Assembly: GCA_015680685.1 (NCBI GenBank)
Contig: MNCI01003051.1
Location: 381,984-445,983 of the forward strand
Direction: 5' to 3'
Length of the DNA: 64,000 nt
Source: Gnetum montanum
Lineage: Eukaryota > Plantae > Gnetophyta
Under the pieces are notes generated by a model. That model was not told where the DNA came from, did no database searches, and saw only the letters and a list, made by a program, of their open reading frames with translations. Below are positions 1 to 64,000 of the stretch, one piece after another; within the stretch, counting starts at the first letter, position 1, and each line of letters opens with the position of its first letter. The translations under genes were made by a program, and so were the position numbers.

Positions 1-228
1 CCTTGCATGTGGCGTGACATGGAGGTTGACAAAATACACTAACCCCCCCTCCCCATCATGCTAAACATGTTGGCCTCTCGGCCAAAATAAGCATGAAGCT
101 ATATTTGTTGGATATTTTTCTTATTATTCCTTATTGTAAGAAATAAGTAACATGGTTAATTGCTAAAAATATTGCATTATTTTTCTGAGAAAATTAAGTA
201 ATCTTTGGATGTTTTTATGCACTCATGT

Positions 229-874
229 ATCATCATCATCATGTTAGCCTTGTTCCAACAAGATGGGGTTGGCTACATGAGTTCTTTTTCACTATTTGAC
301 TTTATGAATAGCTAAATATTTGTTTATTTGTAGTCTCTTCAAATTATCTTCAATTATTTTTCCCTATCTTCTTTGGTCTCCCTTTCAGTGGCTTTCCTAG
401 AATAGTGATATAACAACCTTTGTTTATAGGCTCATTATCTGATCTTCTTTGCACACTTTCAAACAATCTAAGCCTTCATTCTTGTAGTTTATCTAAAATA
501 AATCCACTCCAAGTCTTCCTTTAATGTCTATATTATATATTTTATCTCTTCTAATAACATTCCATATTCATCAAAACATTCACATTTCTACCACACTAAT
601 TTTTTTTCATGCCTCTTTTGTATTGCCCAACATTCAACACCACATAAGATAGTATTCTTGATTGCTGTCTTGTAAAATTTTCTTTTTAATTTTGTTGTAT
701 ACTTCTATCACGTAGAACACCTTAGCCTATTTTCATTTTGAGCATCTTTCTTTGATTTTATTTCTAATATCTTTATCAATTTTCACCATCTAATTAAAGG
801 ATTGATCCTACGTAGCGATACTATTTGTAGTGAGGGACTTTTTTACCTTAAATTATTACTTCTATTTCACTATT
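229..874 (-). mobile_element. RTE-clade LINE, 3' part (RT C-terminus, 3' end with (ATG)n tail)
   Basis: Minus strand ends ...catgtagccaaccccatcttgttggaacaaggctaacatgatgatgat, typical of plant RTE 3' termini. Translation EIEVII*GKKVPHYK*YRYVGSI resembles the RTE FRYLGS motif and continues in frame from the fragment at 46874. Confidence 0.9.
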
Positions 875-1686
875 TGATGAGTAGTGAGTATACCTTATGC
901 CCAATCATATGAATCACTAGCATTCACTCAGTGATCTAGTCAAATTTTGTAGACTTTAGTTCTCTAAGTACACTAGGTTCTAGGAGGTGAAACTAACCAT
1001 TGCAATCGTTGTCTTCCCAGTTCCACTTGTGAAGTTCAAGGGTATGCTTAAGTATAATTGAGACATATGATTTTTATCATTTATCATTTAAGTCATCTAA
1101 GAAAAAGAATAAAGAATTAATTAATTTAATATTTGACTAATATAATAACTAGCTATCATGTAACTAATCCTAACATAAGCATCCATTCTCACTTGCTGTA
1201 CAGAACCTAAACACGTATAGTACTACTGGGTTATCCAATGTTAAGCATTATTGGGATTACCAAGCATTAAACGTATGCTCGAAGTGGTTTTACTATGTTC
1301 ACTATTTAATCTATTTAATTAATTGATTACTTAATTACTTAAAAACATTAAAGGAAGTTTCTTGAATATTAAATGCTTAAAGAAAATAATTATGCTAGTC
1401 CAAGTGCTACAAGGTTTGATCAAAAAGCTCATCTTTATTGCCGCACACATTGAAGTGCTCAGGTACAATAGTGTTTAAATAAAGATTCGTACATTTAGAC
1501 TCCTACTATGGGCACATAGAAAATATTCTAACTTTCAAGTGGAAAAACTGTTAAAGCTTTGCTACAACTATGAGATTTCTTATCATAAATGTAACAAGTA
1601 AGCACACATTTATAGGTGGTGCCCCATCGATGGGTACACATCAATGGGTCAAACACGTCAATGCAACCAAACCATGCAACTCCTCA
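875..1686 (-). repeat. 3' LTR of element A
   Basis: Aligns throughout with 46022-46873. Followed by tatccccacaa (minus-strand PPT TTGTGGGGATA). Confidence 0.93.
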
Positions 1687-1913
1687 TATCCCCACAATTG
1701 AAATGAAAACTTGTCTTCAAGTTTTTTACAAAATGTGGGAAGGTATGGGATTATTGACTGACTAAACAAACATACAAATATAACAAAAACTAATTGCCCA
1801 AGTGGATGGTTTTACAATCATTACAAAATTTTGGTGTTTAGGATAATAAAATTGAACACTAGGATGAAAATAACAAACACAATTCCTTTGATGGCATGAG
1901 GATTATGAAAAAG

Positions 1914-4766
1914 ATCAAATGGTCCTAAGTGGTGGAGGCTCTTAAGGCTCCAATGGGCCTTCTCCTACTTTGGGTGCATGCGGTGGTTGAGGTAGTTGTC
2001 GTTGTCCTATGACAACTGCAACTTCTAATAAAAGATAGAAGACATTTAATAGTGCCTTCATCTTCTCCTCCTTACCTTGGAGATCATTCAAATTCCATGT
2101 TTCATAACCAATGTGGGTTGAAATGGGAACATCCTATGGACAAGGCATTGTAGGTAACAACTCCTTTACATTCATGAACTAGGCAACAAACTATTTACAT
2201 TCGATGTTGAATGCTCTAAGTGCAATTTACAGCTCTTGGTAATTATTCATCATTTTGGTTGGGTTCTCAATAGTTGATCGTTGATAAGTGAACTTTGCCT
2301 TGAGAACCTTGAGTTCAGTGTTTGTAATCTAAAACTTTTGTTTGGTCTCTTTATGGTGGTTGAACTTTTCCTTGTACAAGAAGTACAAATTGACAAATTA
2401 TTTTTCCAATTCTGATTGTAGCCTTTTGGTAGTTAGCATTGCCATGATTATGTATCAGAGGTTGGTAAGCTCCATCTACTCTATCATCTCCTTAATCTAT
2501 AGCTCCTTCATGCAAATTTCAGCATTGTTATATGCATTTAGCCCATCAAAGATAGGTTATTAGAAATCCCCTCCTTGTTGGAGCTATTGGAGGGCCTCAT
2601 TTACTTTTGCCTTTGCCAATTGGATCTCTTTCTCATTAACTTATTTCTGTAGATTAACTTGATCTTTGCAATGGTTCTTGATTCTCTCAAATTTGAGGCC
2701 CTTGTTCTTCCAAGAGGCTATCTCTATTGTAGATTTTTAGAAAAACGCACAGACTTTCTCCATGGTGAGGTTTCTATTTTTTGCTACCAATCTCCTAAAT
2801 TCATTATTCATCTTGGCTAACTTCTCCTATTGTTGATGGATAAAACATGCCATCTACTGCTTCTGCACATCAACATTCTATAGGCAATGGTTCTTTGTAG
2901 TCAGAATCTCATTCTCATGAATAGTCTAAACCAAGTCCTTTTGAATATTATGCATGGTGGCATTGGCTAGGGACTAGTCAAAGACTATTATCTCCTTGGC
3001 ATCCCCAATATCTTTAAGTCTCTTTAGAAGCAATTCAAAAGCTTCATCTCATGTTAGTGCTAGGTTGAGCAATGTGGGATGAATGAGATGGACTCTTAAT
3101 TTAGCAACCTCTGTAGCCAAGGATTAGTTTTTTATTTTGGCTATTTCAAGTTGCCCCTCCATTATGATGCATTTTCCCCTTACTTCAAGCAGCTTGAACT
3201 AGGTTGCAGTGATGGTATCAAGAAGGTCAAAGACATCCATAATCAGTTTCCTAGTTCCTATTGGTTGATCTAGCAATTCCTCATGCTGGGTTACACTCAA
3301 TTTGTTGCTAACAGTTCCTACAAATGTCTGTACATCTTTGAGTGTAGAAACATCTGGTATAGCCATCGTAGATGCATTAAGTGCTTCGAAAATTCTATCG
3401 GCAACTACTTTGATTGTAGTCTCCTGGCCATAGTGCTACATCACCAAGATGATTACCTCCTCACCCTCCTCTAGATGCATTGAAAAGGTAGCAACATTCC
3501 TATGTCTTGGAATTGCTGCTATTGAGAGAGAGATACCATTATCTTTCAAGCACTAGGATTTGACCTTGCAAGCAATTGCATTCTTTGGATTGAGAAAATT
3601 GGTCCCCCATCTTCCATCTGACTTATGATTCAAGCCACTTCGCTGAGATGGCTTATTGTTGGATGGTACATAGATGGATCACTACCACTCATTCCTACTT
3701 GCTTCTACAATAGTTGCTATTAGATTTTTGTGCATGCACTCAAAGTAGCATGGGCCTCTGATATTATTTCATGAGTGGGTGGTGGAGGTGGTTGTTGCTA
3801 CTCCTCTTCTTGAATGACTTTGATAGGAACCTTCTCATTCATCATTTCTGCACTAGAGATGGTTGGAGCTTGATGGACGACATCATTCATGTAATGGATT
3901 ATGCCTCCCCTCTTACATAACTTTCTAATGAGGCACAGAAAAGGGAGTGCATTCCTTCCACATTTATTTTTTAAAAAACATTTATTTATCTCAAGATAGA
4001 TAAGCTATAGAAAGTTGATAGGAAATCTATCACTTAGAGTGGCACACACATGGGTGGAGAAGGTTGTGATCTTGCTTGGCCTCATCATTGGATTAAGGTG
4101 AAAGGCCATAATCTTAAAGTATGCATGCTTTGCCATAGTAAGTGCATAAAACTCTTTATGGTCTACTCCATAACATTGCTGTGTTCATTCTTTCTTGATG
4201 TTAGGATCTGCTTGCATTGGAATCTCCACAAGATTTGCCCTAGTTTCTAGTAATCCAAGGGCCTTGGAAATGGCTTTCACTAAATAGGACATTGAAATAT
4301 CCTTGATCTTCACTGTTGAACTGGCTTGCTGATTATTCTAGAACAAGTATGTCTTTCCCATGTACCACTCCTCACTAGAAGTGATGGTTGGCCACATGAA
4401 AGCTTTTTGCAGTTGTGCTTTGACTTTTGGAGGTGCAAAATCCAAGGAAGGTCCAAAGTTTAATTCTTGAAGTATATATTTATGGACTTCCTTGTTTGCA
4501 ATCTAGATGAGTCAGGCCTTTGACAAGGTGACCTAAAGGTTTGATCTTGATTTTGATGCCTCATCTCAGTAAGATTGTTTTGTTGTAGTTACTTCTTTAG
4601 GAATCTATTAGAAAGATTCCACTTTGAGCTTCTTCTGAAGAGGTCCCATTACATGGGTTTCAACTTCTTGCACATGGGGTTGTTCTTGGTCCCTTCCAGT
4701 TCATGGTCATTTTTCCCTTGGTTGGGATGGTCCTCTTTCTTGCACATGCTTCCCTTTAGGTGTCAT
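1914..4766 (-). pseudogene. Athila ORF2 (env-like; Transposase_32/PMD-like N-terminus plus coiled coil), decayed
   Basis: Starts ctacag|ATG ACA CCT AAA GGG (MTPKG) and ends EPPPLRTI*. Homologous to the ORF2 of E (57766-54964, ends EPPPPRTT*). Many stops. Confidence 0.7.
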
Positions 4767-5065
4767 CTGTAGTCACATCATAACCAAGGATTAGCATATA
4801 ATGTGTAACTGATAATCTTTAAGTGCCTTATCTTGTTGGGCAGTTACACTTAGGCTAAGTTATGATCATAGAAGATTGATTATTTTATTATTATTTTAAT
4901 GTTATTTCATTTAATAGGTCACTAGAGTTTATTGGAAGGGTTTAACTCTCATAATTTGATGTTTTGATGTTAGTTTCTTAGTTAAACCTTTGTGGGAGTT
5001 AGAAAAATTTCAAAAAATTTTCCATAAAAAACTTAAGGTTTGTGGCCCCCACAACAAAGAGCTTA

Positions 5066-5310
5066 CCTCTAATAGCTGTAGGGCTGAAAAACTAAGTGAA
5101 TTGAACAAATGGTTAGGAAGATATGGCTCTTGGAATGTTTTGGGTTGTGAAAAATTCAAAAACTCCCCCTCGTTTTGGCTTAAATGTGAAAAAATCACTA
5201 AGGGGCATTGCATATATATAGACTTTTGACCTTACATTAATGGGGTCTTATCGACAAGGTCACGTTGATGGGTGGGCTATGTATACGGGGTCTCATTGAC
5301 GAAGTCATTT
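5066..5310 (-). promoter_or_regulatory. Putative internal promoter and 5'UTR intron donor for ORF2 of A
   Basis: TATATATA at ~5212-5220, degraded CGTCGACG-like motifs at 5230-5305, donor AG|GTAAGC at 5066, acceptor directly before the ATG at 4766. Confidence 0.55.
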
Positions 5311-5839
5311 GAGAAAATGTTTTATAATTAATATCTCAAAAAAATACAAGGAGTTTTTACATGAAATTAAGATCCTTGAATAGCTAGAAAAGTCATGAAC
5401 ATGATGAAATGCTAGAAGAGGATTCACTAATGCACAAAAATCAAAGATTTGATTGGAAGAATGAAATTTTAATGGAGAAAAATACCGTTAAGTAGCACAC
5501 AGTTGGATGCAACTGATGGGGAATGTGAATGACTTGATTGCCCAAATGCCTAAGGATAAGAAAATTAACTAGCCCAACCAAGAGATATGCAAGTGGATCC
5601 TACCCATAGTAGGTTCATGTCCTTTTGCCCTTGCATATCCTCAAACTAAGGAGTTCATAGGTCCCACAATTGATTAATGGTTATGAAAAGTTAAGGACCT
5701 AGTTTGAAAGAATCTACCTAAAAATTTAAACATATCAAACTAAGATATTGAACAAAACATGGAAAACTAGTAGTGAGCTAAGGTCCCTTCATTTGTGTGG
5801 TCATCCCATCATCACATTGATAGTGATAACAAGAGTGGA

Positions 5840-6710
5840 TGAATTAGTGTGTGTCCCTGAAGAGTGGTGGCCAATAATACCCTACCATCAGGATCTTAAT
5901 GGTCATGCATCTTTTAGCATAGTGGCTCCCATAAGGGCCCTCATGAGCATCTTGGAGAATGTGTAGTTGGTTAGCATTAGGAATACACCAACGAATCAAG
6001 CCATCAATGCACGCCTTGTAAAGGTGTTCATTGATCTCCATGAAGCATTTGGCCTGATGAAAAAACTGTTGTTTCTTCTTGTGGTCTAACTCTCATGGCA
6101 TTTCTTGAGTAAGAAGATAAGTGAGAATGTCATCGTACCATGTAGGTTCAATAGAAACTTGTTCATTTATCACATCAGTAAAGAGGAGTTCATCAGGAAA
6201 CTAATCAGAAAGTGGGCTCTCCTCCTTTTTATTGCCCCATTGTAACCAAGACAAGTGGTTAACAACCACATTCTTGATCTTCTTTGGATCTATCATTGTG
6301 AGATTGAATTCCTACAAGATCATAAGTCATTGTATGACATGAGGGCTCATCATTGTTTTGTTCATTAGGAAGTGAATTGCACTATGGTTTGTATGCACGA
6401 AGACCTTGTCTCCAAGCAGATAACACCTAACATTCTCCAAGGCATACACCACTACCATTAGTTCTTTCTCCATTGTGGTGTAGTTGAGATGTGCATCCAT
6501 AATTCTTTGGCTCACATAGTGGATGTTGTAAGGATGTTTCTGATCATGCAACTACATGAGCACAACTCCCAAGGCATAGTTCAATGCATTTATCATGATG
6601 TAAAATGGTTTGGACCAATCAAGTGCTCATAGAATTGGAGTATTTATGAGTTTCTACTTGAGATTCTAGAATGTCCTTTTGCATTCCTTGGTCCATATGA
6701 ATATGCCTTC
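5840..6710 (-). pseudogene. pol: pol remnant of A: RT connection, RNase H and integrase zinc-binding start only
   Basis: ALDWSKPF, YTTMEKELMVVVYALENVRCYLLGDKVFVHTNHSAI, ILQDAHEGPYGSHY...GYYWPPLFRD. No RT core or integrase core seen. Confidence 0.88.
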
Positions 6711-6949
6711 AACATAGACATATGTTAAGCTCTCAATTTGTTCCATGCAAAGTGTGCTGTTGTTAGGATTAGCTGTCAACCACTGGGTTCCCTCCTATTT
6801 TGTGGTTGTTGCATATAGGTACCTTTGAATCTCTATCTTGTCTACACACTGTCTGCATGTTGTGATTGATGTACTTTTTATGGCTCATAGTTTGTGCACA
6901 TAGTTGCACCATGTGTCATTGTACATGATGCATAGAACTCTCTTCTTCT

Positions 6950-9368
6950 CAATATTTTTGAATGCATTTTCCTTGGAAATCTCCAAGGAAAGGTCTCTAA
7001 TGCCTAGCTATGCATCAATGGTACTAAGCCAAGCCTTTCCCATGATGATTGGAAAGTTCCCCTTGTAATTATCAACACAAATCACTGGGAAATTGGTAGG
7101 ATAGGACCAATCACAAATGGTGATCACAATGTGCTCCACTAGTCCCAAGGGAACAATGATGAACTGATCTTCCAACTTAAGAGGAATGTTGCTTTTCTTG
7201 AGTGAAGGTAGGTTCTAGGATTTGTACATCTCATGAGAAATCAGATTAACACCAAAACTTGAATTAAGAAGAACCTTGCATGACTCATTCCTAGTGATTT
7301 GCAAATAGATTAAGGAACTTCTAGGATCAGATCTTTTGCAAGGAAGGTGGCCAGCTTTTATTCAATTAGTTATTGCATGGGTTAGCATGATGGTATGCAC
7401 TTTGGGAGGTGTTTGGTTCGAAGGGGACTCGAATGGATTGGATGTAGGATATGAGGAAGACATAGGTTTATTAGCCACATGAGTCTATGAGAGCTTTAAA
7501 GAATTGCTAGTTCAAAAGAATAATCTTTTTTGGGATTTGGTTTCCAAACCACTCAGTTGAGGAGTTGGTTGTAAGTTAATAGCCTTCGTAGCATTTCATT
7601 ACTACAATTGAGTTGGAATCTTACCTTGCATTGATGGAGTAAGTGGTGATTGGATTAGGAGTAGAGGGTCATGCACAGAAGGATGAGGAGGATGATAAGA
7701 ATATGAGGACTACCCTCTTAGAGATGGAGATTAAGTGCTATAGTTCTTAGGAGGATAGTAGTGGATATGGGAAAATGGGTTGCTGAACATAGTATCCATA
7801 TGGATCAGGCTGTCTATAAGGGTACTGTTGCCTTGGTGGTGGCTTCCCCCATGACTGTGGGTGTTGCCATTGATCATACTGCTCAAAAGGTTGTGGTGGA
7901 GCTACACTTGGATAATAGGCTTGTTGTTGGTGGAATTGCCTAACATTGCCTGGAGGATAAGGTAATCTTTTGGGTGCTTTCCTTCTAGCCAATCTAAGAT
8001 TTAGAGCATACACCCTAGACTCCTACAAGTATGACACAATAGGGCAACATCTCTTAGGATGTTCATATTAGTAGATGTCACACCCACCATCATTATATGA
8101 TTCGGACTCCACAACCTCCTCTACTATAGTAGCCTTGCCCTTACCCCTTTGATGGGCATGTTCAGCTTCCTTCCTTCTCCTACGATCATGATCACTACTT
8201 TGCTCTTTGGATGCATCTATTATTTTTAGAGCCATTTGGAGCTTTTCATCCAAAGAGTCCCACATTTTATCTACCTTAGCCAAAATTTTTAAAATAGAGT
8301 TCTATATCGGCGAGATCTTTCATTGCACCACCTCATCAAGTGATGCCTCCTCCTCATTATCAAAGAATCAAACTTTCCTTTTTTTGATGGAAGGATCTTA
8401 GTTGTACTCCACACTTTTTATCTTTCTTAGCTCTTCTTCTTTTTTGGTAACCTTCTCAATGAGCCTTTGGATCTAATGGACTCTAAGTTCTAACAATCTC
8501 TCTTGGGAATAGGCCCCAAGAGTTCTTCTCATTTCTGAGCAGAGCCCATCCATGATATGGTAAAGCTACTCCCTTTGAGAATAACCATGGCTAGGACATC
8601 GATGCAAAACAGAATAGTACCTATCCATGGCTACATCCAAGGACTCATGTGTTTCTTGTCTCCAACCTTGGATTTGCTTTCTCAAGTTGGATACTCTAGA
8701 GTACATTTGATAATTTTCACTAAATGGCTTAAGCATTTTACTTCATCTACAGATTGATTCTAGCTCCAAGGACGAGTGCCAACTTTCAGCTTCTTTTATG
8801 AGTATCCTAGAAAATAGCTTAAGCTTCTACCATTTGTTTCTCATGTTTTTTAAGACATAGGCATCATGAAAGGCTTGTAGATGGTTTTGCAGATGTGAGT
8901 TGTATCCCACTTCAAAATTTGGGACATCATTCATATCCAACCACTTTATTTTGCTATCTTTCACATGTCTTAATGGAATTCTTGCTACCTCTATGATATG
9001 CAACATATTTCGAGTAGCAAGCAAAGTCTTATCATACTCATGACCTCTATGATGGCCATGATGCCTATGGTGCCATTTATTGATCCTTATTTTGTGGTGG
9101 AAAGCCTCCCTTGATTTCCCACATCCTTAATCTTGACTAGTTTGATGGGCCCTATGATCATGATCATCTCTATTCCATTGGTCACCTCCATCATAGTCAC
9201 ATCCTCTATGATGTTGATGGGAGCTAGAAGAGGAAGAAGAGGATAACAAAGGTGAAGAGGACTAGCACCATAGTGCTTGCCACCCCCTCTTCAGTGGTCA
9301 TGGCCACAATCATCATCATGATGCATGTACCTATCCCTACCATGACTCCCACATTTGGATTTCCCATG
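6950..9368 (-). pseudogene. gag: gag and aspartic protease remnants of A (gag 5' end continues at 45326-~45750)
   Basis: Retrotrans_gag-like VPNFEVGYNSHLQNHLQAFHD. Protease-like VLLNSSFGVNLIS...PIIMGKAWL. Confidence 0.8.
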
Positions 9369-9373
9369 ATCAT

Positions 9374-10915
9374 AGAAATAGTACCAAATCTAGACTGTGG
9401 CGTCATGGCTGCAAATTTTGGCAAAAAGTGGGAACTACGCTCAGCCCCTTTACAGAGAGTAGAGAGCATAGTCAGTTTGAGGAAAAAATATTGAAATTTT
9501 AACTAGACTTTCCCCCATGCACACCATTCTAGAGTGTAGGTAGCATAGTCATGGAAAGCATAGTCAGCAAAAGCCCAGTTTTTGCAAATTTTGCTAAGTG
9601 TTGAGACTATGTTCACCACTAGTCGGGAGCGTAGTCAACCTCCTGAGGAGAGCATAGTCTATGAAAAATCCATTTTCCTCATAGTTTTCATTGAAAGTGA
9701 GACTATGCTCTCCCCAACCCATAGTGTAGTCACCGTTTAGAAGAGCATAGTTGGCAAGGATAGTCTTAAGTAGCCTTCACAATGTAGCAACAATGCTTAG
9801 CTTAGCTCTAGAATGTAGTCAACTCACCTTCAGCAAGCATAGTTAGAAAAAGGCTTCTTTTTTGTATCCCCTTTTGTCCCAGAATTGTAACTATGCTCAA
9901 CCCCACGTGAGAGTGTGGAGAGCATAGTCCTGTAGAGCATAGTCTTTGAGTGTCATTTTTAGGTACCTTATAGTCCTCTAGGTGCACACACATGTGGTTG
10001 GAAGCATAGTCATAGTCTCACAGTCTTGTAGAGTCCAACAGAGCATAGCAATGCACAACACCATTAGCCCCATTGGTACACCACATGAATAGTAACTACA
10101 CTTAGCCATTCCATTTTCCACATGGTAGCCATCCTCGATTTCCTGCTAATCCTAAACCCATAAATACACATGCCCTCAACATTTGGGGGGGGGGGGGGGG
10201 AGGGGGGGGGAGGAGAGAAAAAGAAAGGGAACCTTTTTTTTGGTTTGGCAAGTTCAACAAGTAGTTGGTGAACAAGTGAATGGGTGAAGGGGCAGACCAC
10301 TAATAGAACATCACATCTAGTAGTACACCATGGTAGTCAACCTAGTAGACACAGATGCCTTGGTAGAACACCAATCTTCGTGACTGGATAGCCTAGGGAC
10401 TATGACTATGCTATCCACCTACACTTGTTGTACATTGCATACCTTCTAAATCCCTTTTTGGTGTTAACTATGCTCATCCCCATTTTGGGTGGTATTTTAC
10501 TTTATTTTCTCTATTTCTTTGCAATTTCTACAATTTATTTACATTTTTACCATTTTTACTGCGTAGACATGCTTGAACTACGCTCAAGTGATGGTCATCG
10601 TGTGTTCACATCATTCACCTTACTGAAACTCTTGACTATGCTTGTACCCTTTGGTGCTTGTAATTATGCTCAAACCCAATGACATTGCAAACATGACAAG
10701 TACTATAAACATCGCGTACACCCTTAGCACCATCTTACATGAGCACCATAGCTAACCACATTGCACCTCTATTGCATCTAGTAAGTCCCTGTTCGATCAA
10801 CTAGATCATCCAAGGTGCCTGTCTTTGCCTCCAATAGGCCCTCACATGGATTCGAGGTTAGGCTATGCACTTGTGGACCTCTATGTTCCATCCATCGACA
10901 TTTTTTATTGTTACA
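9374..10915 (+). repeat. 5' LTR of B
   Basis: Aligns with 43758-45320 and ends TTACA before the PBS. First base is mutated (AG for TG). Confidence 0.9.
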
Positions 10916-11700
10916 ATTTTTGGCACTAGAAGGAGGATCAAACCACATTTTTAGACTTCGTTGTGGATGTCTTGCATGCTCTTTGCATTGCAGTTGCTGA
11001 CTTTAGGCTAGCATAAACCATAACACCCTATGGACCTACTGCACACGTAGCAGTAGCTAGATCTTAGGCCAATGTAGGAATTGTCTACTAACCTATCAAT
11101 GCAGATTGAACCTCGTAGTTGGTCCCCCCAAGGTTTTGCGTAGCAACCCAAATCACACTCATTCCCACTACCTACTAAAAATCCATCATTTTCAACTAGA
11201 TCCTAGTCATCTCTAGCATAGCCAGTGTAGTTTGCTCTTCAACATAGAGAGCATAGTTAAAGTAGTCTTCTTTCCTATGTGAAGAGTGTAGTCCATGTAG
11301 TTAGTGATGTTATCTAGGACAAGGTCATTTTTAACATAGTCCACAGTGTTTCATGACTAGCAACCCTTGTAGTCCCTTCTTGCAACCTTATCTATGCTCA
11401 TGAACCTAGATTAACCTTCGATGTTAGTCTCAAACACACTTGACATCTTGCCTATCCAATAGGAGACCAGGATTAATGAATCTGGGAATATCATAATGGT
11501 AGGACCAAGGAAGTTCCTTAGGTTATGTGGTCAAGGCCCAAAATACGTTGCATTAAGTAACGAGCAGTATAACTTCATATGTGTAAAGATTCAAGCAAGG
11601 TTATTTGTAGACCACTCTAACATGGAGGAAAAAAAACTACGAGCTAATCCACTAGGATGGACTAGACTATATTCCCTTCTTATTTGATATCATCCCACTC

Positions 11701-14700
11701 ATGGAGCCCTACCATTGATTGTTAGTATAGCTCATCTGAGTAGGTGAGTGCAACATAGGAACAAACTACGAGAACCCCCTACAAGAGGAAGAGGATGAGT
11801 TCAAATCTCGCTTCAAGTAAGAGGGCTTCTTCCACATTGTCTTCCAATGAGTGATCCCTAGTCTGGCTCTTGCTCAATCTAGTTTACCCATTCTCTTTAG
11901 GATGGTCATAGTAGCAACATCACCTTTCCACTCCACCAGGCCTAGGTCAATGCCTATAATAGCAACACATTAGACATAGCACACACATTATGATGTAGAA
12001 GCTCCTCTTAACTTGCCCTTCATGGCATCATTACCACCCATTTAGTCATATCTTCCCATAGTAACCATATCATCTCAACAATATGTCCACACAAGGTCCA
12101 TCGCCAAGCCCTAAACAACTCAGGCACCCTACATCCTACCTATTTCATTAGTGCCCTTAGTGTCGACCCAACCCATGCATGCATTGCTTGCCCTAATCAC
12201 TATCCCTATAGCACAACCAATGCATCAAGCACATTGCATAATTTTGCAATCCACAACCAAGCCATGTACCACATAGCTAGTCCAATAGTAGATAACATAG
12301 TCAGCACAGCTAGCTAGAGCATCTCAAAGATTAAACCAAGCATTTCAAATGATCCAAAGCTTGATAGAAGAGGTGAAGCAACTCAAAGTTGCCTCCTTTG
12401 AAACTATTAAAGTGGTGGACTTCTACCAAGATGACCCTATAAGTCCTATGGTTCTGCCTCTAACTATTCTAGCTAGAGTCTCATTGCCTCAATTTAGCAA
12501 AAACAATGGTGAGGGAGATTCTAATGCATATCTAGTCACATTTAGGTTAGAGTGCCTACTACTTCAAGCATGGCTGCATGCCATCACACATGTGTTTGCC
12601 ATGTCACTGACTAGCAAAGCATTAGATTCATACTGTGCATTTCTCAGAGGCTCTATCTCCTCTTTGGAGGATTTCTTGAACCAATTTGTAATGCACTTCA
12701 AATACAACTTAAAGCTAGAGACAACCTTAGACCAACTAATGCAAGTCAAGCAAGGCCACCTTCAGCTTGTGCAAAAGTTCATTCAATGTTGGAGTGCCTC
12801 ACTAAATGAAATATGAGAACTAATAGTTGAAGCAAATCTCCTAGCCATTTTCAAGGTTGTAGTCAATGACTTTATAAAGTCAAAACTATATTACCTGGGC
12901 CTATAATCCCTAAGCCAAGCCTTCACTCAAACTAAAAGCATAGAAGATGCAGTAGAAGCTAGCAAGGACCCAACCTATGTGGCCTACAAGAACTAGCATG
13001 CAAGGAGAGAAAAAGATAAGGGAAAGCAAAACTTAATAGTGGCAACTATAGCCAAAGAAGCCAAAGCAATCAACCGAAGGTAAATAACTAGGTAGCCCAA
13101 AGCCTCAACTAATAACAAAGCTACCAACTCTAGCTTTAAGGCAATTGACCAACCTACATCCTTGGTGGCCACAATGCAAGTTGTTCAAAGGTCCAACTTT
13201 GAGCATAAGGATTGCTCTAAGTATACCCCATTACGACTAAAGCCTTCAGAGCTACTAGACCAACTGCTAAAAGTCGAATGCATCCAATACAAACCAATGT
13301 TGAAGGACACCCACAAAAAGCATGATAGATACTATGAGCTACTAAGAAATCCTACTTTGGCAGCACCAAATGAGCCCTTGGTCCCAAGATATTTTAGGCT
13401 AGATTGATTTTGCCATTACCACTAGTTGCTTGGCCATAGCATGGACCTTTGCCTAGCCTTGTGAGACAACCTACAAGAGATGATTGATAAAGACAAGTTG
13501 GTACTTGACACTGCAAACTTGGTCAAGCCTTAGAACTAGTCCATAAGGGTGTACAATGACCCTCTAAATGTAGATGATGTCAGTTATGTCATAATTCTAT
13601 TAGCATTGATGATGATCTAGAATCAGTGCAGTAGCCATTTGTGATCTAGGTGTCCTTTGGTAGTGCAAGGGTTCCATCAACCCCCATGGGTTTAAGGCCC
13701 CCTTTTGTTATTAGAGTACCACCTCAAGCACCCAAAACATCCTTCATAGTTAGGTTCCCCCCACAAGTTGCATCAACAACAACCATTTAGCTACCCTTCA
13801 TCATCAAAGTACCACAACATGCTAGCCCCTCACCTATTTGAAGCCTAGTAGTAGCCAACGCATTAGTCCCTTTCTTTCCAAGGGATAACCTCATTAGAAA
13901 CATTATCAGGCTCCTAAGGTGGTAATAGAGGAGACCCAATGAGCATCTTTCAAACAAAATGATTAGTCAACATCAAGACTAAAGGGTACTAGGTTCACCA
14001 AAACTATTTCCTATATTTGTGGTTACTATAGCTAAAATAATTAAAGAGGCCACAATAAGCAAATCACAAGGGAGCATTAAGGCCCTTAAGTAAGCCAAGC
14101 AAATAAAGCCTAAGTCACCTCTATGAGAAATCCATCTCTTAGGTTGCATGGAAGAAGTTAAGGCCAAAAAAAAACATGGCTAATGGAAAGGACTTCATGG
14201 ACACATTAGCTTAAGTCAAATAAGCACCTAAATAGAAAAATACAACATCAAGCTTGTACGGCCTGATCATGACCTCATTTGTCCATTGTGAAGCACTAGT
14301 GTAGATGTTGACCTCCATCCCTATTACGGAGGACATCCCTATAGATGAGACCTTCATCCATGTAGTGATGCTACCCCCTACACCATAGGAATTAAGTTCC
14401 ACATCCTTAGCATNGATGAGACCTTCATCCATGTAGTGATGCTATCCCCTACACCATAGGAATTAAGTTCCACATCCTTAGCATTTTATGATGAAGCAAT
14501 CAAGGTTAATCTTGAGAGGGGTGAGGTTATAACAGCTCCTATGTTTATTACTATATGAATTGGGCAATGCAAGATTTTTAGAGTGCAAGTTGATGATGGA
14601 GCAGTAGCAAATGTAATACCATACACTATCATGAATAAGCTAACCCTGACAAATCAAATTACACCAACAAAAACTACATGCTTTAAATCCTTCAATAGGT

Positions 14701-15183
14701 CACATGTCATTGTTAGGGGCACAATTACTATAGCTTTTGTAGCAGGGGAGCAATTCCCCAATTCTGCCAAGTTCATTGTCATAGAAGAGATGTTGGGCTT
14801 CAAATTGATATTGGGTAGACCTTAGCTGGCCCAATTATGAGCTATCTCCTCTCTAATTCATTAAGAGATCCACCTCCCATATGAAAGTGGTGAAGTTATC
14901 ATCCGTGCTGATAATGTCGCTCCCTTAGCCATCAATAACGTAGATATGGAGCAAGGGTCGAAGGTTGAGTTTTCTAATGATGCATCTATAGCAAAGAACA
15001 AGATACATGAAGTAAGTACAACTAAAAGAGTGGTAGAAGCTAGTGACCTCCCAAAGGATGCCCTTTAGGCATAAATGCCCTTTGACGTAGCAAGAAAAGA
15101 TCAAGGGGATTACCGAATAGTGCAATCCAAATCTTATGCACCTCCTAATCCACATTGAGTTAGGAAGAAACTAAATGACTAAG
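11701..15183 (+). pseudogene. gag: gag and protease of B, decayed
   Basis: ORF 12349-12816 is Retrotrans_gag-like (FSKNNGEGDSNAYLVTF...ISSLEDFLNQFVMHF). ORF 14583-14825 is protease-like (QVDDGAVANVI...LILGRP). Confidence 0.88.
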
Positions 15184-15344
15184 GTATCCCCTTAGTCCAA
15201 AATGTGCTAGGTGCTTGCCTGCTATTCGCTTTCACACACCTTATGTTGCATTTTTTTTGTATTATATTAGCATTGTAGTATGTTATTTGCATTTAGCTTG
15301 ATTACTCAGATTATTCATGCAAGGTTGCACGCATTTGAAAGATT

Positions 15345-15730
15345 ATTTTGGAGAAAATGAGCCTTGTACATGTTCTGTCAATTAAAAGTATGTCCTCCTA
15401 GTAGGATGTATGTAGAGCCTATTGTATAGGGTTCTAGTTTTGCTAGATTATCCATGCCTATTAGTAAGTCATAAAATTTTATTTCATAATGAAAAACATC
15501 TAATACTAATATTCTATTATCTGTAGTTTTGATAGGAAGTTTAGCTTTTTATTCCATGGGCATCTTTTATGTATTGAAAGAAAAATATATTTTTTCTTTC
15601 TTTTCCCATAAGTATGGAATAACTTCCCATCTGCCTAAAGATACTTTTGCTCCACTATCTATTAATGCATCTATGGGATACTATCTAATATAATGTATTT
15701 TAATAGAAAATGTACATATGGGTAATGAAG
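15345..15730 (-). pseudogene. Caulimovirid aspartic protease
   Basis: DALIDSGA (15648-15671) and DLLIGMD (15450-15470). The frame ends shortly after. Confidence 0.85.
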
Positions 15731-16479
15731 TTTCTCTTTTATTATTGTTAATTTGGTTGACAAGCATGGCTTGTGTTTCTTCTTGATATTTCTATCTCTG
15801 ATAACTTTCTCCTATTTCTTCTAATATAGCTAGTTCATTAGAGGTCCATTGTATGTATTTCCTTAATTAAGTGATCTACTGGGTTCTAAGGAAAGATTCA
15901 TCAAGAAGAGGGATTTGTTCCTATGTTTTTTTTCCTACAAACCTTTCAAAGTTTTCATCTTCCCTTCTATTTCTTCTCTTTCTATTTTTAGTTTTGCTTC
16001 CTCATCTTATTCTATGGTTTGAGAGTCAAGGTACTTGTGCCATTGTTCTTCTATTGCATATCTTTGTTCATCTAACTCTCTTTGTTTGTCCTTTATCCAT
16101 TGTTTAAGAGACATGATCCTATTGATATTGTTTATTGGTTATTCTTCTAACTATTCTTGTAGATGTTGTAATTGGGATTTAATAATCTTATATATGGGAT
16201 CATGTTCTATAGGATCTAGCTGGCTATCAAAAGATTGTTCAAACTTTGTGGGTTCTTGTGGAGGTGGAAGTGTTTGTTGTGTGAGACACGTGTTCATGTT
16301 GCAGTAATAATATGCATAAGAGTCACTACTGTGCTCATTTTCCCTGGGGAGAAAATAAAGATCATTATCACTAACCTCATAATCAGAATATTCATTAGAC
16401 TCAAGGAGGATATCACTAGGTTCAAAAGGAACCATATCATCATTTAAAAACTCATATTATTGTTTAGAAAGATTATGGT

Positions 16480-17450
16480 GTTCAATAAAATTAACACGTT
16501 GACTATGTTTCTCTTTATTAGAACAATTGCGAGCAAAGTGATTACCTTGGCAAACAAAACACTTGACTTGTCCTTTGGGAAGTTTTTGCTTATGACGTTT
16601 GAACATACCTCTAAAGATACATTGGGGTTTATCATCTAATTTCTTTTGCCATTGCCTATGTCTGTAAGGTCTTCTATATTTAGGATCCTTATTTTTATTT
16701 TTGTATGGTTTCTGACAACAACACTTTTCTTGCCAAGCTGGTTTTAACTACTTATGTTCAGGACATACAGAGGCATAGAAAGACTTTTCTAATTATTTAT
16801 TAATCTACTTGATAGTAGATTGGGTACTAAGGTCATGATAGAGATCATGGTTTACATCATTGATAAGTTGGACAATGTAGCTAGAGCTAACATCATCCAA
16901 AGTTCTATTGCAATATTTTAATTCTTGTAAATATTTTTCTTCAAGTAGAGAAGGTATTGCTCCTATGAGATGTTCCTTAGCAGATTTGTCATGGGTTAAC
17001 TTTCCTCTATAATACCAGTCTTCCATTTGAGACGAGAACTCATTAGTATCCTAAATACGTTGTAACGTAGCATTGAAAAAATGTTCTCTACATGTTGTAA
17101 TATAATTATCTTTATGACCTATGAATTTTTTAGTATAGCATTTATAAAAAACATAGAAGGTCCATCTAATAATTTTTTCTTTATGTCAGCATCTCTTTGA
17201 TTTCACCATCTTCTAAGATTTCATGTGAAATTAAATACAGCATTTTGGAGAGCATTTTTCATGGATTTTTTGTCTAGCACTACTTGCCTATCTATGAAAC
17301 CTATGATCTTATCTAAAACTTGTTGTCTCTATGCAAATGTATAGTTATCCATGGAGAATCATGGTTCTCTTTCATTAAGAGGCCTAGAAGAGATTGCTTA
17401 GTACTCTTGAGGATTGTGAGTATACATTTCTAGATTTCTTAAAATATTTT
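16480..17450 (-). pseudogene. Caulimovirid capsid protein with zinc knuckle
   Basis: Helical MEDWYYR...HLIGAIPSLL region, basic patch, CFVCQGNHFARNC at 16523-16561, followed by an acidic stretch (ESNEYSDYEVSDND). Confidence 0.75.
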
Positions 17451-18559
17451 CTTCTTTAGAATCTAGTTTACTCTCAAAGTCTACAATCATGGATTTGGAT
17501 TCTTCATTTGCATGAATTTTATCCTTTTCCTTGTGTTCCTTGATAAATCTATGTCTAGGTTAGGTATGGCGAGATGTGTGTTGGGATGTTAGAGAATCAA
17601 TGTTTGTTTCCCACTTAGGTATTTCATACTTAGGAGGAGGAGAGTCAAGCTTAGGTTTAGGTCTTGAAGTAGTAGATTTCTTAGGAACCCATTGTTGTTC
17701 TATGGTCCTTAGTTTAGAATTCATGGCCAACATTCGCTGATTCATTCTATCATTGTGCTTATGGATTACCATCATATCTCCAATCATTACACTAATCTTA
17801 TAATTCATCCAATTTTGAAGTCTAATAGTGTTAGAAGGTGGATCTATACTCATTTTTTGAAATAAGCCATGGGCTTGTTCAAACTTTTGTTTTTGAGATT
17901 CCTTCTCTTGAAACTTATTTTCACCTTTTGTGTTGGTACTTACTTAGCAATTCATGCCAATTGTTAATAACTGATCACACTTAGAGCAATGATATTATGT
18001 GTCATATTTTATGACTAATGTGTGAGGATAGGAACTGATGGAAGTTATTTTAGATTCATTGTATGAGACCTTTCTTAGTTATTTTGTCAGAATCTATTTT
18101 CCTTTATTTATTTTTGTTAAAGTGGCATGAGATGGTTCAGGGGCTTTTCCTAAGGTTTTGTTTATATCATAAGAGATCCCTAATTCCTTAAAGATCCTTG
18201 TTAATCTTTCTTCTTGTGTTTCTATTTCAAGTAAGTCTGTTTGTGGAAGAACAAAAGATTTTCTAGAAGGGATTAACTTGGAAGGATTCTTTATGGGAGG
18301 AAGAATTCATTTGTTGGATTCTCCCATTTCTAGGAATGGATCTATATTTATGAATATAGGAGTTTTGAGATTTACATGATAAGTTTTTCTTTCTAGATTA
18401 TGACATGACTTCTTAGGTACCATGTGTTTATAAAATTCCTCAATTATGTCATCTAATTGAGGGTATAGGGTAGGAATAGGCACATCTTTGATGTTAATGG
18501 TTAATCCATATTCAATATTCTTGGTGCCACAGAAGATAATATGTTCATCAAATGATAAT

Positions 18560-19050
18560 AGTGTCATTATACTAACAGTCTAAAAAAGCTTAAAAATTAA
18601 GCAAGTACCTATTGTAGCATACACGCTAGCTACTTTCATATCTAAAGGAATGTAAGCAATAATCACTAAACTATTATGTAAATGATGGTCCCTGAATGAT
18701 AGAGTAAAGTTGGGAAGTGTAACTACTAGTGTGTTAGATTCAAGATAGCCCTTTGCCTAAGTGATAATGGCATCTTATAACTTCTTGAATCTTCAATCTA
18801 CTAGTGCAAGCCAGTAGGGGCTCTTTAGGCAATAATTAAAGTGAGGATGGATATGTATATAAAGTTTAACGATATGTATATAATTATATTAAGCTTGAAT
18901 CCACTTCCTAACCTCTTCTCCTAAGAAAAAAGAAAGAGTGACGGGTCAAAGAACAAAGCCACTAATTTCTAATTTGCATTTAGAAAAATGCATAGATGTA
19001 ATGTATTCAATAGGATTAAGCTTCTTGAGAGGATAAATCTCTCATTGTCA
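18560..19050 (-). pseudogene. Caulimovirid 30K-family movement protein
   Basis: YNYIHIVKLYIHIHPHF...WLALVD*RFKKL*DAII...LPNFTLSFRDHHLHNSL, matching the YIHIG / LxDxR / PNFxxSLxD motifs. Confidence 0.88.
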
Positions 19051-19270
19051 AGGGATACGTGGCATAGTGGAACATCTTGAGGTACTACAAAAAGTAGAAA
19101 TGTGACGAGCATAAGGAGCAGGAGAACTTAATAAAGCATGGGTTCCGATCATTTCTTGCAATGAAGAAGTATACTATTATAGTTGCACATCTTACATGCC
19201 TCATGTCAGTTCTTACTGTGTGCCTTACACCTCCGATGACTCTGTGACTTTGCTGCAAAATCATGTCTCT

Positions 19271-19420
19271 AATACCAACTCTTTCCTAGATCGTTCATTC
19301 CATATGCTCACTCTTGTTCAAAGAAAAAGTAGATCATTCATTCCTTATACTCACTCTTGCTTCAATACCAACTCTTACCTAGATCATTCATTTCTTATGC
19401 TCACTCTTGTTCAAAGCAAA
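19271..19420. repeat. Short tandem duplication at the viral leader (3 copies of a 30-bp core, 2 PBS-like copies)
   Basis: tagatc(a/g)ttcatt..tat(g/a)ctcactcttg at 19287, 19330 and 19380; aataccaactc at 19271 and 19364. Confidence 0.85.
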
Positions 19421-19436
19421 AGCAATATAAACTAAA

Positions 19437-20665
19437 TGTAGCGACTAAAAACATCAAAGGCTGGAATAGTGCACCAAGAGATCTGTAGTTGCACAGCCTT
19501 GACCCTACTTCTGCATGAGGGCCTACTGGGAATGAAGGCATGCTGCCTAGAACTAGGACTTACGTGTGTTATGACGAAATGAATATTAAGGATTTGCACA
19601 ATATTTTGCAATGTCCATTGTGCCCATGGATGTGAGTGCAGTTGAGGTTTTGGGTGCAAAAATGAGGGCGCAAACACATGAATATGTGTGAGAATAATGA
19701 AAAATGCAAGTGAAATACTAAAATGTAGGAGAAAATGCAAACAATGTGTAAAGTGTAAGTGAGAGAGAAAGTGGCACCACCCAAAATGGGGGGAAGCATA
19801 GTTAACTACAAAGAAAAGGTATGGAGGTACACAATGTACAAATAGGTGCAGTAGGTAGCATAGTCACAATCTTAGGGTATCTGGTTGTGAAGAACTAATG
19901 TCTACCATGGATTCTAAGCTTGATGGGTTAGCTACCATGATGTCCTACAAGTTGCGGTGGTGTATAATGCGCTGGGTGGTGTACATTGGTGTTAGGTAGT
20001 GTCTCAAAGTTCACCAAGATGCCAAGTGTGCTCAAGTGCAAGAGTGCCTAGAGTGCCAATGCTCAAATTTGCCAACTAGATGTGAGATTTTCCAACCCTA
20101 AAATGTGAAGAATTGGGGTATTTATAAGGCTAAGGTTAGCATGAGTCACAGATCAAGTTCCATGTGGTAGAGGGGTAGTTGGGACTACATTATCCCCAAC
20201 TACACTCTCACTGAAGCAAATGGTGTTCTACTAGTGTGCTCTGATGGACCTTGTGAAACTACCAAACTATGATTACGTTGCCAAGACTACATGTGTGAGT
20301 ACTAGCAAATCACAATGTACCTAAAACAATGCAAAATAATGTAGTTTTGGAGACTACGCTTTACGACTACGCTGTCCACTCTCTCGAGTGGTGTCAAGCA
20401 TAGGTATAATTCAAGAGAAAATAGGAGATGTAAATGAAATGAAAATTGCTGATCTTGCTTGCTGATGGAATGTTGGAGCTGAGATGTAGGCTAGTGTTGC
20501 ATTCTGAAGGCTTTTGAAGGTAGTTTCAGTAGACTACATTGACTATGCTCTAGAGCGTAGTCCCAAGAGTTAGATAAATTTTATCAAAAAATGTGTTTCA
20601 ATGCAGACTACGTTGACTATGCTTTGGAGCATAGTCCTAGCAAGGAAAGCATAGCCTTAACACTT
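19437..20665 (-). repeat. 3' LTR of C (U3 end, PPT and part of the 3'UTR deleted)
   Basis: Aligns with 36472-37700 only, then jumps into the 3'UTR tandem array. Confidence 0.88.
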
Positions 20666-20682
20666 GTGTGTTGAACTGTGAA

Positions 20683-21025
20683 CCTAGTTTAAGGTCTTGG
20701 TAGATCATGATGTGCTAGTTTATAGTCCTAGTAGATTTTTGTGCACTAGTTTAACATTGTAGCAAATGGTGAATGTTATGCCAATTTAATGTCATGACAC
20801 AAGAAGGAGTTGTGCCAATTTATAGTCATAGTGGACTTTGTTGTGCAAATTTATAGTCATAGCAGACTATGTTGTGCTAGTTTATAATTTTTGTGGATTT
20901 TGATGTGCTAGTTTATAGTCATAGTGAACTATGTTGTGTTAGTTTATAGTCATAGCAGACTATGTTGTGCTAGTTTATAGTTGTAGCAGACTTTGTTGTG
21001 CCAGTTATAATCATAGTAGACTTTT
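20683..21025 (-). repeat. ~31-bp tandem array in the 3'UTR of C
   Basis: Repeated ctagtttatagtcatagcagactatgttgtg units. Confidence 0.88.
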
Positions 21026-21057
21026 GCTTACCTTGCTTCATAGAGATGTGACATTGC

Positions 21058-24000
21058 ATACTAGGTGTAGTAAGGCTTCAAGTACGAGTGGTTCATCAAA
21101 TTTGCAAATTCATTATCATCATGGTTAGCAAGCTTGAATGTTCCATTATCATAGGCCTTGACAACCAAGAAAGGCCCTTCCTAGTTGGCTGAGAATTTTT
21201 TCATGGGTTCGCAAACAACCTTAAGAACCAAGTCCCCTTTCTTTATCGAGCATTGATGCTGATTGTGACAATGCTTTTTCCATTGCATTTGCTGGTATCA
21301 TTTGATTTGACCAAGCATCTACATGTGCTCCTTCTCTATCAAGTCAAGGTCCATGGTTCTCAACTTGTCATTTTGAGCCTCGTCGATGAAGCTCAAGAGG
21401 GTTACATGGAGTGATGGGACCTGTAATTCAAGAGGTAATATCGCTTCAAACCCATAAACCAAACTGTATCACGTCTTACCTGTTGTAGTTCTTCATGTTG
21501 TGCGGTAGGCCCAGAGTGTGTAGATCAGCTATTTGTGCCATTGCCATTTGCTACTATTGAGCATCTTCTTTAAAAGATTGACAATGACCTTATTTGTGGC
21601 CTTTGCTTGGCCATTCACCTATGGGTAATAGGGCAATGAAAAAGAATGTTTGATTTTAAAGTGTTCACAAAAGTCTTTGGTCTCAACATTGCTAAACTGT
21701 GGCTTGTTGTTTATGACTATGGTCATAGGTAAACCAAAATGGGTCACTATGTTGTCAAGTGTGAATTCGTAGACCTACTGCAATGTAGTCTTCTTAAGGG
21801 GAATAGCCTCAACTCACTTTGTAAAATACTCAGTGACACTTATAATGAAGTTATGCCCTATGGAGGTCATAGGTGTTATTGGTCCTATGTTGTCCAACCC
21901 CCAACGTTGGAACAACCATGTGATCTACGTTGTATGTAGTTCAGTGGGTGGCACGTGCATTAAGTTACCATGTTGTTAACACGTGTCACACATCCTAACC
22001 CTGGAGATACAATCGTGCTCCATGTAAGGCTAATAGTAGCCTAGGCATATGATCTTTTCCGCCATTGCCTTGGGTGCTATGTGATCTTCGTAGAGTCCCT
22101 CGTGGACTTCTTTGACGATCGTCTATGCTTCACTGTTGCTAATGCAAGTGCTATCACCCACAATGATGTACTACTATGATCATTTTCACATTACATCTTT
22201 TTTGGAAATGATTAGATGTTGTGGAGGTTTACCTTGTAGAAGGTACAACTTGATGTCTTTGTACTACTCTACTACATGGGTTATGCTTACTGTGGCTATG
22301 GGTGCAATGTCGATTATTTGCATGATAGGCATAGTGCAATCTACCACCATGGTGTGCAATGCACAAAACATTTTAGGTGTAATGCTTAATGCTAATGTAG
22401 CTAATGAATTAGCAATGGAGTTTTCTTTGTGGGGAATATGCTAGACATTAGCAATTGCAAATTGTTTGAGTAGGTGCTTTGCCAAGTCACAGTAAGGTTT
22501 CAAGTGTTGGGCTTTACAAGAATAGACCTCTGTGACTTAGATGATGATCAATTGTGAGTCACCTCAGATCGCTAGGCTCTGTATTCCTAGGATGTGAGTT
22601 GCTAAGATACCCTAGAGGAGACCTTCATACTGAAGTAATACTACCTCTTTGAGAGGTTGAAGCACCATGAAAGTATAAAAGTGCCTTGAAGTTGTTAAGC
22701 ATTTGGCTTATGCTGGTGATATGCGCATCCGAAAATTTTGGATCTATCATTGCTTAATCATCGATTAGAAAAGCCATAAGTTGTGTGGCTATTTCTTGAC
22801 CTTTGGTTGATGCTTGCACAATGTAATGTAGGTCAAACTCCATAATTATTACTTTCCAACGTGCAATGTGACTACTCTCATAAATATTCATTGTAATTGC
22901 TCAAAGCACATTACTTTTGTAGATGATGTTGACTTGACTGTGAAAAAGACAATGCCTTCACTTCTTGAGTGCAAAGACCAAGGTAAGAAAATTCTTTTCC
23001 ACATTGTTGTATTTTGCTTCATAGGCAACTAATGCATGGCTTAGATGGTATACCAAGACCTTGGTGCCATTATCTCACTTTTGATAAAGTAGAGAGGCGA
23101 TGGACACATTTGAGATAGCAAGGTAGATGTAGAATGATTTATATTCTTATGGAAGGTAGAATATTGGAAGTTGAGCTAGATTTTGATTAAGGTTGTGAAA
23201 TGCCACTTGGCATTGAGCTGTCCACTCAAAGCAGACTCCTATTTTCAGCAAGTATTGCATTGGCTATAACTTGTTAGTCAACCATGTAATAAACCATCGT
23301 ATGAATTGCAATCTACCCTGTAACCCTCATAGCTCCTTAAGGTTGGCCAGTGGTGCTAATTTGATAATTGCCTTAAACTTATTGGGGTCTATGCATATGC
23401 CTGCTTTATATACTATGAAATGTAGCATGTGGCCCATCTTGATGCTAAAGACACATTTCTTAGGATTTAATCTAAGTTCATGCTTCAGACAACATTTGAG
23501 CACAAGGTCTAAATCATCTACGTGATTTTGTGATGTCTTGGATTTAACAGCTATGTCATCAATATAATCATTAAGCAGACCTAACAGGTAATTGCTAAAG
23601 ATGTACATCATGGCTTGTTGATAGGTTGCTCCTGCATTTCTGAGTCCAAAGGGCATCATGGTGTAGCAAAATGTACCCCAAGGGATCATGAAGATAGTAC
23701 TGAGCTAGAGCTCTAGGTTGAATTAAATCTGGTTGTACCTTGAGAACTCATCCATGAAGGACAACAACGCATGGCTAGCCATAGTATTGACCCATTAATT
23801 AATAGTAGGTAACATAAAATCATTTTTAATGGTTGCCTCTTTTAGGTCCTAGAAGTTTATACTTTCATTTTTCTTGTGTACAACCGTGATGTTGGACACC
23901 CAGTCTATGTAGTCAATGGCCCAGATGAAGCCAGCTTTGTAGAGCTTAGTGATTTCATCATAGACTACCAACACCACCTCAAGCCTAACCTTGTGGGGTT

Positions 24001-24415
24001 TCTACTTGACTGGTTTTATGTTGGGATCAAAGATTATGTTTTTGTTGCACTACACAAGGATCCAGGCTTGGCATGTCTTCGTAAGACCATATGAATGCCT
24101 TGATGTTATCGTTAAGTAATTTTGTGACGTTTTGGGCATGTTGAGGCTCTAATAAAGAACTAAGTTCCAATGTTTTTACCTCACCACTAGACATTGCTAT
24201 AGGGACTTCAACAAGGGGATCCTTGATGATGTTACTTGCCTCTAGATTTAGAAACCTAACTAGATGGTTTGACCAATCTAGCAATGCCTCTACAAATGTT
24301 CAAGGTCTAGGCATTATGGATTGATGCATCATGTTAGACTACCATGTGGTGTGGTGAGGACTAGGGGTAAATGAAGATTCTTGTACATAGACATGTTGTG
24401 AATCCTGAAATAATC
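21058..24415 (-). pseudogene. pol: pol of C (RT, RH, aRH, INT)
   Basis: ORF 23327-23689 MMPFGLRNAGATYQ...YIDD...LRLNPKKCVF, collinear with the pol of B. Confidence 0.95.
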
Positions 24416-24852
24416 TTGCAAAAACAACCAGAAAAATGTCAATTAATACTTGTCTTCATGAGAGCAATATGCATAGTTAAAGAAAATAATGCAATAAAAT
24501 TTTGCCTAAGTATGCAAAGATAAGGGACACAGGGCTAGATTTAGGCCTTGGCCAACCATGGGGTTGCTATTTTAAGGACTTAGTAGACTATTTGATGCTA
24601 GTTTAACATCGTAGCAAATAGTGATATGTGCTAAATGAATCATTGGAACAATGTTTGGTGCATCAAAAAAGCGAAAATAGCTCGGGCGCCCACTGGGCAA
24701 CAAGAAAAAATTCAAAATTTTTCTAAGTCCAGAGACAGCTAGAAAAATCAAAAAAAATTTCTAACTATAGTAACTACGCTCACACACAGCTACACTCGAC
24801 ACTTTTGAGTGTAGTCCTAAGGTAGGTAAAAAATTTAAGTGGTCCCTAGGGG

Positions 24853-27800
24853 TATAAAAGAACATTTTACCCTTTGTAAATTTGTCATTGTTAATGGTGA
24901 AAATGCAACTTTCTAGAGCGTAGCGCGGTTGCAAGAGCATATTCGCCAAAATGTCAAGTTGAAGTGGCTGCCAACACCTTGGTTTGACCGACATGGATGA
25001 GGCAAAGCAAGTCCTAGGACACCTACCTCAAGCACGCATACAGGAGCAGAGGGTGCCACCATCTACCAAGTACCCTAACTACGCTCTACCGTCTTTTTCA
25101 TTTTTTGGTGCTTTTCTTGCATTTAGGTGTTTGGGGCTTGGGTTTTGGCAGCTTGCTATGGTAGGGACCACTGTAGCTATAGTCATTGTGGCCTTGCAGT
25201 AGGGGAGGATGCATGCATGATGTGAAGGGTTTTTCCATTTGTGATTATTTTTTGGATGACCAGTTTTGCTACCATGCAGGTGGACCATAGAAGGGAAAAT
25301 AGTGGTTAGGGCATGAATGGTATTAGTGGATAGGCCAAGGACTAGCTTATGGTGCATGGCATAGGGATTTGCCCTACATTTTTTTGTAAAAATTTTGTCT
25401 ATCTTCTTCTTTGTTTTTGCATGGTGATGAGGGAAGTAGGGGTCTGGAATTTGATGGTAGTGATGGCGACGAGGGGTTGCCACTCATGGGGTTTAAGGGC
25501 ATGGTAGAGCGTGTCTAAAAATTTTCTATTTTTTAGCCAGTCCTTTTTTTCTTTTGTCTTTTGCATGGGTGGGGCAAGGCATCGATTGTAGCTGAGATGG
25601 CTTGTCATAGGGTAGGATGCACCAAGGGTGATCCTACCATTTTTCTTTTGTTTTCTAAAAAAAATTGATGAGTGAAGTAGTGAGCAGTGTGTGGTAGGGA
25701 TATGCATGAGACCATGGGGTGACTACACCCCACAGTATGGTTAGGGGCCGCAGGAAGAAAGAGATGGTCTTGGAACTAGTTACATTACATTTTCTTATGT
25801 GTTGCAAGTGAGGGTGAGGGTTTGAGGGCCACTGGGGGGTGCTCAGAACTAAGGTAGCATTGTTGGGGTGGGTAGCGATGGCTGTGAGATCCGTGGCCAT
25901 GGCTAGTGCTTCGGTGTGTAGGGTATGGTCTTGGTGGCGGTGGGTGATATAGTAGAGCACCACGTGGTAAGGAAGAGAGTGTTGGGATGACAACCAAACC
26001 TTGATTCACTTGTCACAACTAAGACTACACTCCTGTCTTGAAGGCACAATTGATGCAAAGTGTCTACAAAAATGGCTCGTCCAACAGTTAGTATTTTGGA
26101 TAATCTATGAGGTACGTAGCTAGGAGTTAGAAAAATTTTAGACAATCTTGGACTCTACTTTGTAGTGTTCAGGAGCATAGTCGGTGTCAACTAGAGTTAG
26201 AAAAGTTTGTAAATTTCCAAACTATGCTCTTAAGGGTAGTGCAGAGTTAGAATTTTCTCATGCGGTTTCTAGGAAACACCTTTAGAGAGAATCTAGAGCT
26301 AGAATATTTGCGACTACTTTGGACTATGTTGCCTAGAGTTAGAAAAAATTTGAAAAATTTTGCTAGATGTAAAAATGCGAACAATGTTAAAAACTATGAT
26401 AATGACAAATTTTCAAATCAAAACAATGACAGACTGCTAAAACATGCAAATGAAGATAATGCAAAATGTGCACACATGAAAAATGAAATGCTAATACTAT
26501 GCTAACATGCTATACCCCAATGAGTACTGGGTGCATTAAATGTATGTGTTAACGTTTCATACCCATGGGGCCCAAGGGGTCCTAGGATATTTTTTGCTAC
26601 ATCACATTAATTTCTTGCTAAGTTTAATTTAATGTATTTTTGCAAAAATGCATCTATTGTATACTAATGCCACATTTATCATTTTTGCAATTGCAGGGTG
26701 TTGCTAAAGCCCATCTTAGTCATTGTGGAGCTTATTGGCATTCTTTGTTACATGAGCAAGCCTATACCCAACATGCCTACATTAGATATGTGGATGGGTT
26801 AGCAGGTAGTATGGTTTTGGCCTGGGGCATTCAAGTTCCTAGCATAAATGCTACAACATTTCAATGTGATTATGTTGTCACACTTAATAGTGGAGGCTAT
26901 AGGTGCTATCATAGAGATATTACTACCTAGGGCTTAGTGGGACATATTGAAATTTATGTTCAATAAGCCCACGTCCGATGATGACATAGCAAGTAATTCA
27001 AGGTGAGGCCCCAAGGACACTCATCCCTTATTAAGGATGAGGAAAAGATGCTTGCCTTGATCCAAAGTGCCCTAGAGGTGTTCTTCTCTAGTCTAAAATT
27101 TTGAGAGGTTGTACTTGAGTAGATGGAAAATGATCTAAAGAATTACTCCACCAAGTCCTTGAAGGTGTTCCAGTAGTGCAAGTCCTATGGTTGGCTTAAT
27201 GAGGGGTGAGCTAATGGTGTGTCCAATTTCAAGGAGATAGTTGCACCACCACATTCATTTCACATACTATTTGTTCCATGTAAGTGTTTATGTATTTGGC
27301 TTTTATGCTTGTTCACATGCACTCATTAATTTTCCCTTACCTAATTTTATCATTTGTTTGCCTATGTTGCAGCTATAGTTGCTTCAAGAGAGGTGACGGT
27401 GATCACCACAAGCTGCAATGAGGCTACCCTCATCATGAAGTATCGTAATGTAGAGGGGACATAGCATTGGTTGTGCCATCAAGCCTTAGAGGTGTTGACC
27501 AATCAGCTCACACATGCTAGGTTGATGGACCTTTTCTTAGCCCTTAGCCTAAGCATTATAGTGGTTGAAATGGTTACCATTGTAGACTCCTTTAGTAGCG
27601 ATGCCTATAGCAATGTACACAGAGTGAGGGTAATCTTGGACCTCAATGATACCTTCTTTTTTGACCTCTTTAGCCTTCCCTCCAATGGCTTGTTGGTCAT
27701 TGACAAGGCCAACAAAGAGGTGGACCACAAAGGAAAGATTGAGGAGTGGCTAGGAACCATCCAATATCACAAAACCATCATGATTAGATACATGCTTGTG

Positions 27801-30800
27801 CTTGAGGTCCATGAGATCTACTCTCTTTTTTATGCCCATGCCTTTTCAAAGTTGCTCTCCCAAGGAAAAATCCTTGGGGTGGAGCAGGTGCGGGTAATGA
27901 GGAAGGTACTAGAGGAGGGCATGAGGTTCAACTGGGCCTCCTACATTGTCACCAAGCTACAAGTAAAGATCACCAGACTTCACTATAATCTCCAGGCAAG
28001 GTCTCATGTACACTTCACATTCTTTGTAGCGTATCTATAAAGGTTCATGGAGTTTCTGGTGGTTTGAGATAGTAGGCATTGGGTAGTGCAAGATTGTGAG
28101 TAGTTGTCCAAGCCTTGGATCAAGCACTTGTTTGCAATCACTTGCATGTAAGACATCCTAGAGGGGATTAATGAGTTGTACTTGATTACAGCCAAAGGTC
28201 ATCTAGGGCTATCATGATCACATTATTCTCGTGATAATAAGGGCGAGTGTCCCCCAATTATTATTGGGGATATGAACAAGGCCAATTTTTATATTATGAA
28301 AATGGTCAAGTCTTCTAAGGCAAAGATTAGGAGGCCACACCTGGTAGAGGAGGCTACCCCTACGGTTGGATAGGCTGGCACCAAGAAAATCTGCCTCAAG
28401 ATACCCACTTTGCGCATAGATGTTGTAGGTTAGTATGCATATAGATGCATTTGTTTTACATATTTTCTATTAATGTTTTCATGTTTTCTTATTATGTCAT
28501 GCTGATGCTACTATGCTATGTTTGTAAGCTAGGCAAGAGGGTTTTCGAAGTAGCAATGGTGGCAATAGTAGAGATGGCCCCTCCTAAATTTGAGGAGGAT
28601 GAGGCACATAGAGAGGAGCTACATGAGGCCATAGAGACCTTCTAGTGATTTGATGCAAAGGGGCTATTCCACCCTGATGAGGGTGATTTTGCCAACCTCT
28701 TTGATGATGTGTGAAACACCACAAAATTTTGGGTCTTGGCATCTCGACTAAAATTTTGGCTAAGTGTAAAAATGGTGGCACTTTGTCCAAATTTTTCTAA
28801 GTGTTGAGTGTAGTCAGCTCCAATTACCAGTTTTACAAAATTTTTTCTAACTACTGAGTTACGTGTCTTGCACGTAACATGGGACAAGTGTAGCAAATAG
28901 TAGAAATTTTTCTAAGTGTTGTGCTAGAATCTAAAGCGTAGCTAGCATGAGACACCAATTTTGCAAAATTTTGTCTAACTACTAAGTTACGTGTCCTGCA
29001 CGTAATACAGGGCAAGTGTTGTGCTACATTCCCATTGCCCTGCTATGCTCTAGAGTGTAAATAGTGTAGCCAGCATGAGACACCAATTTTATTTTTAACT
29101 ACTAAGTTATGCATCCCTGGTGTAACAAGGGGTGAGTGTAGCAGCCAAAGTTAGAAAAATTTTCAAACTTTTTCTGGTCACCTCTAGACTTAGAAAATTT
29201 TCTAAATTTTTTTTGTAGTCCCACCTACCGCACTGCTACATGGCACCTAATCTACATTTTGGATTAACCCTAGTCTCATAAATACCCCTAGACCCTAATG
29301 TTTTAGGGGTTGGGGGCTTCCATTTTTTAGGTGGTTAGTAGTTGGCACTTTCATTTGGCATTTGGCATTTACACATCTTGGAACTTAACTCTGTGGGCAA
29401 ATGAAACCCAGAGCACACCACACTAGCAGAGAGGCATAGTTGCACCACATGGTACACCATGGCCCCACTACAACCGTACATTGCATAGCACACTATAGCC
29501 CCATTGTAGCCCTACACCACATGGTACACTACAGCCCCATTTCAGCTCTATAGAACACTACACAGTACACCACAATAGCCAACCCAACAGGCACAGTTCA
29601 TCACGACAAGCACCAAACTTCATGCCCTGACACCACCGAGATTGTGACTATGCTCCCATTGTGCCTATTGTACATTGTGTACCTTCTAAGATCCTTTTGG
29701 AGTTAACTACGCTCCCATTTGGGGTAGTGTTTCATTTCTCTCCCCCATTTTGTAGCATTTTCTTACATTTTTCTTGCATCTTTCTACACTTTTTCATGCA
29801 TCATTACGTTGTACTACACTCAGGCAATAGTCTCTATGGGTTAACACCCTCATTTTAATCGAAACCCTTAGCTATGCTCACCCCCATTTCATGGCTATGC
29901 TCTACACTTAGCACTACAAAACACCGCTTTGACACTTAGCACCATTTCACATTGTTTACACTTGCATTTCGGCTAACCATGCCACCCTTGAATTGCATCC
30001 ATAGCCTTGATTGCAACCAACAAAGTACCGATTCAATTGATAAGACCGTTTAGGGTGCTTTGCCTTTGTTTCTAGCATGGCCTTCATGTGAAGGTGGGGT
30101 TAAGGTTGTGCATCTATTGACCCCTCAGTGATTCTAGCGACTGATGTTTTCGGTTGTTACAGTATGCAGCTAGGAGATCCCCCTTCTCTCACACCTAAGG
30201 GCTTACTTGGTAAGTGCTTTAAGTTGCCATATATTGTTGCTTTTTTGATCTTGCATATTTTCTTATTTGATTGTTACTAAGTATTATTGTTATGTAGCCT
30301 TAGATGCACTTGCCAATGGTCCACCACCCATGCTTACCTACCACATGAAGTTGTGGGTAGAGACACTAAACAAGTTTGCCTTCATGGAAGGCATCGTTGA
30401 GGATATGGTAGATTGCATACAATAGGTAGATCCTGAGCTCGGTATGCATGTTGTTATTTTGCTTATGTTGCTTTACCTATTTTATGATTAGTTTGTGGCC
30501 AATTATTGATTTTCTTGCATGTATGCCAATAGGTTCTAAGCTCTGCTAGGATCCGAACCAAGTGGCTAAGGTGGATGCCATCCCCGAGTACCGTCCTAAA
30601 GTGGAGTAAGTACCTCATTGTGTGTATGAGGTAGTTAACAAGTGCATACTTTTCTATGAAAAAGCATTATGAAGCTACATGTGCTCAAATGAGCACCTAT
30701 GGAAATGCCTACACAAGCTTCAGGAGACTGTGGTGAGCTAGAACACAAAGATTAAGGACCTCCAATCCTGATATGATTTCTTATCAGCTCAAGCATGGGG

Positions 30801-31530
30801 AGATAATACTTAGCAGACCACAAAGATCAATTATGCCAAGTATTGAATGAGGTCATCCAAGAGATCATCAAGTAGAGGCTATAGATGAACCTGCTTACCC
30901 AGAAGGGCTAGACTTGGAAAAATTTCAACACTAAGGTGTGCAAGTGGGGGCACATGTAGAAAGATCACAAATGCCACTATAAGCATGAGTGAGATGCATA
31001 TCTATAGCAACTCAAGGAAGAGTCCGTCAAGGCCCACTACATAGAGATGTTCGTTGAGGTGATTGGTGGAAGTTGAGCCTTCAAGATATTTTCTCACCAC
31101 ACAGTGGTTAGTGACTCCCTAGAGCAGAAGATTACCATGCCTTCAAGGGAGGCTTCATCTACTACCTTTTCTATGTAGTTGCTTGCATAGACCATCATGA
31201 ACGAAGACAAGAGCCTTGTAAATGTTGACCTCAGCTAAGAGGATTGGACGTGGCTATCAAAGGTTAAGATCCTTCGATGCTTGGAAGAAAGCCTTGATAA
31301 CTTGCCTCCAAACATGGCTAATGCGGGATCCTCTCAAGTTAGTTTTTTCTTGCTTTTTTTGTGCTTTTTTTAAGGTTGCATATTGTGCTCTTGCTTATAG
31401 ATTTCTATTATTGTTATTATTGATAAGCACTAGGTGATGCTACTAACCCTAGCAACATAACATAAGAAGAGGAGTCTCCACCTCCACCTAGTGCCATTGG
31501 TTAAGCAGATCCTGATGTAGCCCTATCATT
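24853..31530 (+). pseudogene. Spliced antisense accessory gene of C (PMD/Transposase_32-like plus coiled coil). Exons ~24880-25069, 26697-27279, 27373-28428, 28533-28711+30167-30209, 30298-30441, 30533-31337, and a probable last exon from ~31434
   Basis: TATAAAA at 24853. Four consecutive ~90-100-nt GT-AG introns are all phase 1 and preserve one reading frame. ORF 27471-28040 carries an FNWASYIVTKL motif. The frame also continues across the solo LTR. Confidence 0.8.
28712..30161 (+). repeat. Solo LTR of a B/C-related Tat family
   Basis: TGAAACACC...GGTTGTTACA termini as in the B LTRs, no PBS or PPT, degenerate TSD ATGTG/GTATG. Confidence 0.85.
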
Positions 31531-31714
31531 GGAAATTTTTGTATTTTTGCATATTTTTGGTATGTAATGCAGATGATCATGAGATGTATTATTATTTTTC
31601 TATGAGATGAAATAGAAATTTTTCTACATGAAGTATGTGATGAGTAGACCTTTATATTTATTCATTATGTGTTTAATGTTAATGATGCGATGAGTTTATG
31701 TAATTGGGCTATAG

Positions 31715-32100
31715 AAATTGCTAGTTTAAGGCCATTCCAAGCCATGAGATAGTGAAAAAATTTTGCCAGGTTTAGGACCATGGCAAGCCATGTATTAGTT
31801 TAAGGCCATCTGAGGTCACATGGTGGAAGAGAGATTACTAGTTTTAGGCCATGGTGGATCACGTAGTAGTTTAAGGCCTTTTCAGATCACAAGATGCTAG
31901 TTTTAGGTCATGGTGGGCCATGTGATGTCAGTTTAGGGCCATGGTAGGCTGCATGTTAATTTCAGGCCATTCTGGGCAATGTGATAAAAGGGGAGATTGG
32001 ACTACCAATTTTAGGGCATGGCAGGTCATGCAATAGTTGAAGGCCTTTTTGGGCCATCCATTGAAGGGAAAAAGATTGCCAATTTTAGGCCTTAGCAAGC
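31715..32100 (+). repeat. Degenerate tandem array (agttt(t/a)aggcc core) in the PR-RT spacer of C
   Basis: About ten repeats of gttt(a/t)aggccat-like cores. Confidence 0.75.
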
Positions 32101-32365
32101 AATAGTGTTTTGTAATTTTTGAATTTGATGATTTTTTAGGCATTTTGCTATTTTTTATGTGTAAACTAACTACTAAAAAGTAATCAATCAAAAATGTAAA
32201 CTTAGCAAAAATGCACAAACATGAGAAATAAATGCATAAAGAGGCAAATAATGTAAAAAATGTAAACAATTTTAAACTAACATAAAATGCAACCAAAATG
32301 CAAATAGGAAAAGCATGCAAAGTGGGGTAGGAAAGGATCCAATGCCTATTGAACTAAGGAAATGC

Positions 32366-35300
32366 CTTAGCTGTGTAGTTGTTTCCTAATATGGTGTGGG
32401 TTGGGGGGCACATAAGGCCTGGAGGGTACAATATGGTATTTTCCCTAACCTTCGTCAATTATGTCAAAGGGTAATTCTTCCCACAAAGCATCTTTTGAAA
32501 GGTCAGGGACTCTCATTGGATCTTCACGTTGGTCTACCTCACATTTTTTGCTTTATCCTTCATGAAAGATGTGTCATCAAGGAATTCCACCTTTGACCCT
32601 TGTTTGATGTTAATGTTGCTAACAGTTAGAGGGGTTGCATTGTCACCATTTATGATAACCTTTCCACCTTCATATCGAAGGTGGATTTCCAGATGGATTG
32701 GGGAGGAGACAGCCTATAGCTGGGCTAGCCAAGGCCTACCCAAGATCAAGTTGACACTTAGCATCTCCTCAACCACTATGAATTCAACAGTGATGGGGAA
32801 TTGCTCCCCTACCATGAAGGCTATCATGACAATTTTCCTTATGACAACACACAACCCATTGAAGCACTTAAGGCATGTTGTCTTTGCTAATTTAATTTGA
32901 TCAACAAGACCAAGCTTGTCAACAACTATGTACAAGATGACATTGGTTGTTACCCCATCATCAATATGCACCTTGCGAATTCTGCATTCTTCCACGTGGA
33001 TGGTGATGAACATTGGCATGATAATAACTTAACCCTTCTCAGGGTTCACCTTGATTTCCACATCATGAAACACTAGGGGAATTAAACTTAATTCTTGTGG
33101 GGGAGAAGGCAACATAATAGCATGAATGGACTATTCGTCTGGTAGGATGTCCTCTGTGATAGGAATGGACATCAACATGCATACTAACACTTCACAGTGG
33201 GTGGAGGAAGTCATTATGAGATCGTACAAGCTTAATGTTGTATTTTTTTATTTTAGAGCATGCTTGACTTGTGCCAATGCATCAAGGAAGTCTTTTCTAC
33301 TATCTACTACCTTGTTGTTAGTGGCCTTCATCTCCTCCATGAAACCTAAGAGATGAATCTCTTGTGTAGGGGATTTGGGCCTTGCTTGCCTTATTTGCTT
33401 TGGAGACTTAGTGCTCTGTTGTGGGTTACTTATTGCAGTGGCCTCCTTAGTTGGTTGGGCCATTGGGATAGAAGATAAGAAAACATGCTTTGGTGGGCCT
33501 AGTACCCTTTGCTCTAAATTTTGCCTAAGCATTTGATTAGTGAGGCATTTGTTGGGCCTCTTGGATTGTCATCTTGATTGCTTGTTGGTATTGGCTATAG
33601 GATGAGGCTTTGGGCAAGTAGGTACTGATGCATTTCCCACCACTAGACTCCCAATAGGCAGGGAGTTTGCATGTTGTGACACCCTTACAACAAAGGATGT
33701 CTGGGCTGTTGTAGTTGCAACATGCTGTGGGGCCCTGACCACAAAGGGTATTATAGACATCTAAGGTAATACTCTAATAACAAAAGGGGTTCTTAGACTA
33801 GTTGATGTCGAAGAGGCCCCAACATTGCCAGAGGGCACATGAACCACAAATGGTCTCTACATTGGTTCTAAGTCATCATCAATGTTGATGGCATTAATGA
33901 TGTACCCTACACCACTTGTGTTGAGAGGATCCTTGTAAACCCCCATTGACTAGTTCTAGGGATGCACTGGGTTGGTAGCTTCAAGGACCAACTCACCCTT
34001 GTGAATCATGCATTGTATATCATCATGCAATGCCATGCAAAAGTCTATGTCGTGACCTTACAAATGGTGATATTGGAAAAACCTATCCAACCTAAAATGC
34101 TTAGGGACTAGGGGCTCGTTTGGTAGTGCAACTGAAGGATTCTTGAGGAGTTTGCAATATCAGTCATACCACTTATGAGCATCCTCAGACATCTAGTTAT
34201 ATTGGATGCATCCAGCATAAAGCAGTTGGTCCAGAAGCTCTAACTATTTAATGGGCAACTGTGTGTACTTCAAAAGATCCTTACACTCAAAGTTAGGCCT
34301 TGTGGCAACTGGTGTAGTGGTCATGAATGATGCAAGCTGGTTGTTTGCTGCTATGCTAGAGCTAGTCGCCTTGTTGTTGTTGGCCTTGGGTGGCTTGGTC
34401 ATCAGTTTGGTGTTGGCTAGCTTAGCCTTGTTGGCCACCATCGCATGGTTGTGGTTACTTACTTACATTTGTCCTTGCCTTTTCTTTCTTCACATGTAGG
34501 TTTTTGTAGGCCACATAGGCCAGATCCTTGCTAACCTTCACTACATCTTGAATGCTCTTATTTTGAGCAAACACTTGACTCAGGGATTGTGGGACAAGGT
34601 AATACAGTTTTGACTTGATGAATTCATTTACTACACCTTTGAAGATGGCTAGAAGGTGTGTTTTTGTGATGGGCTCATAGATCACATTGAGTGATGCACT
34701 CCATTGCTGAATGAGTTTTTGCATGAGCTCTAAGTGGCCTTGCTTAACTTGCATTAGCTAATCTAGGGTCACCTTAGGATTTAAGTTGTACTTGAAGCAT
34801 GCGACAAATTGGGTAAGAAATTCCTCCAAAGAAGTAATGGAGGCCCTGGGGAGCATCTGATACCAACCTAGTGCCTTGCTAGTCAGAGACATGGTGAACA
34901 CATAGATGATAGCATTTAGCCATGCTTGCAATAGAAGGAATTCTGACTAGAATGTCACTAGATGGACGTTTGGGTCTTCTTCACCATTGTATTTGGTGAA
35001 CTGGGGTAGTGGGACCTTGGTAGGCAATGTCAGTGGTGGGACTATAGGATTGATTGGATCATCCTAGTATAAGTCCATCACATGGATGATTTCAGAGGAG
35101 GCAACCTTGAGCCACTTGACCTCTTCGGTAAGGCTTTGAATTAGTTGAAACTCTTGATTCAAGCTGGGTGAAATTGCAATGGGTTGCATTGGTTGAGCTA
35201 CCTGCTATTGTTGTTAGGTGGTCCATGACCTAAATCTAGGTTGTGTGACCACATGTGATGCCTACTGCATGGGCTGTGCCATGGGCACAACACCTTGGCC

Positions 35301-35800
35301 CAACCACGAGTTTGTGGGTTAGGTCATCGTAAAAGGGTGTCGACACGACATGTGAGATGAATGATGCCTAAGTTTTGTATAGGAGGAGGAATGTGCATGG
35401 TGTGCACATAGGATTACGTAGGTGCAATGGTTGCTACTACAAAAGGCTGGATGGACTAAACAAGCTAAATGAGTTGGACAGACTGGATAGGCTGCAAAGG
35501 GATGATGAAGAGAATGCTAAAGGAAAAGCTAAAAGGTAGAGCACCATCTTGGTGCATCTGCTATGTTTGGTGAGTTGCCATCATAGGTGTTGACCTAGGT
35601 GATGACACTAGGCTATGGAACATTAAAGGAGTGAAAGTAGAGGTTGTCTACTAGAATGAGGCATGGAATGAGTCATCATGCTCAGATTGAGCCTCAAACT
35701 CATTCATCTCCTTCTAGAGGGGATCCTCATAGTCCATCCCTACCTCACAACCCATGTTGTGAATGAGGTTATCCAGCATCCACTAGAAGTCTTTCATGAG
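32366..35800 (-). pseudogene. gag: gag and protease of C
   Basis: ORFs 34455-34754 and 32714-33019 (VHIDDGVTTNVI...LILGRPWLAQL) are homologous to B. Confidence 0.9.
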
Positions 35801-36471
35801 TAGGATAAAGTCAAAATCAGAAGGGAACCATTCCCTTCCATTACGATGCATGAGCTCATAACTACATTGAACGTTCATTTCTTAGTAGTCTAAGGGCAAA
35901 CCCACCTTGAGTTTTGTGCAAACAAAGTTGTATTACTTTTTGTTGAGCACCATGACCTTAGGAGGCAAGGTATGTTGCTTGAAACATTGCCTCTATGTAA
36001 GGATAGGATCCCCAGCCCCTAGAAGGTTAATTAGGATCTCCCTCTAACCAAGCTAGATAACAATTGCGCTCAAAGTAGAAGTTGAAGGCTACTTGGGATT
36101 CATGGTGCAAGGAGAAATGCAAAAGGTTGTTGATGCAAAAGATAAGAGAAAAATGGCTAAGTGCAAAAATGTAAAAAAAAATGACTAAGTTTGAAATGTA
36201 GAGAAAAATGACTAAGTGTAAACACGTTGAAAAATAACTAACTCTGGGATGATGCTCAGAGCCTACTACACATGCTATGCTAGAGCTAGCTATGCTTTGT
36301 TAAGTAACTAGAATTTAGCTAAGTGTAAACACTTTGGTGTTGTTAAATGAGGTTCTAGGGGAATTGATAATGGGGACCAATTTGCACAAGGTGCAAAGAG
36401 CATGCAAGGTAACTACCAAGGGATGGCCAAAGAAGGAAATGGTGAAGGCCCTCCTTCTAGCACTAGAAAAT

Positions 36472-38117
36472 TGTAGCGACCAAAAATGTCAAAGGCTAGA
36501 ATGGTGCACCGATAGGTCTATGGTTACACAACCTTGACCCTGCTTCTACACCAGGGCCTACTAGGAATGAAGGCAGGGTGCCCAAAATGGTCTTGTTGAT
36601 CAAACTAGGACTTACGAGTGTTACAATGAAATGAATGTTAAGGGTTTGCATAGTGTTTTGCGATGTCCACAGTGCTCATGGGGGTGAGCATAGTTAAGGT
36701 TTTGAGCATGAAAATGAGGCTGCAAATACATGAATATATGTGAGTAGAATACTAAATGTAGGAGAAAATGCAAAACAGGCATAGAGTATGAGTAAGAGAG
36801 AAAGTAGCACCACCCCAAATGTGGGGGAGCGTAGTTAACTATAAAGAAAAGTTAAGGCGGTATGCGATGTACAAATAGGCATAGTAGGCAATGTAGTCAT
36901 AGTCTTAGGGTGTTTGATTGCAAAGAATTGACATATGTTATGGAGTCTGAGCTTGTTGGGTTGGCTGCCATGATTTCGTACAAGCTGCGATGGTGTATAA
37001 TGCATTGGTTTGTATACAATGGTGTCAGGTGGTATCTCAAAGTTTGCCAAGATGCTAAGTGTGCTTAAGTGTAAGAGTGCCCAAAATGCCAATGCTTAAA
37101 TTTTCCAACTAAATGTGAGATTTTCCAACCCATAAAACATGAAGCATTAGGGTATTTATAGGGCTAGGATTAGTGTGAGTCGCGGATTGAGTGCCACATG
37201 GCAGAGGGGTAGTTAGGACTATGCTAGTCCCAACTATGCTCCCACTAAAGTAAATGGTGTTCTGCTGGTGTACTTTGATGGACCCTATAAGGCTACCAGA
37301 TTGTGACTACACTACCAAGACTACATTTGCAAGTGCCAAACATATCACAATGTACTTGAAACAATGCAAAATAATGCAGTTTTGGAGACTATTCTTTGGG
37401 AATACACTATTCACTCTCTCGAGTGGTGTCGAGCATAACTACAATTCAAGGGAAAATGGGGGGTGCAAATGAAATGCAAATTGTTGATCTTACTTTCTAA
37501 GAAAATGTTGGAGCTAAGATGTAGACCGGTGTTGCATTCTAAAGGCTTCTAAAGGTAGTTTCAACAAACTATGTTGACTATGCTGTAGAGTGTAGTCCCA
37601 AGAGTTAGACAAATTTTGCCAAAAAACATGTTTCAGTGCAGACTACACTAACTATGCTCTGGAGTGTGGTCCCAACTAGGAAAGCATAACCTTGACACTT
37701 AGGAAAATCTAGCAAAAATTGATGTCTTTGTGTAGACTACGCTCTAGAGCATTGTAGGGAGCGTAGTGCTAGAAGTTAGAAAATCTGTAGGTACTATATC
37801 TTCCATCCCAAGCCAACTTGACAACCTAACACATAGGAAAATTTGCAAAACTAGTTATTTTTGTGCTAACTATGCTCTAGGGCATAGTCTTAGTAGGGAG
37901 AGTGTAGTCAGGACACTTAGAAAATTTTGCAATTGTTGTTGACACTTAGAAAAATCTTGCAAATTTGGGCTATCTGTGTCAACTACATTAACTACATTCC
38001 GAAATGTAGTCCCAATAGTGGGAAGCATAGTCTCAACACTTACAAAAATTTGTCAATTTTTAACACTTAGATAAATCTGCAGTTGAGACCCAGTGACTCG
38101 AATTTGATGGTGTTTCA
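36472..38117 (-). repeat. 5' LTR of C
   Basis: Minus TGAAACACC...GCTACA, adjacent to the PBS TAGTGCTAGAAGGAGG. Confidence 0.92.
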
Positions 38118-38191
38118 CTAAACCCCTCAAAAAAGCAAATAAAAAAATAAAAAAGAGAAATAGAAGCAAAGGGGAGAGCATAGTCACCATA

Positions 38192-38535
38192 CTTGGTTGA
38201 TGTAGATGACCTCCTCTCCTCCACGCACACCTACAGTAGGTGGCTCAGTGCCCTCTTCCCTTCAACGATGTTCAAAAACCCTAGATGAAGGTGTGCACTT
38301 TGGCGTGTCATCTTTTCTTGCAACTACACTCTCAACTGGTGGTTAAAGGTAGTGGCAACAACAAGACTACACTCTCCACATTATGATAAATGTAGAAATA
38401 ATGAATTTATAGTAGTAAAAATGCATTTATATACTATTTTAGGATTATTAATGATCCACCAACCTAAGACTATGCTCAACACCAAGCACCCTACTACTGA
38501 GCGTGGAGATCATAGTTGGGTGAGAGCGTAGTCAA
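38192..38535 (-). promoter_or_regulatory. Antisense promoter and exon 1 of B (homologue of C 24770-25070)
   Basis: TATATAAA at 38426-38433, GAGCGTAGTC-like motifs, and donor CCAA|GTATGG at 38192 matching C's CCAA|GTACCC at 25070. Confidence 0.65.
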
Positions 38536-38797
38536 CCATCTTACGTCCAAAACCTTGATCTTTTGTTGTTCTACAAACACACAAGTTAATTCTACTCCCC
38601 AAGCATCTGTAGTTTGCTGAGGCCTAAAACTAACATGCATATGACTTGCTAGGGCCTAAAATTAGCACAAACATGTTTATCTCCCACAAAAATTTACACG
38701 CATGCCTAAGGAAATTTGATTCAATTTATTTTTTCATTCGTGCATATTAACTTTGTTAAACAAGTACCACTTGATGTTTTTCTAGTTTATTTTGCAG

Positions 38798-41700
38798 GAA
38801 CATGACATGGCTATGCATGAGCAGATCTTCTCACCTTTGGTCCTCACAAGGACTTATGGCAACATTGAGCAATGCATTGACCCTCATTGCCTAGACCTCA
38901 GGCCTATAGCCTAAAATGAGTACATAGCATCTATAGACACACCACTAGACTAGCTCAACCATCTAGTTAAGGCTCTCAACCTAGAGGCAAGGGATGTCAC
39001 AGAGGACCCCCTTGTTGAGATCCCTGTGGCAACACATAATAGTGAGGCAAGAACACTAAAACTAAGTTCTTTTCTAGAACCCTAGCATGCTCAAGACATT
39101 GCTAAAGTACTTAACAATAACATCGAAGCATTTTCATGGTCATACAACGACATGCCAAGCCTAGATCCCTAGCTAGTCCAACATAACATCATCCTTGATC
39201 CCTGCATCAAACCAATTAAGTAGAAAGCACACAAGGTTAGACCTGAGGTGGTGTTGGTAGTCTATGATGAAATTACCAAGCTTTAAAAGGCTAGTTTCAT
39301 CTGAGTTGTTGACTATGTAGACTAGGTCTTCAACATCATGATTATGCCTAAGAAAAATGGAAGTATACACATTTTCATGGACTTTTAGGACCTACACGAG
39401 ACAATCATCAAAGATGACTTCCCACTACGCAGTCTCAAATAGCTAATCAATATCAGGGTTGGACATGCCTTGTTGTCCTTTGTGGATGGGTTCTCAAGCT
39501 ATAACCAAATTAGGATCAACCTTGAGCATTAGCTCAATATAATCTTCATGATCCCCTAGGGTACATTTTGCTACACAATGATGTCTTTTGGACTAAAGAA
39601 CGCAGGAGAAACATACCAACATGCAATGATGTACATTTTTAGTGATTACATGCTAAGTTTGCTCAATGAATCTATAGATGATATTACAGTTAAGTTCAAA
39701 GTGTCCCACAACCACCCAAATGACTTAGAATTAGTGCCTAAATGTTGCGTAAAACATGAGCTTAGGCTAAACCCCAAGAAGTGTGTTTTTTGCGTTAGAA
39801 TGGGTAGGATGCTCAACTTTGTAGTATTTGAAGCAAGTATACATGTGGATCCTAACAAGGTTAAGGCCATAACTAACTTGGCACCATCAGTTAACCTTAA
39901 GGAGCTACAAGGGTTGCAAGGTAAAATACAATTCATACATAGGTTTATCACCTAGTTAACCAACAAGCTATAACCAATGTAAAATTTTCTCAAGAAAGGA
40001 GCCACTTCAAATGGATAGCTTAGTTCCAGCAAGTGTTGTACAAGATTAAGCAAGAGCTAGCACAACTACCTTCAGTTCATCCTCCATAAGGAGATAAGCC
40101 TTTTTACATCTACCTTGCCACTTCTGACACGTCCATCACTTCTCTACTTTGCCAAAAGCAAGATGACAACATAGAGGTCCCAGTTTACTACCTAAGCCAT
40201 GTATTAGTAGCCCATGAAACGAGATACAACAATGTGGAAATGTATTGTCTTTCCATGGTCTTCTCACTAAAGAAGTGGAGGCATTACCTCTTCCACAGCT
40301 AGGTTAACATCATTTAGAAGAACAATGTACTCTGAGCTATAACAATGAATGTCTATGAAAGCAATTGCATTGCATAGTGGAAAGCAATAATAGCAAAGTT
40401 TGACCTACATTATATCATGCAATAATAAAATGTCAAGCTATAGCCACACAACTCATGGCTTCATGAGTAGATGATCAAGCTACCATAGACCCTGAGTTCT
40501 CAGATGAGTATGTTAGCAATATTAGCCAAGTGCCCAATAACTATGAGGCACTCTTGCATTTTGATGGAGCTTCAACCTCTTAAGGGGGAGCGTTGTTGCT
40601 ATTATCACATTTCCCTCCAAGGAGATCCAACCATTCACATATAATTTTGCATTTCCTTGCACCAACAATGTGGTGGAGTATGAAGGTCTTCTTCGAGGCA
40701 TCCTTGTAGCATGCAACCTAGGGATCCAACGCATAGTGATCTGAGGTGATTCACAACTAGTGATCAATCAGGTAATAGAGGTTTATGCTTGCAAAGCATA
40801 ACATTTATAACCTTACTATGACCTAGAAAAACGCGTGCTCCAACACTTTGCAACTGCTAATGTCCAACATGTTCCCTAAAGTGAAAATTCCATTGCAAAC
40901 ATACTTGCAACATTATCCCTTAGCATAGCACCTAGCATGTTCAATGCATTACCCAGCTTGATGGCAAATTGCACTACACCTATCACACAAACCATTGAAG
41001 ATCCATCCATAGCCATAGTTAACACCACCCACGTAAAAGAGTGGTACGACAACATCAAGGCTTACCTTCTACAAGGTGAGCCTCCTTAACACTTAATTAC
41101 TACTCAAAAGGACATAGTACGCAAAAATTTATGGTAGTACCTCATCATAGGTGATAACATGTTATGTCACAAATCCCATGATGGCATACTACTAACCTAC
41201 ATAAGCAAAAATGAAGCAAAAGCAATCATTGAGCAAGTCCACGAAGGACTATGTAGAGGTCACATAGAGCCTAGGGCAATGGTAGCAAAAATTAGACAGC
41301 TAGGCTACTATTGGCCTTACATAAAGAGAAATTTCATCTATAAAGTCAAAACATGTGACACTTGTTAATAGCATAGTAACTTAATGCACATGCCACTAAC
41401 TGAATTACATATAACACAAATCATGTGATCATTCCAATGCAAGATCTTAGACATCATTGGACCCATAATGCCTAAGTCCTTCACAAGGCATAGCTTCATA
41501 ATAATTACAACAGAATATTTTACCAAGTGGGTTGAAGGTATTCCTTTTAGGAAGATGACATTGCAACAGGTTTACAAGTTTGTGTCAGACAACATATAAC
41601 CCGTTTCAGCTTACCCATGACCATAGTGACAGATAATGAACCACAGTTTAGTAGCATCGAAACCAAAGCCTTTTGTGAGCACTTTGGCATAAAACACTCC

Positions 41701-42277
41701 TTTTCATCACCATACTACCCTTTGGCAAATGGCCAAGTGGAGGCTACCAAGAAGGTCATCATCAACCTCCTCAAGAAGATGCTAAGTAACAATAAATGAT
41801 GGCATGAGCAACTAGTCTATGCACTTTGGGCCTACCACACGATGCATTGAACAACAACAAGTATGATGCATTATAGCTTCATCTATTGATCTAAAGTAGT
41901 TTTTCCACTTGAATTTCAAGTTCCATCACTTCAAGTAATCCCCTTAGACCTCATCAACGAAGGTCAAAACAATGAGTTGAGAATTGTAAACCTTAACTCA
42001 ATAGAGGAGAAGCACATGCATACGCTTCATCACATTGAATGGTATCAAGAAAGGTAACAAAAGAATAATCACAACCAACATCAATACCTAATTAGGAAAG
42101 GGAACCTATTCCTCAAGGCCATTCGTGAACCTATGGATAACTTCTCATCCAATTGGGAAAGGTCTTTCTTGGTCACTAAGGTCTATGATAATGGAGCATT
42201 TAAGCTTGCTGATCAAGATGAAAAAAAGTTTTCCAATCTAGTGAACCATTCACACTTAAAAGCTATACTATATCTAG
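38798..42277 (+). pseudogene. pol: pol of B: RT, RNase H, archaeal-type RNase H, integrase
   Basis: MSFGLKNAGETYQ...SIDD...LRLNPKKCVF; aRH CTNNVVEYEGLL...GDSQLVINQV; INT HEGLCRGH...GYYWP, IVTDNEPQF...PLANGQVEA. Confidence 0.95.
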
Positions 42278-42324
42278 CATGCAACATTGCACATCAATGA
42301 ACTAAGGTGAGCACTCGTCCACTA

Positions 42325-42640
42325 CAATGTTAAACTAGCATAGACGTCTGCTATGACTATAAACTAGCACAGCTCATCCTTGGGTCACGATGTTAAACTA
42401 GCACAACACATCCACTAAGACTATAAACTAGCAGTCCATCATGGATTTAAATTAGTAGTCCACCATGACTCTAAAGTGGCACAACACTTTCACTAAGACA
42501 TTAAACTAGTACAAAGCAAGTTGCTAGGACTATAAACAAGCATAATACAGTTTTCCAAGACCTTAAACTAGGCCTAAAAATCTGCTAGAATCTTAAACTA
42601 GTAAATCCATGGTCTACTAAGACCTTAAATTAGGTTTTTG
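42325..42640 (+). repeat. Degenerate ~30-bp tandem array in the 3'UTR of B
   Basis: Repeated gactataaactagcac / ccttaaactag cores. Confidence 0.8.
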
Positions 42641-43757
42641 GTTAGTTGTTAATACCTTTTTCCATCCTTCTGCAAGCAAGCATACTACAACTCTCCTTCT
42701 ACACCAAGTGAGCAAGCACACTACAGTTCTAGAATAAAGCACTTGCAATCTACACAACCTGTGTCACTGATGTGGCCTTCTACATTCTATCATCTATAGT
42801 CTATTTGCATTTATGTATTGTGTGGTTTTCTTGTCTTCTTGGAGTTATGTTTACAAGACGAAGCCCTAGGCAATCATACAAAGGTGCACCTCATTGCAAA
42901 AATAAGTCATCACATTGCTCTAATGTTCATGATTGGACTAGCTAAACCTCTCAAGAGTTTATATCCCTATTATCCCATTAGAACCTACTCACATCTACTC
43001 CTACATACTGATACCCTTTCATTACCTACATAGTAAAGATTGCAAGCCTTTTTGACACTCACGTGTTGTGACCACATGACACCCTCTTCAAATCAAGCTT
43101 TAAAGCCTAAGGTAGACATAACATGAATTGTCTCATAGGGAGCCTCTATCAATCGATCAAAGCCTAGGTGAATGTAACATAAGTCATTCCAAGGAGGAAA
43201 CACCTATTGTACAGACGTGATGTAGTTTCGCCAACAACAAAGAAAAGCCTATTTAGTGACACACAACTTACTTGATGGAAAGCACTTCACAATAAGCATT
43301 TAGTAACATGAAAAGCCTAAAGAGGGTTCACCTTGCCCAAAAAAAGGGAGGGAAAAGCGGGAAAAGCACATCGCCAATCAATCCAGTAGCAAAGTAGTTC
43401 CACATCCAAACCAACCTTGAACCTACATGTTGACTCTCTCATAAGCACTTCAATGAGAGATCAACATTTTCAAGGGCAAGCCACTATGGTGCCATGGTCA
43501 CCACCAACCATGATGTCCTTACATCATAACATCTTGTTTGCACCTCATCTCCCCTTTTATCCCTAGCACATCACCTACACCTTTTACTTCCACTTTTCAC
43601 CTACCATCTAGCATATCATTATTCACAACACTCTTGAGCATGATGCAGTGACATCTGATCATGCATTGAAGAGTGTGCCAGGTTTACTATGGTATTTTGC
43701 TATTCTTTGTCGACATCTCCTGGGATACTCCTCTAGATGTCAACAAAGAGGGGCCAA

Positions 43758-45320
43758 TGAAACACCACTAAATCTGGACTATAGTGTCCCAATTACAAAT
43801 TTTGGCAAAAATTGGAAACTATGCTCAACCCCTTTGTAGAGCATAGAGAGCGTAGTCTCCCAGAGCATAGTCAATTGAAGGGAAAAATCTTGAAATTTTT
43901 CCTAAGCATTGAGACTACGCTCTTCCCCAAGCACACCATTCTACAGCATAGACAACGTAGTCATGGAAAGCGTTGTCAACAGAAGGCCAAGTTTTACAAA
44001 TTTTGTTGTGTCAAGACTATGCTCACCCAATTGGAAACATAGTCAGGCTCTTAAGGAGAGCATACTCTGCAAAAAATCCATTTTCCTCATAGACTTCGTT
44101 GGTAGTGAGATTATGCTCTCTCCCAACCTAGAGTGTAGTCACCTTTTAGAAGAGCATAGTTAGCAAGAACAATCTCCATCGACCTCCACAATGCAACAAC
44201 GATACTCATCTTAGCTCTAGAACATAGTTAACTCATGTTTGGCAAGTGTAGTCAGCAAAATGCTTCTTTGTTATATCTCCTTTTACTCCAAAATTGTAAC
44301 TACGCTTGATCCCACACAAGAGCATGGAGAGCATAGTCCTGTAGAGCATAGTCTTCAAGTGTCATTTTTTTAGGTACCTCATAGTTCTCTCGGTGCACAC
44401 ACATGTGGTTGGCAATGTAGTCACAATCTCATAGTCCCATGGAGTCCAATAGAGCACAAAAAAGAACAACACCATTAGCCCCATTGGTATATCACATGAA
44501 TAGTAACTACACTAAACGTAGTCCTAGTCATCCCATCTACCACATGGCAGCCATCTCACATTTCCTTCTAACCATAAACCTATAAATACCTATGTCCTCA
44601 ACATTTTCAAGGCAGAGAGAAAAATAAAGCGAGCCTTTTTTTAGTTTGGCAAGTTCAACAAGCAGTTAGCAAACAATCGAATAGGTAGACCACCAATAGA
44701 ATATCACATCTAGCAGTACACCATGATAGTTAACCCGAAAAATGCAGACACCTCAGTAGAACACTAGTCTTCATGGACAAACAACCCAAGGACTATGACT
44801 ACACTATCCACCTATGCCTTGTGTACACTACGTACCTTGTAAGCCTCCTTCTAGTGTTAACTACGCTCAACCTGATTTTGGGTGGTATTCTACTCCATTT
44901 TCTTTATTTCTTTGCATTTTCCATACTTTATTTGCATTTTTCACCATTTTTACAGCATAGACACACTTGAACTATGCTCAGTTAGTAGTCCTTATGCATT
45001 TACACTATCCACCTTGCTCCACCTTGCTAAAACTCTTGACTATGCTCACCCCCTTCAATGCCTATAACTATGCTCAATCCCACTAACACTGCAAACACCG
45101 CAAGTACCATAAACACCACTTGCATCCTTAGCACCATCTTGCATTAGCACCATAGATAACCATGTTGCACCCCCATTGTATTTGGCAAATCCTTGTTTGA
45201 TCAACCAAACTATCCAAGGTGCCCTACCTCCACCTCCAACAGGCCCTCACGTAGATTTGGGATTAGGCTATGTGCTCATGGACCTTGGTATTCTAGTCGT
45301 CGACATTTTTGGTTGTTAAA
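43758..45320 (+). repeat. 3' LTR of B
   Basis: Starts TGAAACACC after the PPT, aligns with 9374-10915, followed by TSD ATCAT. Confidence 0.9.
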
Positions 45321-46002
45321 ATCATGAGACTCATTCTTGCCTAAACCAGGATTGTTTATAATGAACTGTAAGTTCTATTTCAAGCACCCTTCATTAAAAC
45401 TAAGGAGAGGAGAGTTAGTGAAATGAGAACTCCCAGAGAAGGAATCCTCATGATCTTTTTGGCCAAGTAGAAATAAGGGGATATTGAACCATTTTTCCTT
45501 TGTAGATTCATAGAAATTCTCCTATTGCTGATTGATTTTACATTGTGCTTCAGTGGGATGGTAATCCCTAGAGTCATGATCTTGCACAATGTACTCAGCA
45601 TGGAGCCCCTTGATGCCCAACCTCATAAGAGTTTGTTGAAGCATTGTAAGAACTGATCAATCAAGTAGCAACATAATGTTATCCTCCATTTTTCTCCATA
45701 ATATCTGGTCATCTTGATGTAGGAAAAAGGTGAAATTGGACACATACTAATTAGGATGAGTATATACCACTCAACATTGTTGGGGCACTAACTAATTTGA
45801 TCGTTCATTCTTTTGATTGGATGTGTGCTCAAATTTTAGTGGAGAATCATCCTTGTGATAAGAAGACATTTTGGATTAAAAAGAAAAATTAGTGTGCTTT
45901 TTACTATTGTTATTAGTTAGAATAATTGCAACTTTAAGGCTCGATCCAACAATGTTGAATGATTATCACTAAGTTCTAGATAGCACATGAATCAAACTAA
46001 AG

Positions 46003-46020
46003 TCCTTGGCAATGATGCCA
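46003..46020 (-). promoter_or_regulatory. PBS of A (tRNA-Asp type)
   Basis: Minus TGGCATCATTGCCAAGGA, a CpG-decayed TGGCGCCGTTGCCGGGGA, adjacent to the LTR. Confidence 0.85.
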
Positions 46021-46021
46021 A

Positions 46022-46873
46022 TGATGAGCAACGAGTATACCCTATTTCCAACCATATCAATCACTAGCATTCACTCAGCGATTTGGTCGAATTTTGTACA
46101 CTTTTTTTCTAAGTATATTGGATCATAGGAGGCAAAACTAACTACTGCGATTGTTTTCTTTCTAGTTCCACTTGTGAAGCTCAAGGATATGATTAAGTGT
46201 AACTGAGGCATATGATTTTTATCATTTAAGTCACCTAAGAACAACAATAAGGAATAAAGAATGAATTAATCTAATATTTAGCTAATCTAATAACTAGCTA
46301 TCACTTAACTAATCCTAACATAAGCATCTGTTCCCACTTGTCGTACACATCTTGAACATGTATAGCACTATTGGGTTACCAAACGTTACACATTACTAGG
46401 ATTACAAAGTGTTAAATGTATGCTTGAAGTGGTCGTACTTATGTTCACTATTTAATCTATATTAATTAATTGATTACTTAATTACTTAAAAACATTAAAA
46501 GAAATTTCTTGAATATTAAATGGTTAAAGAAAATAATTATTCTATTCCAAGTGCTAAAAGGTTTGATTAGAAAGCTCATCATTATTGTTGCACACACTGA
46601 AGTGCTTAGGTACAATAGTGCTCAAATAAAGATCTATACACTCTTTGACTTCTACTATGGGCACTCAAAATATATTCTAACTTTTGAGTGGAAAATTTGT
46701 TAGAGCTTCACTACAACTATGAGACTTCTTGCCATAAATGTGGTGGGTAGGTGCACATTTATAAGCAAAATAGGGTTCCCCGTCAACAGGTACATGTCAA
46801 TAGGTCAAACCCTACATCAACAGGGTTACATCAACAGCATCTTGTCAATGTAGAAAAACCATGCGACTCATCA
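46022..46873 (-). repeat. 5' LTR of element A
   Basis: TG...CA termini, homology to 875-1686, flanked by PBS and TSD. Confidence 0.93.
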
Positions 46874-47636
46874 CTATTGTTTATGCTGTTATTAAAATTG
46901 CATTCTATATATTCTATCTTACTTCTACTAATTTGTAAGCCTTTTGAATCTAGACCATGTCTCCACTTCTTCCTTTTAGTAGCAATATTTTCTTGATTTG
47001 TGACCACCAATATAATATCATTTGCAAATAGCATATCCCAAGGAATTTTATGTTGTATTTATTTTGTTAATTTATCCATAATAATGGCAAGAAGTATGGG
47101 CTGAGTGCTGATCCTTGATGTAGACCTATTGTGACTAGAAAATCATATGTTATTCCACATGTTCTTCTAATTTTAGTGGTAGCTCCTTCATATATGTCTT
47201 GAATCACTTTAATATATTTATCATGGATGTTTTGTCTTTATAAGGCCTACCAAATAATTTTTTTGGCACTCTGTCATATGGTTTTTCTAAGTCAATAAAG
47301 ATCACACATAGATTTTTTCTGTGTTTTTTGAATTTTTGCAGCAATTGTCATATTAAAAAATAGCCATTATAGTAGATCTCCCCAGCATAAATCACAATTT
47401 ATTTTTTGATAGTATTGATTCAAGTTTGAGATGCTACTCTATGAATCTCTCCCAAAGCTTCATAATAGGGCATATTAGCTTGATCCCTCTATAGTTTGCA
47501 CAATTTTGAATGCCTCCTTTATTTTTGTAAATAGAAATAACAAAGCCTTTTCTCTAATTGTTGGACATTTCTTCATCCTTTAAAATTTTGTTAAATAATT
47601 ATGTTATCTAAGAAACTTCTATATCTCCTAATGACT
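46874..47636 (-). mobile_element. RTE-clade LINE, 5'-truncated RT part (same copy as 229-874)
   Basis: Minus translation IYKNKGGIQNCANYRGIKL...KLWER, DFLVTIGLHQGSAL, MLFANDIILV (degenerate FADD), LQISRSKIEYIECNF. Confidence 0.92.
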
Positions 47637-48420
47637 TGATGACAGGTCATGATGTGCCTCATAATTTATACTCTAGATAAGATAATTCACTACAAGTTAT
47701 GATGAAGGATCATGATGGTGCTAGAAATGCTTGATTTGGTGAAAGTGATTTTCATTGATTTTTAAAGTTTTATAATTAACATTTCAGTGGGACTTGATTA
47801 TTTATATTCACCTTGGTTTTTTCTACCTTCTAGATGGCTAAGATAATAAGAAGTCAATAAAATTTGATGTGAATGAATCAAATTGACAAATTTTTTTATT
47901 TAGCTTCTTGAAGTTGAAGATTGATGAAAAACTCATGTAAATCTTAAATGCCTTAAATTTTAAATGATGTTTAAACACAAAAGTGAAGCTAAGAATTGGT
48001 ACAAATAAATTGAACTAAATTTGGTACTTGAAGAATCAATTGTTATTTGAAATGATACTTTGATATAAAAAAGAAGTGTGATACATGAGAACAAATTTGG
48101 TACTTGTGTAGCAACCCTCTAATGTAAGTGTAGGCTAGAACAATATTACATGAGAGAGAAGTGTGATACATGAGAAAGAATTTGATACTTGTGTAATAAA
48201 AAAGATAGGATGTTAAGAAAAAGTAATAGATAAAGTAAGAGACATCTATATAATAGGAGCAAAGGGGAAAATAAGAAGAAAATTTAACATAAAAATATAA
48301 TTTTAATAGTTCCTCACATACAAAAAACCTAACAAGTTTACTAGGTAATAATAGTTTGGTTGTCCCTAATGCCTACGCTAAAAATATTCAGTAACTAAGA
48401 CATTATGTACTTATAGGAAT

Positions 48421-48570
48421 TGAGCAAAGTTCATTGACTAGTTGGTTAGCTTTCATAGGTTTGTACTCACAAGTGTTGGGTTCAAAACCTAGTTCTATCA
48501 CACCCTTTGCACTTATTGTGTTGCTAGCCTAGGGGCATGTCCTAGGTAGACCTAACCTTTTCCTCAAAAA
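48421..48570 (+). mobile_element. tRNA-derived SINE
   Basis: A-box TGACTAGTTGG, B-box GGTTCAAAACC, short A tail, 16-bp TSD ATGTACTTATA(G/A)GAAT. Confidence 0.85.
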
Positions 48571-48735
48571 ATGTACTTATAAGAATAAATTATAATATGT
48601 AAAAATTAAATATAGGTGTTGGAATTATATCATTCTAAAAGATATTTGAATAATAAATATGAAAATTAACATTTTTACTTATATCCACTAAGACACATTG
48701 GATCTATCGTCCAGTTCCAAAATTTCTTTGATAGA

Positions 48736-48823
48736 TTTTTTTTTTAATTTTTAACTCAATGCTACCTCTTGGAATTAAACTTATGGCTTAAGATTACCAA
48801 ACCAAAACTCTTATCACTAAGCT
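48736..48823 (-). mobile_element. Possible degenerate SINE
   Basis: Minus TAGCTTAGTG (A-box-like), AGTTTAATTCC (B-box-like), A tail. No TSD seen. Confidence 0.4.
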
Positions 48824-50906
48824 AATACTAATTAAATATATTAAATTTTAAACTTAAATTAAATAGAAAAATAAAGTTGAGCTTGCACCAAAGATAGACA
48901 AGTACAAAGTCCACATATGTTAACTAAAAGGGCATTACAACTACAAAAATACTATATGAACATTACAACTTAGAAATTACACAAATTCACAAACTTTAAC
49001 AAATACTAGAAATGCATAAATTCTAATCTTAAATCAATGTCTTCAACTACTCCTCTTCACTAATACTTATTTAACCTAAGAGGTAGAAATAAAGTGGAAA
49101 TTTAGTCCTAATGACTGAGAAGGGAAAATAAATTACAAGTACTCCCTTAAGGGTTTTGGAACCAAGCATAACATGGTTGGATAGCTATACATAGGGGTTG
49201 CTACATCCAAAACTATTAACACTAAAATATGTAAACATTAAATAACCAAATAAATCAACATGAATGGGTAAATACTAAAAATAAACTTCTATTACCATTT
49301 CCAAATCCTAGAATTTGTAGAGGCTATTACCAAACTATCAACATTAAAATGTCAAAAGTTAAGATGTGTACCCATTATGCAAAATAAGATTTTTTGAACC
49401 AAAATCGAAACAAAAAGGAATGTATTTGCATGACTAATTTATTTTTTCTTAAATATGACACCAAGGTTGGCCTAAATACTTTCTCATTTTCTATCATTTA
49501 CTAGTGTTAGAGTATACCATTGTAGAACATTGGTTAAAGGCCAATGTATCATGGAATTTACTACTCAAATAGCAAAGGATTGAAGAATGTCTCAAGATTC
49601 CTTTAAAACCAATCAAATAATCCCTCCATTCTAACTCTACTTAAACCAAATAGATACTTACCATGAGATGTCCCAAGCATAAGAGTCACCAAATAGAAAA
49701 CAAAAGATATTATTAACATAAATATTTAGAAAAATCAAAACTCAAGATGGTGGAAAAACTTAACTAATCATGTATTAAAGGTCCAAATCATATGATGTTG
49801 AGCTAATAATCGCATATGTCAATTTCCAAGTCCCAATGGATTATAGTTGATAATTCTTCTTATTTTTTCTCCAATTAATAGGAAACTACATTTTTTGTAT
49901 TGAAGTTTAGTGTATGAAGCTCTAATGGCTGAAGCAGTCCTTTTCTTCATTTGTTCCCCTATGTTGACAATTCTATATATTCTATATGGAATGTTGTGAT
50001 TAATAGTCAAGTCACAATGAAAGTTGTTATAGTTGTATGACCATAGGAAGGTGCCATTTATCTTGAACTAGCATGATAAAAAATTTTTCCCTTTCTATGC
50101 AAGTCATAAGAGGAATTTGGTTCAAAAAGTCTAAAATGAACTAGAAACCCTAGGTAATTGATCCAAAATATAGCAAAAATTAATAAAACCTAAAATATAT
50201 AAAAATAGAATAAATTCATGATAGAAACCCCATAATAATAGAATTATAGATCCACATCTAAATTATAGAAATATGCATTGCAGCATTTCACTTCATTGAA
50301 CACATGTCACAAAATCACAATTTGCATAAACCAAATAGATCTAAAATCCAAAAATGAGCATTGTAATAAATTTACCTACTTGGAAGTTAGCATTGTTAAT
50401 AGAAATCCTCATGTAAATTAGATCTTTTTAAAAAAATCTATTTCTAAGAAGAGGCAAAAGATCAATAATCAAATGTAAATAAGATCTAAAATGAAAACTT
50501 GGAAATGAAAGAACTTACGTAGACCTAGCAGGAAACACAAGCTTAGCTATGACTTATCTCCTATTCAACAAGGTCTTCCTCTCTGGTCCTACTTCCCAAA
50601 TGTCAATGAAGCAAATGAATAATTTCTTATGGAAGGATTACTAGGTATTTATATTTACAATGGCAGGCTAATGTTGAGTCAATGGTAATGCTAATAGATG
50701 ACTAGAAACCCAAAATACATGTAGTCTAATAATAAAATTAAAATATAAACTTTATAAAAAAAAGAGAGATATATTTCCAATAGTAATATAACGAGTACTT
50801 CTAGGTAATACCTGAAAAGTTGTATAAAGTTATGTTAACCAAGGTCCAAGATTTAAATCCAAATATAAACATCTAGAAGGAAATGTACTTGCTACCACTC
50901 AAAAAT

Positions 50907-52184
50907 ATAAAATTAACCAAATATCAAAAAATTATAAGAACATATCAAACATATAGTGACTAAAGTATATCACATGCCCAATGTAGAATTCCATGTGCCA
51001 ACGACCCATTCAATACTTAATACATTCTTACTCAAAACTCCAACAAAGGGTTTGTGCATATGTGCTTAAAATAGAATAATCAAAATATATAATTCAACAT
51101 CATATACAAGTAATTACATGGCACATATCTCAACCATGTAAATAAATCCAGATTATGAATCACAAACATTGCACACCATGGTACAAAATTTGATAGGCAG
51201 TTTTTAAGTTAGTAGTTAGAGTTATAAAACTTAAGTTCTTTTTACATCAGTTTCTCTATCAACCCTTCTCTCCCGTGTATGCCCATAGTGTGGTGATTGT
51301 AATTGTACGACATCCTTATTTGAGTGCGACGTACTTGGACATGCACATGATCGAAAATAAAGATCAAGATTACTTCATCATTGCAGCATTCACTTAGCTT
51401 AACTATTTATTTAATTGTTATTTACTGCTTTCTTAGTTAATATCTTCTTACCCTAAACTCCTGTTAGACGTGGAATGAGTACAACTTGATCATGAGCATT
51501 TAAGTGTGACTACTTGGTAACCTAGTAGTGTACCTAGGATCTACGCTTGGTAATCCTAATGGTAGTTGTGCACGAGGTCCAAGATGTGTATGGATGATTA
51601 AGAAACAGATACTCATCGTACTTAGGCTAGCATAGATTCCCTATCACCCTCTCTCTCTTAGCTTAGTTAATATTATTTTCCATTATCTTTAGGAGTCGCA
51701 TTAGTATAGGAACACATCATAGACCGCACTCTAGACTAAACCATACATGACAAAGTTAACACTAGTCTAGATGGGAAGATAGCGAACTTCGACCTAAGAA
51801 TAACTGTCTAGATACTACAACTAGTCCATCTATGGAGTTCGACTAGATCATACGTGAAATGCTCGTATTCATATGGTTGAGTGTAGGGGTACCTCACCAC
51901 TCATAAAATTAACCAATTATCAAACAATTATAAGAACATATCAAACATATAGTGACCAAAGTATATCACATGCCCAATGTAGAATTCCATGTGCCAACAA
52001 CCCATTCAATACTTAATACATTCTTACTCAAAACTCCAACAAAGGGTTTGTGCATATGTGCTTAAAATAGAATAATTAAAATATATAATTCAACATCATA
52101 TACAAGTAATTACATGGCACATATCTCAACCATGTAAATAAATCCAAAAGTGTGAATCATAAACATTGCACACCATGGTACAAA
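50907..52184. repeat. ~280-bp direct repeats (50907-51187 and 51903-52184) flanking a truncated LTR
   Basis: The two copies are near-identical with a few substitutions. Confidence 0.92.
51188..51904 (+). repeat. 5'-truncated solo Athila-type LTR (E-related), opposite orientation to E
   Basis: Its reverse complement matches the 62282 and 53920 LTRs (atgagtggtgaggtacccctacactcaaccatatg). Confidence 0.85.
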
Positions 52185-54963
52185 CACAAAGTGATGAGCA
52201 GTCAATATTCCCAATACCCAACCATACAAAGCACAAGTGTTGCACTAATGATTCGGTTGAATTCCATGGACTTTAACTTCTAAATGCACAATAGGAAAAT
52301 GTAGTGACTTAAAGATGTGATTGGTATGTTCTTAGCTTCACTTGTGTAAGTGCAAGTGTATGGTTAAGTGTGAGCCAAGGCACATGATTTTTATTGATTT
52401 TATATTTTATTTTATTTAGTCTAAGCATGGGACAAAGAGAGAATTAATCAATGATTAGCTATGTAACTATCTAGTATCTTACTCCAACTATCCTAACAAC
52501 AGCATTCAAGCCAATTTTTTATTTGCATCCTGAACTTGCTTTAATACTATTGAGCTACCAAGTTCCTATTATTGGGTGCACAAAATAGCCACTACCAGGA
52601 TTACCAACTATTAAGCAATATGTTCAAAGTGGTCATACTTATGCATTTCTTATTAACCATATTAATTAATCAAGGAAATTAATGTAAAAATGCATAAGTA
52701 ATAAAGTGCACAAAAGGAAATATTAATCTATCCAAGTGTTATGAGGAATGCCAAAAATCTCATCTTTATTGCCAATCACATCAATGTGTTTAGCTACAAG
52801 ATGCTCGAATAAAGAACTACACAATCCTTAAGATACTACTGTGGGCACTTAGAAAATATTCTAACTCTGGGCTTAGAAAACTACAATATCTTTGCTATGA
52901 TATGGACTTAACATGCCATAAATGTGGTGGGTACATGCATTTATATGGGTTAAGATATACATTGCATTGACACATCTATGTCGACACATCTAACCATGCA
53001 TCAACCAAGATGCATTGATAGGGTTGAATCGATGGGGATGCATTGACACATGCCCATCAACATAGCCCATTGAATGATTTATCATATCCCCACAACTGAA
53101 TGAAAACTTGTCCTCAAGTGAACAAATGTAGGATTGAACTTCTTACAAAATTGGAAAGGCATGAAATCATATACTAATTGACTCTAATGACTAAATCTAA
53201 CTACTAGATTGTATGGAATTACAACAATTACAAAAACGGTTGTTCAAGATAACAAAATTGAACACCCTTATACAAATGGACAACTAGAATCCTTCCCAAA
53301 GTAGGATCTTACCATAATGCCCTTACATAACCACTTCTATAGATGTCCATGGGAGCCTTAGAAGTTAAATGTAGATCATACCTTTTCTCCAAACAACACA
53401 CAACTACCTTGGTTAGGATTTTGCACTCTACTGTACAAAACCATTAGGATGATAATTACATGTAGTAGTGAGGTGAATAATGGGATAAGAAGGGATTACA
53501 AAGATTGGGATGTAAGGTACCTAACCATGTCTGCAATAGGTTCTTATGTCAATTGTGATTGAAATGAATATCATATTTATTTGTCCAATTTTTAGACCAA
53601 GTACATACCATTAACAATGGCCTTGCATTGATGTGTTCCTTTTTGTTAACTATCAAGAGCTCATAACAACCATAGAGAATGAACATCACTCTAAAAAGAG
53701 AAGAAAAGAGAAGAAGGAAGGAAGGGCCTTAGTTAGAGGGGTGTCTTCGGGGATGGGTAACATGTCTTTTGAGTCCAATAACTAGTGTTTGTCTCCCATT
53801 ATTATGTTTGAGGGGTGTGCTTTGAATTCCCATTGTTCTTTCTCTTCTTTCCTCTCTCTTATTTTTTTTCTTTTCTTCTTTTTTTTTTGTGTTGTTTTTT
53901 TCATGGTAACCATACCATATGATGAGCAATAAGGCACCCTTACGCTCAACCATATGAATATGAGTGTGTATGTGTGATCCAGTTGAACTCCATGGACAAA
54001 CTAGTTGTGGCACCTAGACAATTATACATTTATCGCAATTTGCTATCTTCCCACTTGGACTAGTATTTGCTTTGTCACGTATGGTTTATTCCAAAGTAAA
54101 ATGTATGATGTGGTTTCTACTACTATGCCACTTCTAAGAACAATGAGAACTAACTTAACTAAGCTAATTAAGTAATAGAAAATAAGATCTAAGCTAACCT
54201 AAGTGTGATGAGCATCTGTCCCTAATCATCCATACGCATCTTGGACTTCATGTACTATTTCTCGGATTAACAAGCATACATCACCCAAAACACTACTTGA
54301 TACACTACCAGGTTATCATGTAGCTACACTTAAATGTTCATGATTAGGATGTATTCATTCCATATTAACAACAGGAATAGTAAATGATAATAAAAGAAAT
54401 ATTAACTAAGAAAGCAACAATAAGTGATAAATAATTAAAAAAAATTAAAAGCTAAGTGAATGCTATAATGATGGAATAATATCGATCTTTATTTCCGATC
54501 GTGTGCATGTCCAAGTACATCACACTTGAATAAAGATTCCATACAATTACAAGCATCACACTACAGGCATGCACTTGGGAAAAGAGCTGAAAACTAACTA
54601 AAAACTGACAAAAGACTCAAGAATCCTAATTCTAATCCTCTCTTCCCCATGTACCTAAGTGCTATATTTATAGGCTAATGTAGGAATTATGATATCATGT
54701 ATACGATATTGTATCTAAGCTGCAATATTGCATACTCGATATCATGTACCTGATATTGGGGCCTGGAAAACCACAATTCATCATACCTCTACAACTAAAA
54801 AAAACTTGTCCTCGAGTCAAACAAAATGAGGAATAAGTTCATTTGATTACACAGTGAATAGGTATGGGATTATTGAATGACTATGGATTATTTCATGCCA
54901 TAGTATGGGACTAGACAAAACAAAATCTAGATACCAACAAAAAATACAAAATTGTTTAGAACT

Positions 54964-57766
54964 CATGTGGTTCGTGGTGGTGGTGGCTCCTCCATGGGCT
55001 TCTTCCCTTTATCATATGCTCCAGGCTTCTGAAATGGATACTTTTGAAGGAGTGCTTGAAGTTTTTCTTCCTCTATTCGAGGAGCATGTGCCATCCATGT
55101 TGATGTTCCAATGTTTCATAGAGTCGACACCTCCCATGGACACGACAATTGTGGAAACATTTGATTAGCTTTGACATACCATGCTACAAACAACCATCAA
55201 TCCTCTTCATAGGCTCTTTCTTTATCTCTGAATTCCTGATAATCTATAAGCCATCAAGCCAACTCCATTGCTACATCCTTTTGGCCTTAGTAGCTAGCTT
55301 TTATGACCTCTAGTTTAGAGTTTGCTACCTTTACTCTTTACAATGTCTTCTTGTGTTCAACAAACTCTTTCTCATATTTGGCATAGGGGGTAGCTACCTG
55401 CTTCTCTAGCTCCATTCTTAGTTTCCCTACTATTAACATGGCCAAGTTGGCATACTACATATTTTCCAACTCCATGTATTCTATGAGATCCTAGATTTAT
55501 AGGTCCTAGCTTTTTAATTCTGCTTGGTGGACAAAGGCATAAGTGTCCAATGTGGCTCACCAGTCAGTGTGTTGAGCACTAAAAGAGTTAATATGATCCT
55601 TAGCCATATGAATCTCTTTTTTTATGATCTCCTTATACATCCCCATATAATCACAGAAATGTTTCTTCAATTTTTTATACCACTTAGTCTCATTTTGCCA
55701 CACGCTTATTTCAATGGTTATCTTTTGCCAGATGGCATGTACCTCCTCCATTGAGAGGATTTTTTTCTCTCTAACTAAGCAACTTATGTCTTGGTTGACT
55801 CTTATTAGTTGTTCTCACATTTTTTGGAAGCTTTCCTCAAGAATGTTCTTCTATTTTTTAACTATCGTCAACTGAAGATTTTCAGTAACAAGGAGTTTAT
55901 TCTCTTCTTGTAAGGCCTTGAGTGCTTTGGCATGTGCGTATATCTGAGCTTGTGCTTTTGAAGCATCCCAATCAACCTTCTCTTTTTCCATGGCCACCTT
56001 TTTATTCTCCACTAAAAATTTATTTAATTGCTCTATCTTAAATGATTCTAGCTAATCAGCTGCAATAAGTTGGGATGGATCCCATTGTTTAGCTTGTAGG
56101 GAAATGAAATTTTCTTGGAGTCTTCTCAACTCATCGTCTACATGTTTAACCCTAACCTCAGCCATGATCAACTTTCCCTTGGTGGAGATGAGGTCTGATT
56201 ATGCCACTATGACATCTTGGGGGATGTCAAATAAGGATGTCATTACTTGTCCTATTTGTAGCAAGTGATCCATAGCATCCTCATGTTCCGCAAGAGTCAT
56301 TGAGGTACCAACCAGAACTTGAGCATCATATGCTCCTATGAAATCTACCAATGGCATAACTGGGATGTTAAATAATTCTTTAATGTGTTCTGTGAGAGCC
56401 TCTACTACTCCAGCTGCATCCTAGTGTTGTATGACCACCACTGTGGCATCTTCACTAGTTTCTAATTGTACTTGGAATGATGCAGCATTTTCCAAGATTT
56501 GTTGTGACTAATGCAATTCCCTTCCTCCTGTTTGAATTGAGACCTTGCCCCTTCCAAGATCGATTGATATGGTGGGCTATACGGCATCATCAATCACCTT
56601 GAAGAGATTGGTCTCATCCCTACTTTCCCAACTAACCATCTCTGTAATGGTCTTGAGATGGCTCATCAATGGTCAGTAATCTTGTCATGAAGGTGGTGGT
56701 AGCTAGTACTGCTGGCTTATGGGCTACATGCTAGGCCCTACTTCTTATTTTTAGTTGAGCCTTGTGTCTAGAAGTTGGTTAGGCCCTACTATTTAAGGTG
56801 CAGTGGGCCCAATCATCTATTCTTATTTAGGCTCCAATGTCTCACCAACATCTTTTCTTGGTGCTGGTGGCTTTAGTAATTCGGTGTATGAAGCATTTTG
56901 AGCTTTTCTAAGGATGTCTTTAGTGTACCCTATAATTCCAACACACTGGCACAACCTCTTGATTAGATATGAAAAGGGGAGTGTGAACTTTCCTATCTTC
57001 CATTCTTCAAACCGCCTTAATATCTCTATTAAATACAAATGGGGCAAATTGGCATCAACCTTGCTCATCAAAATTGCACTTCCTCTAGTCACATAGGTAG
57101 AAATCTTATTTAACCCCTTCATGGAAAAAATGTGATAGGTGCCAATTTTAAAGTAAATTCTCTCTTCAAGAGTTAGTTCTCCATATGTCTTATCTTCTTT
57201 TTCGTACATCCTTTTTAGCCATACTATTCTTGCATTTGCATTAGAGTGGATAGACAGATGCTTAACTTTAGGCCCTATATTTGGAGGATTTAGAATTCTG
57301 CAAAGGCATTTATGGAGAAATCAACTAAAATTCCATCAAAATTGATGGTGGTTCCTTCTTCTTTATTATGCCAAAATTGATAGGTTCCACCCAAATGCCA
57401 TTCTCCAATTTCTAAGAGGATAGGCCATCATGGAGATCCCTTGAGTTGATCCTTGATTGGTTTAGGGGCAAATTCAGTAAAAGGCCCAAAATTAAGTTCC
57501 ATAATCACTGCAGCAGATGTGGACCTTTCCTGAATGGCTTGAATGCATTCCGAGGACAACATGAGATGTTGTCCTTGTTCAGGTGCCCTACCCTCTCCAC
57601 CTTCTACTAGACCAAATTATGCAATCATAGGGGTTTTCTAATGGATGCTAAATGATTGTGCCTTTTGTTCTACATGTTTCGCATGAGGTCCTTAGCCTCT
57701 ACCTCTTCTCAGGCATTTCATTACACCTTGAGAAGGTCCTTCCTATTTTCCTCATTTAGGAACCAT
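54964..57766 (-). pseudogene. ORF2 of E (Transposase_32/PMD-like plus coiled coil)
   Basis: ORF 56823-57209 carries LPFSYLIKRLCQCVGI. The downstream region is K/E-rich and heptad-like. Confidence 0.75.
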
Positions 57767-60099
57767 TTGTAAGTACACAAAGATCGATTATTAGTAAGGT
57801 TATTTAAAGAAGTTCAATTATCTCATACCTTACTCATTATCTTTACTAAATGTTGAATTCTTTACTTAGTGTGATTTTAGAGTTAGAAATTTTTCATGGA
57901 AGTTCCCCTAAAATTTTTAATGTCAGGCCTGATTTGCTTAGGTGACTCAAATAATAATTTAAATGGTTTGGGTGAAGGAAGAAAATTAGTTTGGCATGAG
58001 TTTTTAACATTTCCTAATAGTACTTACACCTATGATATTCTTTAGGTGATAGCAAATTTTGAAAAAAGTTATGCACAAATTCTACCATACCCCATGACAG
58101 TGTTAAACACTCCTGGTTTAATTAGGCTTTATTAGAAAAGAAATTAGAGTGTTAACAAGCAAAATATTGATGGTTGAATGTTAGACTTTCAAAGTGCTAA
58201 AAAATCATGGAAGAAAATTTGAACAACTCCCCCCACATAAACTATTGAAAATGACTTTTGTAGCATGCAGGGGCCCCATATATATAGTTTTTATAGACGT
58301 GATATCGCATAAACAGTAGCACGTACCCAATATCACATCGAACCTAATACTAGGTACCTGATATTGCATCCTATCCAAAATAGGGTAGTTAGTAAAATTG
58401 ATGGATTTTCAAGTTTTTCTGGCAAAAAATGAAGGATTTGAGGTATATTTGAAAGGTTTGGGGTAATGTCAAGTGGAAATTAAGGCACCAAAAGCATAAT
58501 GGAATGGAGTTATACAATGAAGTTCTTTTAAAAGGGTGAGGAAAAAGGACATGTAGTGGTTCTAAGGAAAATTTGGTTGAAATAATGACAAAGGAAAGAA
58601 TAGATTCAACAATGTAATACTTGGAGGGTATAGAATGATGTGGTGATGTTTAACAAATACAAATTACAAAATTCAGGCAAGTGGGTCCTCCCCAAAGTAG
58701 GTTCCAACCTATAATGCCCTTATGTAACCACATCTTAAATGTCTGTAGGCACTAGAAGAGTTAAATGCAACCTACACCTATGCAACAAAACACACACATG
58801 TTAAGTACCACTACTATGAGGTATAAATTCTATGCTACACAAGACACAAGTTAGAAGTACTTGGATTGTGAAATGAGATGAATTGTAGAAGGGATTGCAA
58901 AGATCGAGACATAAGGTAACTTACCCTAGGCATAATGAATCAAAAGTATTGTGCATGATTAAATTACCATTAGCCTTTCACTCTAAGATCAAAACCAAGC
59001 CCATACCTCTGATTAGTGACATCGCATTGTTTCATCCCAATGATAGACAACCATAAGAGCGTCATGATAGTAAGGCATATGATCACTTGCCATTTTGCCC
59101 AAGGGAGGAGTGAGTCAAATTTGTCTATGGCATGTTTTTCTTAAGCTTTTCTTTTCTTCTTCTCTTCTTTCTTTTCTTTTTGGCTTTCTTCTTCTTTTCT
59201 TTTTCTTCTTCTGGCTCCTTTTGCACTTTTTCTTTCCCAAAGGTGATCTGGAGAAGCCACCAACCTTCAGGCATGGGTGCATGTCTTTCCAATGGAACCC
59301 CCAGAACAGCATTAAGATCCTTTATTGAGTGCCTTTATTACAACTCTTACTCCCATTTTTCATTAGATATACAAGGATCTTAGTACAACTAAGCTGCATG
59401 ATAGCACATACAGATATCACCAAAGAGAATCCACAAGTCTCCTTGATGTCACATCCTTACCATGCCCTCTTAGTTCATCACTATTCATTTTGGGCATAAT
59501 GAGTACAGAGTTACTTTAAGTTTTAATGATAACAAGAATATCATCATACCCAGAGCAAGAACCTCTTATTAATAGAATGGGTGAATGGATGTTATGGGCT
59601 TATTATCCAAATAATTAGATACTTATGACTCAATAACATAGAATAATGCCTCAATTGATGAGTTACATGAGTATTTTATTCACATATGAGATTACCCACA
59701 AAAAGATAAAACAAAAAATTGGAAAATGAGAAATTAGAAAACAAAAAATTGTAAAACCAAAGAAAAGGAAAAACATTTACCAATTCTACTTATTAGAATG
59801 GGGGGTATCCCCCATGACTAAACTTTTAATCATGGCAAGAATTAATAAATGGGAAGTTAGGATCCATGCGTATTGGAAATATTGGGGTCCGATCATATCC
59901 CAACCATTGAGTGTCTTTAAATGTGGTGGTAGGAATGTACCCAAACTGCGGTTCACACACTTCATTAAAGTAGGTGTAGTGGGACAGATTATAAGATTTA
60001 GTCATGTGATAAGAAGCTAATCCCACTATGGCACCTGTGACCATAAGATGATATGCAAGGATTGATATGTCTCCTCATGTTGTTATATTCATTAGGTCA

Positions 60100-62150
60100 C
60101 ATGGTTGTTGGAGTGTTAATTGGTGGCCTAGAGAAGGTAACTAGAGGCATTGAGTTTGAAAAGGAAGGTGCATCGTAGTGTTAGGCTTATGCTGAGTTGG
60201 AGGATGCAGTGGTTTCAGAACCATGTTGTCTCTTTCTTCGACCATGCCTAAAGAAAGGACACTTCCAATGTTATGGAGGACTCCCACTGCTGTTGATAGT
60301 AGCAACATAAGTAATGTTCATTGGTTGATGTTGTGGTGCAAAACCTTTTAATACTACTAGTGGTGATGTAGAAGGAGGTGAAGGATGAGAATATTAAGAG
60401 TAAGGAGAAGTGTAAGGAACATGAGGTTGTGATCCAATAGGAGAGGACATGGGTTGATAATACTCAAGAGAATGATAATGATGAGGTGAAGCAAAGGATG
60501 TTGATCTAGTTGGAGAAACAGTGTGTTGAACATAATAAGCACTTGGTTTTGGGTGGCACGAAGGATGTGGCCAGTTTGAAGATGGCCACCCCCACAACTA
60601 GGGGTTTTTCCACTATGGTTGAACATGGTACTTTTAAATGAAATTTGAATGTAACATTCTTCCCTAATGCTCATGTAGATGTGAAAAGATTGGGCCTTTG
60701 GGGTGATCATACATGCAAAAATTGACACTTATGATTTATAGTTGATCCCCTATCCTTGTTTTCTTTAGCCCTTATTTTAAATTATCGAATGGTGTTCTAT
60801 CCTATTTCTAGGTTTGGTATCCTCTATTTGTTCTAGTTGTTAGAGTTATCTTGTGCGGTCCTTCCTCTAACAATGTTTGCATATTCTTCACATTTTTCAT
60901 GTACCCACTCCATCATCTTATTGATCTTTACCTCAATTTCATCTAGTGATTTTAGTATTGGAAAAGATGGGAATGATTCCACCTCCTCAAGATGAGTTGA
61001 TTTCTCCTCTTCATGATTATGGACCTTCATTACTTTAAGAGTTTGGTCTTGTTGAGATCTTTCAACATTCTCCCATTTGGCGATATCTCCTTCTTCTTTT
61101 GCTACTTGCTTAATAAGTTCTCAAAATTAGTGGGTTCGTAGTTCATATAGTTGACCTGGGGCATACATCCCTAGGGTCTCCCTTGTTTCATTAAGGAGCC
61201 CATCCATGATGTGACACATTAGCCTTTCCTCAAAGAACCCATGGCCTGGACATTTGTTTAACAATGAGTAATATTTTTCTAAGGCCACATCCAAGGGTTC
61301 ATGTTGCCCTTGTTTCCACTCTTGGATTTGTCTCCTCAAGGTTGACACTTTTGCATAGGTTTGATATCTTTCATTGAATATTTTCACCATTGTAGGCCAA
61401 TGGTGAATTGAATTTGATTTTAAGGACCTGTACCATACTTTTGCTTGGCCAACGAGTGTCATAGGAAAGAGCTTAAGTTTTTTCCATCCATTTTCAATGT
61501 TGTTCCATGCATAGGCATCATAGAAGGCTTGTAAATGATGTTGTAGATCTAAATCATAGCCTCCTGAGAACTTTGGAAAGTTGTTTAAATCAATCCTGGG
61601 TAGATGGCTTTCCTTGCGATACCTGCAGGATATCTAAACAACCTCTATTATATGCATTAGGCTCTTAGTGGCTAGCAAGGGTTCATCATCGCTAAATAGG
61701 TTGTAAGTCTGTGAGTTGGGATGATGTTGTCTTTGTTCATGTTGGCATTCCTAATTTTGTCTGTGGGTTCAATTTTTATTTCTACGCCAACCCCTTAAGG
61801 AATAGTCATCTGCATCACAACTTGACATTGAAAGAACAAAAAAATAAAGGGAACTAAAAGACTCATCATGACTTTTGTAAGTCTCCCAATCATCCCATGA
61901 TGTACTCTTGCTACCCATTGGGAAGGTCCTAGGCCTTATAGGCCCCCCCAGTTTAGGAGATGTCCCATCCTCACTAGAGTTGTCTGAGTTGGATGACAAA
62001 AGTCCCTGAATATCTTTGGGGTATCTATGAACATATGAAACTCCTGCATAATATTGAGTACTCCAAACTTCTTCTTCATCATAAATTTTGTTAGTTCTCC
62101 AATGAATTTCCTCATTAGATGTTACATTATCATTATCTTGTGAAAGAGAC
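60100..62150 (-). pseudogene. gag: gag of E
   Basis: ORF 61127-61462 TLVGQAKVWYRSLKSNSIHHWPTMVKIFNERY...CPGHGF (Retrotrans_gag). Confidence 0.9.
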
Positions 62151-63778
62151 ACTGTTGTGAATTATGTGTGACTTAGTTTAATTTCTTTATCTAAAAGATA
62201 TATCATTAATACCTTGTTACTACGATCTTGTATGATATAACTAATCTAGATAACTAGCACCATCCCTGGAAACAGTGCTAATGATGAGCGGTGAGGTACC
62301 CCTATGCTCAACCATACGAATATGAGTGTGTACATGCGATCTAATTGAACTCCATGGATGGACTAGTTGTGGCACCTAGATAGTTATANAAACTCCATGG
62401 ATGGACTAGTTGTGGCACCTAGATAGTTATACATTGATTGTAGTTCACAGTCTTCCCACCTAGACTAGTATTTGCTTTGTCACATACGATTTAGTCTAGA
62501 GTGAGATGTATGATGTGGTTTCTACCACTATGCTACTCCTAAGGACAATGAGAAATAACTTAACTAAGCTAATATGCAATAGGAAATAAGATCTAAGCTA
62601 GCCTAAGTGCAATGAGCATCCATCCCTAATCATCCATATGACTTCATGTACTATTTCTAGGATTACCAAGTGCACATCACTCGAAACACTACTTGATACA
62701 CTACTGGGTTACTACGTAGTTACACTTAAATGTTCATGATTAGGAAATACTCATTCCATGTTAACAATAGGAATAGTAAATGACAATAAAAGAAATATTA
62801 ACTAAGAAAGCAACAATAAGTGATAAATAATTAAAAAAATTAAAAACCTAAGTGAATGTTGCAATGATGGAATAATCTCAATCTTTATTTTTGATTGTGT
62901 GTGTGTCCAAGTATGTCACACTTGAACAAAGGTTCTGTACAATTACAAGCATCACACTATAGGCATGCACTTGGGAAAAGAGCTGAAAACTAACTAAAAA
63001 CTAACAAAAAAAAGACTCAAGGCTCCTAATTCTTCTAATCCTCTCTTCCCTGTGTGCCTGAGTGCTATATTTATAGGCTAACACAAGAATCATCATATCA
63101 TGTATATGATATTGTATCTAGGATATGATATCGCATACCCAATATTGAGGCCTGGAAAACATCGATTCATCATACCCCCACAACTAAATAAAAGCTCATC
63201 CTTGAGTTAAACAAAATGAGGAACAAGTTCATTTGATTACATAGTGGATAAGTATGGGATTATTAAATGACAATGGATTATTTCATGCCACAGTATGGGG
63301 CTAAACAAAACAAAATCTAGACACCAACACAACATAAAATTTTTTTTGGAACTCATGTGGTTCTTGGTGGTGGTGGCTCCTCCATGGGCTTCTTCCTTTT
63401 ATCATGTGCTCCATGAGCAGCAACATACCCCTATGCTCATCACCATGCAAAGGCATGCTTCCTATTTATTGGTTGATGATAGGAATGATGATATGTTCCA
63501 TGATAATTTATAAACCACAAGAAGAAAGTTAAGAAGAGAACCCAACAAATCCCCTTGAGGTCACACCCTTTTTAATTCCCACTTCACCTTTTTCCCTTTC
63601 TTCAAGGCACAATGATCATTAGTTAATTTTTAGTTTCATGTAAGAAGAACCATATTTTTTTTATGATAAAGACCTCTTATTTAGAAAAAAATGAAGGGAT
63701 GGATGATGTGGTCCCATTCCATTACACAATTATTTACCCACTAATCTTGATAACATAGGATAAAAACTAAACACATGG

Positions 63779-64000
63779 TGATGAGTCATGATCTATCAGG
63801 CCCAGTTATTGGAGCCCTGGTTTGATAGGCCTCGATATCAAGCTGTGTTAACTAGGCTATGTATACGGGGCCCCGTATACACGGCCCTGTCGATGCATCC
63901 ACCCATGCGTCGACACAGCCTTGTTTACACAAAGTCTATTTTTAGCCTATAAATAAGTGGCCCTCCATCACACCTAGGTATCTTAGGAATTAGTTGTAGC
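63779..64000 (+). repeat. Start (U3) of another Athila-type LTR (F), cut by the window edge
   Basis: TGATGAGTC start, GTCGA motifs, TATAAATA at ~63948. Confidence 0.7.

Follow-up and report, generated by a model that had tools for sequence, protein, structure and literature searches.

A decayed caulimovirid movement, capsid and protease fragment inside a Tat retrotransposon of Gnetum montanum, probably a single integration

Introduction

How did the movement protein (MP), capsid protein (CP) and aspartic protease (AP) genes of a plant pararetrovirus come to lie, in antisense, between the protease (PR) and the reverse transcriptase (RT) of an LTR retrotransposon? The question is raised by a locus of Gnetum montanum (contig MNCI01003051.1), of which a stretch of 64,000 nucleotides, here called the window, was analysed. 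A preliminary description had put forward a chimeric retrotransposon family that captured a viral movement module under its own antisense promoter and, as the simpler alternative, a one-off viral integration with a deletion. The latter fits the depth of sequencing runs better, and the locus probably records one integration into the retrotransposon, element B, with a deletion of approximately 5.6 kb, rather than the captured tool of a mobile hybrid family.

Table 1. Features of the locus (window positions; strand where assigned)
Feature	Positions	Strand	Basis or remark
B left target-site duplication (TSD) ATCAT	9369..9373		
B 5' LTR	9374..10915	+	78.5% identity with 3' LTR over 1509 columns, K2P 0.266
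B gag-protease, decayed	12320..15183	+	homology to C
B PR-RT spacer remnant	15184..15350	+	homologous to C 32176-32370(-)
Caulimovirid aspartic protease	15384..15730	-	weak RVP match, E 0.052
Caulimovirid capsid region	15887..17182	-	P0001 aa 683-1112, E 2e-50
Caulimovirid movement protein and N-terminal capsid region	17128..19113	-	one frame with stops
First acceptor-like AG after B's donor, predicted	19085..19086	-	in frame with MP
Decayed tRNA-Met primer-binding site (PBS)	19267..19278	-	sequence match
59-nt unit, two copies	19271..19422	-	19271-19329 and 19364-19422; end in PBS start, 5 differences
C TSD CTAAA, left	19432..19436		
Nested Tat element C	19437..38117	-	antisense gene in own PR-RT spacer; solo LTR 28712-30161
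C TSD CTAAA, right	38118..38122		
B antisense exon 1, coding part	38193..38314	-	predicted donor GT at 38192
B TATA-like box	38426..38433	-	homologous to C's at ~24855
B RT-RH-aRH-INT, decayed	38801..42280	+	Pfam
B 3' LTR	43758..45320	+	followed by right TSD ATCAT, 45321-45325

Anatomy of the two Tat elements

Element B had been read as an LTR element consisting of gag-PR, an antisense viral module, exon 1 and TATA box of an antisense gene, and RT-RH-aRH-INT (Table 1). This anatomy was confirmed by its LTRs, its TSD and by Pfam, which found RVT_1, RT_RNaseH, RVT_3 (the additional RNase H, aRH), Integrase_H2C2 and rve in that order after 38800. The gag-PR region of B had no Pfam match and was identified by homology to C and a protease-like motif in the translation; it contains a single N at 14414 with a duplicated assembly join of ~70 nt. 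The spacer remnant beyond it aligned to C with a score of 137 (shuffled maximum 48). LTRs, a PBS and a 5-bp TSD are present in both B and C, and the RT-RH-aRH-INT order with the additional RNase H found by Pfam places both in the Tat lineage of Ty3/gypsy elements, this order being that of Tat structure 1 (PMC10508981). The four nearest long proteins are just 36-38% identical. C was rightly described as a nested insertion, a minus-strand element running from 38117 to 19437 with both copies of CTAAA in place, and its LTRs give a K2P of 0.235. The antisense frames of C had zero Pfam matches, and its antisense gene gave in the Atlas a sub-0.9 lead to DUF1985-bearing clusters and nothing more.

The viral module

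The antisense caulimovirid MP-CP-AP array proposed for B was upheld by several lines of evidence: a 30K movement protein match (PF01107 at 18658-18918, E 1e-9, 38.7 bits, cut-off 23), a CCHC zinc knuckle recognised in translation at ~16520-16563 in the capsid region, the weak protease match, and collinearity with the closest protein relative of the module. This relative, P0001, is an intact caulimovirid polyprotein of 1768 aa with the ordinary MP-CP-AP-RT-RH order, and its residues 12-1272 are matched in order by three frame blocks (E 6e-83, 2e-50 and 1e-29) on the minus strand between 15384 and 19113, with 34% identity over the MP-CP query. No long homologs of the CP region were found at E 0.001 among 1667 candidates.

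That the module stops just past the protease also proved correct. Viral homology ends at the protease C-terminus (P0001 aa 1272), the RT Pfam match of P0001 begins at 1390, and B-derived sequence resumes ~35 nt beyond the end of protease homology. The viral RT-RH is missing, five caulimovirid proteins matching nothing but the RTs of the Tat elements B and C (22-32%), and the module is therefore a fragment and not a complete genome. Its genus placement is by proxy only, since RT-RH is lacking; the RT of P0001 clusters with a protein of Taxus chinensis (97/90) within a clade that contains PVCV (86/95). A cut falling at the C-terminal boundary of the protease counts against a one-off integration. 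Such a cut at a domain boundary would be a viral feature if the source of a single integration had been a non-autonomous caulimovirid already devoid of RT-RH, and multi-copy grass fossils of pararetroviruses with MP, CP and PR and no RT are described in section 6 of PMC5491270. We regard such a source as highly improbable, since the closest relative found carries RT-RH and the ~35 nt before B sequence resumes leave no space for a further viral domain or an intergenic region.

At its other end the module had been said to begin at the viral tRNA-Met PBS. The PBS, decayed but of the form given in section 8 of PMC13308828, is present, but the start is not clean, a 59-nt unit being duplicated between the PBS and C. 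Its copies show 5 differences in 59 sites, where the divergence of the LTR pairs would predict 11-12 (P 0.01-0.02), although choosing the unit through local alignment biases the observed number low; there is here a hint that the duplication is younger than the insertions of both B and C. The ~10 bases between the TSD and the duplicated unit gave no significant alignment to the intron of C (a score equalled or exceeded in 36% of shuffles).

Retained antisense promoter and exon 1

Retention in B of a TATA box and an exon 1 homologous to those of C's antisense gene was borne out by alignment scores against shuffled sequence and by a conserved frame. B 38131-38898(-) is collinear with C 24303-25124(+) (score 134, maximum 48 in 200 shuffles). 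Taken separately, the exon-1/donor part scored 67, reached by none of 500 shuffles, and the TATA part 33, reached by two of 500. The exon-1 reading frame is conserved between the two elements (BLOSUM 65; the 8 other frame pairs do not exceed 31). The homology claimed around the splice donor at 38192 holds, but the donor is a prediction, and the frame of C also stays open across the predicted donor. Five acceptor-like sites occur in 4047 nt; the first is in frame with MP (rough post-hoc chance ~4%), an observation that counts against a one-off integration. The deletion, put earlier at ~7 kb, needs correction: 7.05 kb of the C spacer is indeed lost from B, but 1.46 kb of this is the nested solo LTR, which leaves a net loss of ~5.6 kb.

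Copy number of the module and its junctions

Two runs, X1 and X7, each from a different organism and study, supplied the depth values, for which ~77% of each run was read and aligned at 80% likeness. Summed depth, which is not copy number and misses sisters less than 80% alike, including in part copies as decayed as B, was 3,167-19,376 (X1) and 1,934-18,046 (X7) in the gag-PR bins of B (12134-15303), 129-380 and 178-514 in the viral bins (15304-19107), and 57 and 37 in the bin 19108-19424. The left gag-PR/AP junction was seen in 317-base bins only (3205/3495 in X1/X7, next bin 343/363). Because depth drops ~tenfold past gag-PR, most relatives of B must lack the module. At single positions the X1/X7 depth was 111/81 at the MP start (19119) and, across the leader/PBS junction, 20/21 at 19233, 30/28 at 19284 and, at 19423, 28/12. 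Contigs of one locus have a depth of 4-16, and the 24 contigs listed range over 3.9-17.8. Beside the PBS, each run has approximately two additional contigs over 19284, and these count against a one-off event. At 19233 and 19423 all X7 contigs differ from the window and zero X1 contigs do so, and therefore at least one run is without a paralog there. Coding pieces of viral relatives are 80-86% alike (six X1/X7 pieces listed within 16121-18121), with another 81% alike over 533 nt. Viral relatives exist but hardly share the PBS-side junction.

The amplified chimeric family of the preliminary description finds no support in these values, in which the PBS-side junction is near one-locus depth, the viral part has many relatives and gag-PR has some ten times more. 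We consider it quite unlikely that in a Tat subfamily an MP-CP-AP cassette, predicted to be spliced in frame to exon 1, took the place of the antisense accessory gene and transposed with the element. That an amplified subfamily captured and also used the cassette, from the antisense promoter and with exon 1 spliced to MP, for instance in cell-to-cell movement, is very unlikely. Such use would accord with the clean end of the module at the protease, with the predicted acceptor-like site in frame, with the retention of the promoter, of coding exon 1 and of a predicted donor, and with the many viral relatives, whose flanks were outside view. Sisters copied whole should, however, share MP start and leader, between which depth falls from ~100 to ~20; most B relatives are without the module, as the ~tenfold drop indicates; and stops interrupt the viral frame no less than the other frames. 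Nor did such a locus appear in searches that are weak for plant repeats, in viral contigs with P0001 or alignment A1 (30 and 123 pattern matches, 0 confirmed) or in metagenome contigs (602 pattern matches, 0 confirmed).

One X7 contig spans 19092-19537, and with it the MP start, PBS, TSD and C LTR, ungapped and differing at 12 of 446 positions; the PBS-to-C junction is present in a second organism. That the locus is an assembly artefact joining unrelated repeats is a next to negligible prospect: the N-marked join at 14414 in the gag-PR of B, and the fact that the full stretch is spanned by no contig of the runs examined, would allow it, but the X7 contig comes from another organism and another study, both TSD pairs match and neither viral junction contains an N. 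Run X10, from another organism, gave 10 pieces, each below 90%. From 26% of one poly(A) run 118 reads aligned, on both strands, 0 at >=99% and 7 at 95-99%, from which nothing firm follows for this locus.

Decay and the order of events

Every frame is badly interrupted, at ~3 stops per 100 codons. Stops occupy 33 of 104 at-risk codons in the viral frame, 50 of 160 in C and 63 of 162 in B, and dating on this basis does not set the viral frame apart from B (P 0.24) or from C (P 1.0). As its stop fraction is like those of B and C, there is no sign of the viral frame having been preserved. The LTR ages of B and C are close (K2P difference 0.031, with 8% of bootstraps <=0), leaving little time between the two insertions if the virus preceded C. 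Virus first or C first, each order requires one coincidence. The close LTR ages, and a viral stop fraction indistinguishable from that of B, count against a one-off integration.

A virus might instead have integrated as DNA into a parent of B, the chimera then transposing once or a few times with the module as passive cargo, as in the scenario that PMC10377300 gives as proposed for eBSGFV of banana. B is complete with its TSD, the close ages make for a short window for later integration, and the approximately two extra contigs near the PBS and a viral decay compatible with that of B would be accommodated. A depth approaching the single-locus level at 19233 and 19423, and a junction duplication that looks younger than B, speak against such a history, which we judge unlikely.

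Under the preferred reading of a single integration, a 4-kb caulimovirid MP-CP-AP fragment would have entered the PR-RT spacer of an already inserted B by the repair of one DNA break, the same repair event removing ~5.6 kb of B's antisense gene. The viral DNA may have been opened at the PBS gap, or close to it, and served as filler, the duplicated PBS-containing unit being the probable repair scar; integration as filler DNA is a widely held model according to section 12 of PMC10377300. The locus would afterwards have been silenced and have decayed without further movement, and the place of the module behind the antisense promoter of B would be an accident of where the deletion fell. RT template switching acts between co-packaged RNAs. 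We infer that capture by this route is disfavoured because the module is antisense to the genomic RNA of B.

Significance and comparison with known systems

As a one-off, the locus would be a clean fossil of caulimovirid DNA entering plant genomes inside retrotransposons, datable by nested LTRs and common to at least two related organisms. If the junctions turned out to be multi-copy, the locus would represent an LTR retrotransposon that acquired a viral movement protein while retaining integrase; a plant retroelement having both integrase and a plasmodesmal movement protein would, if true, be the plant counterpart of env capture. A literature search found no description of an LTR retrotransposon with both viral movement protein and integrase, and PMC8256270 gives such a hybrid type as proposed for the origin of the Caulimoviridae.

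The nearest parallel is eBSGFV, which lies inside a Ty3/gypsy retrotransposon of Musa balbisiana (Gayral et al., 2008, as reported in the review PMC10377300). There too caulimovirid DNA lies within a Ty3/gypsy element, and chimera-then-integration versus two steps is equally at issue. In that account eBSGFV is a recent badnavirus locus, whereas the module in B is old, RT-less and fully decayed and takes the place of the antisense accessory gene of a Tat element, in the spacer between PR and RT. The single-ORF clade B caulimovirids (the Petuvirus, Florendovirus and Gymnendovirus group, as outlined in PMC5766536), with which P0001 and Welwitschia mirabilis virus 2 were grouped as comparators, share with the module a PBS, a short leader and one MP-CP-AP frame, but the module is without RT-RH. 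The non-autonomous eRTBVL2 and ePVCVL similarly have MP, CP and PR without RT/RH but, as set out in section 6 of PMC5491270, they replicated as viruses, exist in multiple copies and have an SFKTE domain, whereas the module is flanked on both sides by retrotransposon. Hvu-EPRV of grasses (bioRxiv 10.1101/2025.06.08.658526) likewise has caulimovirid genes between long direct repeats; as presented there, it has a viral RT, has no integrase, TG..CA ends or TSD, and is not a retrotransposon chimera. On the retrotransposon side, Retand, Grande and RIRE2, as treated in PMC7264820 and PMC6317226, resemble B and C as Tat elements with the RT-RH-aRH-INT order and an antisense accessory gene under its own promoter. 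The antisense ORFs so described have no similarity to viruses according to the review PMC7264820, and most of them are situated downstream of pol, before the 3' LTR, whereas the slot of B and C lies between PR and RT.

A caulimovirid module in a Tat element

On the minus strand between the gag-PR of element B, an older plus-strand Tat Ty3/gypsy retrotransposon, and the nested Tat element C lies a 30K movement protein (MP; PF01107, E 1e-9). Alongside it are a CCHC knuckle and a protease match, the latter weak. A search of 1.84 billion representative proteins with this module returned 11 proteins at E <=0.001, the best being P0001 (E 2.5e-80, 34%), an intact MP-CP-AP-RT-RH polyprotein, and the second Welwitschia mirabilis virus 2. 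Positions 19113-15384 of the window are collinear with P0001 aa 12-1272 in three frame blocks, and the homology ends with the protease. This bears out the preliminary description, which had placed an antisense caulimovirid MP-CP-AP fragment between the gag-PR and RT of B, stopping just after the protease. No caulimovirid RT was found in the window, where the five test proteins matched only Tat RTs. In an RT tree of 26 rows, none of which was dropped, P0001 grouped with a Taxus chinensis protein and one unnamed protein (support 97/90), in a clade with Petunia vein clearing virus (86/95). By this proxy, the module would be a clade B caulimovirid, following the part of PMC5766536 consulted. P0001 itself, an unnamed protein of 1768 aa on a 6-kb Logan contig, has no close relative that bears a name (RT identity 54-55% at best) and may represent a virus lineage yet to be described. 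A 59-nt unit ending in the start of the decayed primer binding site (PBS) is present in two copies between the PBS and C.

The resident elements and the antisense gene slot

The window consists of nested old LTR retrotransposons, and only four stop-free frames in it are 150 aa or longer. Element C is removable with its target site duplication (TSD), as had been proposed. Both B and C have the order RT-RH-aRH-INT, which is Tat structure 1 in the portion of PMC10508981 seen. The gag-PR of B gave no match in a Pfam search and its identity is based on homology to C. The LTR pair of B shows 78.5% identity over 1509 aligned columns (K2P 0.266, 95% 0.237-0.298) and that of C a K2P of 0.235 (0.202-0.269).

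Features of the nested elements in the window
Feature	Position	Strand	Remarks
Element B	9374-45320	+	TSD ATCAT at both ends
Element C	38117-19437	-	TSD CTAAA
Decayed tRNA-Met PBS	19267-19278		
Solo LTR	28712-30161	+	inside C antisense gene; 68-82% like B, C LTRs in patches
Open piece (191 aa) of C antisense gene	27465-28040	+	

The 3' LTR of C is missing some 420 nt at its start together with the PPT region, through an internal deletion beside a 31-nt tandem array (20665-20681). A repeat pair flanking B (875-1654 and 46022-46810) is, at K2P 0.185, less diverged than the LTR pairs of B and C, which would mean either two separate copies or a noisy LTR clock in this region. Single Ns occur at 14414 and 62389, with ~70 nt duplicated either side of 14414, an assembly join.

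The gag-PR-to-RT spacer of this Tat lineage (6.5 kb; in C, 24390-32390) carries an antisense gene in several parts, whose coding exon 1 is conserved, and the ends of the spacer are donor-like and acceptor-like. Comparable ends are found in the Ogre PR-RT intron. The 191-aa open piece had no Pfam match; a weak Atlas lead (0.88-0.89) points to plant clusters in which 13-20% of members have DUF1985.

The start of the C antisense gene aligns collinearly with B 38131-38898 (minus strand), scoring 134 (maximum of 200 shuffles, 48). The suggestion that B retains a TATA, exon 1 and donor homologous to those of C thus holds strongly for the exon-1/donor part (0 of 500 shuffles), in which the exon-1 reading frame is conserved and the donor is predicted, and weakly for the TATA part alone (2 of 500 shuffles reach its score). 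At the opposite spacer end B-C homology continues to about 15350. The ~7-kb deletion suggested earlier agrees with the 7.05 kb of C spacer absent from B, but shrinks to ~5.6 kb net of the solo LTR nested in C.

Such an arrangement could also be a chimera that transposed or amplified with its viral genes, and may have used them. The viral homology is cut at a domain boundary, and the first acceptor-like site past the B donor (19085) would join exon 1 in frame with MP. There are five such sites in 4047 nt, which gives a rough post-hoc chance of about 4%.

Junctions and relatives in sequencing reads

DNA runs containing the stretch or part of it made up 9 of the 21 listed (five coded organisms, three studies). 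Four runs were aligned to 11500-21000 at 80% likeness, about 77% of each of the runs X1 and X7 being read. One contig from X7, from a different organism (coded C) and study, matches 19092-19537 without gaps and with 12 differences over 446 positions. The PBS-TSD-C junction is therefore no assembly error, and the insertions of virus and C would both be older than the split of the organisms concerned.

Summed depth, which is a relative index and not a copy number, was highest over B gag-PR (3,167-19,376 in run X1 and 1,934-18,046 in X7), fell over the viral genes to 129-380 and 178-514, and reached 57 and 37 in the junction bin, depth at the left junction being resolved in 317-base bins. At single positions it was 111/81 (X1/X7) at the MP start (19119), 20/21 at 19233, 30/28 at 19284 and 28/12 at 19423, individual listed contigs having depths of 3.9-17.8. 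Every X7 contig but no X1 contig differs from the window at 19233 and 19423, so that at least one run is without a paralog there; at 19284 there are about two additional contigs. By this index, B relatives mostly lack a continuation into virus, and relatives of the virus, on the order of tens, have the coding part in common but hardly the leader or junction. Sister copies made as one unit and decaying neutrally would be expected to share both, although sisters decayed to the same degree as B would have about 75-80% likeness, so that some would be missed at the 80% setting. This argues against an amplified chimera. The most likely origin is one ancient integration of caulimovirid DNA, accompanied by a deletion, within a resident Tat element. 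A transposed or amplified chimera in any version is unlikely, and one both used and amplified decidedly more so. Of the two interpretations first offered, the one-off integration is thus favoured over the chimeric family, given the low junction depth relative to the viral genes.

An X7 contig of high depth (479) lacks 378 nt of the linker between CP and AP (15680-16059), which suggests a more abundant, shorter viral relative.

Timing and mechanism

The ages of B and C are close, which counts against the single-integration reading. Stop codons at at-risk codons (virus 33/104, B 63/162, C 50/160) do not differ significantly. The two copies of the 59-nt unit show 5 differences where 11-12 would be expected (P 0.01-0.02), and windows as close as this number 0 of 1151 in the C LTR and 3% of 1450 in the B LTR, a weak hint that the duplication is younger than both elements. 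Because no more than about 10 nt separate the C TSD from the duplicated unit, the virus and C may have inserted in either order, each order requiring one coincidence.

The module is antisense to the genomic RNA of B, which makes template switching between co-packaged RNAs unlikely and implies a DNA-level event. Breakage of viral DNA is favoured at the PBS gap. Caulimovirid DNA would have entered the resident Tat element in one ancient integration, with deletion. The part of PMC10377300 seen sets out two integration models: insertion as filler at double-strand breaks, and integration mediated by retrotransposons.

Comparison with known systems

A literature search covering mainly open-access journals found no LTR retrotransposon of plants that had captured a 30K MP, nor did a published description of an antisense gene in the Tat PR-RT spacer surface; the passages of PMC13468544 covered do not mention antisense, spacer or caulimovirid. 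Tat elements are known to carry antisense accessory ORFs, which in the parts seen of PMC7264820 and PMC6317226 lie mostly between pol and the 3' LTR, whereas in the B/C lineage the gene occupies the gag-PR-to-RT spacer. Pararetroviruses with MP-CP-PR and without RT are known from grasses (PMC5491270, in part). Hvu-EPRV has terminal repeats but, in the portion of its description consulted, no integrase and no TSD (bioRxiv 10.1101/2025.06.08.658526). In banana, according to passages of PMC10377300, a caulimovirid lies inside a Ty3/gypsy element, as in B, and the doubt between one-step and two-step origins is common to both.
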